Assembly (NCBI GenBank): GCA_032250835.1 | Contig: JAVVEA010000003.1 | Span: forward strand, 153,458-217,457 | Origin: a bacterium | GTDB taxonomy: Bacteria > SAR324 > XYD2-FULL-50-16 | Direction of reading: 5' to 3' | Length of the DNA stretch: 64,000 nt | Shown: positions 1 through 64,000 of the stretch, piece by piece | Layout: the number at the start of each line of letters is the position of its first letter | How positions within the stretch are numbered: position 1 is the stretch's first letter | The notes under the pieces: generated by a model | What the model was told of the DNA's origin: nothing | Seen by the model: only the letters and a program-made list of their open reading frames with translations | Databases searched by the model: none | Made by a program: the position numbers and the translations under genes

Positions 1-2
1 TG

Positions 3-863
3 GCCCACGGCCTCTTGTACTTCTTGCCCATCTTCTTAGTGGTGCAGATCGTCGGCGGCTTTTGGGAAGTGATCTTTGCGGCGGTGCGTGGCCACGAAGT
101 CAACGAAGGCTTTTTAGTCACCGGCATGCTCTTCCCCTTGACCTTACCGGCAACCATCCCTTTGTGGCAGGTCGCTTTAGGCATCAGCTTTGGTGTGGTG
201 GTCGGTAAAGAGATCTTTGGCGGTACGGGCAAAAACTTCTTGAACCCGGCCTTGACCGGTCGGGCTTTCCTCTTCTTCGCCTACCCGGCGCAGATTTCTG
301 GCGATGCCGTTTGGACTGCGGTAGACGGGTTCACCGGTGCGACGCCGCTGGGCTTGGCCGCAGTAGAGGGATTCCAGGGCATGGTGGCCCAATTCTCTTG
401 GACCGCTGCCTTCTTGGGTACCATCCCCGGCAGCATGGGCGAGACTTCGGCCTTGGCCTGTCTCTTTGGGGCCTTGGTCTTGTTGATGACCGGCGTCGGC
501 AGCTGGCGCATCATGCTTTCGGTTTTAGTGGGGACGCTGGTTACCTCGACCTTACTGTACGCCATCGGCAGCAGCACCAACCCCATGTTCAGCATCCCCC
601 CGGCTTGGCACTTGGTTTTAGGCGGTTACGCCTTCGGCTTGGTCTTTATGGCCACCGACCCGGTCTCGGCGGCCATGACGTTCCGTGGGCAATGGGCTTA
701 TGGTCTACTGATCGGTTTTATGGTGGTGTTGATCCGGGTGGTCAACCCCGCCTTCCCTGAAGGGATGATGTTGGCCATCTTGTTTGGCAACACCTGCGCC
801 CCGGTGATCGATCACTATGTTTTAAAAGCGAACATCAAGCGGAGGAAGTTGCGCCATGTCTAA
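3..863 (+). CDS. nqrB: Na(+)-translocating NADH:quinone reductase subunit B (5'-truncated by window edge)
   Basis: [19 protein letters not shown]-attachment motif [16 protein letters not shown]; first of nqrBCDEF order. Confidence 0.96.
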
Positions 864-1623
864 CGACTCCATCAAAAAGACCCTGGGCGTTGCCTTTGCG
901 GTCTGTATTGTCTGCTCGGTGATGGTTTCTGCGGCGGCGGTAGCTCTGCGCCCGCTCCAAGAGGCCAACAAGGCCCGAGAGACCAAGAAAAATATCCTCC
1001 AGGCGGCGGGCATCTATGAGCCGGGCATGAACATTGAGGAAGGCTTTAAGGTCGTAGAGCCTCGGCTGGTTGATTTAGCCACCGGTAACTTTGTCGAAGG
1101 CGACCCAGTGGCTTACGACACCAAGAAGGAGTCCAAAGACCCCAAAAAGGCCATACATTTAGACGCCGATCAAGATATTGCCAAGATCCGCCAGATTGCC
1201 CCTAAACAGGTGGTCTATCTGCTCAAAAAAGACGGCCAGTTGCAGACCCTAATCCTGCCGGTTTACGGTAAGGGGCTCTGGTCGACCATGTATGCCTTTG
1301 TGGCCTTAAGTGGCGACGCCAACACCGTCAAAGGCCTGTCCTTTTACGAGCATGGTGAAACCCCCGGCTTGGGTGGTGAGGTGGACAATCCCCTCTGGAA
1401 GGCCCAATGGCCCGGAAAGAAGTTATTTGATAAGCAAGGCCATCTGAAGATCCAATTGGTCAAAGGCGGCGTCGATCCCAGCAAGCCTGGAGTCCAACAC
1501 AAAGTGGACGGTTTAAGTGGAGCGACGTTGACCGCGCGCGGCGTGGAAGACCTGATCCGCTTCTGGATGGGTAAAGAGGGCTACGGTCCCCTGCTGGAAC
1601 AAATCCGCAAACAAGGAGCCTGA
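856..1623 (+). CDS. nqrC: Na(+)-NQR subunit C
   Basis: [18 protein letters not shown] motif DGLSGATLT. Confidence 0.96.
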
Positions 1624-1625
1624 TC

Positions 1626-2252
1626 ATGTCGCAAATGCGTGCAAAAGACGTGTTGTTGAAGCCGATCTTCGACAACAACCCCATTATGCTACAGGTGCTG
1701 GGCATTTGTTCGGCCCTGGCGGTCACCAGCAAGTTAGAGACGGTCATCGCCATGAGCGCGGCCATGTTGTTTGTGACCACCTTTTCGAACATCGGCGTCA
1801 GCTCAATCCGCAACTACATCCCCAGCTCGATCCGGATTATCGTCCAGATGGCGATCATCGCTTCGCTGGTGATCGTGGTGGATCAGGTGCTTAAAGCATA
1901 TGCTTTCTCGATCAGCAAGCAGCTTTCGGTTTTCGTGGGTTTGATCATCACCAACTGTATCGTGATGGGCCGTGCCGAAGCCTTTGCCATGAGCAACCCG
2001 GTGGGCTTGAGTGCCTTAGACGGAATCGGCAACGCCCTGGGCTACAGCCTCTTGTTGGTGGTGGTAGGTACCATCCGCGAATTGTTTGGCTCCGGTAAAT
2101 TACTGGGCTACAACATTTTGACCCCGATCACTGAGGGGGGGTGGTACCAAGGCAATGGCCTGCTGCTGTTGCCGCCTTCGGCTTTCTTCATCATCGGTTT
2201 CCTGATCTGGGGCTTACGCACCTGGAAGAAGGATCAGGTAGAGCAAGACTAA
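1626..2252 (+). CDS. nqrD: Na(+)-NQR subunit D
   Basis: [35 protein letters not shown]. Confidence 0.96.
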
Positions 2253-2272
2253 CTTAAGGAAGGACGAAATCC

Positions 2273-2881
2273 ATGGAAGCTTATCTGAGCCTTCTGATCA
2301 AAGCGATTTTTATCGAAAACATGGCCCTGGCGTTTTTCCTGGGCATGTGTACCTTCTTGGCCGTGTCCAAGAAGGTGGAGACCTCTGCGGGTCTCGGCCT
2401 GTCGGTGATTGCGGTGCAAACCATCACCGTTCCGGTCAACAACCTGCTTTATACCTACATCCTCAAGGAGGGTGCCCTGAGTTGGGCTGGACTACCCAAC
2501 GTGGACTTGAGCTTTTTGGGTTTTATCTCTTACATCGGCGTGATTGCAGCGATTGTCCAGATCTTGGAAATGACCCTAGACCGTTATTTCCCCTCGCTTT
2601 ATAACGCCTTGGGCATTTTCTTGCCGTTGATCACCGTAAACTGCGCGATCATGGCGGGTTCTTTGTTCATGGTTGAGCGGGACTATACCTTTAGTGAGTC
2701 GGTGGTTTACGGTGTCGGTTCTGGTGCCGGTTGGGCCTTGGCTATTGTCTTATTGGCCGGGATACGAGAGAAACTTAAATATTCGGATGTGCCCCATGGT
2801 CTGCGGGGTTTGGGGATTACCTTTATCGTTGCGGGACTGATGGCTATGGCCTTTATGTCCTTCTCGGGGATTCAGCTTTAA
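2273..2881 (+). CDS. nqrE: Na(+)-NQR subunit E
   Basis: [42 protein letters not shown]. Confidence 0.96.
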
Positions 2882-2931
2882 GTCTTTAAACAAAAAACGG
2901 GGTCCTCGGGCCCCCTACATTGATTAGCATT

Positions 2932-4155
2932 ATGGAACTGATCGCTCTTGGCGTCGTGATGTTTACGGCAGTCGTGCTCACCCTGGTTGGGGTGATCCTG
3001 CTGGCCAAGTCAAAACTGGTGCCCAGCGGCAACGTACAGATTGAGGTCAACGGCCCCGATCACGTGGTTACCGTCTCGCCGGGACAAAAGCTCTTAGGGG
3101 CCCTTTCGGGCGAAAAGATTTTCCTCTCCTCGGCCTGTGGCGGTGGCGGGACCTGCGGGCAGTGCCGCTGTAAGGTCCTTGAAGGCGGCGGAGACATCTT
3201 GGCGACCGAATTGTCGCTGATCAGCAAGCGCGAAGCCCGCGAGGGCGAGCGTCTGGCTTGTCAGGTGGCGGTCAAGCGGGACATGAAGATTGAGATTCCC
3301 GAAGAGATGTTGGGGGTCAAAAAGTGGACCTGTAAGGTCAAGAGCAACCACAACGTAGCGACCTTCATCAAGGAATTGGTGCTTGAGCTACCTGAAGGCG
3401 AGAACGTGGACTTCCGTGCTGGTGGCTATATCCAGATCGAATGCCCGGCTTTCGAGATCAGCTTTAAGGATTTTGACGTAGAAGAAGAATACCGACCCGA
3501 TTGGGACACCTTTAAATTATGGGACTTAAAGACCGTCAACCACGAAGAGTGCATCCGTGCCTACTCGATGGCCAGTTATCCTTTGGAAAAAGGCATCATC
3601 ATGCTCAACGTGCGCATCGCCACCCCGCCGCCGCGCACCCAAGGGATCAACCCAGGCATCATGTCTTCGTACATCTTCAACCTCAAGCCCGGCGATGACG
3701 TGATTATTTCGGGTCCCTACGGCGAATTCTTCGCTAAAGAGACAGACGCCGAGATGATCTTTGTCGGCGGTGGTGCCGGTATGGCCCCGATGCGTAGCCA
3801 CATCTTCGATCAACTGCGCCGCTTGCACTCTAAACGTAAGATGAGCTTTTGGTATGGTGCCCGCTCAAAGCGCGAGATGTTCTACATCGAGGACTTCGAC
3901 GAACTGGCCGCCGAAAACGAGAACTTTACCTGGCACGTAGGCCTCTCGGACCCCCAGCCTGAAGACAATTGGGAAGGCCCCACCGGCTTTATCCACAACG
4001 TACTCTACGAGAATTACCTCAAGGACCACCCGGCCCCTGAAGACTGCGAATATTACATGTGCGGTCCCCCGATGATGAACAAGGCGGTGATCGACCTGCT
4101 GCACAGCCTCGGGGTGGAAGACGACAACATCCTTCTGGACGATTTCGGTGGCTGA
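2932..4155 (+). CDS. nqrF: Na(+)-NQR subunit F
   Basis: 2Fe-2S motif [31 protein letters not shown]-terminal LDDFGG; ATG 2932 preferred over TTG 2920. Confidence 0.96.
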
Positions 4156-5188
4156 TTGGCTGAACAGGGCCCCCTTGAGGGGCCTTTTTCTTTTCTGGGC
4201 TTTGGTTCTGTTGGCCGCCTGCGACAAACAGCCGCCTCAGGTGACGCTTTCCGGCCAGACCATGGGCACCGGATACAAAGTGACCTACCGCACCACCGAA
4301 GAGGGCCCCAAACAAGAAGAGGTCCGGCGGTTGGTGGTCATGATGCTCGAAAGCATCGAAGACAAAATGTCCACCTACCGAAAGACCTCGGAGCTTTCCC
4401 GTTTCAACGGGGCGGGCACCGAACCCTTTGACCTGAGCCCCGAAACCTTGCGGGTGATGCGTGAAGCTAAGCTGATCGGTGAGCGTTCCGGCGGGGCTTT
4501 GGATGTGACCGTGGGGCCTTTGGTGGACCTATGGGGCTTCGGGCCTAGCGAACGTCAGGGCGTCCCTAGCGACGAAGCCATCGCCGAGGCCCGGTCGCAC
4601 GTGGGTTTAGACAAACTTACCCTCGACCCCAAGGCCTTACAGGCAAAAAAGACCGACCCCGCCTTGCAGGTCGATCTCTCGGCCATCGCCAAGGGCTATG
4701 CAGTAGATCAGGTGTCTGAATTATTAGGGTTCTTGGAGCTGCACGACCACTTAGTGGATATTGGTGGCGAGCTACGCGCCAACGGGACCAAGGCCGATGG
4801 GCAGTCCTGGCGGATCGGCATCGAGCAGCCCGACGCGCCGCCCGGTGAAGTGGCCCAGGTGTTGGAGCTACGCAACCACTCCATGGCCACCAGCGGGGAC
4901 TACCGCAACTATTTTGAGGCGGACGGTAAGCGCTACGCCCACGGGATCGACCCCCAAACGGGCCGACCGGCAGAAAACCACCTAGCCAGCGTTAGTGTGA
5001 TCCATCCCTCTTGCATGACCGCCGACGGCTGGGCCACGGCCTTGATGGTTTTGGGTGAAGACCGGGGAGCCAAGTTGGCCGAACGTTTGGGGCTGATGGC
5101 GCACTTTATCTACCGCGAGGGCGACGGATTTAAAGTCAAGGACTCCACCGCCTTCACCACCTTTTTAGAACAACAGAAGACCCCCTAG
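4148..5188 (+). CDS. apbE: FAD:protein FMN transferase lipoprotein
   Basis: lipobox [28 protein letters not shown]; follows nqrF. Confidence 0.93.
4166..4194 (+). terminator. Intrinsic-terminator-like hairpin after nqrF, inside apbE 5' end
   Basis: GGCCCC-CTTGA-GGGGCC followed by TTTTTCTTTT. Confidence 0.55.
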
Positions 5189-5251
5189 TGCCCGGTATTA
5201 CGGTGCATTCTACAGGCAAGGTATAGGCTAAAAGGACATAGGAGGTTTTGT

Positions 5252-5488
5252 ATGGAACAGTTGATCGCCTCGTTGATCGCTTTCGGGTTGGCCATGACCG
5301 GCCTTTCCTTGGGCGTGATCTTTATGGGCAAAGGCTTAAAGGGGAGTTGCGGCGGTGCGGCCAAGGAGTGCGGCGTTGATGAAGAGAGGATTCCCTCTTG
5401 TGACTTCTGCGAAAGCCCCGAAGAAGAAAAGGCCCGTTGCGCACGCCGCAAACAGCGCCGTGTTAAGCAAACGGCCCAGGCGCTCTAG
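5252..5488 (+). CDS. nqrM: Na(+)-NQR maturation factor NqrM (DUF539)
   Basis: N-terminal TM, LKGSCGG plus further Cys; RBS AGGAGG; downstream of apbE. Confidence 0.85.
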   Translation: MEQLIASLIAFGLAMTGLSLGVIFMGKGLKGSCGGAAKECGVDEERIPSCDFCESPEEEKARCARRKQRRVKQTAQAL

Positions 5489-6066
5489 CGTTTTAGCCAG
5501 CCGAACATCTTTTCCCATAGCCCGCCAGACAAGGCGTCGGCTTGGGTCGAGAGCAGCCGCTTTTCGTTGCCGTCAACGGCCACCCAGGCCGATTGCAGCT
5601 TTAAAGTATGGGGCGACTCGGGCAGACCCATTTCGCTGCGGTTGAGCGTTACCTGCCGCACCAAATTGCGGAAATCGATTTCTTGCATCACGCCTCCTTG
5701 CGTATCCGGCGGTTGCACACAGGCGAATTCAATGGCCTTGAGCAATTCTGCCGGTTCTTCTCCTAAATCCAATTGACCAAAGGTCCCCTTGATCTGCTGG
5801 GTCAGGTCGCTGGCCTCTAAGTCCCCGCTGAGCAGTACTAGGGGGATTTCCTGGCGCAGGTTCAGTAGCTGGATCAAGTCTTGGGCTAAGTCGCGGTCAT
5901 AACCTTCAAAGCACCAAACCACCGCATCAAAGTGGGCTTCTTCTAAAAGGGACTTGACCTTAAGCCGTCCACGGGCTTCTTTAGTAGAGAAGCCGTAGTC
6001 GTGCATATGCTCAAGTAGGTCCTCTGGGAAGTCCAGGGCAGAGATCAATAAGAGGTTCAGATTCAT
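5485..6066 (-). CDS. Hypothetical protein, degenerate receiver-like N-terminal domain
   Basis: 193-aa ORF with REC-like pattern (FDAVVW...IPLVLLSG) but lacking canonical acidic/Lys residues. Confidence 0.55.
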   Translation of the reverse strand: MNLNLLLISALDFPEDLLEHMHDYGFSTKEARGRLKVKSLLEEAHFDAVVWCFEGYDRDLAQDLIQLLNLRQEIPLVLLSGDLEASDLTQQIKGTFGQLDLGEEPAELLKAIEFACVQPPDTQGGVMQEIDFRNLVRQVTLNRSEMGLPESPHTLKLQSAWVAVDGNEKRLLSTQADALSGGLWEKMFGWLKR

Positions 6067-6218
6067 GGGAAAACTCGACTGTTATAGGCTGTTTTCCAGG
6101 TTTATCAGAAGCGGTGTCAGCTTGTAAACGCAAGCCTTCTCCTTTGATCTCGCGCAGTGGCTAAGCCCGCAATAGATGAAGGTCGCTAACATAATTATAA
6201 AGCAATAAAGCAAGATCC

Positions 6219-7163
6219 ATGCAACAGTTTAAATATGTGCGCCACCAGCAACCACCCGAACGGTTGGTTGATTTTTTGTGCCGACGCTTTCCCTACCAAG
6301 ACCGGGCGGGCTGGGTGGCGGCGGTCGAGAAGGGGGCCATCAGCATCGACGGGGAGCTCAGTTCACCGGACCTAATTTTAGAGACCGGCATGGTGGTCGG
6401 CTACGAGCGCCCCCGCGAGTCCGAACCGGCGGTGGATAAGACCTACCGGATTTTGTACCAAGACCAGGCCATTATAGCTGTCGAAAAGAGCGGCAACCTA
6501 CCCATTGCCGAGTCGGGCCGCTACTACCGCAATGTGTTGATCGAAATCTTAAAGGAAACCTTGGGGCTAGAGGTCTTGCATCAAGTCCACCGGCTCGACC
6601 GGGAGACTTCGGGCGTTTTGGTGGTCGCCAAAAGCCCCGAGGTCGCCACGCTCTTAGGCGAGCAGTTCTTTAAAGGCATCCCCCAAAAGCGCTACCAAAC
6701 CGTCTTGGTCGGTGAAATGCCCTTAGAAGAGGTCTTGGTCGAACAGCCCATCAAGAAGGTCAAGCCCCAGGGACCGGGGACCGTGCGCATCCGCCAAGTG
6801 GTGGACCCCGAGGGCAAGACCGCCAAGACCCTCTTCCGCCCGATCAAGGCGGCAGGCGGCTTAACGCTCGCCGAGGTAGAACTCTTCACGGGCCGCACCC
6901 ACCAAATCCGCGTGCACGCCGAATACCTAGGCTTCCCGGTCCTAGGAGACAAACTCTACGGCCAGACGGATGAGCAGTTCTTAAAATGGTTTAAAGGCGA
7001 GGAACAGCCAAATTTCGGCGAATTCGGCCCCATAGACCGCCAACTCCTGCACGCCAGCCGCCTAGAACTAAACCACCCCCTCACCGGCGACTGGCTAACC
7101 TTCGAGTCCGACCCCGCTCCTTTCTTTGGGGCTTATCCTTGTTGTAAGGGGTTGGTGGGGTGA
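6219..7163 (+). CDS. RluA-family pseudouridine synthase
   Basis: VHRLDRETSG catalytic motif, TGRTHQIRVH, LGDKLYG. Confidence 0.93.
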   Translation: MQQFKYVRHQQPPERLVDFLCRRFPYQDRAGWVAAVEKGAISIDGELSSPDLILETGMVVGYERPRESEPAVDKTYRILYQDQAIIAVEKSGNLPIAESGRYYRNVLIEILKETLGLEVLHQVHRLDRETSGVLVVAKSPEVATLLGEQFFKGIPQKRYQTVLVGEMPLEEVLVEQPIKKVKPQGPGTVRIRQVVDPEGKTAKTLFRPIKAAGGLTLAEVELFTGRTHQIRVHAEYLGFPVLGDKLYGQTDEQFLKWFKGEEQPNFGEFGPIDRQLLHASRLELNHPLTGDWLTFESDPAPFFGAYPCCKGLVG

Positions 7164-7399
7164 GGGCTTGTTTCAGTTTGGGGGCTCTTGCGTTGAGCAG
7201 TCTGGGGGGGGAATCTCAAACCTAGCCCTGATGGGAAAGGCCCCGAACCCAAGCGAAAGTAAGCGTTTTTGAGCCTGCAAAAGTTTGCTGAAGCCTCCCC
7301 TATCCCGGCCCTATGCTCCAAGTAGTAATAAAAATATGGTTACTGCCTCTGGATTCTAAAATCCCTCCTTTCTAGGTTCTGGGGGGGAAGAAAGTCCGT

Positions 7400-7680
7400 G
7401 GAATGAAAAAGAGGTGGGATTACTTTCTTTGGCAGGCAAAGAAAGTAATCCCACCTCTTTATTCCTGCTGAAGGCTTTGGGCTCCTTAGAATTTGGAAAG
7501 GAAGAGTTTGAAGCTTTCACTTCAGAGCCGGGGAGATTGCCGGTCAAGGGGCGCACTGTGGGATACACGCCCTCAAGCATCGCTTCGCTCGCTTATCGGG
7601 GTGGAATCCCGGCGCGGTTTGAGGTTTCTAGTTTTGGGGGCTCGCCAGCTGCTTGCTGGCTGGAAGCTCCGGGCGCTTAA
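7400..7680. repeat. Structured intergenic repeat element, copy A
   Basis: 24-bp perfect inverted repeat 7408-7431/7437-7460; 7566-7672 nearly identical to 11988-12092. Confidence 0.85.
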
Positions 7681-7859
7681 GGGGCTTGGATATGCGTGCA
7701 AGCGGTCCCTGACGCCATCAAGTCTTCGCTCAAGCAGGCGCTCCAGCTCAAGGCGGCGTGGGTTTTGATCGGAAAAACAAGGTTACGGTCACCGGGTTTC
7801 TGGTATCATCTGCGCGAATACCGGTTAGCTATGATTTTTTTGGATGGTCTGGGATTTTT

Positions 7860-8495
7860 TTATTCCAGTGGGGTAATGCCATGTTTGATCGAGTAGCGCG
7901 TCAAGTCGGCCAAGTTTTTGGCACCCAGTTTCTTCATTAAATTATTGCGGTGGACTTCTACCGTCCGGTCCGAAATGCCCATTTGGAAGGCAATTTCCTT
8001 GGTTGATACGCCCAGGGCCAAAGAACGCAATACATCGCGCTCTTTGGGCGACAGGACTGCTTTGCGGGGTTGGTCGTCAAAAAGCAACTCGGGTAAGACT
8101 AGGTCTATAATCCCTTCTGTAACGGCAAAGCTACCTTGTTGGACCCTATTTATAGCCCATTCCAGTTCTACTGATGTGCAGGTCTTCCATAAAAACCCCC
8201 TGGCTCCCGCTCTGAGCATCGCCACTATACGCGGAACGTCTTCTACCATCGACAAACCTAGGACCTTCAACCCGAGGCCTAGGCTCAGAAGTTCTCGTGT
8301 GGTCTTCACACCGTCCCAGTCGGGCATACTCAAATCAAGCAAGACCACATCTGGTTTCAGTTTTTGGGCCCAATCTAAAGCGGCGCTCCCCGAAGAGGCT
8401 TGGCCGACCACGTCAATGGTTTCAAGCTTGTCTGTGATTAAACTCAGACCTTCTAGTATGATATTTTGATCGTCGACAAGTAAAACCCGAATCAT
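7860..8495 (-). CDS. NarL/FixJ-family response regulator (REC + LuxR HTH)
   Basis: VLLVDDQ, DVVLLDLSMP, LSPKERDVL...TVEVHRNNLMKKL. Confidence 0.93.
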   Translation of the reverse strand: MIRVLLVDDQNIILEGLSLITDKLETIDVVGQASSGSAALDWAQKLKPDVVLLDLSMPDWDGVKTTRELLSLGLGLKVLGLSMVEDVPRIVAMLRAGARGFLWKTCTSVELEWAINRVQQGSFAVTEGIIDLVLPELLFDDQPRKAVLSPKERDVLRSLALGVSTKEIAFQMGISDRTVEVHRNNLMKKLGAKNLADLTRYSIKHGITPLE

Positions 8496-8798
8496 TGCGT
8501 GACCTTTGCAGAAGTTTCATTCCAGCAATCCTCGGTAGCTTAACATTCAGGAGAGAAGCCAGCAACCGGGTGTTCGCACCAGATCCACCGTTTCCATCAG
8601 AAAAATAAATGATTCAACCAGCTGTGAATTCATTGTCCTTGTTTTTGTCTGACCCAGGTTACGCGGTCTGATGGATCCGAAGACGGTTGATCCCTAATTT
8701 GGACTAAGGAAAAGCGCAAATAGTTCTTTGTAGTTTTGCGAATTGATTTGATCCGATTCGATCCTCTACCATGAGAACAGACAAGCCAAAAGAGGGAT

Positions 8799-10106
8799 AT
8801 GAACGAACCAAAGCTATCAGTCAGTGTCATGAATAATGTTTACACAGTGAAAGAAAGGCGTGCTCAAGGAATATGGGGAGACGGTCTTTTTGCGCGTGTA
8901 TTTGATTATATAGGTGAAGGAGTGGTGGTGTTGGAAGCGGGTTTGATCTTAGATGTTAATTTAGGTGCAGCCAAGTGCCTTAATCTGAGCAAGACCGCTT
9001 TGATCGGCCAGCGAATTTCCAGATTCTTGGCCCCAGAAAGCCGTAAGGAATTTGAGGCCTCAATGGTCCTGGCAGCGGACCCTCCATTAAAAGATGATGT
9101 AGAATGCGGGGTGTTTCGAATGCGCAATGCCCAAGGGCTACCCTTGATCGTCGAGGGCAGCCTGACTGGCGATGCTCACTCAGGCCGGATTGTCTACTTT
9201 TTCCGAGATGTCACCGAATACCAACGAGCGGAGATTGAACGCGAGAAGTATTTGGCCCAGCTGCTTCAAGCGAAAGGTAAAGCGGAAGCTGCCGTCCAAC
9301 TCAAGGAACAGTGGATTTCTAATGTAACCCACGAATTCCGCACCCCCTTGCATGCGATCTTGAGTTTTGCCGGTAAAGGTGTTGAGAAAGCACACAAGAT
9401 CACACCCGATCGTCTTCACGCATACTTTGAACAAATTCGGTGCAGCGGCACGCGTCTCTTGGAGTTGGTTAACGAATTACTCAACCTCTCTAAAATGCGC
9501 GAAGGCAAATTTGTTTACGTAAAACGACCGGTTGATCTTGCTAGTCTATTCAAGAGTGTGGCCCAGGAGTTTGAGGCGCTTCTTTTAGCCCAGCGAGTTG
9601 AGTTAGTTGTAGATGCGCCAGAGGGGCTTGCCCGGCCTTTATTGGACCAAAAAATGGTCCGTAGAGTTTTGGTCAATTTGGTGGCTAATGCGCTGCGTTT
9701 TAGCCCTCTGGGAGGTAAGATAGAAATGGGCTTGGAATGGGACCCAGATCAAAAGGGCTTTTTGCGTGTGTATGTGTCTGATTGCGGGCCTGGTCTTCCG
9801 CCAGATGAGTTGGAGGCGATCTTCGAAGCTTTTACGCAATCTAGCCTAACGCAAAATAGGCAAGGGGGCACAGGGCTTGGCCTAGCTATATCGAGGGAGA
9901 TCATCGCCGAACATGGCGGCCGGATTTGGGCTCAAAACAGTCCAACCGGCGGTGCTTGTTTTTTCCTGTCCTTGCCGGTTTCACCACCGCTTGGTGAGCT
10001 TTTGCTCGCGAAAGGGGTGATCACCGATGAGCATCTGGCCCAGGCGTTAAGCGAGCAAAAGAATTTTAATCAACACCAGATAGCCGGCCAAAAGGAGGAA
10101 TCGTGA
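8799..10106 (+). CDS. PAS-domain sensor histidine kinase
   Basis: H-box THEFRTPL, N-box NLVANALRF, DCGPG, GTGLGL. Confidence 0.92.
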   Translation: MNEPKLSVSVMNNVYTVKERRAQGIWGDGLFARVFDYIGEGVVVLEAGLILDVNLGAAKCLNLSKTALIGQRISRFLAPESRKEFEASMVLAADPPLKDDVECGVFRMRNAQGLPLIVEGSLTGDAHSGRIVYFFRDVTEYQRAEIEREKYLAQLLQAKGKAEAAVQLKEQWISNVTHEFRTPLHAILSFAGKGVEKAHKITPDRLHAYFEQIRCSGTRLLELVNELLNLSKMREGKFVYVKRPVDLASLFKSVAQEFEALLLAQRVELVVDAPEGLARPLLDQKMVRRVLVNLVANALRFSPLGGKIEMGLEWDPDQKGFLRVYVSDCGPGLPPDELEAIFEAFTQSSLTQNRQGGTGLGLAISREIIAEHGGRIWAQNSPTGGACFFLSLPVSPPLGELLLAKGVITDEHLAQALSEQKNFNQHQIAGQKEES

Positions 10107-11336
10107 GCACAGCATTACCAGATTTCAAAGGAAAACTCATCTTGGTGGTTGATGATGAACCGGCCAATCGAGCGGCCATTGCCGATGCTTTGATAGACGA
10201 AGGTTACCGATACCTAGAGTGCGAAAATGGTCAAATCGCATGGGATTTTTTGCAACATGATTCGGATCAAGTCGGCCTGTTGTTGCTTGATTGGATGATG
10301 CCCGTGATGGATGGGCCTAGTTTGCTGGCGAAGATAAAAGCCGATCACAGACTCAAGGATATCCCGGTGATCCTGCAAACAGCCAGAGTTGAGGCGGAGT
10401 CACAAGTAGAAGGATTGGACCTTGGAGCCTGCCACTATTTGCCTAAACCTTACGACGATTCGGTGTTGCTAGGTATGATTCGAGCCGCAATCCGCACCGA
10501 AGAGCGGGTCAATCTGGTGCGGGCTGAACAGGAATCAGAACTTAAAGATATCCGTGATTTCGCCCGCAATTTGATCACTAAGGAACGAGCGCAAGCTCAA
10601 TTTGGACATATGTCCAGCCAGGCTTTAAGTCGTTTTTTCCCTGAGAGTTTACTTTGCCAAACTCCAGATGAATTGGTTGACCTAGTGCTTGGTTGCTTGG
10701 GGGCACTGGAGTTTGAGACAGCAGCCCAAAGTGGCAGTGGCCAGGGGCCATCGAACTTGCGGGTCAGCCTTTTGCTAAAAGGGGAAACAGATATCCACCG
10801 TAGTGATCGCGGTGCGGCTAGCAAAACGGACCAACTGAATATTAGAGCGGGTCATACATTCTCAACAAGGAGCGGAGCGAGGCACTTATACGGCATTCGC
10901 TACCGCCAAAGGGAGGCTGGCAGTGCTGGTCCGCAACACGCCCAGCGATCCCCATGAACGTGCGACTGCCATTGGGGTGGCCAGTCTTTTGGCAGATCAG
11001 GCTGAAACCTTGTTGTTGCATTGGGATACCCAGTTGCACCAGAGGGTCAGTAAAATACATTTTAAACAATTTCTCGTTTATGCCCAACAACTACTTATCG
11101 AGCAAACTAACCACATTGACCGCTTTGCCCATGAATTAGAGCAGCTTTGGAGCGAATTGGAAAATCAAGCCTCTAAGGAGGCGTGGGGCCAAAATATAAC
11201 GGATTTTACCACCTTGGCCCAGCGGCGTAGCGCTCAACTGTTGCAGGAGCTGTCACCAGGAAATGAAGCTTGTCAGGAAAAATTGGCTCACTTGACGCAA
11301 CTGGTTGAATCAATACCACTCCCTGAAGGTGAATGA
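10103..11336 (+). pseudogene. Response regulator interrupted by a +1 frameshift near 10838 (or sequencing error)
   Basis: REC domain (LVVDDE, LLDWMMP, KP); the frame of ORF 10923-11336 opens right after TGA 10836-10838 and continues protein-like text. Confidence 0.65.
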
Positions 11337-11496
11337 CCGTCTTTCTGGCCGCTTTTTCCCAAAGCATAAAAATTGGAGAGGTAACCCTTCTCTTTTTCCG
11401 GCGATTTATTGGGTGCTTTCCAATGGCGCTGTTGTATCTATTTACATCAGCTGCATTAGGTTATCCGGCGTCTTGTTTGGCAACTTTCTAGCTTAA

Positions 11497-12240
11497 TGCT
11501 GGCTAGAAGCTTTGGGGGCAATCTGGAATGCGCCGGGGATTCTTTAAGGATTCTGCTGCTTTTGGCTCTTCTGCCTAAGCGTCACTCTCCATCGAAGGGG
11601 CTCCGCCCCCTCGGCGGCTGCGCCTCGCAAAGCAGCTTCGAGGCCGAAGGCCGAAGGCCGAGGGCTGCGTGGGTAGCAATGCGAGCCGGCGAGTATTGCC
11701 CAGCCAAAAGCCAAACTGTTCGAGCTTCGAGCGTTAGGGAGTCGGCTTTGCCGACGATTAAAATGGGCAACACTCGCAGTGCTCGCGTCACTACGCCCGC
11801 AGCCCTCACTTCGTTCGGTGCTACTTGGCGAGTGAGGCGTAGGGGGTCTTGAGCGCGAAGGTGAGGGCTCGTTTCTTTGTTACTTTTCTTTGCGAGCCAA
11901 AGAAAGTAATCCCATCTCTTTTTTCATTCCAAAGTTTTGTGCTTCCCAGCAGCTAGAAAGGAAGGGTCTTGCACTCTTTTGGGGATTCACGCCCTCAAGC
12001 ATCGCTTCGCTCGCTTGTCGGGGTGAATCCAGCGCGGTTTGAGGTTTCTAGTTTTGGGGGCTTGCTGGCTTATTGCTGGCTGGAAGCTCTGGGGCTCTTA
12101 ATGTTAAATGCGCCGGGGATTCTTTGGGGATTTTATTGCTTTTGGCTCTTCTGCCTAAACGTCACTCTCCATCGAAGGGGCTCTGCCCCCTCGGCGGCTG
12201 CGCCTCCTCCCCCGCCAAGGGCCGTTGGCCCCTGGACCCC
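11497..12240. repeat. Structured intergenic mosaic repeat element, copy B
   Basis: ~100-bp direct repeat 11527-11626/12107-12206; long foldback 11619-11841; modules shared with 7400-7680. Confidence 0.85.
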
Positions 12241-12313
12241 GTTTATTGTTTTCTCTTGAAAGTATCGCTGCGCTTGCTGGGCAGACTTTTCGGCCCCGCC
12301 GGTCCGGGCAGCC

Positions 12314-13117
12314 CTACTCCAACCCCTCACCAGAATCCGGCAACGGCTCCGCCTCCACCAACTCAACCCGAATCGACCCCACCGCCACCTCCGCCAAAAA
12401 CTTCAAGGGCAACCTCGGCGGGTCCTTCATCACCCAAATGTATAGCTTCCCACTAGTCCGCTGGAACAAACCCGTTGTTTGATAGTGCGGCTGGATCTTA
12501 TGGGCCATGTATACCCGCTTCTGGCCATTGATCTCCAACGCCACCTCCTCCTCAGCCAAAATATCCATCTTGATCCGGCTTAACTTGAGGTCGTCAAAGA
12601 CGTCAAACTCAAAGCTCATGCCCACCTGTCCAGCTAGCGGATGGCTTCGGGCATAAAACACCGCACTTAAAGGGTCTTGCAACTCGACCGGTAGGTCTGT
12701 GGTGGTGCCCACGCTGGCCCCGCCCGTGGTGCCCTTGGCGTAGCCGACCTGCTCCCATTGGCCCAAGTTCTTGTGGTAGTCAAAGGAGACGAAGTACTCC
12801 TTAAACAACTTACCTTCTTGAAGGTCCTTATGGTGCCAAAGGCTACGGCGGTTTTTGAGGTCCCAGCGAGATTCGATCCGGTCGTTGACCCGGAATATAC
12901 TGTCCAGCCAAGGGGCGCTGGTTGCTAGGGTAGAAAAATGGAGGCAGTCCGGTTGCTCTTTGCAGGGACCTAAAATGGACATCTCAGAAAAGCCCAAAGT
13001 GATCCAGTCGCTATAGCTGATGCGATAGCGTAGGGATTCCTTGGTTGGTAGAGGACCAGCCCAAAGGGGGGCGCTATAAAAGAGTAGGGATAAAAAGACG
13101 AGGAGTTTGCCGGTCAT
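12314..13117 (-). CDS. Secreted DUF3108-like protein
   Basis: signal peptide, ESLRYRISY, QDPLSAVFYAR, C-terminal RLPLKF...VGSIRVEL. Confidence 0.7.
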   Translation of the reverse strand: MTGKLLVFLSLLFYSAPLWAGPLPTKESLRYRISYSDWITLGFSEMSILGPCKEQPDCLHFSTLATSAPWLDSIFRVNDRIESRWDLKNRRSLWHHKDLQEGKLFKEYFVSFDYHKNLGQWEQVGYAKGTTGGASVGTTTDLPVELQDPLSAVFYARSHPLAGQVGMSFEFDVFDDLKLSRIKMDILAEEEVALEINGQKRVYMAHKIQPHYQTTGLFQRTSGKLYIWVMKDPPRLPLKFLAEVAVGSIRVELVEAEPLPDSGEGLE

Positions 13118-13158
13118 GGCCAGGCTGACGGTCGACCCAGTGGGCCGACCGAAAGAAC

Positions 13159-13416
13159 TTAAGACGCAGGCAGAACGGTGATGAACCGCTTGTTGTTGCG
13201 CTTTTTCTGGTAAGTCACCTGACCGTCAATGGTGGCGAACAGGGTGAAGTCTTTGCCTTGGCCGACGTTTTTGCCAGGGTGGAATTGGTTGCCCAATTGG
13301 CGGACCAAAATCGTCCCTGCGGTCACTTGCTCTCCACCGAAGCGCTTAACGCCACGGTACTGAGCGTTCGAATCGCGACCGTTCTTTACGCTACCTTGAC
13401 CTTTCTTGTGAGCCAT
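13159..13416 (-). CDS. rpmA: 50S ribosomal protein L27
   Basis: [16 protein letters not shown]. Confidence 0.98.
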
Positions 13417-13444
13417 GGTTTTACCTTCCTTTTAGAGGCCTAAA

Positions 13445-13759
13445 TTAGGCCTGAATGTCCGTAATCTGAATCTTGGTGTAATTCTGGCGATGACCCTGGG
13501 TCTTCTTGTAGCCCTTGCGGCGCTTCTTTTTGAAGATCACGATCTTCTTGTCTTTATAGTGGCTAACGATTTTGCCAGTCACCTTTGCGCCAGCGACGTA
13601 AGGGGTACCGGTTTTAAAATCGTTCTCGCCTGATTTCACGAAGAGCACTTCGGAGGTCTCGAAATCGGCGCCTTCTTCCTGGGCCAGCTTGTCCACGTTA
13701 AGGATCATGTCCTTCTCTACGCGGTACTGCTTCCCACCGGTTTTGATGATCGCGTACAT
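13445..13759 (-). CDS. rplU: 50S ribosomal protein L21
   Basis: MYAIIKTGGKQYRV...GHRQNYT. Confidence 0.98.
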   Translation of the reverse strand: MYAIIKTGGKQYRVEKDMILNVDKLAQEEGADFETSEVLFVKSGENDFKTGTPYVAGAKVTGKIVSHYKDKKIVIFKKKRRKGYKKTQGHRQNYTKIQITDIQA

Positions 13760-13856
13760 GGTCTGGTTCGCTCGTGAGTATGGTTTTTTTGCTGAAACAG
13801 TATTTATAGGGAGGCGGCCTTTAGGTTGTCAAGCGAATTTCTCTCGCTTTTGCCGC

Positions 13857-14979
13857 TTAGTCCGCCGCGCCCTCTGTTTCAGCCATGTAGTTCAAGGTGG
13901 CTTCAATAAACCCGTTTAAGGCCCCGTCCAATACCTTGCTGGCTGCGCTGGTCTCGTAGTCGGTCCGGTGGTCTTTAACTAGTTGGTAAGGGTGCAAGAC
14001 ATAGCTACGGACCTGACTGCCCCATTCGATTTTTTTCTTCTCGCCGTGCTCCTTGGCCGCCTCTTCTTCGCGCTTGTGTTGTTCGCGCTCATAAAGGGCT
14101 GATTTGAGGATCTTCATGGCCGTCGAGCGGTTTTTGTGCTGGCTGCGCTCGTTTTGGCACTGCACCACGATGCCCGTAGGTACGTGGGTGATCCGTACCG
14201 CCGAATCGGTGGTGTTGACGTGCTGTCCCCCCGCGCCCGAGGCTCGGTAGGTGTCGATCCGTAGGTCCGACTCGACAATGTCTACCTCGATGTCGTCGTC
14301 CAGGTCCGGGTAGACCGCCACCGAAGCAAAGCTAGTGTGGCGGCGCTTGGCGGAGTCAAAGGGCGAGATACGCACCAAGCGGTGCACGCCCATCTCCGCC
14401 TTTAGCTTGCCGAAGGCGTATTCTCCCTCGATGGCCAAGGTGGCGCTCTTGATGCCCGCTTCTTCACCGGCCTGAAAGTCCAGCAGCTGCACCGACATAT
14501 TTTGGTCTTCGGCCCACCGCTGATACATCCGCATCAACATAGAGGCCCAATCCATCGACTCCGTCCCGCCAGCCCCGCTGTTGACCATCAAAACCGCTGA
14601 GGCCTTGTCGTTGGGGCCGCTTAAGAGGTGGTTCAGCTCAAAGGCGCGCATCAGTTGGTCTGCTTCCTTGAGGTTGCTTTCGGCCTCTTGGGCCAAGCTG
14701 GGGTCCTCTTCCATCTCTAACAGTTCCAAAGCGCTGGCGGCGTCTTCGACCAATTGGCCGATCCGTCCGAAACGCTCCAACTCGTCTTTGAGGGCCGAAA
14801 CCTGCTTGAGTGTTTTGGTCTGCTCCTCGGCGGGCTGCTGCCAAAAGGATTCCTGGGCGGTCTGGAACTCTAGTTCTTCAAGTTTGTTTTGCCGTTGTTC
14901 CCAGTCAAAGGTACCCCCGGAGAGTCTCCGCTCTCTCCCGGACGTCCTGGATATGGGACTTTAAATGTTCGATGCTCAT
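13857..14979 (-). CDS. prfB: Peptide chain release factor 2 (programmed +1 frameshift after codon 24)
   Basis: SPF and GGQ motifs; true start ATG 14979 ([24 protein letters not shown]) then CTT TGA C slip site. Confidence 0.97.
14904..14919 (-). other. prfB +1 ribosomal frameshift signal
   Basis: minus strand CGGGGG TAC CTT TGA C: SD-like element plus CTTTGAC. Confidence 0.95.
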
Positions 14980-16193
14980 AGGTTGGTTAGGGTCAATTGG
15001 ATCGCCGCTTCAAGCCGCTTCAGCCCTTCGGCCAATTCTTCTTCGCTGAGCCGCAGACTGGGCACAAAACGCAGCACGTCCGCCCCGGCGACTAAAATCA
15101 TCAATTCTTTTTCCAGCGCCGCTTCCACAAAAGCCTTGGCCTTGCCTTTATAGGGGGCCTTTAACTCGCAGCCGATCAGCAGGCCCAAGCCCCGGATCTC
15201 CTCAAAGAGTTGGTACTTTTCGCCCAACCTTTGTAGGCCTTTGTTCAACTGCTCGCTGCGCAGCTTGACGTTCGCCAACAGTTCGGGTTTGGCGATCTGT
15301 TCTAAGGTTGCCTTGGCCGCCGCACAGGCCAGCGGGTTCCCGCCGAAGGTGCTGCCGTGGGTGCCCGGTTGGAACGACTGGGCCACCCGGTCGCGGGTCA
15401 ACATAGCCCCGATGGGGAAGCCCGAACCCAGCGCCTTGGCGCTGGTTAAGATGTCGGGCCGCACGCCCAATTGCTCAAAGGCGTAGAGCGTTCCGGTCCG
15501 GCCTGCGCCGCTTTGGACTTCGTCAAAAATCAATAGGGCCTGGTGTTTGTCGCAGGCCTCCCGTACCGCTTGGGCGAATTCGGCCGTCGCCGGGTAGACG
15601 CCGCCTTCGGCCATGATCGGTTCCATGATCACCGCGCAGGTCTCTTCGTTGATCAGGCCCTCTAACTCGTCGATTTGGTTGAAGTTTCCGTAGATCATCT
15701 GCGGCGGCAGGGGCCCAAAGCCCTTGCGGTAAGATTCCTGGCCCCCGGCGGTGACCGTAAAGAGGCTGCGGCCATGGAAGCTTTTGTGGAAGCTGACGAT
15801 TTGGTTTTTCTTTTCGCCATGGTGGTCGAAGGCGTAGCGCCGCGCTAGCTTAAGGGCCGCTTCGACCGCTTCACTGCCTGAGTTACCAAAAAAGACCCGG
15901 TCAAAGCCCGTCAAGCCAGTGAACAGCTCGGCTAGCTCAATCTGGGGCAGACTGGCGAAGTAGTTGGATACATGCCAGATTTTGTCGGCCTGTTCTTTAA
16001 GCGCCTCGGTGACCTCGGGCGGGCAGTGGCCCAACCCGGTGACGGCGATCCCGCCGGTTAGGTCCAACAAACGGCGGCCTTCTACGTCGGTTACCCAAGA
16101 ACCTTCCCCTTTAATGGGCAGGAGGTTCAAGGGGGCGTAGTTGGGCACCATCACCTTGCGGTATCGATCCAATAGGTTCAGCGTCGTTTCCAT
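14976..16193 (-). CDS. argD: Acetylornithine/succinylornithine aminotransferase (class III PLP)
   Basis: NSGSEAVEAALKLAR, SFHGRS, FDEVQSG, SAKALG, HGSTFGGNPLA. Confidence 0.9.
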   Translation of the reverse strand: METTLNLLDRYRKVMVPNYAPLNLLPIKGEGSWVTDVEGRRLLDLTGGIAVTGLGHCPPEVTEALKEQADKIWHVSNYFASLPQIELAELFTGLTGFDRVFFGNSGSEAVEAALKLARRYAFDHHGEKKNQIVSFHKSFHGRSLFTVTAGGQESYRKGFGPLPPQMIYGNFNQIDELEGLINEETCAVIMEPIMAEGGVYPATAEFAQAVREACDKHQALLIFDEVQSGAGRTGTLYAFEQLGVRPDILTSAKALGSGFPIGAMLTRDRVAQSFQPGTHGSTFGGNPLACAAAKATLEQIAKPELLANVKLRSEQLNKGLQRLGEKYQLFEEIRGLGLLIGCELKAPYKGKAKAFVEAALEKELMILVAGADVLRFVPSLRLSEEELAEGLKRLEAAIQLTLTNL

Positions 16194-16194
16194 G

Positions 16195-17001
16195 TTATTT
16201 CCGTTTGATCACGACCCCATGGGGGTTGCGCAGGTCTACATACATCAGTCGGTCTTCTCGACGGTGCAACTCGGCACTAGCCAAGTGCAGCCGTTTTATT
16301 TTTTCCTCAAAGCCATCATGCCCAAACCGAAATTCTAAAGCCCCCGGTTGGGTGATCAGGCGGATGTTGGTGGGGTCATCCACCAAGAATTCGCTAACCG
16401 AAGCCAAGGGCAAGACGGGGTCGTTTTCGAGCAAGGCCATCAACTCCAAGGCTTTGTTAACCCCCGCCGATTGCAGCTTGGTGCCGATTGGTAAGGATTT
16501 GCTGTGGCTATCGCTTAACACCGGTAGATCCCACCCGCCCCACTGGGCGGGGCGGCCCAGGATCATCAGGTTTTGGTCGATCAAATACAACTCAGCCTCG
16601 GTCTGCAAGTAAGCCACCGGCTGGCGTTCCTTAACCTGCACCAGCAAGCCTAGGCTGCCGGTTTTTTTGAGGTCCACCTGTTCGATCCAAGGATCGGCCA
16701 ATAGGCGTTCGGCAAGGCTGTAGAGGTCTAATCCAAGCCAGCTGGTGCCCTCGGCTAACTGTAACCGGGCGGCCACCGCTTGACCGCTAAGGACTTGATT
16801 GCCCTGTACGGCTAATTTACGCAAGCTCCCTTGTAGATAAATCGGTGCCCAAGCGAAGGGAACCAAGATCAACCCTAACCCCGCCAGGGTCAACAGACCC
16901 CGAAGCATGCCCAACAAGGGGGCACCGCTGGTCGGGAGCCGGGACTTGCGCCTTTTGTGGCTGGGCGTGGCCTTGGATTTTCTGGGGGAATAGTCCTGCA
17001 T
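16195..17001 (-). CDS. ftsQ: Cell division protein FtsQ/DivIB-like
   Basis: basic N-tail, TM, POTRA (VQGNQVLS...PWIEQV...VKERQP), C-terminal YVDLRN. Confidence 0.75.
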   Translation of the reverse strand: MQDYSPRKSKATPSHKRRKSRLPTSGAPLLGMLRGLLTLAGLGLILVPFAWAPIYLQGSLRKLAVQGNQVLSGQAVAARLQLAEGTSWLGLDLYSLAERLLADPWIEQVDLKKTGSLGLLVQVKERQPVAYLQTEAELYLIDQNLMILGRPAQWGGWDLPVLSDSHSKSLPIGTKLQSAGVNKALELMALLENDPVLPLASVSEFLVDDPTNIRLITQPGALEFRFGHDGFEEKIKRLHLASAELHRREDRLMYVDLRNPHGVVIKRK

Positions 17002-17011
17002 GGGGTCTTCG

Positions 17012-17434
17012 TCAGTTGAAGAGGACTTTGCGGACGTCTCGCATATAGATTTCGAACTTGCCGAAGCTGGTCTCGCCGAAGACCTTGCTGTTGCCTTTAA
17101 CCCCTAAGTCGATCACCTCGCCGGACTTGAGCGTCACCTTGGTGGAGATGCCACCCGCCGGGGCGGGGTCGTTGGTTTTGACCTCCAGCTGGTTGATCTT
17201 CTCAAAGGGAATGGTGGTCAAGGTCTCGCCCCGTTTGCCTTGCAAGTATACCTTACCGTCCCAACTGACCCGGCTGGCGCTGGTTTGAACATTCTGGGTG
17301 TCCGTTAAGATCACCGCAAAATTCACTTCCGGTAGGGGGATGCTGTTGGTGTTGTTGGCGCTATCGTTGCCCAGCGCCATCAGACTGACCGGGGCCATGA
17401 AGGCCAGAAAAAGGAGCGGAAGGAGCAGGCGCAT
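17012..17434 (-). CDS. Hypothetical secreted protein
   Basis: signal peptide MRLLLPLLFLAFMAP; co-oriented with short spacing; start chosen at ATG 17434. Confidence 0.65.
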   Translation of the reverse strand: MRLLLPLLFLAFMAPVSLMALGNDSANNTNSIPLPEVNFAVILTDTQNVQTSASRVSWDGKVYLQGKRGETLTTIPFEKINQLEVKTNDPAPAGGISTKVTLKSGEVIDLGVKGNSKVFGETSFGKFEIYMRDVRKVLFN

Positions 17435-17492
17435 CGGGCGGTTTCCAAAGGGGTTTTTATTGCTTATCGTTCCCATAGCGGGCGACGTTTTG

Positions 17493-19691
17493 TCAATTGC
17501 TGGGCCCCAACAGACGGGCCCGGATCTCTTTTACGCTAGGTTCTTGAACCGCTATGAACTGCGCCAATAATGCAGCCCGGTGGGCTCCTTGATTTTCCGT
17601 TATATCGTCCTCTAGCGCCTTTAAGGCGGCGGCGGCCCGCAGCACCCCCAGGCTGAGGCAGGCCCCTTTGATGCGGTGGGCCTCTAGTTTAAGATGTTTT
17701 AAAGAATCCGGCTCAAGCAGCGCGCCTAAAGTCTCGGCTGCCCCTTCGAGGTCCTCTAAAAAGCTGCCCACCAATTCATCGACCAAGCGGGGCTCGTAGG
17801 TGGAACGCAACCTTTGGATCACGCCGGGGTCCAGCAAGGCGGGTTCGGGCGCAGCCGGGCGCGGTTCGCCGCAAAAATGCCAATCTGGGTCTTCAATTAA
17901 GCGCTGGCCCCAAAGGGCGATCCGCTCGGCCAATTGGTTTAGTTGAAGCGGTTTGGCCAAGAAGTCGTCCATGCCATGGAGCAGACAGGTTTTTCGGTCC
18001 TGGTCCGTGGCGTTGGCGCTGAGGCCGATGATCAGCGGTATGTGGGGCCCCGGCCAAGCGCCCTTGATCACTTGGCTGGTCTGTAGGCCGTCCATCTCGG
18101 GCATTTCCATATCCATCAAGATCAGGTCGTAATCTTGGTCGTACAGTTTTTCCATCACCACCACCCCATTCTCGGCGCTGTCGGCAGTATAGCCCATGCT
18201 GCCCAGTGCGGCCAAAGCGACCTTGAGGTTGGTCGGGTTATCTTCGGCGACTAAGACCTTAAAGGGGTAGGTCTCGTTTAAGAGCGGCAGTTTGGGGGCA
18301 CGGGCCGTGGTGTCTTGGCTCTGCTCGGGGGCCAACAACGCGGCGACCAGGGCGCTTGAGCGGATCGGTTTGGTTAAGGTTCGGTATTGGGCGGGGTCTT
18401 GAACGCCCAGAGGCAAACCCTTGGGGTTGAGCAACACCACCGGAGGCAGCGGCCGGAACTGCGCCAGCCATTCTAAGCTGTCCTGACCCCCTAGGTCGGG
18501 CAGGTGCCGGTCTACGATAAAGGCATGGTAGTCCGCCCGGTCTTTTAGCGCCTCGATGGACCGACCCCCCAAAAGATGGCAGTCGCAGGCACCCCCATAC
18601 CGGTTGATCAAACGACAAATCTGGGTCTTTAGCTGAGGGCTGCCAACGGCCAGCAAGAACCGGTGCCCCTGCAGCAAGCTCGCCTGCTCGGGTTTTGCCG
18701 CTGCTTGGGGGCGGTAGGGTAGGGTGAAATGGAATTGGGCCCCTTGCCCTAGTTGGCTATCTAGCCAGATTTTTCCCCCAAACAACTCCACCAGCGTTTT
18801 GCAGATCGAAAGGCCTAGACCGGTGCCGCCAAATTTACGATTCGTTGAAACGTCGGCCTGACCAAAGGCGGCAAAGAGCCGTTTTTGTACCGTCGGGGAG
18901 ATCCCTGGGCCCGTATCGCTGACGTAAAAATGCACCTGATTTTCTTCTAGTTCAAATCCAGCCGTGACCTCACCGGTTTCGGTGAACTTGACGGCATTAC
19001 CGATCAGGTTGACTAAAACTTGCTTTAGGCGGTGCGGGTCGCAAAGGACCGGCGGGAGCGGCTCACCGAGGCCGATCAACTCCAACCGCTTGGCGGCGGC
19101 GGTGGCCCCCATCAGGTCTAGGCTTTCTTCTAAGGCCAACTCCAAATCAACGGGGATTTCCTCTAGAGCCACCTTGCCCGATTCGAGGCGCGAGAAGTCC
19201 AGCAAGTCATTGATCACCGCCATCAGCAGGTCGCCTGAAGCGATGATGGTCTGTACGTAGTCGGTCTGGGCCGCACTCAGCGGGCTTAGCGCTAAGAGTT
19301 TGGCGGTGGTCACCACGCCGCCCAAGGGGGTGCGCAGTTCGTGGCTCATGCTGGCGAAGAAGCGGGCTTTGTCTTCTAAGGCTCGTTCGGCCACTTCCTT
19401 GGCTTCGCGCAGCGCCGCCTCGTTTTCGCGCAGTTGGCGTTCCACTTCGGTGCGGCGGGCTAGCTCTGCTTGTAGCGCCTTTTGGGCATCCAGTAATTTG
19501 CTTTCGTGCCGGTCATGGGTGTTGACCATCACCGTAAACTGGCGATAGAGCTTTTGGTAGGCCTCTAACAATTCAACAAAGCCATCACCCAATGCCGTAG
19601 CCTGCCCGCGAGCCTCAGATTCCAAGCGCTGCGCCTGTTCTAAAGATTGGCGTTCTTGATTAAATAAGTCTTGTGGCGGCGGTACAGGCAT
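17493..19691 (-). CDS. Hybrid histidine kinase (HisKA-HATPase-REC-REC-HPt)
   Basis: SHELRTPL, NAVKFT, GTGLGL, VAEDN...LMDMEMP, HPt AHRIKG. Confidence 0.92.
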   Translation of the reverse strand: MPVPPPQDLFNQERQSLEQAQRLESEARGQATALGDGFVELLEAYQKLYRQFTVMVNTHDRHESKLLDAQKALQAELARRTEVERQLRENEAALREAKEVAERALEDKARFFASMSHELRTPLGGVVTTAKLLALSPLSAAQTDYVQTIIASGDLLMAVINDLLDFSRLESGKVALEEIPVDLELALEESLDLMGATAAAKRLELIGLGEPLPPVLCDPHRLKQVLVNLIGNAVKFTETGEVTAGFELEENQVHFYVSDTGPGISPTVQKRLFAAFGQADVSTNRKFGGTGLGLSICKTLVELFGGKIWLDSQLGQGAQFHFTLPYRPQAAAKPEQASLLQGHRFLLAVGSPQLKTQICRLINRYGGACDCHLLGGRSIEALKDRADYHAFIVDRHLPDLGGQDSLEWLAQFRPLPPVVLLNPKGLPLGVQDPAQYRTLTKPIRSSALVAALLAPEQSQDTTARAPKLPLLNETYPFKVLVAEDNPTNLKVALAALGSMGYTADSAENGVVVMEKLYDQDYDLILMDMEMPEMDGLQTSQVIKGAWPGPHIPLIIGLSANATDQDRKTCLLHGMDDFLAKPLQLNQLAERIALWGQRLIEDPDWHFCGEPRPAAPEPALLDPGVIQRLRSTYEPRLVDELVGSFLEDLEGAAETLGALLEPDSLKHLKLEAHRIKGACLSLGVLRAAAALKALEDDITENQGAHRAALLAQFIAVQEPSVKEIRARLLGPSN

Positions 19692-19720
19692 TGGAAACCA
19701 GATGGAAAAAGGAACGCCCA

Positions 19721-20419
19721 TTGTACCTAGACTCGCCGAAAAACGAAAGAAGCTTTCTGGGCCTATCGGGCCACCAACTGCACCAAGCCCTGATAGATGC
19801 GCTGCGGCGCGGCTTGCTGTACGGCATTACCGACCTTCGCTTCGGCCACGGAAGCCATCTCGAAGCCGCCCAGGCGCTGGTAGAGGCTGGGATTTGTCTG
19901 GTGCAGTACCGGGGCAAGGATACACCCCGAGCCCGCCAGCTTGAAGAATTGTTGGAGCTGGTCCCCTGGGCCGCCGAACGGGGTGCCGCGGTGGTGGTCA
20001 ACGACGATGCGGCCATGGCGCGGGCCGTGGGTGCCGCGGGCCTGCACTTAGGCCAAGGCGACAGGCCACCCTTAGAGGCGCGCGACTTGGTGGGCCCCCA
20101 TGTACTGCTGGGTCTTTCCACCCACAACCGTCAACAGGCCCTTAGCGCTTTGGGCCAGCCGGTAGACTACCTGGGCGTGGGCCCCGCCTATGCCACGCAA
20201 ACCAAACCCCAGGAACCCGAAGCAGGCCTCGGCTTCCTGGCCTGGGCGTCCCAAGAAATCACCCTGCCCCAAGTAGCCATCGGCGGCATCACCGAAGAGC
20301 GCTTGGGCGAGGTCTTAAAGACCGGCCAAAAAAGCCCCGCCCTCATCACCGCGCTGCTGGGTGCCCCAGACCTGAGGGCCAGCGTCGCCCGGATCAGCGC
20401 CAGGTTGGCCGATTGTTGA
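19721..20419 (+). CDS. thiE: Thiamine-phosphate synthase (start uncertain)
   Basis: LYGITD, VQYRGK, VNDD, GLHLGQGD, GLSTHN, AIGGI. Confidence 0.9.
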   Translation: MYLDSPKNERSFLGLSGHQLHQALIDALRRGLLYGITDLRFGHGSHLEAAQALVEAGICLVQYRGKDTPRARQLEELLELVPWAAERGAAVVVNDDAAMARAVGAAGLHLGQGDRPPLEARDLVGPHVLLGLSTHNRQQALSALGQPVDYLGVGPAYATQTKPQEPEAGLGFLAWASQEITLPQVAIGGITEERLGEVLKTGQKSPALITALLGAPDLRASVARISARLADC

Positions 20420-20528
20420 AGGGGACTTGTAAGGTCTTGAAGAATTTTGCTATTAAGGAACCTAGTGCACCGGCAGCCATGGCAATACCGTCTCGCGGTC
20501 CGGGGCCTGATCTATTTTTTAAAGAGTT

Positions 20529-21053
20529 ATGAGTAGTCAAGGGATGAATAAACTATTGTTGCTCCTGCTGGGCTTGGCCTTGCTAACGGCGGGCTTTCTC
20601 TTTTGGCAGAATCAGCAGACCCAACAGGCGCTGGTGCAGATGCAACAGCAGATGCAGCGCTCTGCTATGAGCCCCGAAGGGAAAAAGGGAGAGGACCCCT
20701 ATCTGGCCGGTCCGGTCAAGAACAGCATCACCAAGGCCGCCGGGGAGCTACAGGCTTGTTACCTAGACTTGCTCAAAACCAAGCCCGAGATCACCGCCGG
20801 AAAGGTCCACCTAGACTGGCAGATCGACGGTGAAGGCAAGGTCTTTGGGGCCGGGATCGTCCAAAACCAACTGGGGGATAAGGCCTTTGGCGACTGCGTG
20901 GTCCAAAAGATTTCGGTGATCCGCTTCCCCCAGCCTCCCTTCGGCCAGCCCAAATATGTAGAACACAGCCTCTTTTTCAAAGACCAAGCGGCCCTCAAGG
21001 CTGACGCAGAAGCCCGCCAACAAGGCCCCTTAGTGCAGTTGCCCGCTCAGTAG
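20529..21053 (+). CDS. Membrane-anchored AgmX/PglI C-terminal (TonB_C-like) domain protein
   Basis: N-terminal TM; LQACY...GKVHLDWQIDGEGKV...CV...IRFPQP pattern. Confidence 0.65.
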   Translation: MSSQGMNKLLLLLLGLALLTAGFLFWQNQQTQQALVQMQQQMQRSAMSPEGKKGEDPYLAGPVKNSITKAAGELQACYLDLLKTKPEITAGKVHLDWQIDGEGKVFGAGIVQNQLGDKAFGDCVVQKISVIRFPQPPFGQPKYVEHSLFFKDQAALKADAEARQQGPLVQLPAQ

Positions 21054-21191
21054 ACGGGGGATGGATTGCCCCTAACAACTGCCCCTAAGTTAAAGGGGTG
21101 GTGGTCGCGGTAGCCGAGGCGGCCAACAAACTTCCAGGGCCCTCAGATGGTGGGTTTCTGGATATTATTCAATAAAACTGTTAGGCTCTTT

Positions 21192-21217
21192 GTAACTTAT
21201 CCGCTCGTTGGTCCGAA
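21192..21217 (+). promoter_or_regulatory. ECF (SigF/ECF16-type) promoter, left operon
   Basis: GTAACT-N16-CGAA, 88 nt before ATG 21305. Confidence 0.8.
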
Positions 21218-21304
21218 TATAGGCTATTAAGGAAGCACTCCTTTTAGGGAGGGCTTTTTGAGAAGGTACCCTAGAATCGACCAAACCCATTTAGGAATGT
21301 TGCT

Positions 21305-21838
21305 ATGAAGCCAACGCATCGTTTGTTGCTGTTGCCCCTATTTTTTGCTTTTTGCCTGTTCTCCTCCCCCAACCCCACCTTAGCCGAAGGAAACCAACAC
21401 TCCATGGGTAACCCTTGTGCCGCCAAAGGGATGAACCCTTGCGCGATGGGTAATCCCTGCGGCCTTGCGGCAATGAATCCTTGCTCCATGGAGGCCAAAG
21501 GGGCCGCGTTATGGGCCGACAAAAAGCTTTCGGGTGACCAACAGCGGTCCTGTTTGACCTGCCATCAAGGTGGGCAGTTGCTTAACTTGGATAAAGTGGG
21601 GCCCTTCCCTCATTACGTGTCTATGCCCAAGCGGAAGGTCACCTTAGAAGAGATGATCAATTTTTGTATGCAAGGGCCGATGAAGGCCAAGCCTTTCCCC
21701 AAAGGCTCAATGCAATTAAACGCTATGGCCGCATATTATCCCCGGTTGGTTAAAGAATATAAAATGAATTCAGGTCAGCCCAAAAAGGCCAATATGATGG
21801 GTAACCCTTGTGCCATGCACAATCCTTGTGCCCGTTAG
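21305..21838 (+). CDS. Periplasmic monoheme cytochrome c with NPC repeats
   Basis: signal peptide, CLTCH, six NPC motifs at the two termini. Confidence 0.8.
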   Translation: MKPTHRLLLLPLFFAFCLFSSPNPTLAEGNQHSMGNPCAAKGMNPCAMGNPCGLAAMNPCSMEAKGAALWADKKLSGDQQRSCLTCHQGGQLLNLDKVGPFPHYVSMPKRKVTLEEMINFCMQGPMKAKPFPKGSMQLNAMAAYYPRLVKEYKMNSGQPKKANMMGNPCAMHNPCAR

Positions 21839-21944
21839 GCTGGGTGACAAATAGCATCCAGCCGGGAGCCTCTTAAAAACTTAGGTTTGGAGGGCGGGCC
21901 GCAAAAGTCCGCCTTCCAAAAGGATCCACTGCAACCAAGCACCT

Positions 21945-22769
21945 ATGAAACAAGACTGGATCGGGGACTTTGTTGGGGAATTTTTTGGCACCTTGCTGTT
22001 AGTTTTTTTTGGTTGTTCCACCGTAGCCGCTACGGTCCTGTTTGGGGCCCATGTGGGGCTGATGCAGGTGGCCTTGAGTTGGGGGGTGGCTGTAACCTTG
22101 TCGATTTACGCTAGCCGCCATCTGAGTTGCGCCCACCTCAACCCGGCGGTTTCCTTGGCCATGGTTTGTTCAAAACGAATGCGTTGGCGTAAGTTACCGA
22201 CCTATCTCTTGGGGCAATTCCTGGGTGCCTTTGCCGCTGCGGCTCTGGTGTACGCAGTATTCGGGCCGAGCATCACCCAATTTGAATGGGTACGGGGAAT
22301 CGTCCGAGGGAGTGCCGAATCTAAGGAAACGGCCATGATTTTTGGCGAGTTTTTCCCTAATCCAAGCCTACCCGCTTGGGCGGAGGTAACGGTTTGGAAT
22401 GCCTTTTTTTCTGAAGCCATCGGAACCGCCTTTTTGGTTTTAATGGTTTTTTCGCTCACCGAAAAATGTAACGTCGGGCGACCAGATGAGGCGTTGAGCC
22501 CCCTGTTTATTGGGGCCACGGTAACATTGATCATTGCGGTGCTGGCCCCGATCACCCAGGCGGGTTTAAACCCGGCTCGGGACTTAAGTCCTAGGCTCTT
22601 CGCTGCGGTTGCCGGCTGGGGCGAAGCGGCTTTCCCGCAGCCGGCTTGGAGCTTTTTGAGCGTCTATGTGGCGGGGCCGATGCTCGGGGCTCTGGTTGCG
22701 GCGGTGGCCTTTACCCAGCTGATGGAACCTTTAGCTCGTCAGAAAAATGACCGTGAAAGTTGCTGCTAA
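21945..22769 (+). CDS. MIP-family aquaglyceroporin (GlpF-type)
   Basis: HLNPAVS and GLNPARD motifs. Confidence 0.93.
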   Translation: MKQDWIGDFVGEFFGTLLLVFFGCSTVAATVLFGAHVGLMQVALSWGVAVTLSIYASRHLSCAHLNPAVSLAMVCSKRMRWRKLPTYLLGQFLGAFAAAALVYAVFGPSITQFEWVRGIVRGSAESKETAMIFGEFFPNPSLPAWAEVTVWNAFFSEAIGTAFLVLMVFSLTEKCNVGRPDEALSPLFIGATVTLIIAVLAPITQAGLNPARDLSPRLFAAVAGWGEAAFPQPAWSFLSVYVAGPMLGALVAAVAFTQLMEPLARQKNDRESCC

Positions 22770-22824
22770 ATTGAGGTCCATCAACCGGGGGTCTTGGGTT
22801 CGCCAAATTATTGGTAGGGGTAAA

Positions 22825-23991
22825 ATGGTCGCTACCACAACCTTCTTTCTCCTCTTATTGGGCTTTTTGGGGGCTCCGTTAGGAGCCGCTCAAACACCAG
22901 ATTTTCTAAGCCAACATTGGCAGAGGCCCCTAAAGGACATGGGCCCTAAACCCCCAGGCAAGAGCTTTGCGGATATCAGCCTAGAGCCAGAGTCCTGTGG
23001 TCAATGCCACCCCCTTCAGTACGCCGACTGGAGCACTAGCTTGCATGCCTCGGCCCTCGGCCCTGGTGTGCTGGGACAGTTACAGGACTTGCCCCCGGCC
23101 GACCAGGAGAGCCATCAAGCCTGCTTGCGGTGCCATGCCCCCTTGGCCGAACAATCCAAGGGCCTCGTCGTCGAGTTATTGGGTCAGGGGCCAGGGTTGC
23201 ACCGCCACGGGGTGGTTTGTGCCGCTTGCCATGTCCGCAACTGGCAATGGTCGGGGCCACCTAGCCGAAACCCGAGCCCGGCGGTTAGCCCTAGCCCTCA
23301 TCAAGGTTTTGAGCCTAAAGCCGAGTTTTCCGACGCTGCCTTTTGTTCGGCTTGCCACCAATTTGGAGCCGAAGGCTACCAACTGAACGGAAAGCCCTTA
23401 GAAAACACCTATCAAGAATGGAAGGAAAGCCGCTTCGGACAGGCGAACCAACCTTGTCAGTCCTGTCATATGCCGGATCGGCGTCATCTTTTTAAAGGCA
23501 TCCACGATGCCGCCCTGGTTAAAAAGGCGGTGCCGGTGCAGCGGGTTGGTTGGCAGGTACGGGGCCAGAGGGTTTCGGGTGCTTGGGAAATCCATTCGGC
23601 CCAGGTCGGCCATCGGTTCCCCACTTATGTCACGCCCGAGGTGGTGGTGCAGGTGTTTTGGTTGGATGCCCAAGGCAAGGTCTTACCGGTATTGGGGCGC
23701 AAATGGCTGATCGCGCGCGTAGTGGACCTGGAACAGGGCCGGGAGCTATCGGATACCCGGATGTTTCCAGGCGAGAAACGCGTCTATTCCTTTGAAGGCC
23801 CGCAACCCCAAGGGGCGGCGGCCCTACGTTTCGAGGTGCGGGTAGACCCCGATGCCTATTACCGAAGGCTCTACCGACAGTACCTTAAAGGTTCGCCAGA
23901 GTCGCTTGGGCACCGAGCGATCCAGTTGGCCTACGATGCCAGCAAAAAGTCCGCCTACCTACTCTTTGCTGAAACCCTGAGTTTGCCCTAA
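22825..23991 (+). CDS. Periplasmic pentaheme cytochrome c (c554/c552-like)
   Basis: signal peptide; CGQCH, CLRCH, CAACH, CSACH, CQSCH; GHRFPT. Confidence 0.88.
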   Translation: MVATTTFFLLLLGFLGAPLGAAQTPDFLSQHWQRPLKDMGPKPPGKSFADISLEPESCGQCHPLQYADWSTSLHASALGPGVLGQLQDLPPADQESHQACLRCHAPLAEQSKGLVVELLGQGPGLHRHGVVCAACHVRNWQWSGPPSRNPSPAVSPSPHQGFEPKAEFSDAAFCSACHQFGAEGYQLNGKPLENTYQEWKESRFGQANQPCQSCHMPDRRHLFKGIHDAALVKKAVPVQRVGWQVRGQRVSGAWEIHSAQVGHRFPTYVTPEVVVQVFWLDAQGKVLPVLGRKWLIARVVDLEQGRELSDTRMFPGEKRVYSFEGPQPQGAAALRFEVRVDPDAYYRRLYRQYLKGSPESLGHRAIQLAYDASKKSAYLLFAETLSLP

Positions 23992-24044
23992 GCTAATTAC
24001 AAAGTGGTGACCACTTGCATGAAAACCCCAGGCCCAAACCGACA

Positions 24045-24497
24045 ATGCACAAACTGTTTGTAACAATTAGCTGTTTTTTGTGGTTGAGCTCCGTGGCCTG
24101 CGCCGGTGATGGGTTGGTCAAACTCCGCAGTTCCTTTGATGTCAAAACTACCCTGGACCGGTTTGAGAGCCAACTAAGGTCCAAGGGCTTGACCATCTTT
24201 CTGCGGATCAACCACGCGGAGGGTGCCCAAAAGGTTGGAAGCCAGTTGCGAGCAACAGAGGTTCTCCTATTTGGCAACCCCAAGCTGGGAAGCCAGTTGA
24301 TGGCCTGCAATCCTCAGGTCGGGTTGGACCTCCCCCAAAAGGCGCTGGCCTTCGAAGACTCCCAGGGAATCGTTTGGCTAGCCTACAATGCCCCCAGTTA
24401 CCTAACAGAGCAGCATAACTTAACGGGGTGCGAAGCCGCAATCCAAACGCTGGAAAGGGGCCTGTCACAGTTCGCCAGTGCTGCGGCCTCAAAATAA
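24045..24497 (+). CDS. Secreted DUF302-family protein
   Basis: INHAEGA, LLFGNPKLG, GLDLPQKAL. Confidence 0.85.
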   Translation: MHKLFVTISCFLWLSSVACAGDGLVKLRSSFDVKTTLDRFESQLRSKGLTIFLRINHAEGAQKVGSQLRATEVLLFGNPKLGSQLMACNPQVGLDLPQKALAFEDSQGIVWLAYNAPSYLTEQHNLTGCEAAIQTLERGLSQFASAAASK

Positions 24498-24534
24498 TGA
24501 CCAGGCTCTTTCGAGGGCATTTACTTAAACGCGA

Positions 24535-25263
24535 TTGATGGAAACAAGCCGCATCAGCATCGTTATCCCGGTCTACCAAGGGGCTACAGCCCCGCCTCAA
24601 GAACAACGTGAAACATGGTTGCGGCTGTTTCAAGCAGCCCCTAAGTCGATATGCTGGCACTTGGTCGAAAGCTACCGGTCCGGGGAAGGCCTACAAATTA
24701 TCCCTTGGCTCGCGCAGTACCCGCAAGCAAATCTTCGGTTGCATCCGCTGCCCCTAGAGCGCCCTCAACGCGCCGCTGCCTTCAACTTTGGCATCGCTCA
24801 GACGCAAACCAAACTGGTGGCGCTGATCCACCAAGACTGTTTGCCCGACTTAGCGGGGCTCACCATGCTGGCCGAGTCCGAAGAGTGGGCCTGGGGTGGG
24901 TTTAATAAATGTTATGAGCCATCCCATTGGATGTTAAAACTATCCAGCCTTTACCAAAACCAGGTAAGGTTCCCAAGGGGCTTGTTGGTGGGCACCAATG
25001 GGTTTGTGTTCCCCCGTAGTTTTTGGGAGCGCCACCCCTTTAGGGGGGATTTTCTTGAAGACCTAGGTTTTTCGGACCAGATCCAGAAGGAATTGGGGCG
25101 GCCCAAGTCCTTTGGCATACTGCGCGTGTCCTCCACCCGATACCACCGCCGCGGGGTGGCGCGCTGTTTGTTGGAAAACAGTCTGATTTTGTTGGGTTAT
25201 CGGTTGGGGCTAAGCCCCAGATTTTTAAGGCAATTTTATCGACCCATGAAGGAGCCATGTTAG
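24535..25263 (+). CDS. Divergent GT2 glycosyltransferase (TIGR04283 arsenosugar-associated-like)
   Basis: ISIVIPVY, RAAAFNFG, LIHQDC, AWGGF, FLEDL, VSSTRY. Confidence 0.7.
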   Translation: MMETSRISIVIPVYQGATAPPQEQRETWLRLFQAAPKSICWHLVESYRSGEGLQIIPWLAQYPQANLRLHPLPLERPQRAAAFNFGIAQTQTKLVALIHQDCLPDLAGLTMLAESEEWAWGGFNKCYEPSHWMLKLSSLYQNQVRFPRGLLVGTNGFVFPRSFWERHPFRGDFLEDLGFSDQIQKELGRPKSFGILRVSSTRYHRRGVARCLLENSLILLGYRLGLSPRFLRQFYRPMKEPC

Positions 25264-26411
25264 CGGCCCTTTCGGCGAGCCTTGCCCTGGTCCCCTGGTG
25301 GATGGCCCCACTGCCCTTTCCAGCCCAATTGGCGCTGGCTTGGTTGGGCTATTGGGGGTTACACCGCTTTGGCCACCCCGCGAGGTTTTGGCTGTGGTGG
25401 GTTTTGGGCTTCGCTACTTTGGGCTTTAGGTGGGCTCAGCCCGCCATCCAGGCAGACGACTACTTGCGGTATCTCTTTGACGGGCAACTGGTCCTGCAAG
25501 GGGTCAACCCCTATGGTTTGGTGCCCCAGGACCTTCCGTTATACCAGACCTTTTGGACTCCCAAGGGGAACATCCCGACCATCTATCCCCCCTTGGCCGA
25601 AGGGATTTTTACGGTAGCTGCTTGGATTGCCTTAGGGTTGCCGGGGCTTCGGCTTTTGTCGGCGTTGGCATTGATGTTTCTGATGCCCTTGGCCTTTTGG
25701 GCATGGCCCAAGGCAAAGGCGCAAAGGTTTTTGCTGCTGGTCCTCTATTGTCCGTTAGTCCAACAAGAGCTCTTCCACTCGGCCCATGTGGATGTATGGT
25801 TGTTGCCGCTTCTGTTCGGGTGGTATCTTTTGGCCAAAGGTAAGCGGAGCGTTGCTGCGGGCGGGGTGTTAGGGTTGGCGGTGCTGTTGAAGTTAAGTCC
25901 CCTGGTCCTGTTTCCCCTATGGGCGGTAGGGATTTCGCTCCGGCAAAGGTGGTGGGCGGCGCTGGGTCTCTGCGGGGTGTTGGCTCTCGGTTTTGGGCTC
26001 TTTTACCCTCAGCAACCCTTTAGCGCCCTAGCCCTGTTTTATCAGTCCATCGAGGGGTATAGCCCCTTTTACCGGTTGCTCCGGTGGGGCTTAGACCGCG
26101 AGACGGCCCGCTTGGCCTTAGCTTCGCTGGGAACCGCCGGGTATCTGATTTGGCTGGCCCGCAACCCCCAGCTAGATCATTTGTTCTGGGTCTTCGCCGG
26201 GCTGTTTCTGTTTACGCCGACCGGATTCCCCTGGTATCTCGCCCCCTTATTGTTGGTACCCAAGGTAGGCTGGCCCAGCTGGTGGGTACTTTTCTGCGCT
26301 CTGGCTCATTTACAATATTATCTCCTTTGGCCCTATGGCTGGGCCCTAGAATTGGGTCTTTTAGCCTTTGGCTGGTTCCAAACCCTTTACCCCCAACGGA
26401 GTTCTGCATGA
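25257..26411 (+). CDS. Polytopic membrane GT-C/GT87-like glycosyltransferase
   Basis: DDYLRYLFDG, GVNPY, TIYPPLA, SAHVD, FPWY; many TM segments. Confidence 0.75.
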   Translation: MLAALSASLALVPWWMAPLPFPAQLALAWLGYWGLHRFGHPARFWLWWVLGFATLGFRWAQPAIQADDYLRYLFDGQLVLQGVNPYGLVPQDLPLYQTFWTPKGNIPTIYPPLAEGIFTVAAWIALGLPGLRLLSALALMFLMPLAFWAWPKAKAQRFLLLVLYCPLVQQELFHSAHVDVWLLPLLFGWYLLAKGKRSVAAGGVLGLAVLLKLSPLVLFPLWAVGISLRQRWWAALGLCGVLALGFGLFYPQQPFSALALFYQSIEGYSPFYRLLRWGLDRETARLALASLGTAGYLIWLARNPQLDHLFWVFAGLFLFTPTGFPWYLAPLLLVPKVGWPSWWVLFCALAHLQYYLLWPYGWALELGLLAFGWFQTLYPQRSSA

Positions 26412-26578
26412 TGCCTCTTACCTTGATTTCAACCGCCTTTGCCAAGTCTCCTTTGGGGAGTGCCAAAGCCTTCCATGACTACCAATCGGGCGGCAACGCC
26501 TTGCTCGAATTTGGGGCTACCCTGGCGATTGGGGTGGCTCTGGTATTGGTCTATTATTGGTTTCGGCGCAAAAAGTAG
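26408..26578 (+). CDS. Small 56-aa membrane protein
   Basis: ATGA overlap with upstream stop; C-terminal TM plus RRKK. Confidence 0.55.
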   Translation: MMPLTLISTAFAKSPLGSAKAFHDYQSGGNALLEFGATLAIGVALVLVYYWFRRKK

Positions 26579-26581
26579 GGG

Positions 26582-27430
26582 CTAGACTCCAGGCTTCTTG
26601 GTCCGCTTCTTGATCAAGGCGAGATAGAGGCCACCGAGTATCAACGCACTGCTAAGCCACAACCTCAGGCTTAAGGTCTCTTGTAAAAAGAGGAAGCCAC
26701 CTATGAGGGCGATCAAGGGGACCGTCAATTGCAGAACCGATGCGGTCCATAGCGAAAGGCGCTGCAACGCAAAATACCAAAGCAGGTACCCTAGGCCTGA
26801 GGTGACCGCGCCCGAGACCGCCGCTAGAGATTTCCCGTAGAGGCTGCTGGTACCGCTGCCTTGGCTTAACCACAGCAAAAGCAGCGCCAACGGCACAATA
26901 GCTAAAAAATTCCTAGCCGTGGCCCCGGCGGGGTCCGATTTTCCGCGACCCCAAACCGAGTAAAGCCCCCAAGCCAACCCGGCCAGGGCCATGTTGATCG
27001 AAGCCAGCCAGGGGGGAGCCTCCAGCCCCGGCGATAAAAGATAGACCAAGCCTGCCCAGGAGAGCCCAAAACCGAACCATTCGCCGGGGCCTAGGCGCTG
27101 CCCTAGGATCAGCGCGGCTCCAATCATGGTGGATTGAACCGAAGCGAACAGAACCAAGGCACCCACCCCCGCAGGCAAGCGCACATAAGCCAGCGAGAAG
27201 AAGGTGGCGTACAAAAATAGGGCGAGCGGCTCGCGCCAGCGATTGAGGCCCGAGGATTGGGCTTTGCCCCGAGCGGCCCAAGCCCAAGGGAATAAGACCA
27301 CGGCCCCAGCCAACAGGCGGATCGCGGTAAACTCTAATGGGTTAATCTCTGGGCCCCTGAGCGCGAGACGAGCCAGTATGGAGTTGGCGGCAAAGGCCCA
27401 AAGGCTCAAGACCGCCAAAATGGGGGTCAT
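26582..27430 (-). CDS. DMT/EamA-family transporter
   Basis: AFAANSILARLAL, AVTSGLGYLLW; ATG 27430 immediately after arsM stop. Confidence 0.88.
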   Translation of the reverse strand: MTPILAVLSLWAFAANSILARLALRGPEINPLEFTAIRLLAGAVVLFPWAWAARGKAQSSGLNRWREPLALFLYATFFSLAYVRLPAGVGALVLFASVQSTMIGAALILGQRLGPGEWFGFGLSWAGLVYLLSPGLEAPPWLASINMALAGLAWGLYSVWGRGKSDPAGATARNFLAIVPLALLLLWLSQGSGTSSLYGKSLAAVSGAVTSGLGYLLWYFALQRLSLWTASVLQLTVPLIALIGGFLFLQETLSLRLWLSSALILGGLYLALIKKRTKKPGV

Positions 27431-27431
27431 C

Positions 27432-28505
27432 TTAGCAACCGCAATTGCTGGTTGGGCCTTCAGAACTGGAGGTTTGCGCAAAGGGAAAGTGCCCACCACA
27501 GCCAGGGAATACCCCGTGGTGGTGGTTGAAATCGCCGAAAAAGTCAAAGTATGGGGCAAACCGGGTTTCTTTAAGCATCCGGTAGCTATTCCCGCAAACC
27601 AATTCGATCTTGTCTTTGGCAAAGGCATGGCCTTGATCTAGCCAGAAAACTTGGGGCATCTCTTCCACCCCGCCCCGGTAGCGTACCGCTTGGCCATAGT
27701 CCTCGCAGCCCGGTTCTAAGCCTGCTAGTTTGATCAGTCGGCAGGTTACCGAGTAAAACTGAATGCCTTCTAAGGCTTTTTGGACCGATTCATTCTCGAT
27801 GGTGATCCGGTTAAAATCCACCCACCGGGGGTCGGCAAAGCCCGCCGCCTTAACGTCGCGCAAGAAGTCGTTCCAATAAAGCGCCCCGGACAAACATTCT
27901 CCGTAAAGCACTGGGTCATTTTTGAGGTCCAAGGGCACCCGTTTGTCGGTATATACGTCCGAAAAATAAAGCTCCCCTCCAGGTTTCAACAACCGATATG
28001 CTTCCTTAAACACCGCCAATTTGTCGTCCACCAGATTGATCACGCAATTAGAAATGATCAAATCTTGATGGTCCGCTTGGAGATTTAAGGCCGATATATT
28101 TTGGATGTCCCCTTCAAGGAACTGGACATTACTCTTTGGGTAGCCAAATTTTTCTTGGTGGAAGCCCATATGCTTGCGGGCGACGTCCAATTGTTCTGGG
28201 GTCATATCCACTCCGGTCACTTGGCCCTTTTCGCCCACCAAACGGCTTAAAATATAGGCATCGCGGCCCGAGCCCGAACCTAGGTCGATTACCTTCAAGC
28301 CCTCCAGCAAGCTGGGGATGGTGAGGCCGCAGCCAAAAAAACGCTCCACCACCTCAGGGTGGATTTCAGACAAAATCGCTTTGATCTTGGGCGGGTAGCT
28401 ACTCACGCTACAACAGGCATTGGTTAAGAGGTCATCGGTCTTTTGCAGGGTCTGCCCATAATATTCCTGGACCGCTTGTTTGTGGTCTTGCTCGACAAAA
28501 TTCAT
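27432..28505 (-). CDS. arsM: Arsenite S-adenosylmethionine methyltransferase
   Basis: NACC, FFGCG, DLGSGSGRD, ISNCVINL, YGECLSGAL (conserved ArsM cysteines); RBS AGGAG. Confidence 0.9.
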   Translation of the reverse strand: MNFVEQDHKQAVQEYYGQTLQKTDDLLTNACCSVSSYPPKIKAILSEIHPEVVERFFGCGLTIPSLLEGLKVIDLGSGSGRDAYILSRLVGEKGQVTGVDMTPEQLDVARKHMGFHQEKFGYPKSNVQFLEGDIQNISALNLQADHQDLIISNCVINLVDDKLAVFKEAYRLLKPGGELYFSDVYTDKRVPLDLKNDPVLYGECLSGALYWNDFLRDVKAAGFADPRWVDFNRITIENESVQKALEGIQFYSVTCRLIKLAGLEPGCEDYGQAVRYRGGVEEMPQVFWLDQGHAFAKDKIELVCGNSYRMLKETRFAPYFDFFGDFNHHHGVFPGCGGHFPFAQTSSSEGPTSNCGC

Positions 28506-28526
28506 GTTCTGCTCCTTAGGGGGTCA

Positions 28527-30221
28527 CTAACTGAGTTCGTTGAAAATCTGCTCCATCTGTGGGGCGACTCGATTGGCTGCTTCCCAGACGCGGGGCCCAA
28601 AACGATCGAGACCGGTTTTAGCGGAACGATCGTCTAGGGCCAACAGTGAAAAGGCCTCTTCGTGCGAAAATCCGGGTTTGTACTGCCGAGCGCTCCGCAA
28701 CGCATCGTAACTATCGGCTAGGCCGACGATCAACGCCGCCAAGGGGATTGCGTCTCCGGCCAAGGGGGACGTGCCTGCTTCAGGGCCTTGGGGCAGGGAA
28801 GGGTACCCACCTCCGTCAAAGCTTTGGTGATGGTGCAGAGCGATTTCATAGGCCATCGCTAGTTTTTCGTCGCCGCTGGAAGAAAAGTCCATCATCGTTC
28901 GGATGATCTGAGCTCCAAAAAGGGTGTGCCGCATCATTTCGGTTCTCTGTTCAGCGCTGTATTTGCCGTTAAATTTGATCAAGTCGGGCATAGCCACCTT
29001 GCCAATGTCATGCAACGCGGCAACCTGCGAAATGGACCGGACAAATTTGGGCGGCAGCTTCATTTCCTCGGCAATCAGTGCGCTCAACCGATTGACCCGC
29101 AAGATGTGTTTCCCGGTGGTCTCGTCGCTAAACTCGGCGGCGGCGCAAAGGCCCATTACTTTTTGTAAAAACTGCTCTTCGTTTTTTACCGCCAAGTCAA
29201 CTAGGTAAAAGAGCATCCGGGAGCTGTTCATCAGGGTATGCAAAAACAACCCATCGTCACGATGTTGGCTCCCCTGTTGGTTGAAGGCAATAATCGACGC
29301 CGGGCCCTCGTGGTAGTTCATAAAACGAGAGATCGGCTCGCCAATAAAGTTTTTGATGTCCCGGTGGAAGGGGTAAACTTGTTCAAATTCCGCTTGTGTG
29401 GTGCCCTCCTCACGTTGGGCTTCGATTAGATGCCCTTGGCGGCGCGACAGGAGAATCGGGGCCAGAGAATCCGGCGCTAAGACGATTTCTTGAGAATAAA
29501 CCAATTGGCCCTCCCGATACCGACTGGCCTGACCCACCCATTGCCCCGATTTATTGCGCAGGGCAATAAAGGCCGCTTGAAAGCCCATCCCTAAAATAAA
29601 GGGGGCCATGCGGCGGTAGATGTCTGCTTGGGAAGTGAACTGCTCCAACTGCCCCAACACCTGCTCGCTGTAGCTTGAAATAGACAGGATGCGCTCGTGC
29701 AGCCGCTTTACGGGAGAGATGTCGTCCATCCAAACCAAAATAGCTTTTGCCCCTTCTAGTTTTATCATCTCAATGGAGTACCACCGGTGGCTCATGGCGG
29801 AGTACAGTTCCAGCGGGGCTTGCTCGGGGGTGGAGTCTTGCAGGTAGGTCTGAACTTGATCGCGGCTTTGCGCCCCAAGGTATTGGTAAAGGCTTTGTAC
29901 CCCGTGGTCCTCAAAATATCTTTGGGTCTTGCCCATGGCCAGGATGATCTCCCCTTGGGGGCCCATCACAAAAGCCGGGTCTCTGCGCTGCATGGGGAGC
30001 AGGGCCAGAACCGACTGAAACCGGTTTTTTACTTGAACCAAAGCCCGCGAGATTGCCTGTACTAAGAAGGGGATCACAAAGCCCATGGGCGTTGCAAAGG
30101 GATCGCCCGTGCCAAACCAGTTGATGCTCGCGCCAATGATGAAGGCGCTGAACATGATTCGAGGATTGGCAAATTCCACCAAACAATAACGGAGGAAGAG
30201 GCGCAACGGCTGGTTTAACAT
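28527..30221 (-). CDS. Membrane-anchored HD-GYP phosphodiesterase
   Basis: DETTGKHILRV, LHDIGK, HHQSFDGGGYP, DSYDALRSARQYK. Confidence 0.88.
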   Translation of the reverse strand: MLNQPLRLFLRYCLVEFANPRIMFSAFIIGASINWFGTGDPFATPMGFVIPFLVQAISRALVQVKNRFQSVLALLPMQRRDPAFVMGPQGEIILAMGKTQRYFEDHGVQSLYQYLGAQSRDQVQTYLQDSTPEQAPLELYSAMSHRWYSIEMIKLEGAKAILVWMDDISPVKRLHERILSISSYSEQVLGQLEQFTSQADIYRRMAPFILGMGFQAAFIALRNKSGQWVGQASRYREGQLVYSQEIVLAPDSLAPILLSRRQGHLIEAQREEGTTQAEFEQVYPFHRDIKNFIGEPISRFMNYHEGPASIIAFNQQGSQHRDDGLFLHTLMNSSRMLFYLVDLAVKNEEQFLQKVMGLCAAAEFSDETTGKHILRVNRLSALIAEEMKLPPKFVRSISQVAALHDIGKVAMPDLIKFNGKYSAEQRTEMMRHTLFGAQIIRTMMDFSSSGDEKLAMAYEIALHHHQSFDGGGYPSLPQGPEAGTSPLAGDAIPLAALIVGLADSYDALRSARQYKPGFSHEEAFSLLALDDRSAKTGLDRFGPRVWEAANRVAPQMEQIFNELS

Positions 30222-30242
30222 GGATTGATTTGGGTTTGGGTC

Positions 30243-31334
30243 TTATCGAGCCGGTTTGCGGGTGAAGCTGAGTGCCTCTTTGGGGCAAATATCAATGCAG
30301 CCGCCGCAGCCGATGCACAGGGTTTGTTGCAATCCAAAGCTCCCCAAAGTGGCTTGTTTGTCTTGATGTGCAAAGGAGGCTACGTCGATGCCCATAGGGC
30401 AAGCTTGAGAGCAAAGGTTGAGGCCTGTGCATTGGGCATTAGCCTGGACCTGAAATTTCGAGCCAACGTAGCGCCCGAAAAACTCCATCCCCTTGGCCAA
30501 AGGGCACCCGAACCGGCACCAGACCCTGGTCCCCAAGAAGGGATAGGCCCCAACGCCCACCAGTGCCCCGAAAATAAAGTCCACGGCAATATCTTGGTAT
30601 AGCTTTCCTGCCAGCAGCCAGCTATCTGCGGTGAATAACTTTAAGAAGTCAAAGAATAACAAGAAACCATAGGCCAAGCCCAAGCATAACAAGAGGGTTT
30701 GCAGGTGCTCTAGCTTTTTGGCCTGGGTGCCGCTCGGCGTTTGGAATTTAACCCATTGTTTGCCCCAGGCAGTGATTCCAATGGTTTCGGCTAGGTTACC
30801 ACAGGAACAAAACCAAGAGCAATAACGCTTCCCAAAAAACCAGACCGATAGGGGCACTAATCCAAATACATAAAACATTCCGCCCCAGGAGGTGAAGGCT
30901 TTAGATACATACACATAGGCCACCAGGTTGGTCGGGGTGACGGGGTCATACCCAAGGTTTTGGCCGCTTGATAACGGCACTAGTACAAAGGGGATCAAAT
31001 AGAAAAAAACGAGTTGTGACCAGAAGATGCTAGAAAACTTGGCTTTTTGATATTTCGATAACGTTGTTTTGCTCCCGCGCCGGTAGGGCGAGCGCCCCAG
31101 GAGGACAACTTTTGCCGCAATCCAACAAACCAAGACGGTGTAGACTGAGGCATACCAAAAGGCCGGGTGTTTATCGAAGAGGTAAAAGCTCCGTACGTCA
31201 TCTGCCCAGCCCCAAGCCACAAACCACTCGTGGCATTTGTAGATAGCGTAACCCACCAACACCAAAGGGGGGTAATAGATCAAAAAGGCCTTTTCAGCGA
31301 TGGAACGCTGCAACTTGCCCTTAGCATAACTCAT
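30243..31334 (-). CDS. Membrane 4Fe-4S binding protein (NapH/MauN-like)
   Basis: multiple TMs, YCSWFCSCG, WCRFGCP, CIGCGGCIDICP. Confidence 0.82.
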   Translation of the reverse strand: MSYAKGKLQRSIAEKAFLIYYPPLVLVGYAIYKCHEWFVAWGWADDVRSFYLFDKHPAFWYASVYTVLVCWIAAKVVLLGRSPYRRGSKTTLSKYQKAKFSSIFWSQLVFFYLIPFVLVPLSSGQNLGYDPVTPTNLVAYVYVSKAFTSWGGMFYVFGLVPLSVWFFGKRYCSWFCSCGNLAETIGITAWGKQWVKFQTPSGTQAKKLEHLQTLLLCLGLAYGFLLFFDFLKLFTADSWLLAGKLYQDIAVDFIFGALVGVGAYPFLGTRVWCRFGCPLAKGMEFFGRYVGSKFQVQANAQCTGLNLCSQACPMGIDVASFAHQDKQATLGSFGLQQTLCIGCGGCIDICPKEALSFTRKPAR

Positions 31335-31389
31335 GGCTGCTCTCTTTAGGTAAAAAGTTGGCCAACGGGCGTAACCGTTGGCTGTTTGG

Positions 31390-32160
31390 TTAGGGCTTTT
31401 GGTTTAACGACCAGTCATAGTCAAAATAATGGATATCTACCGCACCGGAGATTAGGTGTTTGCGTTCCGCATCGTTATGTCCCAACGAATCGGCCACATA
31501 GGCCGCTACCGAACCAGCGGACTGCTCAAAATCTTGGGCAAACCAGTCGAATATCTTAGACAGGTATAAGCGGTCTTGAAGGGGGTCGTACCGATTGCGG
31601 CTAACATCTCCTAGGAACTTGCGTTTTGCCGCCTCTAGTTGCTGCTCCAAGTGGGTTGCTTGGTAGGGCTCCTTGGATAGAGCGGGGCAACCCACCGAAG
31701 CGCAGACAATGGCAAAATGGATGCGTGGTTCTGAGTATCGGGCGCGAAGCCACTGGTGTTCGATCGCACCTAAGGTTTTAATTTCTCCTAACAAAAGGAA
31801 CCGCTCTTGCTCCCAAGGGCTGGAAAACCATCCGCCCAGGTCGCGGATGGACGCAACCTCGGGATAATCCGAAAGGATCAGTTGCAACGTATAAGCGTTG
31901 TAGGCATTGATCAAAAAGGCTAGTTGCTGGGGCCGGGACCATTGCTTAAATTCGTTGGCTGGTACTTGTTCCAGTTGACTTAGGTATTCCTCTAACGGCC
32001 CTGAATGGTCTTGGAGCCAACCATAATCTACTTGGGTAGACGCACCGGCGGGGACTACTGCCGTTTCCAACAGCCGCGCCAAGGCCCGGTGTTGGTGGTC
32101 AAAGGCGTATAAACTAGGGGTAGTAAGCATAAAGAGACAGAGTATCAGCCAAGGTCTCAA
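31390..32160 (-). CDS. Secreted DUF547 protein
   Basis: LAFLINAYNA, PRIHFAIVCASVGCP, LSKIFDWF, YDWSLN; TTG start overlapping arsS stop, RBS AGGAG. Confidence 0.88.
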   Translation of the reverse strand: MRPWLILCLFMLTTPSLYAFDHQHRALARLLETAVVPAGASTQVDYGWLQDHSGPLEEYLSQLEQVPANEFKQWSRPQQLAFLINAYNAYTLQLILSDYPEVASIRDLGGWFSSPWEQERFLLLGEIKTLGAIEHQWLRARYSEPRIHFAIVCASVGCPALSKEPYQATHLEQQLEAAKRKFLGDVSRNRYDPLQDRLYLSKIFDWFAQDFEQSAGSVAAYVADSLGHNDAERKHLISGAVDIHYFDYDWSLNQKP

Positions 32161-33137
32161 TGGGTCTCCTGCTGCTCTAACGCACCGTTGCACGAGCTAC
32201 CCGCCCCAGCGGTGCAGCCGAAACAATGTTCCCCAACGGCAATCTTTTGGTTGGCGAAATCCAAATGGGACCGTTCGAAAATGTCCGCTTTAAAGGGACC
32301 AAACCCTAGGGCTTGATTGAAGTCACAATCAAAGAGCTTCCCCTGGTAGTCCACCGAAACCAAGTTACGGCACATCACCCTTTGGGCGGCCTGTTCGTTG
32401 AAATTCGCCTGAAGTAATTGCTGGTAGGCTTCCCATTGCCCTGATCGCTTGAGTTCCCCCGCAAATCGGCGGATAGGCATGTTGGCGATGCTGTAAAGCT
32501 GGTTGAATTCAATTCCATAGTCCTCTCGCAACCGCGACCGATAGGTGGCTTCCAAAGCCCGCTGGTCACCGGGCAGGAAGGCCCCGTTTGGGTTGTATAC
32601 CAAGTCTAGACCCAGGGGCCCTTGGCCGTAACCCACCTGATTCAGCCGTTGTAACCCTTGGATACTCCGACTAAAAACCCCATCCCCCCTTTGCTGGTCC
32701 ACGTTCGCCCCGCTATAACAGGGCAAGGAGGCAATGATTTGAACTCGATTTGAAGCCAACCACTCTGCGGTGTCCTCTTGGCCGGGCTCAAACAACACCG
32801 TAAGGTTGCAACGGTTGGTAACCTGAACCTCTAGTTGGGTTAAAGCCTGAACAAAGCAGCGGAACTGGGGGTTTAGCTCGGGAGCACCGCCGGTCAGGTC
32901 AACCTGAGTGATGCTCGGCGTGGCTTCAACCAACTCAAGTACCCGTTGCATGGGGATCCAGTCCATCAATTCGCGGCGGGTGGGTCCGGCGGCTTGGTGG
33001 CAATGGTGGCAGGCTTGATTGCAAAGACTGCCGAGATTGACTTGCAGGATTTGGGTCGTACCACGTCGACAGTCGAGGGATGCCGAGGCGAGGCGTTGGT
33101 GGAAGGAAGGGGACTGAAATTGGGTGGATTGGTTCAT
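32157..33137 (-). CDS. arsS: Arsenosugar biosynthesis radical SAM protein
   Basis: LQVNLGSLCNQACHHCH, DLTGGAPELNP, QRGDGVF, DCDFNQ, HCFGCTAGAGSSC. Confidence 0.88.
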   Translation of the reverse strand: MNQSTQFQSPSFHQRLASASLDCRRGTTQILQVNLGSLCNQACHHCHQAAGPTRRELMDWIPMQRVLELVEATPSITQVDLTGGAPELNPQFRCFVQALTQLEVQVTNRCNLTVLFEPGQEDTAEWLASNRVQIIASLPCYSGANVDQQRGDGVFSRSIQGLQRLNQVGYGQGPLGLDLVYNPNGAFLPGDQRALEATYRSRLREDYGIEFNQLYSIANMPIRRFAGELKRSGQWEAYQQLLQANFNEQAAQRVMCRNLVSVDYQGKLFDCDFNQALGFGPFKADIFERSHLDFANQKIAVGEHCFGCTAGAGSSCNGALEQQETH

Positions 33138-33181
33138 TGGAGGCTCATGAAGCTCGTTAAAAAGCGGCTGTATGAAACCAA

Positions 33182-33207
33182 TTCGCCCCAACCACTCAAA
33201 AAGTTAC
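33182..33207 (-). promoter_or_regulatory. ECF (SigF/ECF16-type) promoter, arsS operon
   Basis: minus strand GTAACT-N16-CGAA, ~45 nt before arsS ATG. Confidence 0.8.
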
Positions 33208-33218
33208 AAAAAATAGTC

Positions 33219-33857
33219 TCACCATTTTAAGATTTTAGGCCCCAGGAAAAACCCCCCTAAAGTGAACATTATGGTGGGGATCAGGTGCCATGCGGTTTGG
33301 TGGTATAGGTTGTCGTTAGACTCTAACAGCATCAGGGCAAAGTTACCCATCGAAGTGGCAAAAAGGACCGATAAAGCCCCCGACCAATGAGGTAACACCG
33401 GGGCCAAACGCTTCACTTGAAAGAGCATGTAGGCCCCCGGTAGCACCAAAAAGAGCATGAAGCTTTGGATGCAAAAGCGGTCCATCGGTTGCGGATAGAT
33501 CTGTTCTGGGTAGTGGAGCAGCGTATGGGCCAACTGGAATAATAAGCTGCTTACCCAGATCGTTAGGGGTAGGAAGCCGAGGGACGGTAGCCATCTTGGC
33601 AGGTCCATCCTGGGGATCGCCAAATAACAAGCGAGCGCGGCGCTGACCAACGCCGAACCGCCCAACAGGGCCAAGTGGGTGATGAAAAGTGGTTCCAGTG
33701 CTTGATCCGCCAAATCACTGCGCAAACCATAGTACCAACTAACCGCCAAAAAGAAGAACAAGCTGGCCCCTACGCCCATTAGTGAGGCCATCCAAGGCGA
33801 CCTCACCGCTTGGCAATCCTGGCGGCTTAGGCTGTCGATCAATTGTTGGTTATTCAT
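33219..33857 (-). CDS. nrsF: NrsF/DUF1109-family membrane anti-sigma factor
   Basis: overlaps ECF sigma stop; LIDSLS N-terminus, GLRSDL, ~6 TMs, WH motif. Confidence 0.75.
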   Translation of the reverse strand: MNNQQLIDSLSRQDCQAVRSPWMASLMGVGASLFFFLAVSWYYGLRSDLADQALEPLFITHLALLGGSALVSAALACYLAIPRMDLPRWLPSLGFLPLTIWVSSLLFQLAHTLLHYPEQIYPQPMDRFCIQSFMLFLVLPGAYMLFQVKRLAPVLPHWSGALSVLFATSMGNFALMLLESNDNLYHQTAWHLIPTIMFTLGGFFLGPKILKW

Positions 33858-34404
33858 CCGCAGGGCTGAGTTGCTCGGTGATTTTTTTCAGACATCGGTG
33901 CAGGGCTACCTTCACGGCGGATTCGCTCATGCCCATCTTTTGGGACGTCTCCCGGATAGAGTAGCCTTCAATTTTGCACAACTGAACCAGTTGGCGTTGC
34001 TGGCTGGGGAGTTTTTCCAGAATATCGGACAGTTGTTCGCGCTGCAACTGGTAAAAGGTTACATCCTGCGTCTCTTTTTCGAGGGTGAGGTGGTCTAAAA
34101 AGGTCTTTTCCAGCTCCAACCGGCGGTAGGCTCCACGGAAGTGGTCTTTCAAACGATAGTTGGCGATAGCAAACATCCAGGGCTTAAAGGGGCGGTTTGC
34201 TTGGTAGGTATGGCGGGCTTTATGGATGGAAATCAGGCATTCTTGGATCAGGTCGTTTAAACCTTCGGAATCACTGACCTTACTCCGCATCAATGCATGG
34301 AGTAACCGCTCGCACTGCCGCAAGACTTCGGCGTAAGCCAATTCGTCTCCGGCCTGCGCTTGCGCCATGAGGGTTTCCAGGGGGATCGTGGGTGTTGGGC
34401 TCAT
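33850..34404 (-). CDS. ECF sigma factor (SigF/ECF16-like)
   Basis: DLIQECLISIHKARHTY...PFKPWMFAIA, SESAVKVALHR. Confidence 0.9.
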   Translation of the reverse strand: MSPTPTIPLETLMAQAQAGDELAYAEVLRQCERLLHALMRSKVSDSEGLNDLIQECLISIHKARHTYQANRPFKPWMFAIANYRLKDHFRGAYRRLELEKTFLDHLTLEKETQDVTFYQLQREQLSDILEKLPSQQRQLVQLCKIEGYSIRETSQKMGMSESAVKVALHRCLKKITEQLSPADE

Positions 34405-34645
34405 CGTCGACCACCTTCAAGGTCCAATCGTCAGTTCATCCAAAGCCCTCCTCAACCTGGTGGCTTTTTGGTGTATAAGCTTTAGTCGCGAAAGGTTGCC
34501 TTCAAGACGAGCGGTTTGCACCCTGGGCGTCATCGGGGCCAGCAGGCTAGTCCGTTCTCTTGGGGGCGGAGGCCTACTTTTACGCGTTGAGCACCCAATC
34601 AAGTTGGATTTGCCTACCAACCGGGGGGAAAAAGAAGGCTTGGTT

Positions 34646-34671
34646 GTAACCTTTCGCGTTGAGCAACCGAA
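34646..34671 (+). promoter_or_regulatory. ECF (SigF/ECF16-type) promoter facing tetR-peroxiredoxin genes
   Basis: GTAACC-N16-CGAA. Confidence 0.65.
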
Positions 34672-34743
34672 CAACTGGGGCAAGAGTTTCCAAAAGGAGC
34701 GCCCAAGACTAATCCCAGTCTCTGCTGCTAGTTTTATTCCTCG

Positions 34744-34772
34744 TTGACTTTATAGACGACTGGTCGTATTGT
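34744..34772 (+). promoter_or_regulatory. Sigma70 promoter overlapped by TetR operator 1
   Basis: TTGACT-N17-TATTGT; operator TAGACGACTGGTCGTA 34753-34768. Confidence 0.7.
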
Positions 34773-34800
34773 CAAACTATAACTGATAAGAGAGGGGTAG

Positions 34801-35394
34801 ATGAAACGCAGCATCAAACGTGAAGAAACCGAAGGCCGCCTGCTTGAGGTGGGCTTGTCTTTGTTTATCCAGCAGGGGTATCACGGTACGGGTCTTAAAG
34901 AAGTGGTGGATCAGGCCCAGATGCCCAAAGGCTCTTTTTACGCTTATTTTGACAGCAAAGAAGCCTTTGGTGGGTCGGTGGTAAACCACTTCGCCCAACA
35001 GGGGCTGGCCCGACTGGCGGTTTCCTTGGAGCAAGCTCCAGATCCGCTTTTGGGCCTGAGGGCTTTTTTTCAGGCCAACCGGGATAAGATGGAGTCCAGG
35101 GGATTTGCTGGGGGGTGTCTTTTGGGGAATTTTTCTAACGAGTTGGGCGCGCAGGCCCATGAGATCACACCGCATTTATTGCAAGGCTTGGGTAATTTAT
35201 CCTTGCACTTTGCGGAGGCTTTGGAAAAGGCCCAAGAGCTGGGGCTGGTCCGGCAAGATTTGGACGCATCCACGCTGGGCGACCTATTGCTCAACGGATG
35301 GGAAGGGGCGCTGATGAGGGCTAAAACCCAAGTTTCCCCTGAACCGCTGGATCAATTTTTGACCAGCTTTTTTGACCACCTCCTAAAACCGTAA
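34801..35394 (+). CDS. TetR-family repressor (NemR-like)
   Basis: GYHGTGLKEVV...KGSFYAYFDSKE HTH; GCLLGN. Confidence 0.9.
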   Translation: MKRSIKREETEGRLLEVGLSLFIQQGYHGTGLKEVVDQAQMPKGSFYAYFDSKEAFGGSVVNHFAQQGLARLAVSLEQAPDPLLGLRAFFQANRDKMESRGFAGGCLLGNFSNELGAQAHEITPHLLQGLGNLSLHFAEALEKAQELGLVRQDLDASTLGDLLLNGWEGALMRAKTQVSPEPLDQFLTSFFDHLLKP

Positions 35395-35426
35395 CGGGCG
35401 GTTCCTGCATGGTTGCGGGGTGGTTT

Positions 35427-35455
35427 TTGTAAATAGACGACCGGTCATATATAAA
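35427..35455 (+). promoter_or_regulatory. Sigma70 promoter overlapped by TetR operator 2
   Basis: TTGTAA-N17-TATAAA; operator TAGACGACCGGTCATA 35434-35449. Confidence 0.7.
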
Positions 35456-35464
35456 GGAGATCCC

Positions 35465-36121
35465 TTGAACCAGATGTTTGCTTTAAAAAACTCACTAAAG
35501 GCTTTAGAAGACCAATTCAATGAAAAGATGCCCGCTGAAACGAGGCAGCTGCTAGAGCAAAAGCGGCGAGAGTTGGCTGCTTTGGAGATAGAAAAGGCGG
35601 TGCCCGCGTTGGGTGAATTGGCCCCTGATTTTACGCTCAAGAACTTTGACGGGCAGAAGGTCCAGCTTTCTGATTGGTTGGAGAAAGGTCCGGTCGTACT
35701 GAGTTTCTACCGGGGGGCTTGGTGTCCCTACTGTAACCTTGAGATCAAGGCCTTAGGCGATTCTCTTGAAGCCTTTCAGGCCGCAGGGGCCAGCCTTCTG
35801 GTGGTCTCGCCTCAGCGAGCGGAGTTTTCTTCTCGCCAAGTGGAACAGGGGCAGTTGAAATTTCCGGTCTTAGAAGACCCAGGGAATCAACTAGCCGCTA
35901 GGTATGGCTTGGTCTTCACCTTAGACCCCAGCTTGCGGCCCTTGTACGAGCAACTGGGCATCGACATCCCGGCCTACAACGGGGACACAAGCTTTCAACT
36001 GCCCTTCCCTGCTACCTTCGTGGTCGACCGACCGGGAAAAGTCAGGTTTCGATTCGTCGATTCGGACTACCGCAAACGCGCGGAGCCCCAAGAAATTTTA
36101 GATGTGCTCAACTACCTATAA
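35465..36121 (+). CDS. Peroxiredoxin-like AhpC/TSA protein
   Basis: FYRGAWCPYCNLE; RBS AAGGAGA before TTG 35465. Confidence 0.88.
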   Translation: MNQMFALKNSLKALEDQFNEKMPAETRQLLEQKRRELAALEIEKAVPALGELAPDFTLKNFDGQKVQLSDWLEKGPVVLSFYRGAWCPYCNLEIKALGDSLEAFQAAGASLLVVSPQRAEFSSRQVEQGQLKFPVLEDPGNQLAARYGLVFTLDPSLRPLYEQLGIDIPAYNGDTSFQLPFPATFVVDRPGKVRFRFVDSDYRKRAEPQEILDVLNYL

Positions 36122-36130
36122 GAGGAATTC

Positions 36131-36670
36131 ATGCGGCTACAACCTGGTGACTATGCTCCCCCAATCGACCTTCCCAGTTTTGAAGGAACTCCCTTCAACC
36201 TACAGGCCAACCGGGGACGTTGGCTCTTATTATCCTTTTATCGTTACGCTTCCTGCCCTTTTTGTAACCTGCGCATCCATAACTTAAGCAAGGAAAGCGC
36301 AAGGCTGAAGGGATTGGGTTTAGATCTCGTCGCTGTGTTCCAGTCTCCTGAAGCCAAGGTCCGCGAACATGCGGGTGGCCGCAACCTAACCTATCCCATA
36401 TTATGTGATCCAACCGAGGATTTGTACCGGCAATATGGCGTAGAGACGTCCTGGGCTGGGTTTTTCGGCGGTATGATGCTCAAGATGCCCAAGATGTTTA
36501 ATGCATTCTTTAAGGGCTATCTGCCAGGGAGTATGGAGGGGCATATCAACCGAATGCCCGCTGACTTTTTGATTGCGCCCGATGGAACCATCAGACTTGC
36601 CTACTATGGCTCCGACCTCGCGGACCATCTGTCCCTAAATGAGGTCATCCAAGTCCTTCCGCAAGGGTGA
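36131..36670 (+). CDS. Redoxin/AhpC-TSA family protein
   Basis: FYRYASCPFCNL, MPADFLI. Confidence 0.85.
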   Translation: MRLQPGDYAPPIDLPSFEGTPFNLQANRGRWLLLSFYRYASCPFCNLRIHNLSKESARLKGLGLDLVAVFQSPEAKVREHAGGRNLTYPILCDPTEDLYRQYGVETSWAGFFGGMMLKMPKMFNAFFKGYLPGSMEGHINRMPADFLIAPDGTIRLAYYGSDLADHLSLNEVIQVLPQG

Positions 36671-36820
36671 TCCAACGCCTCTAGGAGGACCGCCTAGGCA
36701 AGGCTTATCAACCATCCCGCCAAGCAACCTGCTGGTGTCCCACTGGTCTAAGAGTCAACTTTAGGGGAAGGGTAAGCCGGGAGGGGCTCGGCTTATCCTC
36801 TTTAAAGGGGCTTTGGGGGG

Positions 36821-37777
36821 TTAAGCCTTAGGGAAGTGCTGCTTGGTGAAGGGCTTGGGGATCTTTTTGAGGCGCTCTTGGACCTCTTCGATGCGGCCCT
36901 GTAGCTTGATGGCCTGATGGCCCAGCGAGGTGCCCGGTTCGCCCGAAAGTAGGGGGCGGCCGTTCAGGTAAAGGGCAAGCCCCTGTTTCAGCTCGCTACT
37001 CAGCGGCAAAACGGCACCGGTGTCCATAGATTCCACCAAATCTTCGCGGCTCAGGTAGAGCCCGCCGATCACGGCCTTGGCCTCGTATTTGGCTTCTTTT
37101 TCGATCAAGCGCCGCAGGCTGGTTAAGTCCGGTTGCGGGTGGCCTGCCTCGCCGGTTAATAGGGCTTGGCGGCTGTAGTTTTTTAAGATCGGGTCTAGCT
37201 GGTAGGCGGAAAAACAAAATTCCATAGCGCTGGTAAAGCCCCGGTAATGAACCTGAATCCGGGCCTTTAGGCAGGCCTCGTCAGGGTTCATGATCTTCGC
37301 TTTGATCCGGTGGCTAACCAACTTGTCTACCTTGTGCCCACAGGGCAACAGGCGCGACCAGCTACCGGCGAAGAGGTGTAAGGCCTGATCGACCACGTCT
37401 TCTAAAAGCGGGTAGTTTTGCAGGTCCACCTTAAATTCGCGGGGCACCTTGGCGCGTCCGTCGCGAACCAAGGATTCGCGCTCTAAAAAGAGGTTGGCTA
37501 AGGAGTTGTCCAAAATCAACAAGGAATCGCCTTGTAGGGCGCTCAGCTCGAACACAAAGATCGGTGTCGGTTGGGCAATGCTTTCTAGGTAGTCCGAAAA
37601 CTTCCCGGCCGGTTCGATGTGGAAATCAAAGCGGCAAGAGATGTTGAACTGATCGAAGAAAAAGGACTCCAACTGGCAGAGATAGTTTTTTAAGACCACC
37701 TCTAGGGGCGTAAAGTAACTAGAAGTTACCTGTTCGCCTCGGGTCAGGTCATAGTTTTTTGCCACTACCGGTTTCAT
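36821..37777 (-). CDS. FliM-like flagellar switch protein
   Basis: YDL N-terminus, FSDYLESI..PT middle domain, degenerate SpoA-like C-terminus; downstream of FliN-like gene. Confidence 0.65.
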   Translation of the reverse strand: MKPVVAKNYDLTRGEQVTSSYFTPLEVVLKNYLCQLESFFFDQFNISCRFDFHIEPAGKFSDYLESIAQPTPIFVFELSALQGDSLLILDNSLANLFLERESLVRDGRAKVPREFKVDLQNYPLLEDVVDQALHLFAGSWSRLLPCGHKVDKLVSHRIKAKIMNPDEACLKARIQVHYRGFTSAMEFCFSAYQLDPILKNYSRQALLTGEAGHPQPDLTSLRRLIEKEAKYEAKAVIGGLYLSREDLVESMDTGAVLPLSSELKQGLALYLNGRPLLSGEPGTSLGHQAIKLQGRIEEVQERLKKIPKPFTKQHFPKA

Positions 37778-37785
37778 TGGGTCTC

Positions 37786-39462
37786 CTAGAAGTCGATCCG
37801 GGTGATCCGTACGCCCAGTTGGTCATCGTTGATTTGAACCACTTCGCCTTTGGCGATCACTTCACCGCCCAAGACGATGTCCACCGGGTCGCCGATCTTG
37901 CGGTCTAGCTGGATCACCGAGCCATAGTTCAGGCGGGTCAAGTCGTCGCCCGTCAGGTTGGCTTGGCCGACCTCCACCTTTAACTGGTGGGGGATGCGGT
38001 AGAGCAGGCTCTTGCCCACCAAGCCATCGGCACCGGGGCGCTCATAGCTTTGGCTGGGCGATTGGGGGGCCATGGCTGCCGCCGGAGCGCCGCCTAGGTC
38101 TACTTTCATGCGTTCTGAAGCGCTGGCCGTCTCTTCGATCTCAAAGTCATGGTTTTCCTCTTCGTCGATGCCGCTGTCAAAGGAGTCCATCGGCTCTTCT
38201 AAGTCGCCGAAGGCGTCGCTGTCGTCCTCTTCTTCAAAGGCGCTGGAGCCAAAATCTTCGGTGCTGGCGTCATAGCCGCCAAAGGATTCTTCTTCGGGTT
38301 CTTCTAAGTCGCCAAAGTCCGCTTCGTCGGTCTCGCCAAAGTCGGTGCTGAGTTCGGCCTCAGCCTCGGGCATGTCCAGGTCGTCCTCCATGGCTTCAAG
38401 GTCCGGCATTTCTTCTTCCACTTCTTCTAGTGCGGCAAACTGCTCGTCTTCGTCGGCGTCATCAAAGCCATATTCGCCGGGCATTTCCAGCTCTTCTTCC
38501 TCTAAACCAACCCCGCCGATTTCTTCCAGATCGTCCTCGGCAAGGTCCTCGGGAAGCGACTGGTCCAATTCTTCTTCAAGCAGGTCTTCCTGGTGCCCTT
38601 TGAGGTCCATTTCCTTTTCCGAAAGATCCACTAAGGTGTCTTCGGGCAAGGTGGGCGGCTCTTCAAAGTCTTCTTCCTCTTCTTCATCCAGGCTGCCCAT
38701 CTCGTCTGCGCCTAAGTCCGCGTCGAAGCTGTCGTCGATCTCGGCGTCTAACTCGCCCAGATCGGCCTCCATCTCATCGCCGCCTAGTTCATCGGCCAGG
38801 GGTTCTAACTCGTCACTGCCCAGATCATCCCCAAAATCGTCGCCCATGGGCTCACTAAAGTCCGATTCCATCGGGTCTCCCAGGTCCAGGTCGCCTTCGG
38901 CTTCTAAATCTTCTTCACCCAGGTCCAGGTCGTCCTCGATTTCCGGTAGTTCGCCTAGGTCTTCGTCGGCGGCCTCGGCGTCGTGTACCTCCATCGACTC
39001 GTCTAAAACTAGGTCCTCGTTGAGGCTGGCTAATTCGCTTTCTAGGTCGTCGTCTGAATCGACCTGCATCACGTCAGAAGAGTCATCGTCACTGGGGATT
39101 TCGCTTTCATCGACGCCCAATTCGGCCTCTAAGTCGCTCATGTCAAGCTCGTCGCCGCCGGTTTCGACTTCCGGGGGCTCTTCTCCCAGGTCCATGTCGG
39201 CGTCTAGGTCCATATCTAGGTCGCCGCCCATATCCAGGTCATCGTCGCCGCCTAGATCCATGGCGGCATCGTCACCATCTAGGTTGTCTGAGCCTAGGTC
39301 GTCGCCGAAGTCCAGGTCATCGCCCAGGTCGGCCCCTAGGTCCATATCCCCGCCTAGGTCGTCTCCACCCAGGTCCAGGTCGTCGTCAAGCGCGAGGTCG
39401 TCTACCCCTTCGTTGTCGTCTAGATCCAGGTCCAGATCCAGGTCCATTTCTTCGTTGGCCAT
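37786..39462 (-). CDS. FliN/SpoA C-terminal domain protein with long acidic low-complexity region
   Basis: C-terminal LKVEVG...GSVIQLDR..GDPVDI...AKGEVV...LGVRITRI; ~480 aa D/E/L/G-rich. Confidence 0.8.
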   Translation of the reverse strand: MANEEMDLDLDLDLDDNEGVDDLALDDDLDLGGDDLGGDMDLGADLGDDLDFGDDLGSDNLDGDDAAMDLGGDDDLDMGGDLDMDLDADMDLGEEPPEVETGGDELDMSDLEAELGVDESEIPSDDDSSDVMQVDSDDDLESELASLNEDLVLDESMEVHDAEAADEDLGELPEIEDDLDLGEEDLEAEGDLDLGDPMESDFSEPMGDDFGDDLGSDELEPLADELGGDEMEADLGELDAEIDDSFDADLGADEMGSLDEEEEEDFEEPPTLPEDTLVDLSEKEMDLKGHQEDLLEEELDQSLPEDLAEDDLEEIGGVGLEEEELEMPGEYGFDDADEDEQFAALEEVEEEMPDLEAMEDDLDMPEAEAELSTDFGETDEADFGDLEEPEEESFGGYDASTEDFGSSAFEEEDDSDAFGDLEEPMDSFDSGIDEEENHDFEIEETASASERMKVDLGGAPAAAMAPQSPSQSYERPGADGLVGKSLLYRIPHQLKVEVGQANLTGDDLTRLNYGSVIQLDRKIGDPVDIVLGGEVIAKGEVVQINDDQLGVRITRIDF

Positions 39463-39592
39463 GATAATCCCTCGGATTCGCCCATAGGTTGGGTTAAAAT
39501 TGCTTGCCTTCGGTGGCTGCCAGTTCGACAATGGGGCTTTACCTCAACGCGCCCAAAAGTATCGGGCCCGTCCACCTGGGTTTGCCCTGGCA

Positions 39593-40255
39593 ATGCGAAA
39601 AAAAGACCAAATCGCTGCGGCGATCAAAAAAGTTTTTCCTCAACTCCCCTTCGAGCCGGTCCACCTGGACCGCTTCGAGCTTTACCTAGAACAGCTCGAA
39701 CGCTGGAATGCCAAGATCAATCTGACCGCCGTAACGGGCTTCGAAGCGCTGTTAGAAAAACATATCCTAGACAGCCTAGCGGGCTTAGAAATGGCCCGGA
39801 GCCAGTCGATCCTTTTGCATGGCAAGGCCATCGACTTGGGCTCGGGAGCCGGGCTACCGGGGTTGATTATAGCAGCGCTCTTTGAGCAAGTCGAGATCGA
39901 CTCGATAGATGGGGTCGGGAAAAAGGCGGCGTTCCAAGAAACATTGCGCCTTCGGATGGGCCTAAAATCCTTTGCGGCCCATGGCTGCCGTTATGAAGAA
40001 TGGGTCAAAGGGCGGCAAGAAAGTTACGATTTTCTTTTTGCCCGCGCCTTAGCTTCCATGCCGCAGCTGATGCCCTGGGCCAGGGACTTCTTAAAATCTG
40101 GCGGCGAGGCCTGGCTTTGGAAAGGTGAGTTGTTTGAGCACGAATGGGCCCAGGTTCCTGGGGGCCTCAAGGAAAACTTCACGGAGCCCCAGAGCTTTCC
40201 TTACCAGATCAATGAGTACCTAGGTGGGCGCATCATCCGCCTGCAAAAGCTTTAA
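39593..40255 (+). CDS. rsmG: 16S rRNA m7G527 methyltransferase
   Basis: WNAKINLTA, HILDSL, DLGSGAGLPG, ARA. Confidence 0.92.
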   Translation: MRKKDQIAAAIKKVFPQLPFEPVHLDRFELYLEQLERWNAKINLTAVTGFEALLEKHILDSLAGLEMARSQSILLHGKAIDLGSGAGLPGLIIAALFEQVEIDSIDGVGKKAAFQETLRLRMGLKSFAAHGCRYEEWVKGRQESYDFLFARALASMPQLMPWARDFLKSGGEAWLWKGELFEHEWAQVPGGLKENFTEPQSFPYQINEYLGGRIIRLQKL

Positions 40256-41145
40256 AACCGCAGGTGGGGGAAGTATTCCTTCAAGGCCCACAACAAATTT
40301 CGGGTCTGCTCAAAGCGGTTCATGGTGTAAAAATGAAAATCCCTCAAACCCGCCAAAAGTAGCTCTTCTACCTGCTCAATAGCGTAGTCTGTACCGAACC
40401 GCTCCATCTCGCTGGCGTCGCCGCCCCATTTGTCTAAGCCTTTTTGCAACTTAGGCGGAATCGAGGTGCGCGACAACTGGGCAATCCGCGCCACTTGCTT
40501 GGCGTTTGAAAGCGGGAAGATGCCTGCGGTCACCGGAATGGTGACTCCGGCCTGATCCAGCTTCTCTTTAAAGTCGAACATCACCTGGTTGTCAAAAAAC
40601 AACTGGGTCACGATCCCGTCCGCCCCGGCGTCGATCTTTTCCAAGAGGTGTTTGAAGTCTGTTTCTTTGTCGGGATTTTCCATATGCCCTTCGGGATACC
40701 CGGCCACCAAGATGCCGGCATCGGTGTGCTGGCGGATAAAGGCAACTAATTCCGAGGCATAGCCAAAGCCGTTTTCAGGTCTGGTGAAGCTGTCGGACCC
40801 TTTGGGCGGGTCACCACGCAACGCCAACACGTTGTGGATGCCATGGAATTCTAGGGACTTGAGCAGCTCTAAAACCTGATCCTGGCTCAGATGGGCACAG
40901 GTAAAGTGCGCCACGCAGGTGGTTTCGGCCAAGTTGGTGATGGCGCTGGCGATTTCCAGACTCTTTTCGGCGGTCGTCCCGCCCGCTCCATAGGTTACCG
41001 AGAAAAAGTCGGGCCGTAGGTTTTTTAACTTCGCGATGGTCTGGTATATCTGGCGCAGCCCCGACTCGGTTTTCGGCGGGAATAACTCAAAAGAAACGTG
41101 GGTCTGGTAGCGGTACAGATTCCGGATATTGCGTTGGTGCGGCAT
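40252..41145 (-). CDS. metF: 5,10-methylenetetrahydrofolate reductase
   Basis: SFELFPPK, SVTYGAGG, ALRGDPP, AGYPEGH, TQLFFD, HFYTMN. Confidence 0.95.
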   Translation of the reverse strand: MPHQRNIRNLYRYQTHVSFELFPPKTESGLRQIYQTIAKLKNLRPDFFSVTYGAGGTTAEKSLEIASAITNLAETTCVAHFTCAHLSQDQVLELLKSLEFHGIHNVLALRGDPPKGSDSFTRPENGFGYASELVAFIRQHTDAGILVAGYPEGHMENPDKETDFKHLLEKIDAGADGIVTQLFFDNQVMFDFKEKLDQAGVTIPVTAGIFPLSNAKQVARIAQLSRTSIPPKLQKGLDKWGGDASEMERFGTDYAIEQVEELLLAGLRDFHFYTMNRFEQTRNLLWALKEYFPHLRF

Positions 41146-41214
41146 GGATACTTTAGGGTTCAGCGTTGTAGATGGCTGCTATCTTGCCTCAGTAGAGCCG
41201 GCTTGTACAGCCCA

Positions 41215-43950
41215 TTAAGTAGGACTGTGGTAGGTTCTGAGCTGAGTTAGGGTGTCCGGAAAAAGGGCTTCTAATTGGAGCATAAGATTTTTGACGCTCT
41301 GTAGGTCATTGTCATTGGAGCTTACTTCGATTTCATAACAGACCGCCGCCATCTTTTCGGCCCCTAAGTTGCCCGCCAAGCCGCCTAGTTGGTGGCTCAA
41401 CCGCATGATCTCCACTTCCAGGCCCTGGTGTATTGCCTGGCCGATTGCTTCGATCAACTGAGGCACCAAGAGGGCAAATTGGTCGCGCAGCGCTTCGAAA
41501 AAGGCACCGCCCACGTTGAGCCGGGTTTGAACGATCACTTGGTTGACCAACTGGGGATTGCCTATGGGCCGGGCAATCGCTTCTAAGTGCCGCTTCTTCT
41601 TTAAGGCCCGCCCCCAGACGGATAGCACCGAACCGACGTCCTTGGGAATGATGGGTTTAGGTAGTAGGTCCCGCATGCCCGCTTTTAAGTAATCTTCGCG
41701 GTCCTGGGGCAACAGGTTGGCGGTCATCGCCAAGATAACCGGGCAAGACTCGGGCGGCAACTGGGCCAGGATCTCTTGGGTCGCCTCGATTCCGCCTTTG
41801 ACGGGCATCCGGATGTCCATGAAGATTAGGTCATAGGCGTTGGCCAAGGCTTTTTCAACGCCCAGGGCTCCGTTTTCAGCCAAATCGGCTTGATAGCCAT
41901 ATTTCTCAAAGATCTTAAGCGCCAACATCTGGTTGATGTGGTTGTCTTCTACCAACAAAATTTTTAGCGGGTAGTTCTGTGCTAGATTAGGCAAACCCCT
42001 GGATTCTTCAAAGTTGGTTTCTCCAAGGGGCTGTCCCAGTAGCGCGGTGAGCAAGGTTTCCTCACGTACCGGCTTGCGTATCAACTGCATCCCAGGGGGC
42101 AGATCGGGGCGCTCTCCTAGGCCCACTAAGGCCAACTGGATCACCTCTGGCGGCAGAGGGGGCAAGTCTTTCAGCCATTCTAAACGGTTTTCGCCTACAT
42201 AAGGTACTTCAACGATCAAGGCGCAAGGCGCGTTGGTGGCGAAGATCCGGGCTAAAGCTTCGGGCGAAGGGGCCGGGATTTGGGTGATTCCATGGGGCGA
42301 AAGCAGGTCGTCTAGGGCCTTTAAATACCGCTCACTGGCGCTCACCACCGCTAGGCGCATTCCTTTGAGGGCACTAAGGTCCGGTAACAGCAATGGGTCG
42401 CTGGGCGACGCCGCAATCTGGGCGGGCAGCGTAAAGGCGAACTGGGTTCCCTTCCCGGTATCGCTTTCAAGCCAAATCTTTCCACCCATTAATTCCACCA
42501 GCCTACGTGAAATATTCAGGCCCAATCCGGTGCCCCGGTCTTGGTGTCCCACTCCTTGTACAAAGGCCTCAAAGAGATGTTCCCGCTTACTTCGCGGGAT
42601 GCCGGGGCCGGTGTCGGCGACCACAAAACGGAGTAAAGTCTGGTCTGGTTCGGTGGGCTCAAGCCACAGCTCCACCCGGACTTCGCCTTTCTCGGTGAAC
42701 TTGAGGGAGTTCCCGATTAGGTTGATTAAAATTTGGCGGACCCGGGTTCGGTCTAAAAAGACGGCCCGTGGGATGGCCGGGTCAAAGTGGGTGTATAATT
42801 CTATGCGGGCTTCGCTGGACTTTAGGGCAAAGAGGTCTAGGGTCTCTTCGATCAGTTTGCGCGGTTCGGTGGGGCTGGGGTTGAGCACAAACTTACCGGC
42901 TTCGATCTTCGAGAGGTCTAAAACCTCGTTGATGATCATCAACAGGTAGTCGCCGGAATATAAAATGGTGTCGAGGTATTCGCGTTGGTCCCGGTTTAGC
43001 GGCGTGTCGGCAAGCAAATTGGCCACGCCGATGACCCCCGAAAGGGGCGTGCGGATTTCATGGGACATGCTGGCTAAGAAGGCGGCCTTTGAAGCCGAGG
43101 CTTCTTCGGCGTGGCGGCGGGCCTCTTCGGCTTCTTGGGTGCGGCGGGCGACGGTTTCTTCAAGGTGGTCTAGGTGCTCGGCCAAAGCGGTCTCAACCCT
43201 TGAAATCTGGGCTAAGCCCTTTTGGCTGCGCCAGCTAATCGCCAACAGTACCGCCAAGCCGATCGAGTAAAAAAGCGCATGGGAGGCCTGGTGGTGCTCT
43301 ACTTGCTCTTGCTCTAGTTCCAAGTAACGCTCCATAGGCACCGACACGGTGATGCCGCCGCGTATATCGCCTAATTTATAGCCCTGTTGTGCATGGCAAG
43401 TGAGGCAGCCCGACTCGGTTACCAGGGGACGCATCATCCGTAAAAAAGGCTTGCCCTGGATTTCGCTGAGTTCCTTGGCTTCGGTAACCCCTTGCTCAAA
43501 ACTCTCTAAGGCCTTTCGCTCCCATGGGTCAGGTGTATTCTTGGGGTTGATCGGCTTGAGGCTGGTGATACGCCCATAAACACCGTACATCTCCGAGTAA
43601 CGTTCCAATAGTTGACGGAAAGCGTAGGCCGGATTGAGCAGGGTCAACTGGCGGCCTGAGGGCGTTAGTATATCGCGTTCGGGGACTTTAAGGTAGGGGT
43701 TGGGCGGCGTCGCATCGGTAACGGGGACATAGACCCCGCCATGGCTAGCGGCCCAACTGCGAAAAGCTAAGTCTTTGTAAAAGGCGGCCCTGGCGGCGTT
43801 GAGGGTTATTTCGCGGGTAACTCTGCGTTCATGGGACACATTGACCCAATAGGAGGCTACGACGGCACCGGTCCATCCGAGCAACGCCAAAAAAGCATAG
43901 AGCCAAAGACGCCAGAGTCTTTGTTGGTAATGTTGCCGCGGGTCCGCCAT
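41215..43950 (-). CDS. Hybrid histidine kinase with periplasmic heme-c (DUF3365-like) sensor
   Basis: HGGVYVP, LLNPAY, PDPWE, CLTCH; SHEIRTPL; REC; HPt SHQLGG. Confidence 0.9.
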   Translation of the reverse strand: MADPRQHYQQRLWRLWLYAFLALLGWTGAVVASYWVNVSHERRVTREITLNAARAAFYKDLAFRSWAASHGGVYVPVTDATPPNPYLKVPERDILTPSGRQLTLLNPAYAFRQLLERYSEMYGVYGRITSLKPINPKNTPDPWERKALESFEQGVTEAKELSEIQGKPFLRMMRPLVTESGCLTCHAQQGYKLGDIRGGITVSVPMERYLELEQEQVEHHQASHALFYSIGLAVLLAISWRSQKGLAQISRVETALAEHLDHLEETVARRTQEAEEARRHAEEASASKAAFLASMSHEIRTPLSGVIGVANLLADTPLNRDQREYLDTILYSGDYLLMIINEVLDLSKIEAGKFVLNPSPTEPRKLIEETLDLFALKSSEARIELYTHFDPAIPRAVFLDRTRVRQILINLIGNSLKFTEKGEVRVELWLEPTEPDQTLLRFVVADTGPGIPRSKREHLFEAFVQGVGHQDRGTGLGLNISRRLVELMGGKIWLESDTGKGTQFAFTLPAQIAASPSDPLLLPDLSALKGMRLAVVSASERYLKALDDLLSPHGITQIPAPSPEALARIFATNAPCALIVEVPYVGENRLEWLKDLPPLPPEVIQLALVGLGERPDLPPGMQLIRKPVREETLLTALLGQPLGETNFEESRGLPNLAQNYPLKILLVEDNHINQMLALKIFEKYGYQADLAENGALGVEKALANAYDLIFMDIRMPVKGGIEATQEILAQLPPESCPVILAMTANLLPQDREDYLKAGMRDLLPKPIIPKDVGSVLSVWGRALKKKRHLEAIARPIGNPQLVNQVIVQTRLNVGGAFFEALRDQFALLVPQLIEAIGQAIHQGLEVEIMRLSHQLGGLAGNLGAEKMAAVCYEIEVSSNDNDLQSVKNLMLQLEALFPDTLTQLRTYHSPT

Positions 43951-43977
43951 AGGTTCCCCTGGGGGGCTGAAGACGGA

Positions 43978-44316
43978 TTAGGGCTGTTCGGTTGCTAGAC
44001 AGCGACCAATTGAGCCTTTTTTGCAAATCGTCACTCCATCAACCCATAGAGCTCCCGTCAAGTCCGCACCTTTGAGGGACACACCGCTGAGGTTGGCTTT
44101 ATACAAGGTTGCCCCTCTAAGATTGGCGTTGTCCAGCCTGGAGCCTTGAAGGTTGGCCTCAGTCATGTCGAGGTTTTGAAGGTCAACGCCTACTAGGTAG
44201 CAGTTTACACAACGGTTTAAAATACGAATTTCTTCAAGGGGTTCGTAGGCCCAGGCAGGAGTCGTGATGATCCAGGCCAGTAATAGGCCGAGCATCCCTT
44301 TGTTGAACAAATTCAT
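43978..44316 (-). CDS. Secreted pentapeptide-repeat protein
   Basis: signal peptide; ANLQG/SRLDN/ANLRG/ATLYK/ANLSG repeats; CxxC. Confidence 0.85.
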   Translation of the reverse strand: MNLFNKGMLGLLLAWIITTPAWAYEPLEEIRILNRCVNCYLVGVDLQNLDMTEANLQGSRLDNANLRGATLYKANLSGVSLKGADLTGALWVDGVTICKKGSIGRCLATEQP

Positions 44317-44333
44317 AGGTTGCTGGGTGTAAG

Positions 44334-44432
44334 TCAGAGGTATTCGGTTTGTTGGGCTTCAAGGAGTTGAAGCGTAAAGGCGACCAGAAAGAAGGGTACT
44401 GAAATAACAAAAAACAATGTCTGACTGATCAT
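44334..44432 (-). CDS. Unannotated 32-aa membrane peptide
   Basis: GGAGG-N5-ATG; MISQTLFFVISVPFFLVAFTLQLLEAQQTEYL. Confidence 0.55.
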   Translation of the reverse strand: MISQTLFFVISVPFFLVAFTLQLLEAQQTEYL

Positions 44433-44530
44433 GTATTCCTCCAAATAGGATTCCGCAAATATTAAGGCTTATCAGGCCTTCGCGGGAAATAGTTGTGTCT
44501 ACATTAACAATCTTTCATGTCAAATGCACG

Positions 44531-44572
44531 AAAAAAAAGCCGTACAAATTGGGAATCTGTACGGCTTCTTCT
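44531..44572 (-). terminator. Intrinsic terminator of cytochrome c4 gene
   Basis: GCCGTACA/TGTACGGC stem with 8-T tail on minus strand. Confidence 0.8.
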
Positions 44573-44585
44573 TGCGTAGCGGAAC

Positions 44586-45209
44586 TTACTTTACATTGCT
44601 TAGATAAATGGCAATGGCGTGTAAGTCTTTTTCGGTCAACTTCTCACCCTGGAATTGCTCGCGCATCTTCAAGGCGTGGTTGTTGGTCCGTACTCCTTCC
44701 AAAATGCGCTTCATCTGCCAGAACAGATAGTCGGCATGCTGGCCGTTTAACTTGGGGTAGGCCAAGAACTTCGGATCGTCGCCTTTGCCTTTACCGCCAG
44801 CACCGTGGCACTGAGTGCAGCCCAGGTTTTTAAAGAGCGCCTCCCCTTTGGCTACGTCTGCGGCAGAGCCGCTAGGAGTCACCACGCGGGGCAGGCCCGA
44901 AAGATATTCGGCGATAGAGTCGATATCTTGGGGGGTGAAGTCTTTAAGCTTCGGGTGGTTTTTCATCAGCGGAGTAGAGCCTAGTTCGCGCTTACCGTAG
45001 ATGATCGCGTTGAACTGATTGATCAGGTACAGCTTGTTTTGCCCGGCCAAGTGGGGATACTGCGGGGTTTTAGAAGCCCCAGCGGGGCCGTGGCAGGCCA
45101 CGCACAACTTTTCTTTGAAAAGGGTCTTGCCGTCTTTTGCCCAAACGAGTGAGCTGGCCGAAAAGACCGCGAAAGCCAGCGTCAGCCCATAGATCAACGC
45201 TTTTTTCAT
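44586..45209 (-). CDS. Diheme cytochrome c4-type
   Basis: signal peptide, CVACH, YPHLAGQ, CTQCH, YPKLNGQ. Confidence 0.9.
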   Translation of the reverse strand: MKKALIYGLTLAFAVFSASSLVWAKDGKTLFKEKLCVACHGPAGASKTPQYPHLAGQNKLYLINQFNAIIYGKRELGSTPLMKNHPKLKDFTPQDIDSIAEYLSGLPRVVTPSGSAADVAKGEALFKNLGCTQCHGAGGKGKGDDPKFLAYPKLNGQHADYLFWQMKRILEGVRTNNHALKMREQFQGEKLTEKDLHAIAIYLSNVK

Positions 45210-45494
45210 AAGAGTACCTCAGAGCGCTTGTAAAATTGGATTCGGTCAAACAGGATAAAAGAGGCCGAGGCGATACCCTCTTAATTCATTGCCTAAGGCA
45301 CAGCCTCAATGGAGTTCGGTTATACTGAAAATAATCGACAAAACCAAGTCTTTTGGAAAAGCTTTTTAAAAAAGATGGCAGTTTCCGGAAAGGGGTTTTC
45401 TCAGTATGCTGAAACCACTAAACACTTTTTATTTCCGGTGGGGCGGTATTGTAATTTCGGTATATATCAACACTGTAATCACAAGGGAGTGGCC

Positions 45495-45968
45495 ATGGGC
45501 TTCAAACGAACGTTCAGCAGCGTGATTTTGATTTTCGGTTTGGTCGGTGGCCTTTGGGCTGCGGGCCTGAGCCTAGATCTTGCCCAAATGGGCTTGAGTG
45601 ACCAATGGGACCAGCCCTTGGCCAATCCCAGCGAAGTCCGCTGGCTCTTAGTTAGCGGAGACAAAGCCGCCCACTCGGAGGTGCATGAGTATTTTAATGA
45701 GCAAGGGGCCGATTGGCTGCAACGCCAGGGGTTGGTTTATTTAAGTGATATTAGCGCAATGCCCAGTCTGATCACCAAGATGTTTGCCCTGCCGAAGATG
45801 CGCAAATACCAATACCCTCTTTACTTAGACCGCAGCGGAGAGCAGGTAGGACCGATCCAGCCGCCCCAGGGCAAGTTGCTGCTGGTGGAACTGGCTAACG
45901 GGCAGGCACAGTCGGACCGGCTGGTTTCTAGTTTAAAGGAACTGCTCAGCGCGCTGGAGAGCCCATGA
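45495..45968 (+). CDS. Hypothetical secreted protein
   Basis: signal peptide; LSDQWD, DISAMPSLITKMFALPKMR; RBS AGGGAG. Confidence 0.7.
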   Translation: MGFKRTFSSVILIFGLVGGLWAAGLSLDLAQMGLSDQWDQPLANPSEVRWLLVSGDKAAHSEVHEYFNEQGADWLQRQGLVYLSDISAMPSLITKMFALPKMRKYQYPLYLDRSGEQVGPIQPPQGKLLLVELANGQAQSDRLVSSLKELLSALESP

Positions 45969-46627
45969 GCCGCTTTAAGGCCCTAATCTTCGATCTCGAT
46001 GGGACCCTGCTTGATTCCCTTGAAGACCTTGCTTCGGCCACCAACCGGATGTTAGAGCGTCAGGGCTTTATGCCCCACCCGGTTGCTGCCTACCGGCAGT
46101 TTGTCGGTGAGGGAGCCCGGCATTTGGTAATTTCTGCCCTGCCGGTCGGAACCAGCGAGGCACAGATCGAGGTTTGTTTGGAAGATTTCCGCCGGGACTA
46201 TGAAAAAAATTGCCATATAGATTCTGGTCTTTATCCGGGTGTTGAAGCCATGCTTGGTGACTTAGAACAAATGGGTCTACCCAAGGGCATTCTTTCGAAC
46301 AAGCCCCATGAGATCACTTGCGATTGTGTGGGCCACTTTTTGCAAAACTATTCTTTTGCGCCCCTTTGGGGGCACCGGGAAGGAAAACCGCGTAAGCCAG
46401 ACCCTACCTCGGCCCTTGAAATGGCAGAGCAAATGGGGGTCGATCCGGTCGATGTGTTGTATCTGGGGGATACGGCAATTGACATGAAAACGGCGGTGGC
46501 GGCGGGATTTTTTCCTATGGGCGTTTCCTGGGGTTTTCGGCCGAGTGAATTGATCGAAGCCGGAGCCCGTAAGGTCATTGACCATCCTGGGGAATTAGCG
46601 GAGTTCCTAAAGACTCCCATTGGCTGA
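45965..46627 (+). CDS. HAD-family hydrolase (phosphoglycolate phosphatase-like)
   Basis: IFDLDGTLLDS, LSNK, KPDP, LGDTAID. Confidence 0.9.
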   Translation: MSRFKALIFDLDGTLLDSLEDLASATNRMLERQGFMPHPVAAYRQFVGEGARHLVISALPVGTSEAQIEVCLEDFRRDYEKNCHIDSGLYPGVEAMLGDLEQMGLPKGILSNKPHEITCDCVGHFLQNYSFAPLWGHREGKPRKPDPTSALEMAEQMGVDPVDVLYLGDTAIDMKTAVAAGFFPMGVSWGFRPSELIEAGARKVIDHPGELAEFLKTPIG

Positions 46628-46654
46628 GAACCATAATTATTTGAATGAGAGACC

Positions 46655-46894
46655 ATGAAACGACTGATCTACCTGATGCTTCCTGCGCTGCTTTTAGCTG
46701 CGAGCCCGGCCTTTGCCGTTATTTTGGACGAAGCACCGCGCAACAAAGCAGTGGCCTTTAAGAAGCAATACAACTGCACCGATGGCGAATGGCGTCAGGT
46801 CACTCGTCAGGTAACCAACCACAAAGGTCTGACCGAGCGCTATGTGGGCTACAAGTGCGTTAGAGCTGGCGACCGCAACAGCCAGGGCAGGTAA
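46655..46894 (+). CDS. Small secreted hypothetical protein
   Basis: signal peptide MKRLIYLMLPALLLAASPAFA; two Cys. Confidence 0.65.
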   Translation: MKRLIYLMLPALLLAASPAFAVILDEAPRNKAVAFKKQYNCTDGEWRQVTRQVTNHKGLTERYVGYKCVRAGDRNSQGR

Positions 46895-46972
46895 GGTGCT
46901 AGTTCCGGGGAGGGCATAGACAAGCTAAAGGGCTTGGGCTATGTTTTTTTAAACCCCTGCTTCAAGGACTAG

Positions 46973-47914
46973 ATGAACCAGCCCCGAGCCATTGTGCTGG
47001 GCATGGGCTCCATTGGACGCCGCCATGCCCGCCTGCTCGCCGAGATGTCGATCCCTTTGGCCGCCGTCAGTGCGTACCCACAAGAGGGGATCCCCACCTA
47101 TGATGACCTGAATCAAGCGGTTCCTGATTTTGAGCCCACCCATGTGGTGGTGGCCAACCCGACGTCCATGCATCTGGGCTCCATCGAGTGGTTGGCGAGG
47201 TTGGGTTTTACCGGCAAAATGCTGGTAGAAAAACCGCTCTTTGACGGTCTTGGCTCGCCGAGTGGCGTGGACCGGACCCAGATCCAGGTGGCCTACAATC
47301 TCCGCTTCCATCCGCTACTCCAAAAACTTAAAAAACGCCTCCAAGGCCGCCGCGTGTTAACTGTCCAGGCTTACGTTGGGCAGTATTTGCCTACCTGGCG
47401 GCCCGAACGACCCTACCAAGAAAGTTATTCTTCGAAGCGTATGATGGGCGGCGGGGCGTTGCGCGACTTGAGCCATGAGTTAGACTACCTGAATTGGCTC
47501 TTTGGCCCCTGGGTTGCGCTCAGCGCGCTGGGCGGCAAGATCAGCGATTTGGAGATCGACAGCGACGACCATTTTTGCCTGCTTTACCAAACGACTAAGG
47601 ATGTCCGGGTAGGCCTAGAGGTCAACTATTTGGACCGCCGCACCAGCCGCCGCCTGAACGTCAACTGTGCCGATACCAGCTTTTATCTGGATTTTATCAG
47701 TGGCACCTTGAGCGAAGGGGATCAGGTCGAACAAGTCACCTTGGAGCGGGACCAGATGTATAAAGAGCAACTGCGGTGCTTTTTAGGACAAAATCCCGGC
47801 GATGCTTGTGATTATTTGCAGGCTATGGAGGTGATTGAAACCTTCGCCGCCGCCGAAGCGGCTAGCCGGCCGCCCTTTCGTTGGATCACCCGTAACTTGG
47901 AGAGCGACCTTTGA
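46973..47914 (+). CDS. Gfo/Idh/MocA oxidoreductase
   Basis: GMGSIGRRH, VEKP, GGGALRDLSHELD. Confidence 0.88.
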   Translation: MNQPRAIVLGMGSIGRRHARLLAEMSIPLAAVSAYPQEGIPTYDDLNQAVPDFEPTHVVVANPTSMHLGSIEWLARLGFTGKMLVEKPLFDGLGSPSGVDRTQIQVAYNLRFHPLLQKLKKRLQGRRVLTVQAYVGQYLPTWRPERPYQESYSSKRMMGGGALRDLSHELDYLNWLFGPWVALSALGGKISDLEIDSDDHFCLLYQTTKDVRVGLEVNYLDRRTSRRLNVNCADTSFYLDFISGTLSEGDQVEQVTLERDQMYKEQLRCFLGQNPGDACDYLQAMEVIETFAAAEAASRPPFRWITRNLESDL

Positions 47915-48618
47915 AACGACTCTGCACCCTCTCGGCCCGTGGCGGTTCTAAAGGCGTCAAAAATAAAAACCTGCGCCTCTTGGGCGATAAGCCTCTACTG
48001 GCCCACAGCATCCTTCAGGCCCGCGAGTCGGGACTTTTTGACCTCATCGCCATCAACAGCGACTCAGAAGATATCTTGCAAGTCGGGCGGGATTTTGGTG
48101 CCGACTACTGCCTGCGCCGCCCCGACGAACTAGCGACCGACCTTGCCGCCAAACTCCCGGCGATCCAGTGGGGGGCGCAGGAGGTGGAACGCTTAAGCGG
48201 CCTGACCTTTGATACCTTCGTAGACCTCGACGCCACCAGTCCCTTGCGCTTGCCCAGCGACATCATCGGGGCCGTTGAATTATTAGAAAGCCAGGGGGCT
48301 GATAACGTGATCACCGGCTGTCCTGCCAGGCGCTCTCCCTATTTTAACTTAGTCGAAACCGACGATTCGGGCCGGGCCAGCTTGTCGAAGCAATTGCCCC
48401 AAGCGGTGGTGCGGCGTCAAGACGCCCCGAAGTGTTTTGACATGAACGCCTCCATTTATGTTTGGCGGCGTGAGTCTTTTTACGGGTCCCAGCGTATTTT
48501 TATGGAAAAGACCCTGCTTTTTGAAATGCCCGAAGAACGCAGTCCTGACATTGATAGTGAGTTAGACTGGGAAATCGTTCAGTTTTTGTATCTAAGATCA
48601 AATACCTCTAAGACGTAG
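47911..48618 (+). CDS. Acylneuraminate (nonulosonate) cytidylyltransferase
   Basis: ARGGSKGVKNKN, ATSPLR, RRQDAP, DID. Confidence 0.9.
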   Translation: MKRLCTLSARGGSKGVKNKNLRLLGDKPLLAHSILQARESGLFDLIAINSDSEDILQVGRDFGADYCLRRPDELATDLAAKLPAIQWGAQEVERLSGLTFDTFVDLDATSPLRLPSDIIGAVELLESQGADNVITGCPARRSPYFNLVETDDSGRASLSKQLPQAVVRRQDAPKCFDMNASIYVWRRESFYGSQRIFMEKTLLFEMPEERSPDIDSELDWEIVQFLYLRSNTSKT

Positions 48619-48753
48619 TCCTAGGGCCTTTTTAGGAAAGAGAATTTATGGTGAAAAAGGGGACTGGAACTTTGCTATGGATTGCGCTATCCTTTGAGTC
48701 CAAAACCCGATTCTCAAGGGTTGGAATTTTAGCCAGACAGCAGCGAGCAACTG

Positions 48754-49404
48754 ATGATCAAAATCCTGTTAGCCGACGACCATAAAATCATGCGCGATGG
48801 CATGACCCTACTGATGCAACGCGAGGGTGACCTAGAAGTGGTCGCCGAAGCGGACGATGGGGAAGAAGCGGTCCGCTTGGCTTACCAAACCCGCCCCGAT
48901 GTGGTGTTGATGGACATCAACATGCCCGGCATGGACGGAATTGAAGCAACCCGTAAGATTTTGGCCGAACTACCCGAAGCCCGTGTGATCGCCCTAACCA
49001 GCCACACCGAAGGCAAAATGGTGCAGGAGATGTTCCGCGCCGGGGCACTGGCCTTTTTAGGCAAAAACTGCTCGAACCAAGAGATTTTAGATGCCGTACG
49101 CTCGGTGATGACCGAGAAGTATTACATCAGCGAGGAGATGACCGGGAAGGTGATCGAAGACTTTGTGTTGCAACACATCCCGCAGATCACCGAAGTGAGC
49201 GACAAACTGACGAACCGCGAAAAAGAAGTGCTGCGCATGATCGCCGAGGGATTTTCCACCAAGAAAATCGCCGAGACACTTAACTTAAGCAGCAAAACCG
49301 TCGGTGCCCACCGCGAAAACCTGATGAAGAAATTAGACCTACACAACGTAGCCCAGCTAACCCGCTACGCCATCCAAAAAGGCCTGATCTCGCTGCATCC
49401 TTAA
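48754..49404 (+). CDS. NarL/FixJ-family response regulator
   Basis: LLADDH, VVLMDINMP, LTNREKEVL...HRENLMKKL. Confidence 0.93.
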   Translation: MIKILLADDHKIMRDGMTLLMQREGDLEVVAEADDGEEAVRLAYQTRPDVVLMDINMPGMDGIEATRKILAELPEARVIALTSHTEGKMVQEMFRAGALAFLGKNCSNQEILDAVRSVMTEKYYISEEMTGKVIEDFVLQHIPQITEVSDKLTNREKEVLRMIAEGFSTKKIAETLNLSSKTVGAHRENLMKKLDLHNVAQLTRYAIQKGLISLHP

Positions 49405-49687
49405 AAAACGCCCTGCGTTTTCCTCGGCCAGGGGCTCCGCCGGTGCCCCTACCAGCCTCCTTCGGCCTATCCCTAGGCCACTCGTTCCCTAAAATAGAAA
49501 AACATTGTGGCCACCAAGGGGCACTTGCTTCTGTGGCTTTGCGGTGCGCCTGAGGTTTCTCTAGACGGCCCTTTGTTGAGCTCATCTCAAGTTCAACGCT
49601 CTGATTCGACTTGGAACTCTTGGGTTTCCATAGTAGCTTATTTTTCAGATGAATAGAGGCTTCAACACACCCAGCACTCAACCTCCT

Positions 49688-52600
49688 ATGGCCGTCCCTC
49701 TAATCCGTAGCTTTACCCCCTATGTGGAGCCCTCAAGGTCATCTGAATATTTTGGTTTATCGGCAACCAACCTTAATTGGGAGACTTTACTTGCCTCGCC
49801 TCATGTCATTATTTTGGGGCAACCGGGGGTGGGGAAGACCTTTGAGATGCGGCAGGCGGCTGATCAGCTTCATCTGGAGAACAAAGAGCTTTTCTACTGT
49901 ACCGCTACTGACGTCTTACTTAGAAGGCCCTTGCAGGTGCCTGATCAGCCTCGATTTCAACAAGCTCAGGAGCAGGGCAAAGGTTTAGTTTTTTTGATCG
50001 ACTCATTGGACGAGGGCAACTTGCTTCCTCAAGGTGGCAAGGTAAGGACGCTTTTTGAGGCCTTTTACCGTTCGCCTGATCTTGGCCAAGTGGACAAAAA
50101 ACAGTTACATTGGGTGATTTCAGTGCGGCCAACCTATTGGGCCTTACTCCCAGATCGGGAGCTCGCCCAGGACTACGCATTTGCTACGCCGCGAAAACAT
50201 ACCGATGCCGGGCTAGGCGAAACTGAAGCGCACAAAGAGAGCGAAGAAAAAGCCGAGGCGCTTCGGGTTTCCCGGCCAGAAAAGAGTGAAGCCCGCCTTC
50301 TTGAAGTCACCCTCAACCCATTGGATTACGAACAAGTAAAAGCCTATTGTCATCAGATGTTCCCTCAAGACGGTGGTGATTTTTTTCGGGCCATGGAAAC
50401 ACAAGGGAAATGGGCTAATCTGCCGCGGGAAATCAAATATTGGTTCAACTTTTGGCGCAACAATGGCTCCTTTGGGACCCGAAAGGAGCGGATGAAGGAC
50501 TATTGCGCTACTTTGCTGGACGAGGCCAACGAAGACCTCAGAGTGGGCATACCCGATGCCCAAAAGTTGGCAAGTCGACTAGCAGCTGCTTTGGTTTTAG
50601 TAGAAGTTGGGCAATTGGCCCCGGTTGATAGGGACTCAGATAAGGGTCTGGATTTGTCTATAATGCTTCCCGAGTTGCCTACCGCTCGCCAATTAACTTC
50701 CCTTATAGACAGGGCCGCATTTAAAGACTCGGGAACCAACGTTGCCTTTGTCGACACCGAGGTACGCGATTTTTTAGCCGCTTGCTGGATTTTTGAGCAG
50801 TCCAAAGTGGGACCGGCTTACGAACTGTGCGAGTTCTTTTTTGCTTCCTCAGAAATAGGTCCACTGGCTAACCGGAAAGTACCTGAAGTCCTGGCTTGGA
50901 TCGGTCAGTTTGAGCAAGGACCCCGGTTCTTTCGACCCCTCCTAAATGCGGCACCCGACCTGTTGATCAGTCAGGGCGATCCAGCATTGTTGTCAGACTC
51001 CAACCTGAAACTAGTACTCGAAGCGATCCGCCATTTTCCGTACAATCTGGTGCAGGGCTACCGCGCACCAGCTATCCGGAACCAACTCAGTCAGTCAATA
51101 GGTCGCCTTTCATTGATGGACTATTATCAAGAGGTGATTGAAGACATTGTCTGCCCCCCTGGTTTACGTACACTCTTGCTACAAGTGGTTTCGCTTTCTC
51201 AACCGGCTCGCTTTGGCAAGTTAGCTGCAGATATTATCCAAGACGAAAACCAGCCATACCCATGCCGTTATGCAGCGGTAGACATTTGCGAGAAAGCCGC
51301 AGATTCTGACGTGTTCACTTCCCTGCGCGAGTACTTTTTGGTCTTGCCCGTGACGGTTTCCCAGCAACTCCGCCTGGATCTATTAGAACTTTTATATCCT
51401 CAGCATCTATCGGTCGAGGAAGTGCTCGCTTTTTTTAAAGGTGGGGACCTCAGGTTGGGCAACACTTTCCTGACGGATAGGGACTATCTAGTTAAAGGCG
51501 TAGCGGATCAAACAAAAGACGAAGACCTATTGGAATTTTTTAGAGGTTTGGCAAACCTCATAGCGGACATAAAAAAGCCCTTGGAATCGCCAACCGGGCT
51601 CCAAACCAAAGAGCAATACAGGTGGGCGTTAGCCACCTTGGGCGCTGTATTCGAGCGATTATTTCTCACGTGGGATGAAGGGCAAAGCATAGCCCCTTTG
51701 GGAGATGCTGTTCGAACTCTTTCTGCGCTGGGGTTACATGGCCGGACCAAGCAATGGTCGTTTGAAGCCGCCTATAGTACGCGCCCAGAACTACGAAAAC
51801 AGCTCATAACAGCGGCCCTTTGGTCAACACCGGAACGGTTTTACGGGCGCTATTTTTACAGCGCCCTATATTTAACTGAAAGTGACCTCGCATGGATATT
51901 ACCCAAAATTGGTATTCAAGAAAATGAGGCAATTGATATAAGTCTGTGGGATTTAGCGCGGTCCTTCGTAGATTCAGAAGGTCTGCAAATACATAAAGAG
52001 CAACTATTGCAGCAATCTCGCGATAAACCTCGTCTACATCAAACACTCCGAAATTACCTCGATGCGCCCAAGCAACAGCCCCTTAAGTTGCCAGATTTAG
52101 GATCTCAATTAGAGTACGATATTCGCTTTCAAGCTGGCTTCAAACAGTGTCAAGAATTGCTTCCTCATCTTCAAGCCATCGAGACTGACGCAAAAGGGGA
52201 TTTGTTAATGCGTGTCTGGGATTTTGCCGAGGAGTACCGAAATTTCTCGGGTTCAAACCGGTCAGAAATTCCTATCGACCGATTCGATTTTGAACCAAAA
52301 GAGTTAAGCCGAGCTTTCCGCAAGGGGCTAGTTTTTTACTTTGAACATTTTGCCGCCACGCAGCCGACACCAGACAGTTCCACTTACGGTGACGTGTTAG
52401 CCTTGGTAGCATGTCAGTTGATCGCTTCGGTAGAAGGTGTACAAGCATTCGACCAATATAGGGCTCGCAAGGCTCTGCAACTTGGTTTTTACGAACTCAA
52501 CCAGTTTCCTTGGTGGTGGACATCACTAGCTTCTCGACATTTTGGGGTCCTTGAGGAAATCTTACCGCCTCTTTTCGAAGCAGAAATGAGAGCAACAGGG

Positions 52601-53989
52601 ACTGAAGAAAGGCCGCGACATGCACAAGTACTCAATCATTTTTCGGCTCTAGCGCTTGAATATTCTATCAAGCAAGAAATGCCGAAGGAATCAAAGTCAG
52701 GAAACGACCTGTTTGGGCAGGAGGACCGTTCTCTCACAGAATCCGAGTTGGAGCTGCAACATGCATTAAGTGCCTGTGCAGCCTCCATGCTTTGGCCGCT
52801 GTTTCAAACTATCCCCCCAAAATCAGTACATATTTTGGAGGCTGCACTGGCCATTTTACTTCCTCATTTTGGGAGCGATCCAAAACTAGTCCAGTTAATT
52901 TCCCAGCGGGCGCAGAACGAAGGAACACCCCAAGACGGGAAAATCGCCCAAAAATATTGGTCTGCTTGGCTGCGGTTGGAACCTAAATCTTGTTGGATTG
53001 CGGTTCGAAAAATATTGCCTGAGGACCTTCCAGTTAAGCAGGCGGTTTTGGAAGCGGTTTTTGATCACTCCTACCACGAAGCACATGATCAACGGGTCAA
53101 CTGGCTTGGTAGTCTAAGCGTGAACTTGCTGGACGAAATGCTGATTGCTTTTGCTACGGCATTTCTTTACGAGACGGATCCACGCAGAGAAAGAGTTCGG
53201 GTCCTTACCAGGACAAGGACAGGGATTGAGACTCGCGACCAGTTACTGCAGACTTTGGGTACGCATACCGATTCCGTTGCGGCCTACAACTCTTTGCTTG
53301 GTTTATTGCAAAATCCCCTTTTTCAGGGGAGGTATTACGAAATATCGGGGCATTTGGCGAGTATAAGAGGATTCCTATATTCACCAGCCCCCTGGAAGGC
53401 ATCCGACGTTTTGGAGTTCGAGCACTCCCACACCCACCAACCTAAAGACGCTCAACAGTTCTTCAAGCAAATCTGCAACCGCGTTGAGATGGCTCAAGAG
53501 CGCCTCCTTATAAGCGACTTTGCGCCCATGTATTTGATCAACAACAAAGCCTCCGAAGCGGACTTTCAGTTCTGGCTAAGTGATCAACTGGACCACAACT
53601 CCAATGGGTACCATGTGGGGATGGAGGAGATGAAATCCAACCGAAACCGCCGTGACATCACAGTAAGCCGTTCAAGTGAGCAGGGCCACTGGACCGTTGT
53701 CGTTGAAGCCAAATTGATCGAAGGCTCTAGATACAGTGCAAACGATCTTTTTTCGGCGCTAGAAAAACAGCTAGTAGAGCGCTACTTAGTAGGACCTGAA
53801 TCCGAGAAGAAAGGGGGCATCCTCTGGGTCGTCAAAAAACGCGATAAGACGTTCCTCTGGGAAGGCGAGACCTTGGAGTTTGCGGAGTTGATTGCCCGGC
53901 TCAACGAAAGAGCACAAGCCCTTGCCCGAGAAAAGGGGCTGGTGGGGTTGCGGGTTATGGGGGTTGATTTGAGGTCCAGCCGCATTTGA
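49688..53989 (+). CDS. Large NACHT/STAND NTPase with putative C-terminal restriction-endonuclease-like domain
   Basis: Walker A GQPGVGKT, Walker B FLIDSLDE, ISVRP; C-terminal RRDITV...VVVEAKL; start could be 49649. Confidence 0.75.
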   Translation: MAVPLIRSFTPYVEPSRSSEYFGLSATNLNWETLLASPHVIILGQPGVGKTFEMRQAADQLHLENKELFYCTATDVLLRRPLQVPDQPRFQQAQEQGKGLVFLIDSLDEGNLLPQGGKVRTLFEAFYRSPDLGQVDKKQLHWVISVRPTYWALLPDRELAQDYAFATPRKHTDAGLGETEAHKESEEKAEALRVSRPEKSEARLLEVTLNPLDYEQVKAYCHQMFPQDGGDFFRAMETQGKWANLPREIKYWFNFWRNNGSFGTRKERMKDYCATLLDEANEDLRVGIPDAQKLASRLAAALVLVEVGQLAPVDRDSDKGLDLSIMLPELPTARQLTSLIDRAAFKDSGTNVAFVDTEVRDFLAACWIFEQSKVGPAYELCEFFFASSEIGPLANRKVPEVLAWIGQFEQGPRFFRPLLNAAPDLLISQGDPALLSDSNLKLVLEAIRHFPYNLVQGYRAPAIRNQLSQSIGRLSLMDYYQEVIEDIVCPPGLRTLLLQVVSLSQPARFGKLAADIIQDENQPYPCRYAAVDICEKAADSDVFTSLREYFLVLPVTVSQQLRLDLLELLYPQHLSVEEVLAFFKGGDLRLGNTFLTDRDYLVKGVADQTKDEDLLEFFRGLANLIADIKKPLESPTGLQTKEQYRWALATLGAVFERLFLTWDEGQSIAPLGDAVRTLSALGLHGRTKQWSFEAAYSTRPELRKQLITAALWSTPERFYGRYFYSALYLTESDLAWILPKIGIQENEAIDISLWDLARSFVDSEGLQIHKEQLLQQSRDKPRLHQTLRNYLDAPKQQPLKLPDLGSQLEYDIRFQAGFKQCQELLPHLQAIETDAKGDLLMRVWDFAEEYRNFSGSNRSEIPIDRFDFEPKELSRAFRKGLVFYFEHFAATQPTPDSSTYGDVLALVACQLIASVEGVQAFDQYRARKALQLGFYELNQFPWWWTSLASRHFGVLEEILPPLFEAEMRATGTEERPRHAQVLNHFSALALEYSIKQEMPKESKSGNDLFGQEDRSLTESELELQHALSACAASMLWPLFQTIPPKSVHILEAALAILLPHFGSDPKLVQLISQRAQNEGTPQDGKIAQKYWSAWLRLEPKSCWIAVRKILPEDLPVKQAVLEAVFDHSYHEAHDQRVNWLGSLSVNLLDEMLIAFATAFLYETDPRRERVRVLTRTRTGIETRDQLLQTLGTHTDSVAAYNSLLGLLQNPLFQGRYYEISGHLASIRGFLYSPAPWKASDVLEFEHSHTHQPKDAQQFFKQICNRVEMAQERLLISDFAPMYLINNKASEADFQFWLSDQLDHNSNGYHVGMEEMKSNRNRRDITVSRSSEQGHWTVVVEAKLIEGSRYSANDLFSALEKQLVERYLVGPESEKKGGILWVVKKRDKTFLWEGETLEFAELIARLNERAQALAREKGLVGLRVMGVDLRSSRI

Positions 53990-54054
53990 CCGTATCGGTC
54001 TTACGCTTGGCTATCGAGAAGAAATGGCAAAATTCGCCACCTGCTCCCAAAATC

Positions 54055-54456
54055 CTACCGGATATTATGTTCCTTAAAAAGCGGAATGTACTTTTGGTCT
54101 TCGCCTAAGATGTGGCTGACGAGCCAGTCGGTCATGAAGGTCATGACGTCCACGCCAATCATGAAATTGCTGCTGCTGTCGAACTGGCTTTTTAACTCGT
54201 GCAGTTTGCGGGTGAAGCTTTCGTGCTTGGCTAAGTGGTCTTCGGCGCGTTCGTAGCCGATCTGTGCGAAGATTTCGGCTTCGTGCGAAAAGTGATCTTC
54301 GGTGTATTCTAGCAGCCCTTTAAAGATGTCTTGCAGTACCGCTTTCGATTCGCCTTGGCCCATGGCGGTCTGCAATTGCGCAATTAGGCCGAAGAGTTTC
54401 TGGTGCTGTTGGTCAATGGTGCCGATCCCTACGGCGAGGCTTTCATCCCACTTCAT
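54055..54456 (-). CDS. Bacteriohemerythrin
   Basis: WDESLAVG..IDQQH, HFSHE, HLAKH, WLVSHILGED. Confidence 0.93.
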   Translation of the reverse strand: MKWDESLAVGIGTIDQQHQKLFGLIAQLQTAMGQGESKAVLQDIFKGLLEYTEDHFSHEAEIFAQIGYERAEDHLAKHESFTRKLHELKSQFDSSSNFMIGVDVMTFMTDWLVSHILGEDQKYIPLFKEHNIR

Positions 54457-54716
54457 TGGTACCAATCTACAAATCTGTAATTGCGTAAAATTAGGCCGAA
54501 CCCAAAAGGCCCCACCTTTGGAGAGAGCCCAGGCTAACCTACCCGAATCAGGCTGGCAACGGTCCAATTAACATCTAGTCAAGCAGATTACCTAAAGCTT
54601 TGAATCCGGGGGCCTTTTGTTAGCCTAAGCGGCCCTTGCCTGGACGCCTGTTTTTGCGGTAGGCCATAAGACACAAAGGCGGCAGTCGAGCCTTTTGCCA
54701 AAAAATTAGGAGCAAC

Positions 54717-56048
54717 ATGACCGATTGGATCAATCAATTAAACGGCCTCGTTTGGGGTCCGCCCATGCTGGCCCTGATCTTAGGCACCGGCTTGTTCCTC
54801 AGCCTGGGGCTCAAAGGCTTCCCGATCCGCAAACTTCCCGAAGGGTTCCGCCTGCTTTGGGCGGGGCGGCATTCACAAGAAAAGGGCGACATCACCCCTT
54901 GGGGGGCTTTAATGACCGCCCTGGCGGCAACGATTGGCACCGGAAACATCGCCGGGGTAGCTACGGCCATCTTTCTGGGCGGTCCTGGCGCGCTCTTTTG
55001 GATGTGGGTCACGGCTCTGGTCGGGATGGCCACCAAGTACGGTGAGGCGGTCTTGGCGGTACATTTTCGCGAGATCGACGCCAAGGGGGAGCATGTGGGC
55101 GGCCCCATGTATTACATCAAAAACGGCATGGGCCCCAAATGGGCTTGGCTCTCCTTCCTGTTTGCTTTCTTCGCCGCAGTGGCGGGCTTCGGCATTGGTA
55201 ATATGGTCCAAGCCAACTCGGTGGCTGATGTGGTGCAGTCCACTACTGGTCTGGATCATTGGGTGACCGGTTTGGTGTTGGCGGTTTTGGTGGCTTTGGT
55301 GCTTTTAGGCGGCATCCGCCGTATTGCCGAGGTGGCCGGTCGGTTGGTCCCGGCCATGGCGATTTTATATATTTTAGGCGCCCTCTCGGTCTTGCTGATC
55401 CATTTAGACCAGTTGCCCGGCGTGATGGCCGAAGTCTTTGCCCAGGCCTTTAGCCCCACCGCTGCCCAGGGCGGTTTTGCCGGGGCTGGGGTGTGGATGG
55501 CGATCCGCTACGGTGTGGCCCGAGGCGTTTTTTCCAATGAGGCGGGCTTGGGCAGTGCCCCTATAGCCCACGCCGCCGCCCAAACCAAAGACCCCATCAC
55601 CCAGGGCATGGTGGCCATGTTGGGCACCTTCATCGATACGTTGATTGTTTGTACCTTAACGGGCTTGGTGATTCTGGTCAGTGGCGCTTGGACCAGCGGC
55701 GAAACCGGAGCGGCTTTAAGCTCCATGGCCTTTGGTCGGGGCTTAGGGCCCACCGGAGAGTGGATCGTGGCCCTGGGCTTGGCCCTTTTCGCTTTCACTA
55801 CGCTGATCGGCTGGAGTTATTATGGCGAAAAGGCGGTGGAGTATCTGTTGGGTGTGCGGGCTATCGTCCCCTACCGGATCGCCTGGGTGCTTTGCATCCC
55901 TCTAGGCGCGACCACCAAGTTGAGTCTAGTCTGGCTGATCGCCGACACACTCAACGCTTTGATGGCGCTGCCTAACTTGATCGCCCTCGTCTTTTTGGGG
56001 CCTTTGATTTTCCGGCTAACGGCCCAGTGGGCCGCACAACGCAAGTAA
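54717..56048 (+). CDS. Alanine/glycine:cation symporter (AgcS family)
   Basis: ATIGTGNIAGVA, GGPGALFWMW, GGPMYY, RGVFSNEAGLGS. Confidence 0.93.
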   Translation: MTDWINQLNGLVWGPPMLALILGTGLFLSLGLKGFPIRKLPEGFRLLWAGRHSQEKGDITPWGALMTALAATIGTGNIAGVATAIFLGGPGALFWMWVTALVGMATKYGEAVLAVHFREIDAKGEHVGGPMYYIKNGMGPKWAWLSFLFAFFAAVAGFGIGNMVQANSVADVVQSTTGLDHWVTGLVLAVLVALVLLGGIRRIAEVAGRLVPAMAILYILGALSVLLIHLDQLPGVMAEVFAQAFSPTAAQGGFAGAGVWMAIRYGVARGVFSNEAGLGSAPIAHAAAQTKDPITQGMVAMLGTFIDTLIVCTLTGLVILVSGAWTSGETGAALSSMAFGRGLGPTGEWIVALGLALFAFTTLIGWSYYGEKAVEYLLGVRAIVPYRIAWVLCIPLGATTKLSLVWLIADTLNALMALPNLIALVFLGPLIFRLTAQWAAQRK

Positions 56049-56055
56049 CACGGCG

Positions 56056-57456
56056 GTGAGGCGATACCTTTTAAATGCGGCGCTGCTAAGCAGCGGTGCC
56101 AGTGGGGCCGTTCTTTGGATCGCCTCTAACCGAATGTTAGCCCCCTGGTTTGGCTTGAGCGACAGCGGAGCGGCCTTGACCTCGGTGCTGCTGCTGGCCG
56201 CCGGACTGGGCGCTTGGCTGGGCGGTTGGGCGGTCGAGCACAGGCCCCAGGGATTACTGTTAACCCACAACATGACGGCCTTGGCGCTGGCCTGCCTGGC
56301 GGTCCCTAGTTTACGTGCGGGACTTAGCTCACTGTTCGGGCAGCCCAGCCTGTTGGCTAGCCCCTGGTTGGCCTCGATCCTGCTTTTTGGTTTGCCCGCT
56401 GCGGCTGGGGGGTTTTTGATGCCTCTGCTGTTGCGCCTGGGTTTGTTGTGGCAAGGGGACCGGGCCTTGGGTGCGGGGCTCGGCAGGCTGTTGGGGAAGC
56501 AGTTGCTGGGATGCTGGCTGGGCTATTGGTTGGGACGGTATGGCCTGTTGCCTTGGCTGCGGATCGACGGCATCTTTTTAGGTCTGGGGCTCATTTGGGG
56601 GGTCTTGGCCTGCTGGGGGTATGTACTCTGGGCCCCGGGACGCTTTTCTAAGGGGAATTTGAGTCTCCTGGCGGTTTTGGCCGGGCTTTTGGCCACTTCC
56701 GGCGGGACGCTGGCCCGATTGCCGCTGCCCGAAGGGGTGGCTGCTGATCTCCAAGGGCCTGACGCCCGTTAACGATTGATCCACCGTACTGACCCCGAGG
56801 CCCCCAGTTGGACCTTGTGGCGCGACCTTGAGCGAGTCGAGCAGGTAGGTTCGGAACCCGAACTTTTGGCTTGGGAATTGGCCGCTTGGGCAGGCCCGAT
56901 GCCTCGGCAGGTTTTGTTGTGGGGCCCCGGCAGTCTGGCTTGGGCGGTGCAAATCAGGTCCCGTTTTCCCTCGGCCCAGTTGACTTGGCTCAACCCCGAG
57001 GCGGCCTGGGTGGAACTGGCCCAGCGGCTACCGGGCGGGGAGGCCTTGGTGCGCCGCCAAGCGGACCCACGCCAATGGTTGGCCGGGCACCGCCAAAGTT
57101 ATGATTGGATCTTATCGGCCCAGGGACCCCGCCCCCCGGCAGCTTGGGCGAGCCAAGAGTTTTACCGGCTAGTGGCCAACCGCTTGACCCGCGAGGGGGT
57201 GTTTTTAACCGCTTTGGAGTCCCCCCGTGCCAGCCCGCTGAGCCGGTCCACCTCGGCTACTTTGGGCCGCGTGTTTGGCCATCGGCAGGAGTTTTTAGGT
57301 CCCCTGGGGCCGGTATGGCTGGCAGCGCCGCGCCCCTTTGGTCAAACCTCGAGCCCCGAAGCGTTGTCCTTTAAGCCCCAACCCTTGGGCCAGGAATCGG
57401 GTGCGGAGATTTTTAGCGATTTAGAAGCGCCGCTTGCGCGGCTAACATTACCTTAA
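56056..57456 (+). pseudogene. Fused membrane/spermidine-synthase-like protein split by in-frame TAA at 56770-56772
   Basis: both ORFs in same frame; TM half (RMLAPWFGLS) and degenerate methyltransferase half (SQEFYRLVANRLTREGVF). Confidence 0.6.
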
Positions 57457-57465
57457 GGATTGGTG

Positions 57466-58356
57466 ATGAAAAAGGCTCTTTGGCTTGGGTTGGTCTGGCT
57501 TTGCTGCCCTCTGGAACTTTGGGCCTTTGACGGGAACCAAGCGCTGCAACATATCCAAACCCAGTTGGATTTTGGTCCCCGTTATCCGACCAGTCCAGGG
57601 CACCAAAAGACCCGCCAATGGCTCATCCGACGCCTCGGCCCGCTGGCCGACCGGGTCGAAAAGGACCGCTGGGACCACGAAGATGCCCACAAAAAAGTTT
57701 ATGCTTTGGAAAACCTAGTTTTCCGGTTCCAGCCCCAACGCAAGCAGCGGCTGATTCTAGGGGCCCATTACGACAGCCGCCGCTTCGCCGACAAAGATCC
57801 GGCCGATCCGTTCGCCGCCTTGGCCGGAGCCAACGACAGCGCCTCGGGTGTGGCGGTCTTGGTGGAATTAGCGCCTCAGTTGGCGGCCTTGATCAAGGGC
57901 AAGGAGTGGGGCTTAGATTTGGTGTTTTTTGATGCCGAAGAAGGGGAGCTAGACCCCAAGGCACGGCCCTGGAAACCCATCGGTTCGATCCATTTTGCCA
58001 GCCAACTAAGCCGTTTTTATCCAGAACTTAAGCCCCAGTTGGCGATTGTCGTGGATATGGTGTGCGACAAAGATTTGCAGTTGAAGTTCGAGCGCTTCAG
58101 TCTCGACTCGGTACCCAAACAGGTTTGGCGGATGTGGGAGCTAGGGGCCCAGCAGAGCGATGGATTTATTGCCGAATATGGCTACGCCATCTACGACGAC
58201 CATTACCCCCTGATCCAAGCGGGTGTGCCGGCCCTGTTGCTGATTGATTACGACTACCCGGCCTGGCATACCCAGGCGGACCAGATCGACCAATGCAGCG
58301 CAAAGAGCCTGCAAGCGGTGGGGGACACGTTGCTTCAGTTCCTCAAAACCTATTAG
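57466..58356 (+). CDS. M28-family peptidase / glutaminyl cyclase-like
   Basis: FGPRYP, GAHYDSR, GANDSASG, FDAEE, DDH, WHT. Confidence 0.88.
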   Translation: MKKALWLGLVWLCCPLELWAFDGNQALQHIQTQLDFGPRYPTSPGHQKTRQWLIRRLGPLADRVEKDRWDHEDAHKKVYALENLVFRFQPQRKQRLILGAHYDSRRFADKDPADPFAALAGANDSASGVAVLVELAPQLAALIKGKEWGLDLVFFDAEEGELDPKARPWKPIGSIHFASQLSRFYPELKPQLAIVVDMVCDKDLQLKFERFSLDSVPKQVWRMWELGAQQSDGFIAEYGYAIYDDHYPLIQAGVPALLLIDYDYPAWHTQADQIDQCSAKSLQAVGDTLLQFLKTY

Positions 58357-58805
58357 GGGAGCTTGCGGTCCAGATGGGCTTCGTAGTTGACCAAGCGGCG
58401 GTCGTAGGTACCCTGCATCAGCGGCGAGCTGATCAGGAAATCGGCGGTTGCTCGGTTACAGGCCATCGGCAGGTTCCAAACCACCGCCAACCGCAGCAAG
58501 GCTTTGACGTCCGGGTCGTGGGGCTGGGCGGCTAAGGGGTCCCAAAAGAAGAAGAGGAAGTCCAAGCGCCGTTCGGTGATCATCGCGCCTACTTGGCTAT
58601 CTCCGCCTAGAGGGCCGCTGGCTAGCCCGACCACTTCCAACCCGCAACGCTCACGCAGCAGCCGACCGGTGGTCCCGGTGGCGACCAATTCGTGGTTCAT
58701 CAGCGTCCCTTTGTTGAAATTAGCCCATTCTAAGAGCGTCTCTTTGCGGTTGTCATGCGCCACTAGCGCAATCCGCTTGATCTTGTTGATGCGTATTTTG
58801 TCCAT
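58353..58805 (-). CDS. mgsA: Methylglyoxal synthase
   Basis: IALVAHD, ATGTTG, SGPLGGD, PHDPDVKALLR. Confidence 0.96.
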   Translation of the reverse strand: MDKIRINKIKRIALVAHDNRKETLLEWANFNKGTLMNHELVATGTTGRLLRERCGLEVVGLASGPLGGDSQVGAMITERRLDFLFFFWDPLAAQPHDPDVKALLRLAVVWNLPMACNRATADFLISSPLMQGTYDRRLVNYEAHLDRKLP

Positions 58806-58826
58806 TTCCTGATTGCCGATTGTGTT

Positions 58827-59519
58827 ATGCTTTGGCCTAAGATAGGCTTGAAGCCATCTTGGGGCAAGTCAAATGAGGTTTTTTTGGAATCCTGGTACCA
58901 CCGTTATATCTTTCCTTCCTTGCTGGATTGGCTGATGTCCGGCGAGCCCTTCACCGGGCTGCGGAGTCAGCTCTTATCGCCGGTGCGGGGGCAGGTCTTA
59001 GAGATCGGCCTGGGCACGGGGCTCAATCTGTCCCATTACCCGGCCAATTTAGAGGCCCTAAAGAGCCTCGACCTTTCCCCGGCGCTGGCTCGCCTCGCTA
59101 GCAATCGTTTGGCTGCGGCCCCTTTTGAAGTGATCCATTACCTCGGCAGTGCCGAATCTATGCCCTTTGAGGAGCGGCAGTTTGATCAAGTGATCAGCAC
59201 CTGGACCCTCTGTAGCATTGCCGACCTGGATGCGGCCCTGCGCGAGATCAAACGGGTGATGCGGCCCGGAGGGGTCTTCCGCTTCGTCGAACATGGAGCC
59301 CACCCGAACCCCAAAATCCGGGCTTGGCAAGACCGCCTCAATCGGCTGCATAATAAATTAGCTTCGGGCTGCAATCTGAACCGGGACATCCGCTCGGCCT
59401 TGCTGGAGCACGGCTTTTTCTTTGAGCAATTGGAATGTTGGGAAATGGCCCGCACACCTAAGATTTTAGGCTACCATTGTATGGGCGCGGCGCGGTTGCT
59501 GCGCCCCGAAGAGCCTTAA
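58827..59519 (+). CDS. Class I SAM-dependent methyltransferase (start uncertain)
   Basis: VLEIGLGTGLN, TWTLCSI, RPGG, FVEHG, GCNLNRD. Confidence 0.85.
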   Translation: MLWPKIGLKPSWGKSNEVFLESWYHRYIFPSLLDWLMSGEPFTGLRSQLLSPVRGQVLEIGLGTGLNLSHYPANLEALKSLDLSPALARLASNRLAAAPFEVIHYLGSAESMPFEERQFDQVISTWTLCSIADLDAALREIKRVMRPGGVFRFVEHGAHPNPKIRAWQDRLNRLHNKLASGCNLNRDIRSALLEHGFFFEQLECWEMARTPKILGYHCMGAARLLRPEEP

Positions 59520-59563
59520 AAAAGCACACCAAGCCCGCTTGCCCAAAGGTGAAATGATGGCTG

Positions 59564-59826
59564 TAGGGGGCCGATAGATTGGCGAAACTTAGGCCCACTC
59601 TCGACTTACGCAAACCCACCAACATCTAATCGTCCTCTATCGGCACCGCCCAGTCGGCCCCCTAGGCGTTTGCGCTGATTCGGGTGAACTAGCTACCCTT
59701 GGGGTTCGCCTAGAGGCGCCCTGGTTCGGTCCCGAGTAAATCGCCAGAGCCCAACGTGAAAGGGCGCGTCTTTACCGAAGTGACCAAAAGCTGAAGGAAC
59801 CCCAGCGGATGGCTCAAGGGTACTGG
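59564..59826. ncRNA. Candidate structured non-coding RNA(s); second arm possibly 6S-like
   Basis: 350-bp gap between convergent genes with two long hairpins (59564-59664, 59689-59826). Confidence 0.4.
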
Positions 59827-59869
59827 GGAACAAAGGTTTTCTGGCATGAAGGCCCCGATGCCCTACAAA

Positions 59870-60418
59870 TTAAAAGTCTTCGAAGAGGCCTGTCGGCTTG
59901 CCGTCGATGCTGGTTTGGTTGTTCTGGGCCCGGTACTCGGCCAATACCTCGGGCCCTTTTTTTAGGCCCCACTGGGTCAGCTTTTCACGGTCACCTTGGT
60001 ACTCAAAGAAGGGCACCCCATAGCCGCAAGAGGTCTGCGCCGAATCTAGTTGCACTAAAACGATTTGCCGGGCCGCCAAATGCGGTGTAAACTGGCTGTA
60101 AAGCTCTTCCCACTCAGGGTGCCGGGGGTAAACCGCCCGGCCTTGGCCGTAGAGTTTTAAAATTAAGGGCTTTTGGTCGAAGGAACAAAACATCACGGTG
60201 ATGCGCCCATTCTCAAAGAGATGCGCCGAAGTCTCGTTGCCCGAGCCGGTGAGATTTAGAAAAGCAAAGGTTTTTGGGCCTAAAACCCGGAAACTATCGA
60301 GCCCTTTGGGGTTGAGGTTGATGCGCCCCTCAAAGGGTGCGGTAGCGACGAAGTAAACCTTCTGTTCCTGAATAAACTCAATGAGTTTATCCGACAAAGC
60401 GTCAAAGAATTGTGCCAT
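59870..60418 (-). CDS. Pyridoxamine 5'-phosphate oxidase-family FMN-binding protein
   Basis: YFVATAP, NPKG, LTGSGNETSAH, QTSCGYGVP. Confidence 0.88.
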   Translation of the reverse strand: MAQFFDALSDKLIEFIQEQKVYFVATAPFEGRINLNPKGLDSFRVLGPKTFAFLNLTGSGNETSAHLFENGRITVMFCSFDQKPLILKLYGQGRAVYPRHPEWEELYSQFTPHLAARQIVLVQLDSAQTSCGYGVPFFEYQGDREKLTQWGLKKGPEVLAEYRAQNNQTSIDGKPTGLFEDF

Positions 60419-60598
60419 TGTTTATACCCAATATCGCGTTTTTTCCAAAATTAGCCTAAACAGTCTAGAACCAGTCGTAAAGCCAAAGAAACGAACTTAG
60501 GAGATTTGCCTAGGGAGAAATTCCGTTTACCTGCGAGCGGCTTTGTTCTACACTCGTCCACAGCCTTAAGACCCAGTCAACCTCGAGGACTTCAGAAT

Positions 60599-62560
60599 AT
60601 GCGCGTCGAAAATCAAGCGCTAAAGCGATTGCTGGCGGTGAGCCCTCTCGCCGAGGCCTACGCTAAAGAAGCCTTCATCAACATGGGGGAGCAGCTCGAC
60701 GAGAAGCTGGCTGACTACCTCCACAAAACCGTGGTTTCTTATTCCAAACTGACGACCATCAAGGACCGCATCTTCGGGGCCCGTGACATTGGCGACAAGT
60801 TGGAAGTGGCGCTGGACTTGATGCCCACCCTGATCTTTACGGCCCCCTTCCGGTTTAAAGCCGAAGGCCGTCCCGCTGTGGCGCTGCGGCAGCTTCACAT
60901 CGCCGTATTGGACGCGGCCATGAACCGCTACCGAGAATCTACCAACTTCCAAACCGAGTTTTTTAAGTCCATCCCTTTTTCGATCAAACAAGCGGAATTG
61001 GACCAGAAAATGGACTTGGACAAGGGGGATGAGACCTTTTTGCCCCGTCAGGTGATGCTGGAGATGATCCAGGTAGCCCAGGGCTTTTTGCGGCTGCCCA
61101 AGAGCGGCAAGCGCAATGAGTTGATCGAGCAATATTACATCTACCAAGCGACGACCCAGATTTTTTTCCAGTTTTATTTTGAGCTGATCACCAAGGCCCC
61201 TTCGGACATGGTGGTGGCACTGATCGAAAAGATCTTTGCTTATCTTTTGGCGGCCCTGCGGCGCTTTGAGATCTTGCACTTCATGCAATCTGACGTCTCG
61301 AGTGATCAGATCGAATTTTGGATCGAAAAGGACGCCGCCAATGCGCGCCACCCGATGCTGCGCAAACACATCTTCTCATATGCCGCCAACTACAGCCCGC
61401 TACTGCGCGCCGGGGGGCAACAGGCCCTATCGGCGAACGGCCAGCGGTTGCTACAGATCCAAATCGAAGCGATCAAACAAATGGGTGTGGCCCGCTTGAC
61501 CTTGTTGCTCAAAAGCCTGCGGCGCTACCGGGGAAAGGGGCCGATAAAGTTTATTTTGGCCCAGTTGCAACGAAGCCAGATGGACCTATTAGAATCGCTA
61601 TTAGAACATCTGCAAAATACCGAAGACGCCGAGGAACAAGACATTTTGCGCATGGCCGCCGCACTGGGTAAAAACTTACGGGGCAAATCAGCGCAGAAAC
61701 AGAATTCCGGAGCGACCGGTAAGGTGTTGGCTTCGGCCGAAGCGCAGCGACTGGTGTCCGCCAAGCGGAATCTGGCCAATATGGACACCTCGAAGATGCT
61801 CAACCAGCACAAGATTGCGGATTACCTCAAAGAGCAACTCAAGAAGGTCTACGAGCGGGCCCGCAAAGAAGGGGCCATGACCAAAGACAAGATCCCCAAG
61901 TACTTAGCCTCCTTCGCCGATAGTTCCTCAACGGTGCTTTCGAAGCCGCGCATGGCACCGTCGGAAGTCGAAGAATTTGTGGCCAGTACGGACCAAATAT
62001 TAGAGGAAATCGTTAGTTCCGCAGGGCTGACCGAAGCCGAGTTGCAGGATACCCGCGAGAGCATCACGACGCAGTCCAAGGCCCTATTGACCGCCGAAAC
62101 GGTCGAGGAAAAGGCCGAAATCTTAAACAGCATCGGTGATAAACTGATGGACGCCCAAAATCAGGCAGAAGAAAAACTGCCCGAAGCAGAGCGCCAGCAA
62201 GTTAAATTTGAGAAATTAAAGGACTCAAAAATCATCTCTATTGGGTTCGAGGAATTCAGCCCTTCGATTACCGTTGCTGAGCTCATGAGCTTTCCGCTAG
62301 GGACCAAAGAGGCGGCTAACGAAGAAGAATGGTTTAAGTGTCACTTAAGTTACTTGCATATCTTGGCAGACCATTCCAAAATCGATAAAGAGAAGTTGGA
62401 CAACATCGAGGCCGTTAAAGACCGGTTCCCCAAAATCCGGTACAAAAAGTACTTCGATATTTTTCCTAACAATAAGTTTGATGACTCTGTTTTGAGCGCA
62501 GTTTATTCCTTGTGGGAAAACAACGGGTTAGAGCGCTTGAGACTGGACCAATCTGCCTGA
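60599..62560 (+). CDS. Large helical hypothetical protein
   Basis: 653-aa ORF with host-like codon usage; no recognised motif. Confidence 0.75.
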   Translation: MRVENQALKRLLAVSPLAEAYAKEAFINMGEQLDEKLADYLHKTVVSYSKLTTIKDRIFGARDIGDKLEVALDLMPTLIFTAPFRFKAEGRPAVALRQLHIAVLDAAMNRYRESTNFQTEFFKSIPFSIKQAELDQKMDLDKGDETFLPRQVMLEMIQVAQGFLRLPKSGKRNELIEQYYIYQATTQIFFQFYFELITKAPSDMVVALIEKIFAYLLAALRRFEILHFMQSDVSSDQIEFWIEKDAANARHPMLRKHIFSYAANYSPLLRAGGQQALSANGQRLLQIQIEAIKQMGVARLTLLLKSLRRYRGKGPIKFILAQLQRSQMDLLESLLEHLQNTEDAEEQDILRMAAALGKNLRGKSAQKQNSGATGKVLASAEAQRLVSAKRNLANMDTSKMLNQHKIADYLKEQLKKVYERARKEGAMTKDKIPKYLASFADSSSTVLSKPRMAPSEVEEFVASTDQILEEIVSSAGLTEAELQDTRESITTQSKALLTAETVEEKAEILNSIGDKLMDAQNQAEEKLPEAERQQVKFEKLKDSKIISIGFEEFSPSITVAELMSFPLGTKEAANEEEWFKCHLSYLHILADHSKIDKEKLDNIEAVKDRFPKIRYKKYFDIFPNNKFDDSVLSAVYSLWENNGLERLRLDQSA

Positions 62561-62570
62561 GGAGCAGCTT

Positions 62571-63923
62571 TTGACCGTAAAGCGAACCAGAACCGTAATG
62601 ATTGACGACCTAGACGCGTCGATGACGATCCAGGCTTATTTGGGCTTTTCTAAGCTGTACACCCCGGCGACACCGAAGTCGGCCCAGTGGGTGATGCATA
62701 ACTTTAAGGGAAGCAAAGTGATGGTCGAACGGGGCGGCAAACGCGGTGCTCTGCCCATTGAAAAGCTGCGCCCTGGCGACAACCTCCTGCGTATTTACGA
62801 GATCCCCGCCGATAAAGCCAAACTGACCCAAGTCACTCCTCGCTTGGCCGCCGAGCTGAAGGCGCGGGGCTTTAAATCTTTTTTGATCGAAGAAGAGGTC
62901 CAGACCCTCCACTCGGCCGCTGCCGAACGCAAGGCGGAAACCATCGTTAGCGTCAAGAAGCTACAAGAAAAAATGGTCGAAGCTTCCCCAGTGCGCGAAG
63001 AGGCCAAAGGCGCGGTCGAAGACCTGTTGGACAATGCCCGTGCCGGTAAGGTGGACACCAAGCAGGTGATCGCTTATGTAGACCGGATTTGTGACGCAGG
63101 CACCTCTGAGGCCTTGACCGCTATGGTCAGCCTCAAACAGAGTGACCAGACCTACGCCCACTGTGTGGACGTAGCCTCGATCTTCCAGACCGCCTACTTT
63201 GACATGCTCAAGCTCGACGGTCGGCAGAGTGTTTTTCGCGACCCTAAAGAAATCATGCTGGCTGGGTTCATGCACGACTTTGGCAAGTCTAAGGTGCCCA
63301 AGGATATTCTTGATTCCACGAAGCGTTTCGACCGGGATTCTAAGGAAATGAACCTGTTACAGTCGCACCCCGTTTTTGGTGCCGAATTGCTCAGCCACAT
63401 GGGCCTGCCTGACCATATCGTCAACATGGCCCACTACCACCATTGCAAGATGGACCCGGGCATGAAGAGCAGCTATCCGCCGGTTGAATACGAAAAGGTC
63501 TACTACGAGACCCGTATTTTGGCCTTGGTAGACGTCTATCAAGCCTTAGTAGGCAAGCGGAGCTACAAAAAATCTTGGACCCCGCCAGAAACCATCCGCT
63601 ACTTAGGGACCTTGGCGGGCGTGGAATACCCCGATGAATTGTACGCCAGCTTTTTAGCGGTCATGGGCAAGTACCCCAAGAGTTCTTTAGTGAAGCTCAG
63701 CACCGGTGCCGCAGGCTTTGTGATGAACGTTCCGACCGACAAAACCCAACTGGACCGGCCCCAAGTCGCCTTGGCGCTAGACGCAGACGGGGAACGCATG
63801 ACCCACAACGACCTAGTGGACTTGCAAGTGGAATTGGATCTTGAGATTGTGGGGGAGTTGGACGCTCAAGACGTCTTTGGCCAACATGCCGTAGACGTCT
63901 TCTGCGAATTGCACGTCGCTTAA
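62571..63923 (+). CDS. HD-GYP-like phosphohydrolase
   Basis: DQTYAHCVDV, MHDFGK, HH...SSYP, DVYQAL..KRSYKK. Confidence 0.85.
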   Translation: MTVKRTRTVMIDDLDASMTIQAYLGFSKLYTPATPKSAQWVMHNFKGSKVMVERGGKRGALPIEKLRPGDNLLRIYEIPADKAKLTQVTPRLAAELKARGFKSFLIEEEVQTLHSAAAERKAETIVSVKKLQEKMVEASPVREEAKGAVEDLLDNARAGKVDTKQVIAYVDRICDAGTSEALTAMVSLKQSDQTYAHCVDVASIFQTAYFDMLKLDGRQSVFRDPKEIMLAGFMHDFGKSKVPKDILDSTKRFDRDSKEMNLLQSHPVFGAELLSHMGLPDHIVNMAHYHHCKMDPGMKSSYPPVEYEKVYYETRILALVDVYQALVGKRSYKKSWTPPETIRYLGTLAGVEYPDELYASFLAVMGKYPKSSLVKLSTGAAGFVMNVPTDKTQLDRPQVALALDADGERMTHNDLVDLQVELDLEIVGELDAQDVFGQHAVDVFCELHVA

Positions 63924-64000
63924 AAAGGTCCCAGGAGCCTTTAAAAGGGTGCGTTTTTGTCGTAAAAGGCGCGCCATTTGGTGATCGGCATGAACTCCAG

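Follow-up and report, generated by a model that had tools for sequence, protein, structure and literature searches.

A SAR324 Locus Combining ArsM, ArsS, Membrane Glycosyltransferase-Like Proteins and Cytochromes with Sigma-F-Type Promoter Motifs

Gene Content of the Locus

The gene content of positions 21192–36670 was evaluated via the sequence of the window (the whole 64-kb stretch of DNA that was analysed) and domain searches. Two convergent operons, an ECF/NrsF pair and a tetR-prx-prx group had been listed in a preliminary description, and every gene named there was found. The plus strand carried, in order, cytochrome c, the major intrinsic protein (MIP), pentahaem cytochrome, DUF302, GT2-like, GT-C-like and 56-aa proteins. 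The minus strand encoded the ECF sigma factor, NrsF, ArsS, DUF547, the NapH-like 4Fe-4S protein, HD-GYP, ArsM and EamA/DMT, in that order. The tetR gene and two genes for AhpC/TSA-fold CxxC proteins were located on the plus strand beyond the ECF sigma gene. The features are as follows, with bit scores given against the model cut-off.

21191..21218, plus strand: sigma-F-type promoter motif TGTAACT-N16-CGAAT; the start codon of cytochrome c lies 86 nt downstream
21305..21838, plus strand: exported monohaem cytochrome c, SoxA/TsdA-type domain (PF21342, 41.6 vs 27)
21945..22769, plus strand: GlpF-clade MIP, a channel (TIGR00861, 180.8 vs 171)
22747..23991, plus strand: pentahaem c-type cytochrome (five CxxCH motifs), N-terminal hydrophobic anchor or signal
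24015..24497, plus strand: exported DUF302 protein, in this locus only (PF03625, 68 vs 23)
24535..25263, plus strand: GT-A-fold GT2-like transferase, divergent TIGR04283 relative (53.6 vs 182)
25257..26411, plus strand: GT-C-fold membrane glycosyltransferase-like protein, MptA_B/GT87-like (Atlas TM 0.83–0.88)
26408..26578, plus strand: 56-aa protein, a single membrane helix at the C-terminal end; start and GT-C stop overlap
26582..27430, minus strand: EamA/DMT-family transporter (PF00892, 93.9 vs 28.2)
27432..28505, minus strand: ArsM, As(III) S-adenosylmethionine methyltransferase (PDB matches, Cys motifs)
28527..30221, minus strand: HD-GYP-type domain protein (HD_5, 60.3 vs 27.2)
30243..31334, minus strand: NapH-like membrane protein, C-terminal 2x[4Fe-4S] ferredoxin domain (TIGR02163, 54.4 vs 213)
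31361..31382, no strand: strong GC-rich hairpin, terminator-like on both strands, in the DUF547/Fe-S intergenic gap
31390..32193, minus strand: exported DUF547 protein (PF04784, 88.5 vs 27)
32157..33137, minus strand: ArsS, radical SAM enzyme with DUF3641 C-terminal domain (TIGR04167, 410 vs 300)
33181..33208, minus strand: sigma-F-type promoter motif TGTAACT-N16-CGAAT, between nrsF and arsS
33219..33857, minus strand: NrsF (DUF1109) membrane anti-sigma factor (PF06532, 87.4 vs 26.8)
33850..34404, minus strand: ECF sigma factor, Sigma70_r2 and r4_2 domains (TIGR02937, 83.9 vs 42.9); its stop overlaps the nrsF start
34036..34063, minus strand: sigma-F-like motif with 17-nt spacer inside the sigma gene; would read into nrsF
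34645..34671, plus strand: weaker candidate sigma-F-like motif GTAACC-N16-CGAA, 129 nt before tetR
34744..34775, no strand: divergent sigma-70-like promoters overlapping an operator-like palindrome, between the sigma gene and tetR
34801..35394, plus strand: TetR-family regulator (TetR_N, TetR_C_13 domains)
35420..36121, plus strand: AhpC/TSA-fold protein with WCPYC motif; orthologues in genomes G007 and G003
36131..36670, plus strand: AhpC/TSA-fold protein with SCPFC motif, related to SelL redox proteins (below cut-off); orthologous genes in G010, G007 and G003

Arsenic Enzymes and Their Minus-Strand Neighbours

The assignments of ArsM and ArsS were well founded. ArsM, the sole copy in the genome, was aligned with PDB 5evj over residues 9–356 (E 1.1e-100) and with PDB 4fr0 (CmArsM) at E 2e-85, and the cysteines of the NACC, FGCG, SNCV and GEC motifs were kept. 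Its scores were below every NCBIfam cut-off (NF008823, 179.3 vs 263; the "arsenosugar ArsM" model, 86.9 vs 400). ArsS passed its equivalog model and contained the motif CNQACHHC. ATG 33137 was taken as its most likely start because the listed TTG (33191) falls within the promoter motif. In the tree, ArsS was grouped with the DUF547/Fe-S-linked copies in one clade (support 99/98). According to the available portion of the Synechocystis study, arsS is co-transcribed with arsM and catalyses the initial committed reaction in making arsenosugars (bioRxiv 10.1101/2022.09.23.509062), and arsenic adenosylation by a radical SAM enzyme is described in an excerpt of a further source (PMC12159101). In 9 of the 13 ArsS loci of the relatives and this genome, the other 17 locus proteins were absent nearby, and the eight annotated loci among these nine had housekeeping neighbours. 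Hence, the ArsS family may do more than arsenosugar chemistry.

The DUF547 and DUF1109 assignments also passed their models. The DUF547 gene followed arsS in G010, L026, G006, G013 and G002. The NapH-like Fe-S protein was the best-conserved product of the locus, with 70–75% identity in G010, L026, G006 and G013 and 3412 homologues at E<=1e-10; its membership in TIGR02163 was ruled out by the score listed above. Inspection of the translated HD-GYP gene showed the motif HHHQSFDGGGYP; the N-terminal part of this protein (~345 aa) had no family assignment. The DMT reading frame was open up to 27628, and its probable start was ATG 27430, one base past the arsM stop; the gene followed arsM in G010, G006 and G013. 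The HD-GYP gene was present in G010, and neither the HD-GYP nor the DMT query had a match in L026.

Cytochromes, Channel and Glycosyltransferase-Like Proteins

The first cytochrome of the plus-strand operon had one CxxCH and six NPC motifs, with cysteine-rich "NPC" repeats at both ends. Its Cys121 was invariant in three orthologues and was aligned with a cysteine of SoxA (1h31). The family was also found in records titled Mariprofundales/Mariprofundaceae, Gallionella, Thermodesulfobacteriota and Amphritea, and may thus have a general purpose. The pentahaem cytochrome, whose true start is possibly Met27 (22825), had weak Cytochrome_C554 and MtrC-domain matches and orthologues in G010, L026 and G006. 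The best solved relative of the MIP was GlpF (1fx8, E 5.7e-43). Its orthologues (66–71% identity) adjoined arsM in G006, G007 and G003, and its query had no match in G010 or L026. The DUF302 query had no match in G010, L026 or G006.

The preliminary description had proposed searches with TIGR04282/TIGR04283, and membership of the GT2-like protein in TIGR04283 was ruled out at 53.6 bits. Its Atlas model gave TM values of 0.80–0.82 by query, and four of eight matches were clusters named TIGR04283. The identity to the true TIGR04283 member of the genome was 24%, and the H-x-D and GD-x-L-x-D columns were common to both. The true TIGR04282/TIGR04283 pair lay elsewhere in the same genome; therefore, this locus lacks the partners that ArsS usually has.

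The GT-C protein carried an invariant ADDYLRYLFDG loop and had just three close homologues among 5.8 billion proteins; distant ones had PF09594/PF26314. The third close homologue (L025) was on a 1.9-kb contig with an adjoining GT2 gene, and GT2–MptA_B fusion proteins exist. The 56-aa protein, with a conserved LG[ST]A[KR]A[FY] motif, was kept after the GT-C gene in all three other GT-C-bearing loci. The model of its complex with GT-C scored 0.72, whereas the best of three controls scored 0.00; 116 of 157 solved complexes attained this mark, as did 2 of 215 mismatched pairs. The runs used self-made four-row alignments and had at least 78% contact agreement, with a partner pLDDT of at least 65. 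The modelled interface comprised GT-C residues 65–68, the invariant ADDY loop and the conserved motif of the partner.

Promoter Motifs and Regulation

The 3.66-Mb genome contained exactly two copies of TGTAACY-N16-CGAAT, one upstream of arsS and one upstream of the cytochrome gene. This motif matches the Caulobacter sigma-F site GTAACC-N16-CGAA, as given in the available text of PMC3511200. The start coordinate given in the preliminary description, 21192, coincides with the first G of the -35 element of the sigma-F site. The same two positions were occupied in G010 and L026, with the arsS-side counterparts at L013 10692-10719 (G010) and 13889-13916 (L026). At no more than one mismatch, three matches were found in the window against 0.32 expected; with a variable spacer of 15–18 nt, five were found against 0.17 expected, four of them inside the locus. 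The motif inside the sigma gene also had counterparts in G010 (L013 11554-11580) and L026 (14740-14766), with differing spacer sequences. No counterpart of the tetR-upstream motif was seen in the G010 intergenic region, and the 540-nt region upstream of the L026 GT2/GT-C unit contained no sigma-F motif. G010 had a 32-nt stretch nearly identical to the palindrome region between the sigma gene and tetR. Two invariant cysteines of NrsF, C77 and C129, were identified by alignment. The presence of canonical sigma-F sites upstream of both operons in each of three loci backs the earlier suggestion of co-regulation by the ECF/NrsF pair, and both operons are accordingly predicted from sequence to be under its control, with the promoters presumed active.

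Conservation in Related Genomes

A ten-gene core (ECF sigma, NrsF, ArsS, DUF547, the NapH-like Fe-S membrane protein, ArsM, GT2-like, GT-C, the NPC-repeat cytochrome c and the pentahaem cytochrome) was present in three differing orders, namely in the window, in the relative G010 on a single strand, and in the metagenome locus L026 in three units. The arsS gene of L026 had an in-frame TAG. In G006, the NPC-cytochrome and pentahaem genes were convergent with MIP-arsM-DMT, and arsS-DUF547-FeS was on a separate contig. Full-length ArsM was found in 9 of the 88 genomes of the phylum searched. Among these nine, a pentahaem(-like) gene lay within 5 kb of ArsM in five, MIP adjoined arsM or was in the arsM locus in four, and tetR-prx accompanied arsM in four; tetR adjoined the arsM loci of G010, G007 and G003.

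Left-operon genes accompanied arsS/arsM in G010 and L026, so the absence of such co-occurrence, named beforehand as a ground against the earlier interpretation, does not apply. The ten-gene core in three orders and the shared sigma-F motif indicate that the two convergent operons belong together. Moreover, the motif excess in the window and the recurrence of synteny in rearranged form make the co-located gene set more than chance. MIP, DUF302, HD-GYP and DMT are accessory, since each was absent from at least one of the two further complete loci (G010, L026).

Interpretation

The locus is probably a regulon under sigma-F/NrsF for making organoarsenicals of the ArsM/ArsS type and handling arsenic species at the envelope, with an arsenosugar as the putative product. 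Arsenite would be methylated and then adenosylated, and arsenic species would be processed at the cytoplasmic membrane and in the periplasm. By analogy with Caulobacter, the multi-pass membrane protein NrsF, which has a pair of conserved cysteines, would restrain the sigma factor in the absence of a thiol-reactive signal; the signal is probably As(III) or methyl-As(III). Once freed, the sigma factor would fire three promoters: the one upstream of arsS, the one upstream of the cytochrome gene and one within the sigma gene itself. The GlpF-type channel may pass As(OH)3 across the membrane, in or out. Following the chemistry of the Synechocystis work, ArsM would make dimethyl-As(III) and ArsS would add the 5'-deoxyadenosyl group; electrons for methylation/adenosylation could be supplied by the NapH-like Fe-S membrane protein. 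The mycobacterial Rv0539/mtxS product, MtxS, makes the lipid-linked methylthioxylose (MTX) donor, according to the available part of PMC12088412. By analogy, the GT2-like protein, GT-C and the small partner may transfer an arsenic-bearing pentose to an acceptor at the outer membrane face, probably via a lipid-linked intermediate. The two cytochromes may have a role in arsenic handling: together with DUF547, the NPC-repeat and pentahaem proteins could bind periplasmic arsenic-thiol species in the trivalent state and oxidise or reduce them. A soluble product may be exported by the DMT transporter, and the TetR-controlled pair of CxxC proteins may keep the ArsM cysteines reduced.

The preliminary description had favoured biosynthesis rather than classical detoxification on the ground that the window holds no ars genes. 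Indeed, acr3, arsB and arsC had no match within the 64-kb window. However, the same contig has a classical arsR-arsC-acr3 operon ~45 kb outside it, where an ArsP-like permease and an ArsE-like protein are also encoded, and a Grx-type arsC is on another contig. Because of this operon, the argument is weak and its conclusion does not follow; gene content alone cannot separate biosynthesis from detoxification. The earlier interpretation is supported for ArsM/ArsS, co-occurrence and motif-based ECF/NrsF co-regulation, but not for the detoxification argument or for a TIGR04283-type GT2.

There is a smaller though appreciable chance that the locus is a periplasmic thiol/metalloid stress regulon whose goal is protection. 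Sigma-F/NrsF would sense thiol-reactive stress, and the Cys/Met/His-rich cytochrome tails would serve as a sacrificial or buffering sink that the haems recycle together with the pentahaem partner. Thiol repair would fall to DUF547 and the CxxC proteins, the GT2/GT-C pair would modify the envelope, and ArsM/ArsS would turn arsenite into less reactive end products that exit via MIP and DMT. The published systems fit this picture: in the available texts, chromate and cadmium are signals to which Caulobacter sigma-F responds via the cysteines of NrsF (PMC3511200), a methionine-rich scavenger peptide of the periplasm is controlled, along with its reductase, by SigF/NrsF in Azospira (PMC4436054), and slight arsenite sensitivity is reported for arsM but not arsS mutants of Synechocystis (bioRxiv 10.1101/2022.09.23.509062). 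The copy number of the NPC tails differed among orthologues, as expected of a sink, classical ars genes occur in the genome, and a DsbA-like gene lay beside the cytochrome in three of the five annotated distant pentahaem loci. Nevertheless, ArsS, the GT2/GT-C pair with its small partner and the conserved Fe-S protein exceed the needs of scavenging, and the two of three GT-C close homologues with enough contig (G010, L026) were confined to this cluster.

Chemistry on other substrates was judged improbable. The ArsS/ArsM types would then act on antimony, selenium, tellurium or a thiol, with sulfur compounds as the target of the SoxA/TsdA-type cytochrome. The NCBIfam scores of ArsM, the many ArsS-family genes of relatives (most of them) without arsM nearby, a cytochrome domain family known from thiosulfate enzymes, and a related G026 cluster with a DsrE-like gene and no arsM point in that direction. 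The full-length alignment of ArsM with solved arsenite methyltransferases (E 1e-100) and its arsenic-binding cysteines, the equivalog-level ArsS score and the GlpF-type channel adjoining arsM in three further genera argue against it. Even more improbable are two unrelated neighbouring halves, with the cytochromes, MIP and DUF302 in a separate respiratory or transport function. Across the phylum, pentahaem homologues are widespread outside any arsenic-gene context (of 14 loci retrieved for homologues of 31–40% identity, 12 had no other locus gene), and both other complete loci lack MIP and DUF302, but the only two exact sigma-F motifs of the genome precede arsS and the cytochrome gene at positions kept in two other loci, and the cytochrome pair accompanies arsM across four gene orders.

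On the favoured reading of an organoarsenical regulon, a marine-type bacterium would hold arsenic methylation and adenosylation enzymes, a membrane sugar-transfer pair and cysteine-rich cytochromes in one stress-switched set. The locus is thus a source of candidate genes for the later steps of arsenic-sugar chemistry.

Gene Content of the Locus

The ORF list, scans against Pfam and NCBIfam, and the translations themselves together recovered every gene named in the preliminary description. The host genome comprised 3.66 Mb in 43 contigs. The genes of the locus were as follows, with scores given in bits against the family cut-offs.

Plus strand: cytNPC, a SoxA/TsdA-type monohaem cytochrome c with NPC repeats; 177 aa, exported; PF21342 41.6 against a gathering score of 27; one CxxCH and six NPC motifs
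Plus strand: MIP channel; TIGR00861 180.8 against 171; best solved relative GlpF 1fx8, E 5.7e-43
Plus strand: pentahaem cytochrome; 414 aa; five CxxCH motifs
Plus strand: DUF302 protein
Plus strand: GT2-like protein; 242 aa
Plus strand: GT-C-like protein; 384 aa, polytopic membrane protein
Plus strand: small protein; 56 aa; start overlapping the GT-C stop
Minus strand: ECF sigma gene and nrsF, overlapping at 33850-33857; NrsF PF06532 87.4 against 26.8
Minus strand: arsS; TIGR04167 410 against the equivalog cut-off of 300 (410.2 in the genome search); CX3CX2C radical SAM motif as CNQACHHC; C-terminal DUF3641 domain, PF12345 169.7 against 24.9
Minus strand: DUF547 protein, exported
Minus strand: Fe-S membrane protein, NapH-like; 363 aa; C-terminal two-cluster ferredoxin domain
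Minus strand: HD-GYP protein, of predicted activity; HD_5 60.3 against 27.2; GYP motif HHHQSFDGGGYP in the translation
Minus strand: arsM, the single copy in the genome
Minus strand: EamA/DMT transporter
Divergent from the sigma gene: tetR, then two AhpC/TSA-fold proteins (prx) with CxxC motifs

No Rfam match at E ≤ 0.1 was obtained between positions 20000 and 37500 of the window. No sequencing run, of RNA or otherwise, was listed for positions 24000-33999. Between the DUF547 and Fe-S genes, at 31361-31382, lay a GC-rich hairpin of 10 bp that had T-runs on either strand; it could divide the long minus-strand operon or attenuate it. The DMT frame continued without a stop for about 66 codons ahead of its likely start and reached into the end of arsM (27430-27628 of the window; 4765-4943 of the corresponding locus L013 in the related genome G010). 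This upstream stretch was aligned by tblastn between the window and G010, which is probably a by-product of arsM conservation.

Linkage of the Genes across Genomes

TIGR04167 scored above its cut-off in 13 of the 41 genomes of the relatives set, the host genome included, and the 13 loci around these hits (among them a second ArsS copy of the host) were searched with 18 proteins of the locus. ArsS was the only one of the 18 proteins found at nine loci. One locus carried ArsS-DUF547, two loci from a single genus (G006 and G013) carried ArsS-DUF547-FeS, and one, in G010 (same family, another genus), carried nearly all of the genes. In G010, the sigma gene, nrsF, arsS, DUF547, FeS, HD-GYP, arsM, DMT, a histidine kinase gene, GT2, GT-C, the small protein, cytNPC and the pentahaem gene were encoded on one strand, with tetR and one prx gene divergent. 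The MIP and DUF302 queries were without a match at this locus.

A metagenome scan with the GT-C alignment yielded 80 loci, of which 74 matched the GT-C query alone and four had single weak matches to generic families. L025, a 1.9-kb contig, contained GT2 and GT-C. L026 showed a third arrangement, with ten of the genes: the pentahaem and cytNPC genes on one strand and GT2-GT-C on the other converged on arsM-FeS-DUF547-arsS-nrsF-sigma, and HD-GYP, DMT, MIP and DUF302 were not found at this locus. Only three close GT-C homologues were found among 5.8 billion proteins. Two of them lay in the cluster (G010 and L026) and the third beside GT2 (L025); hence, the closest GT-C relatives were confined to this cluster. 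The ten-gene core (the genes of the ECF sigma factor, NrsF, ArsS, DUF547, NapH-like Fe-S, ArsM, GT2-like and GT-C-like proteins, cytNPC and pentahaem cytochrome) persists through three rearrangements. The proposed link between the two operons was thus borne out by the co-occurrence of the left-operon genes with arsS and arsM in G010 and L026 in different gene orders.

The neighbourhoods of arsM were also compared. ArsM matches at E ≤ 1e-30 were present in 17 of 88 genomes, and nine of these matches were full-length (E ≤ 1e-117). The gene orders around arsM differed between the nine genomes, and the neighbour counts are not independent because the genomes are kin.

Genes found near arsM in the nine genomes with full-length ArsM; the G005 and G020 contigs were of 6 kb or less
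Pentahaem or pentahaem-like gene within 5 kb: 5/9 (G000, the host genome; G010, G006, G007, G003)
MIP gene adjoining arsM or in the locus: 4/9 (G000, G006, G007, G003)
tetR-prx: 4/9 (G000, G010, G007, G003)
DUF547: 3/9
arsS: 2/9
None of pentahaem, MIP, tetR-prx, DUF547 and arsS: G036 (18 kb examined)

In G013, a pentahaem(-like) gene was located on the arsM contig at a distance of 14.6 kb. In G006, a cytNPC-pentahaem pair was convergent on MIP-arsM-DMT. Other neighbourhoods were recorded as well. The L026 sigma gene was immediately preceded, at 15135-19401, by a gene for an EgtD-like histidine methyltransferase and by one for a 1090-aa protein in which a molybdopterin oxidoreductase is fused to a class-V aminotransferase. 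In three genomes of another family (G033, G036 and G039; loci L016, L018 and L019), arsS was divergent from an OTCase-like gene, after which came a CDP-alcohol phosphatidyltransferase-like gene (502 aa) and ruvB.

ArsS, ArsM and the Question of Detoxification

ArsM aligned over residues 9-356 with the solved arsenite methyltransferase 5evj (E 1.1e-100) and also matched 4fr0 (2e-85), both being full-length matches. Its cysteines in FGCG, SNCVINL and GECL aligned with cysteines of 5evj and its first cysteine with that of 5evj 'SAC'; we take these to be the catalytic four. ArsM acts through a disulfide mechanism. The protein scored under the NCBIfam cut-offs of NF008823 (179.3 against 263), NF040538 (169.4 against 500) and NF038099, the 'arsenosugar ArsM' model (86.9 against 400). 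A PDB sequence search with ArsS returned no match. A tree built from 14 ArsS sequences placed the DUF547- and Fe-S-linked copies in one clade (support 99/98); the second ArsS of the host grouped with the G003 copy on a long, separate and deep branch. The L026 arsS orthologue contained an in-frame TAG at about codon 86 (13669-13671), where the other sequences were without a cysteine; it is either a sequencing error or the mark of a broken gene.

The co-transcription of arsM and arsS and the chemistry of ArsS are already known (bioRxiv 10.1101/2022.09.23.509062 and 10.1101/2024.02.01.577332; PMC12159101). The locus resembled the arsM-arsS pair of Synechocystis sp. PCC 6803 (Xue et al., 2019; Cheng et al., 2021; as cited in bioRxiv 10.1101/2022.09.23.509062 and PMC12159101) in combining ArsM with a TIGR04167 enzyme expected to act on its product and in a single transcription direction. 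It differed in that arsS and arsM lay four genes apart, with DUF547, Fe-S and HD-GYP between them, in its predicted sigma-F/NrsF control, in its ArsM falling below the arsenosugar model, and in the association of the pair with the NapH-like Fe-S protein, DUF547, GT2/GT-C, two c-type cytochromes, MIP and HD-GYP. Within the NCBIfam 'arsenosugar biosynthesis' set (TIGR04167, TIGR04282, TIGR04283 and NF038099), the locus ArsS was a member, whereas no TIGR04282 gene was present in the locus and the GT2-like protein scored far under the TIGR04283 cut-off.

The second ArsS (385.6 bits) was encoded at C33:84382-85272, on the contig that holds the window (9974-10933 of its locus L007). It had housekeeping genes around it, among them SurA-like, prephenate dehydratase and lgt genes, and arsM was absent from its surroundings. 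A true TIGR04282/TIGR04283 pair was located on contig C11 (209.5 and 221.8 bits). The preliminary description had argued from the lack of classical ars genes that the locus does not serve classical detoxification. No match to acr3, arsB or arsC was indeed found within the window, but the argument fails and was rejected after the genome search because a classical ars operon stands elsewhere in the genome, at C33:104471-108891, about 45 kb before the window. It consisted of arsR, a SaoE/SO_0444-like permease gene, a gene for an ArsE-like thioredoxin-fold protein, LMW-PTP-type arsC (126.5 against 174.3) and acr3 (453 against 283). Furthermore, a Grx-type arsC was located on contig C7; ArsB was not found in the genome.

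Predicted Sigma-F/NrsF Control

In each of the three loci, the cytochrome gene was preceded by the pattern TGTAAC[CT]-N16-CGAAT, which in the window also stood between nrsF and arsS. The locus motif was equal to the experimentally derived sigma-F site of Caulobacter, GTAACC-N16-CGAA (PMC3511200). With up to one mismatch, the window contained three matches against 0.32 expected. Only two exact matches occurred in the whole genome, both at this locus; among 104 loci, exact matches were confined to the two homologous positions of G010 and L026 and to a locus that duplicates the window. When a variable spacer of 15-18 nt was allowed, five matches were found in the window against 0.17 expected, and four of them lay in the locus. 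The looser GTAACY-N16-CGAA occurred 16 times in the genome (about 14 computed by chance), three times in the locus. One of the four variable-spacer matches in the locus lay inside the sigma gene and was kept in G010 and L026 with a different spacer sequence. No sigma-F motif was found upstream of the GT2-GT-C unit of L026, nor at the loci of G006, which lack the sigma pair. The fifth variable-spacer match of the window, at 51711-51738, was rejected as probably due to chance because it is antisense within a large ORF (1446 aa). The motif before arsS overlapped the listed TTG start; hence, arsS probably starts at ATG 33137. A small terminator-like hairpin was observed at 21238-21251, within the 86 nt that separate the promoter motif of the cytochrome gene from its start codon.

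Divergent sigma-70-like promoters were located over a palindrome between the sigma gene and tetR. A 32-nt stretch including this palindrome (34744-34775) was nearly identical in two genera (about 12090-12130 in L013) and looks like a putative TetR operator. Therefore, TetR may gate the sigma operon. In NrsF, C77 and C129 were invariant in three orthologues and are candidate counterparts of the periplasmic cysteines C131 and C181 of Caulobacter NrsF.

Cytochromes, Fe-S Protein, DUF547 and MIP Channel

cytNPC did not reach the SoxA equivalog cut-off (35.5 against 110). In three orthologues, the NPC motifs were kept while the number of C-terminal repeats was very different, and Cys121 in 'MINFC' was invariant. 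In the alignment to SoxA 1h31 (overall E 0.01), Cys121 matched a cysteine that is presumably the ligand of the distal haem of SoxA. The PF21342 domain and this one aligned cysteine were common to cytNPC and the thiosulfate-oxidising SoxA/TsdA cytochromes; unlike them, cytNPC had a single domain of about 90 residues flanked by NPC repeats, without SoxX and without a second haem. A search for homologues gave 68 proteins (P0140-P0207), with SAR324, Mariprofundales/Mariprofundaceae, Gallionella, Thermodesulfobacteriota and Amphritea among the source names. Each of the 68 had one CxxCH and 3 to 24 NPC motifs, but the NPC repeat biases which homologues were found because candidates were picked by shared five-residue words. 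The family can be described as small monohaem SoxA/TsdA-type cytochromes with NPC tails, iron-oxidising lineages being among the source names; no description of an NPC-repeat cytochrome family was found.

Pentahaem matches at E ≤ 1e-10 were present in 20 of 88 genomes, and 12 of the 14 loci around pentahaem homologues contained none of the other locus proteins. Among more distant homologues, a DsbA-like gene adjoined in three of five other annotated loci. One locus (L126 of G026, 4774-13329) carried a different ECF sigma gene and an 83-aa ORF, then a cytNPC homologue, DUF4268, DsrE-like and aldehyde dehydrogenase genes, the pentahaem homologue, VTT/DedA, a pyridine nucleotide-disulfide oxidoreductase and DUF547, without arsM or arsS.

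The Fe-S protein scored below the NapH/MauN cut-offs (TIGR02163 54.4 against 213; NF007013 43.7 against 234). It shared with the NapH/MauN quinol-dehydrogenase type a membrane domain with a CX3CP-type motif (CRFGCP) and the C-terminal two-cluster ferredoxin domain, whereas no nap genes accompanied it. Its gene followed arsS-DUF547 in all five loci that carry it. A contig search with the protein returned two loci, both already known. Its homologues numbered 3412 at E ≤ 1e-10 and included some from other phyla. PDB sequence searches matched the Fe-S protein in the ferredoxin domain only and returned nothing useful for DUF547. A DUF547 paralogue was located on C11 after the gene of a 741-aa protein with a disulfide-oxidoreductase half. 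The MIP channel was closer to GlpF 1fx8 than to AqpZ (E 1.5e-15) and had two NPA motifs (NPAV, NPAR). At W48, G191, F200 and R206, which we take to be the GlpF selectivity filter, W and R were kept, G191 was replaced by Ile and F200 by Ala, as counted on the 1fx8 alignment.

Glycosyltransferase-Like Proteins and the Small Protein

The GT2-like protein scored 53.6 bits against the TIGR04283 cut-off of 182 and ranked sixth in the genome, where the true member reached 221.8; the TIGR04283 label was dropped because of this score. It was 24% identical to the true member, with core columns in common, and matched Pfam GT2 at E 0.029. Its Atlas model was nearest to TIGR04283-named clusters (TM 0.80-0.82 by query), suggesting a shared fold.

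In the Pfam scan, no family was found for the GT-C-like protein at E ≤ 5, and the protein carried a precomputed PF26314 tag. Its distant homologues belonged to PF09594 (GT87/DUF2029) and PF26314, and GT2-MptA_B fusion proteins exist. The Atlas model aligned with MptA_B/GT87 clusters at TM 0.83-0.88. The modelled fold and the acidic ADDY in the putative first outer loop were consistent with the GT-C group, and the loop ADDYLRYLFDG was invariant in four of four sequences.

The small-protein gene directly followed the GT-C gene in G010, L025 and L026. In a complex model the two proteins received a score of 0.72, and the best of three controls a score of 0.00. Among solved complexes, 116 of 157 attain this mark, compared with 2 of 215 mismatched pairs. 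The modelling used four-row alignments made for this analysis, and contacts agreed to at least 78% between runs with a partner pLDDT of at least 65. In the predicted interface, the LG[ST]A[KR]A[FY] motif of the partner was placed against GT-C residues 65-68, the ADDY loop. The model supports putative binding of the small protein to the GT-C-like protein.

Discussion

To our knowledge, ArsM and ArsS, the first two enzymes of arsenosugar and arsenolipid formation, are the only ones characterised, and we know of no account of how the arsenic-bearing sugar is released and transferred. The mycobacterial methylthioxylose pathway starts from methylthioadenosine and includes a GT-C partner, MtxT. It offers an analogy at the level of the pathway: a 5'-substituted 5'-deoxyadenosine from SAM chemistry could become a lipid-linked pentose via a GT2-type enzyme, as with MtxS, and a GT-C enzyme like MtxT could transfer the pentose outside the membrane, with arsenic here in the place of sulfur. 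Rv0539/mtxS makes the lipid-linked methylthioxylose donor in mycobacteria (PMC12088412). By this analogy, GT2, GT-C and the small protein would pass on an arsenic-bearing pentose by way of a lipid intermediate. The signal for the switch would be arsenic or a thiol-reactive species, the Fe-S protein may supply electrons, and the CxxC proteins may re-reduce ArsM. The cytochromes and DUF547 could act on arsenic-thiol species in the periplasm.

In the main rival explanation, the locus is a sigma-F stress regulon with a protective role, comparable to the SigF-NrsF-MrpX-YedY system of Azospira (PMC4436054), and the Cys/Met-rich tails would form a recyclable sink. The locus shared several features with the sigma-F/NrsF systems of Caulobacter crescentus (PMC3511200) and Azospira suillum (PMC4436054): an overlapping sigma/anti-sigma pair, the NrsF Pfam match, two conserved cysteines, the GTAACC-N16-CGAA promoter, and a very small regulon beside the pair. 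In those sources, however, the regulon consists of YedYZ/MrpX-type genes and the main promoter lies before sigF, whereas here the regulon comprises arsenic enzymes, glycosyltransferases and cytochromes, and the main promoter lies after nrsF. A more specific form of the organoarsenical pathway can be proposed, although we consider it improbable as a whole. A switchable pathway would convert the ArsS product to a lipid-linked dimethylarsinoyl-pentose in a methylthioxylose-like manner, a dedicated GT-C would transfer it on the membrane's outer face, possibly onto a conserved Ser/Thr of the 56-aa partner, and the NPC-repeat haem proteins and the pentahaem cytochrome would provide redox handling of arsenic-thiol adducts. 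If true, this would be a cytochrome-c-based arsenic redox route without molybdenum enzymes or ArsC-type reductases.

A literature search of openly readable papers returned no account of this gene combination. The features regarded as new were the NrsF-type switch and its two-promoter regulon, the pair of cytochromes and the NPC-repeat family, the small GT-C partner, and the consolidation here of modules that are separate in relatives. Candidates for the missing arsenosugar steps (the GT2-like and GT-C-like proteins, the small partner of the latter, DUF547 and the NapH-like Fe-S protein) were gathered in one predicted regulon with two promoters, a prediction open to testing by means of a few constructs and arsenic speciation. 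Moreover, the locus connects c-type cytochromes, and an NPC-repeat haem protein family of which no earlier description was found, with arsenic genes. These findings would bear on arsenic transformation by an abundant uncultivated marine lineage.

Follow-up and report, generated by a model that had tools for sequence, protein, structure and literature searches.

The locus analyzed here raises the question of what a large, solitary gene is doing among unrelated genes in the window (the whole 64,000-nucleotide stretch of DNA), and whether it encodes an antiphage receptor of a known or a new kind. The longest open reading frame at the locus runs from 49649 to 53989 on the plus strand and encodes 1446 aa, while a start at 49688 (M14) gives a protein of 1433 aa. 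The later start was preferred because it fits the N-termini of relatives better, as residues M1 and R7, counted from it, fall in nearly invariant columns of their alignment. The ESM Atlas record also begins at 49688. The coding sequence was therefore placed at 49688..53989 on the basis of the open reading frame list, the translation and a match to the HyoA profile, which agrees with the single frame of about 1430 aa given by the first-pass annotation. Residue numbers are counted from the codon at 49649, and all features of the protein lie on the plus strand. The 4.3-kb frame is uninterrupted and the gene is intact, with the catalytic residues kept in both enzymatic modules. Its product is predicted to be an NLR-like single-protein receptor made of an ATP switch, a presumed helical sensor and a DNA-cutting tail.

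The N-terminal part is a NACHT-type NTPase module with nucleotide-binding, helical and winged-helix subdomains (approximately aa 45-495, 49781..51133), as delimited by AlphaFold2, Foldseek and VIA-align. The AlphaFold2 model of aa 14-633 reached a mean pLDDT of 84.6. When this model was compared with the PDB by Foldseek, NLRP5, NLRP2, NLRP3, NLRP7, NOD2 and NLRC4 were the best matches (E 1e-8 to 1e-6); ranks 1-29 were all occupied by NLR-family entries and Avs4 followed at rank 30. The VIA-align matches, which were confined to model residues 1 to about 480, gave the same picture, with the animal proteins NLRP3 (Z 12.2), NLRC4 (Z 11.9) and NOD2 (Z 10.4) ahead of Avs5 (Z 9.3) and Avs4 (Z 8.5). 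The NLR-like STAND ATPase proposed at first is thus borne out by the fold. Sequence identity to the animal NACHT NLRs is only 9-17%, and the window protein differs from them in having neither an LRR sensor nor a death-fold or CARD/PYD effector, its effector being a nuclease.

Both nucleotide-binding motifs were found as previously annotated. Walker A (GQPGVGKT, aa 57-64) lies exactly at 49817..49840, and its G62 and K63 do not vary among 53 sequences. Walker B (FLIDSLDE, aa 115-122, 49991..50014) carries the additional acidic pair also seen in animal NACHT NLRs (D118, D121, E122), D121 and E122 being invariant and D118 nearly so in the same 53 sequences. R160 in the motif VISVRP (50114..50131), which we take to be a sensor-1-like arginine, is likewise invariant, and K63, D118, D121, E122 and R160 are all present in the window protein. 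A charged and probably disordered insertion interrupts the nucleotide-binding domain at approximately aa 185-212 (50201..50284). Its pLDDT is below 50 at model residues 172-199 and its columns have an occupancy of 0.42 among 148 family sequences, indicating that it is largely specific to the window protein. The Pfam NACHT model scored far under its threshold in the window protein (12.4 versus 26.7 bits) and was matched by six of 26 relatives, in every case below threshold.

The middle of the protein (approximately aa 496-1264, 51134..53440) was delimited from partial models and the conservation profile and is the presumed sensor. The long helical middle noted by the first-pass annotation stood where the folded parts cover it, with helices at roughly aa 438-633 and aa 1141-1300 in the models of aa 14-633 and aa 1141-1446. 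A weak alphaRep/HEAT-like repeat match was found at family profile positions 514-558. Mean top-residue frequency was 0.26-0.32 in the middle compared to 0.41-0.42 in the two enzymatic modules, and identity of relatives to the window protein was lowest in the presumed sensor (0.14-0.16, with a top-residue frequency of 0.26-0.27). Conserved ends around a variable middle form a sensor-like pattern.

The C-terminal domain (approximately aa 1265-1446, 53441..53986) was assigned to the PD-(D/E)xK, or restriction-endonuclease-like, fold by AlphaFold2 and VIA-align, so that the proposed check of this region returned the expected fold. The model of aa 1141-1446 had a mean pLDDT of 87.6 and the order helix-strand-strand-strand-helix-strand. 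Compared with all PDB representatives, it matched BamHI (Z 8.6), CdiA-CT DNase (Z 8.2), Can2 (Z 7.7), BstYI (Z 7.4) and McrC (Z 7.4, 21% identity), as well as the LlaBIII nuclease, HamA, Card1 and NucC; MspJI and AspBHI were also similar. The catalytic signature (53555..53713), taken from the family alignment, consists of E1303 (53555-53557), E1326, D1336 (53654-53656) and E1353-A-K1355 (53705-53713). When the C-termini of 149 relatives were aligned with that of the window protein, E1303, D1336, E1353, K1355 and Y1379 were invariant (150/150), and E1326 and Q1374 were conserved in 149. The stretches RRDITV (aa 1334-1339) and VVVEAK (aa 1350-1355), in which a PD-(D/E)xK-like motif had been suspected, therefore belong to an invariant E-D-ExK signature. 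In the model, D1336 directly precedes the second core strand, and the third strand contains both E1353 and K1355.

NucC, Can2 and Card1 are CBASS- and CRISPR-associated nucleases. With these, and with HamA, McrC and Type II/IV restriction endonucleases, the window nuclease shares the core fold and the E-D-ExK pattern (Z 5.8-8.6). Unlike McrC, NucC, Can2, Card1 and HamA, it is fused to a NACHT receptor and not to a GTPase, a CARF/SAVED domain or a helicase partner. It also differs from the McrC, restriction, CBASS and CRISPR nucleases in lacking detectable sequence-family membership: the Pfam search gave no nuclease family match for the C-terminal domain, and the PDB sequence search gave no match for it.

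Family membership was indicated by NF058534, a profile of NCBIfam whose curated name is NACHT domain-containing antiphage protein HyoA. It matched aa 37-1442 in a single stretch over positions 26-1428 of 1430 (E 5.1e-121). The length class (1433 aa versus a 1430-position profile), the order of N-terminal NACHT NTPase, helical middle and C-terminal PD-(D/E)xK domain, and all invariant nuclease and NTPase residues are shared with this family. However, the score of 405.5 bits falls far short of the 1200 bits that the curated cut-off requires of an equivalog, so the window protein is not a HyoA equivalog. The match to NF058535 (EruA), a profile about 110 positions shorter for a homologous NACHT-nuclease architecture, was far weaker (E 5.3e-30, 104 bits) and was restricted to three stretches within aa 214-864. 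We take HyoA to be Hypnos and EruA to be Erebus; the primary paper on Hypnos is reportedly that of van den Berg from 2024. The PADLOC search suggested earlier did not identify the protein, as PADLOC-DB v2.0.0 gave no match to it and only the newer NCBIfam models recognize it.

A total of 745 cluster representatives were collected at E <= 0.001, nearly all of about 1400-1450 aa. All 25 scanned representatives matched HyoA with 419-1427 bits, two of them above the cut-off, and P0002 also matched. Among the full-length members scored the window protein had the lowest HyoA score, the others reaching 635-1427 bits, and its identity to every relative was 21-31%. In the phylogenetic tree a basal clade (support 0.985) comprised the window protein and three others, separate from 143 HyoA-like representatives. 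Judged from these sequence comparisons, the window protein belongs to a divergent side branch that lies deep in the Hypnos (HyoA) lineage.

In Avs3 and Avs4 the effector stands at the N-terminus and the sensor at the C-terminus, and the effectors of Avs7 are described as N-terminal. The first-pass annotation had pointed to a reversed order in the window protein. The reversal is real, with the NTPase first and the nuclease last, but it is not peculiar to this protein, being the standard layout of the 745-representative family. According to a 2026 preprint (PMC12803255), each of Avs1-4 and Avs7 is a STAND receptor consisting of one protein, which has a helical sensor and in many cases a nuclease effector of the PD-(D/E)xK class (Mrr or Cap4 type); activation comes from the binding of a conserved phage protein, followed by oligomerization. 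The window protein resembles them as a one-protein STAND receptor with a predicted helical sensor and a nuclease, and differs in domain order and in matching no PADLOC model. The preprint also groups Erebus, Hypnos and bNACHT64 as Avs10, attributes activation of Avs10 to the phage major capsid protein, and reports that cell death is lost when the effector is mutated.

The gene is accessory, inserted and horizontally acquired. Its greater AT content was confirmed, as its GC is 0.494 compared to 0.547 for the genome (2.7th percentile among 3545 equally long windows) and its GC3 is 0.50 compared to 0.55-0.76 in 13 neighboring genes. The dinucleotide signature was unremarkable, an equal deviation occurring in 36% of genome windows. 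Its isolation held as well: the neighbors encode a LuxR-type response regulator, a hemerythrin, a Na/alanine symporter and sugar-nucleotide enzymes, and the 61 other open reading frames of the window gave no defense-system match beyond shared generic domains, thus there is no defense island. The left junction is the spacer that separates the inserted gene from that of the response regulator (49405..49687), located by comparison with two relatives. The right junction is a 65-bp spacer (53990..54054) that leads to the hemerythrin gene, which lies in convergent orientation (54055-54567, minus strand) in the open reading frame list. No promoter-like site was detected in the left spacer, and no terminator-like site was called in the right one. 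The site was empty in both relatives in which it was readable: in G007 hemerythrin genes begin 35 bp after the response regulator, and in G003 the symporter gene follows directly. The gene was matched in only three of 88 genomes of the phylum, contradicting a core and syntenic status.

Relatives of the gene occurred in diverse settings. The homologue in genome G002 is only 21% identical, compared to 56-91% for housekeeping neighbors, and adjoins an rve transposase. G012, from the same taxonomic family as the window genome, encodes a true EruA equivalog (1190.5 bits, cut-off 1000), with a gene for an Mrr endonuclease two genes away. Plasmid records with a relative numbered 28, of which 20 were conjugative; a Klebsiella plasmid copy is flanked by helicase and SIR2 genes, and a Phaeobacter plasmid copy is a solo gene like that in the window. 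No relative was found among 50,697 phage records.

Several other readings have to be weighed. An antiphage NACHT-nuclease may respond to another phage protein or to a disturbed host factor instead of the major capsid protein, which we regard as a tentative but substantial possibility. The trigger may differ from that of the tested Avs10 proteins because identity to relatives is low and reaches its minimum in the presumed sensor, and the basal clade stands apart from the HyoA-like representatives. It is also reported that the phage proteins sensed differ between STAND families or are multiple, even for one and the same bNACHT protein, and that perturbation of host chaperones can be sensed as well (PMC12803255 and other papers). 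On the other side, the HyoA profile runs through the entire middle as one stretch, so the sensor is homologous and not swapped, and Avs sensors are stated to recognize folds across homologues without significant sequence similarity (PMC12803255). The resemblance of the nuclease to McrC, MspJI, AspBHI, the LlaBIII nuclease domain and Type II enzymes could instead suggest a restriction-like enzyme, in which the NTPase and helical region read foreign or modified DNA directly, in a McrBC or Type IV manner and with no protein trigger. This is quite improbable, since the NTPase is closest to NACHT NLRs and not to McrB-type GTPases or helicases, the Pfam search found no DNA-binding or modification-reading domain, and the tested relatives are reported as protein-activated (PMC12803255).

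A non-immune or selfish role, as a module of mobile-element conflict or addiction or as a signaling STAND protein not aimed at phages, appears unlikely. It would be in line with the plasmid-borne relatives, the transposase beside the G002 copy, the position of the window copy outside any defense island, and the interspersion of defense and non-defense STAND clades described in the preprint (PMC12803255). However, no mobile-element genes, tRNA-like landmarks, terminal repeats or long flanking direct repeat were found beside the window copy, and immunity is favored because the effector is a nuclease whose catalytic residues are invariant and because the protein is homologous end to end to curated antiphage models. 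The great length of the terminal branch (1.72 substitutions per site), the low HyoA score and the disordered insertion might also point to an acquired gene of which only a remnant is left, decaying or inactive and with no present function, but the chance of this is slight: the frame is unbroken, the invariant catalytic residues of both modules are retained, both folded parts give confident models, and the root-to-tip distance is ordinary (4.93 versus a family median of 4.85).

The product of the gene is thus probably an Avs10-type (Hypnos/Erebus/bNACHT64) antiphage receptor, NLR-like and consisting of one protein, on a divergent side branch of Hypnos. The earlier proposal of a solo STAND ATPase with a C-terminal nuclease, a candidate antiphage system, is supported by the folds, the E-D-ExK signature, the accessory status and the HyoA match; the antiphage function, probable by homology, is one that we infer. 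In the resting cell, the NACHT module would keep the protein as an inactive monomer. During infection the variable helical middle would bind a phage protein, which by analogy with the tested Avs10 proteins may be the HK97-fold major capsid protein, a trigger that is plausible but somewhat doubtful here. Binding would lead to nucleotide exchange and oligomerization of the NACHT modules, and the oligomer would unite the C-terminal PD-(D/E)xK domains into an active DNA nuclease; dependence of the nuclease on oligomerization seems reasonably likely. Degradation of DNA would then stop the infection and sacrifice the cell. As a relative of the already described Hypnos/Erebus (Avs10) family, the system would be a real one but not a new kind.

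The window protein was encoded by one uninterrupted open reading frame on the forward strand (49649-53989, 1446 aa; ORF list and translation), from the first residue of which all residue numbers are counted here. The start at 49688 (M14, 1433 aa), also chosen in the first-pass annotation, was considered better than that at 49649 because the N-terminal columns of the relatives and the ESM Atlas record agree on it. The M1 and R7 of this shorter form occupied nearly invariant columns in an alignment with 52 relatives, and the ESM Atlas record of the protein begins at the M14 residue. All four motifs named in that annotation were recovered in place on the forward strand: the Walker A motif GQPGVGKT (aa 57-64, 49817-49840), the Walker B motif FLIDSLDE (aa 115-122, 49991-50014), RRDITV (aa 1334-1339, 53648-53665) and VVVEAK (aa 1350-1355, 53696-53713).

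The NCBIfam profile NF058534, "NACHT domain-containing antiphage protein HyoA", matched the window protein in a single stretch, with aa 37-1442 aligned to positions 26-1428 of 1430 (E 5.1e-121). The score of 405.5 bits did not reach the HyoA equivalog cut-off of 1200 bits. The sister model NF058535 (EruA) matched at E 5.3e-30. We take HyoA to be Hypnos and EruA to be Erebus, as gene symbols and system names respectively; literature searches on "HyoA" and "EruA" returned nothing relevant. A word-indexed homologue search with the window protein detected one protein only (P0002), a search of the genome contigs with the window protein alone found no relative, and a PDB sequence search with it gave nothing. 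The PDB search with the family profile gave alphaRep-type repeat matches only, at E 0.012 or weaker. When aa 248-1446 were searched exhaustively, 745 cluster representatives were identified at E <= 0.001, 334 of them at E <= 1e-10; nearly all had lengths of 1400-1450 aa and shared 22-32% identity with the query. When 25 of these 745 representatives and P0002 were scanned against NCBIfam, the HyoA profile matched all 26, and the full-length members scored 635-1427 bits. Only P0030 (1427 bits) and P0060 (1325 bits) among the 25 representatives passed the HyoA cut-off. Of the full-length members scored, none fell below the window protein with the HyoA profile, and the only score near its own was the 419 bits of P0005, the homologue from another genome of the phylum (G002), the gene of which is incomplete at a contig end. 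End-to-end homology and the same domain order and length place the window protein in the wider Hypnos/Erebus (Avs10-type) family. It is a divergent single-gene NACHT-nuclease receptor of this family and not a HyoA equivalog by the NCBI threshold.

The NTPase module has a NACHT-type fold in the predicted structure, with a nucleotide-binding domain followed by helical and winged-helix subdomains. The N-terminal model (aa 14-633) had a mean pLDDT of 84.6 and a pTM of 0.84. Foldseek ranks 1-29 for this model were all NLR-family proteins (NLRP5, NLRP2, NLRP3, NLRP7, NOD2, NLRP14, NLRC4 and NLRP1; E 1e-8 to 1e-6), with Avs4 following at rank 30 and EfAvs5 at rank 43. VIA-align gave NLRP3 at Z 12.2, NLRC4 at Z 11.9, NOD2 at Z 10.4, Avs5 at Z 9.3 and Avs4 at Z 8.5; its best nine rows were all NACHT NLR entries (Z 9.7-12.2). 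NACHT proteins are defined by a Walker A motif GxxxxGK[ST] and a Walker B motif with an acidic pair, hhhhDxxDE, and both were found in the window protein as GQPGVGKT and FLIDSLDE. Residues G62, K63, E66, D121, E122 and R160 were invariant among 53 sequences, and D118 was nearly so. The Pfam NACHT profile PF05729 scored 12.4 bits on the window protein (E 0.14), under its gathering score of 26.7 bits, and it matched 6 of 26 relatives at E 1.5e-5 to 6.7e-4, all likewise under the gathering score. Other Pfam matches on the window protein were sub-threshold P-loop/STAND profiles confined to aa 44-125. A charged stretch at about aa 185-212 was modelled with pLDDT <50 and was mostly absent from the relatives.

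The C-terminus had been described as nuclease-like in the first-pass annotation, and a restriction-endonuclease fold was indeed present. The C-terminal 300 residues of the window protein were aligned with those of 149 relatives. Among these 150 family members, conservation was 150/150 for E1303, D1336, E1353, K1355 and Y1379, 149/150 for E1326 and Q1374 and 148/150 for G1390; the window protein carries all five of the fully conserved residues. AlphaFold2, supplied with 52 relatives, modelled aa 1141-1446 at a mean pLDDT of 87.6; the model displayed a helical stalk followed by a core ordered, in model numbering, as helix 163-176, strands 182-185, 197-203 and 206-217, helix 224-240 and strand 248-256. 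In the model D1336, E1353 and K1355 are numbered D196, E213 and K215; the first lay just ahead of the second core strand, and the other two lay within the third. Members of the PD-(D/E)xK superfamily share an alpha-beta-beta-beta-alpha-beta core in which the D is placed at the second strand and the third contains ExK, and the C-terminus of the window protein has this layout in both model and motif. VIA-align of the C-terminal model against all 48,161 PDB representatives, with matches covering model residues 125-306, recovered BamHI (Z 8.6), CdiA-CT DNases (Z 8.2 and 7.8), Can2 (Z 7.7), BstYI (Z 7.4) and McrC (Z 7.4, 21% identity), each single Z being middling on the calibration of VIA-align itself. 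Lower matches included OkrAI, the LlaBIII nuclease, Cdn1, HamA, Card1, SduA and NucC. The restriction-endonuclease assignment is firm because the matches form a consistent family and the E-D-ExK motif is invariant. Foldseek on the same model gave weak matches mixed with helical matches to acetyl-CoA carboxylase, and VIA-align was the clearer of the two. A dimer prediction for two copies of the nuclease domain (aa 1260-1446) scored 0.01 against a mark of 0.42, which counts neither way.

Pfam scans of aa 248-717, 718-1167 and 1168-1446 separately gave chance-level matches only (P22_AR_C, E 0.0025; DUF7623, E 0.2). Conservation along the protein follows a receptor-like profile, the top-residue frequency being 0.41-0.42 in both the nuclease and the NTPase module but 0.26-0.27 over aa 496-1100. 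PF28130 (DUF8371, Pfam 38.1) was recorded on 15-68% of the members in the ESM Atlas clusters nearest the window protein; it had no match on the window protein in the Pfam scans run here.

Two other arrangements of an NTPase and a nuclease were compared with the window protein. Avs1-4 proteins of the Gao type carry an N-terminal effector, a central STAND NTPase and a C-terminal TPR-like sensor, whereas the NTPase of the window protein begins at about aa 45 with no preceding domain and its nuclease is C-terminal. Membership of Avs1-4 was rejected on this reversed layout together with the result of PADLOC-DB v2.0.0, which returned 0 matches at E <= 1 for a gene that the first-pass annotation had proposed as antiphage. 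That annotation had also pointed out the reversed order; NTPase first and nuclease last turned out to be the normal layout of a large, already named family. McrBC pairs a McrB-type AAA+ GTPase with the McrC nuclease. The window nuclease resembles McrC, whereas the NTPase is closest to NACHT NLRs, and McrB was absent from the Foldseek and VIA-align fold matches listed for the NTPase module. The domain order and the profile match are those of the Avs10 grouping (Erebus/Hypnos/bNACHT64), and since both the family and its domain order are already known, the window protein represents no new class of system.

Within the family, phylogenetic analysis was performed with FastTree on 149 sequences of >= 1100 aa (1308 trimmed columns; three shorter representatives left out), rooted on the Erebus protein of G012, a genome of the same taxonomic family. 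The window protein, P0003, P0005 and P0009 formed one clade (support 0.985) on the HyoA side of the EruA root. This clade was sister to the 143 other HyoA-like representatives, the support for which as a single clade was negligible (0.07). The terminal branch of the window protein measured 1.72 substitutions per site, and its root-to-tip distance was ordinary (4.93 against a median of 4.85). Another reading is that the window protein and its three nearest representatives constitute a separate deep NACHT-nuclease lineage, with a diverged helical sensor that reads a trigger other than the HK97-fold capsid. We regard this as rather unlikely; if true, it would be an Avs-type family of its own, with a new trigger, and not one more Hypnos copy.

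The gene had been described as sitting alone between unrelated genes, and this was borne out. Upstream are genes for a cytochrome c, a HAD hydrolase, a GFO/IDH/MocA oxidoreductase, a cytidylyltransferase and a LuxR-type response regulator; downstream are a convergent hemerythrin gene and then genes for a Na/alanine symporter, an M28 peptidase and a methylglyoxal synthase-like protein. When the 61 other ORFs of the window were scanned with PADLOC, the only matches were through generic domains (a CARF model by a helix-turn-helix, mad2 by methyltransferases and Cas3 by an HD domain), so the gene stands outside any defence island. A promoter and terminator scan around the gene found none above shuffled expectation, and the upstream spacer was without a site. 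At 60506-62560, a 684-aa ORF without a Pfam match lies directly upstream of a gene for a 450-aa HD-domain (HD-GYP-like) protein.

Composition agreed with the claimed AT-richness. The GC content of the gene was 0.494 compared with 0.547 for the genome (3.66 Mb), below that of 97.3% of 3545 same-length windows, and its GC3 was 0.50 compared with 0.55-0.76 across 13 neighbouring genes. The dinucleotide signature was not unusual, an equal deviation being found in 36% of 716 genome windows. Both flank markers were present on one contig in only two relatives, G003 and G007, and the site was empty in both. The symporter gene of G003 comes immediately after the response-regulator gene (91% identical); in G007 the response-regulator gene is separated from the symporter gene by 35 bp and then two hemerythrin genes. 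The hemerythrin gene adjoining the insertion (54055-54567, reverse strand) is thus present in one copy here, in two tandem copies in G007 (locus L006, 5732-6574) and in none in G003. The interval between response regulator and symporter is therefore a variable spot. A search of the flanks for repeats found no target-site duplication or terminal repeats, only short chance-type matches. A 13-nt direct match (12/13) at 49398-49410 and 54071-54083 brackets the inserted gene, with one copy at the 3' end of the response-regulator gene and the other within that of the hemerythrin gene; it is probably due to chance because the same scan gave many matches of like length. Further downstream, the symporter and M28 peptidase genes, which are adjacent or nearly so in G003 and G007, are separated here by two GC-rich ORFs of 238 aa and 226 aa that have no Pfam match (56056-57456; GC 0.63-0.64, genome 0.547). 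This suggests a second, separate insertion in the genome of the window. G007 itself carries a 649-aa ORF that the window lacks (L006, 3026-4975), located between its genes for the cytidylyltransferase and the response regulator.

The HyoA profile matched 3 of 88 genomes of the phylum, including that of the window, and 1 of 35 among the high-quality genomes. The gene is thus accessory and neither core nor syntenic. The three matching genomes were that of the window (G000), G002, in which the gene is cut by the contig end, and G012. The G002 homologue was 21% identical to the window protein, compared with 56-91% for the housekeeping neighbours across these genomes, and it adjoins an rve-type transposase gene with no counterpart in G000. 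Both observations indicate that the G000 and G002 genes were separate acquisitions. The G012 protein scores 1190.5 bits with the EruA model, above its cut-off of 1000, and is a true Erebus equivalog (locus L005, 8084-12052); a gene for an Mrr-type restriction endonuclease (L005, 13490-14380) is located two genes away. On the other side of this Erebus gene are a TOMM kinase/cyclase-like gene and two adenylate/guanylate cyclase genes. Relatives were also detected on 28 plasmid records, 20 of them predicted to be conjugative; Burkholderia hosted 22 of the 28, and the rest were distributed among Phaeobacter, Sulfitobacter, Klebsiella and Niveispirillum. The phage records searched contained no relative. 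Two plasmid contexts were inspected. The Klebsiella copy has an ATPase-helicase gene pair on one side and a SIR2 gene on the other, with WYL and antirestriction genes nearby; the Phaeobacter copy is solitary among metabolic genes.

Passages of [quoted passage not shown] (PMC12803255) state that Avs10, under which Erebus, Hypnos and bNACHT64 are grouped, is activated by the phage major capsid protein, and report antiphage protection and capsid-triggered cell death for the Avs10 representatives tested. The same passages describe the sensors of Avs7, Avs8 and Avs10 as binding the penton- and hexon-forming interface of the capsid A-domain, and for Erebus/Hypnos/bNACHT64 they cite Kibby 2023 (Cell 186:2410) and van den Berg 2024 (Cell Host Microbe 32:1427). 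Following these accounts of Avs10 and related Avs families, the helical middle of the window protein would bind a phage protein, the NACHT module would then switch and oligomerise, and the C-terminal nuclease domains would assemble into an active DNase, so that infection would be aborted. The parts list, intact catalytic residues, homology and inserted status of the window protein are observed. By homology, a function in defence is probable. By analogy, activation of the nuclease through oligomerisation appears somewhat favoured, and a capsid protein as the trigger is a tentative assignment with slightly less than even chances.

An unannotated 4.3-kb "hypothetical" gene thus becomes a probable antiphage receptor, belonging to a family that current PADLOC models miss as a whole and NCBIfam recognises. 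What is particular here is its divergence, its small basal clade, the little-studied phylum and the unusual cleanness of the insertion, which consists of one gene at a site that is empty in two sister genera. The acquisition placed one immune gene between two housekeeping genes, with no mobile-element scars visible. The host phylum is small and little studied, and we know of no phage-host biology described in it. Since the window protein is among the most divergent full-length Hypnos relatives found, it would be well suited to testing the reach of capsid sensing and of C-terminal nuclease activation across the Avs10-type family.
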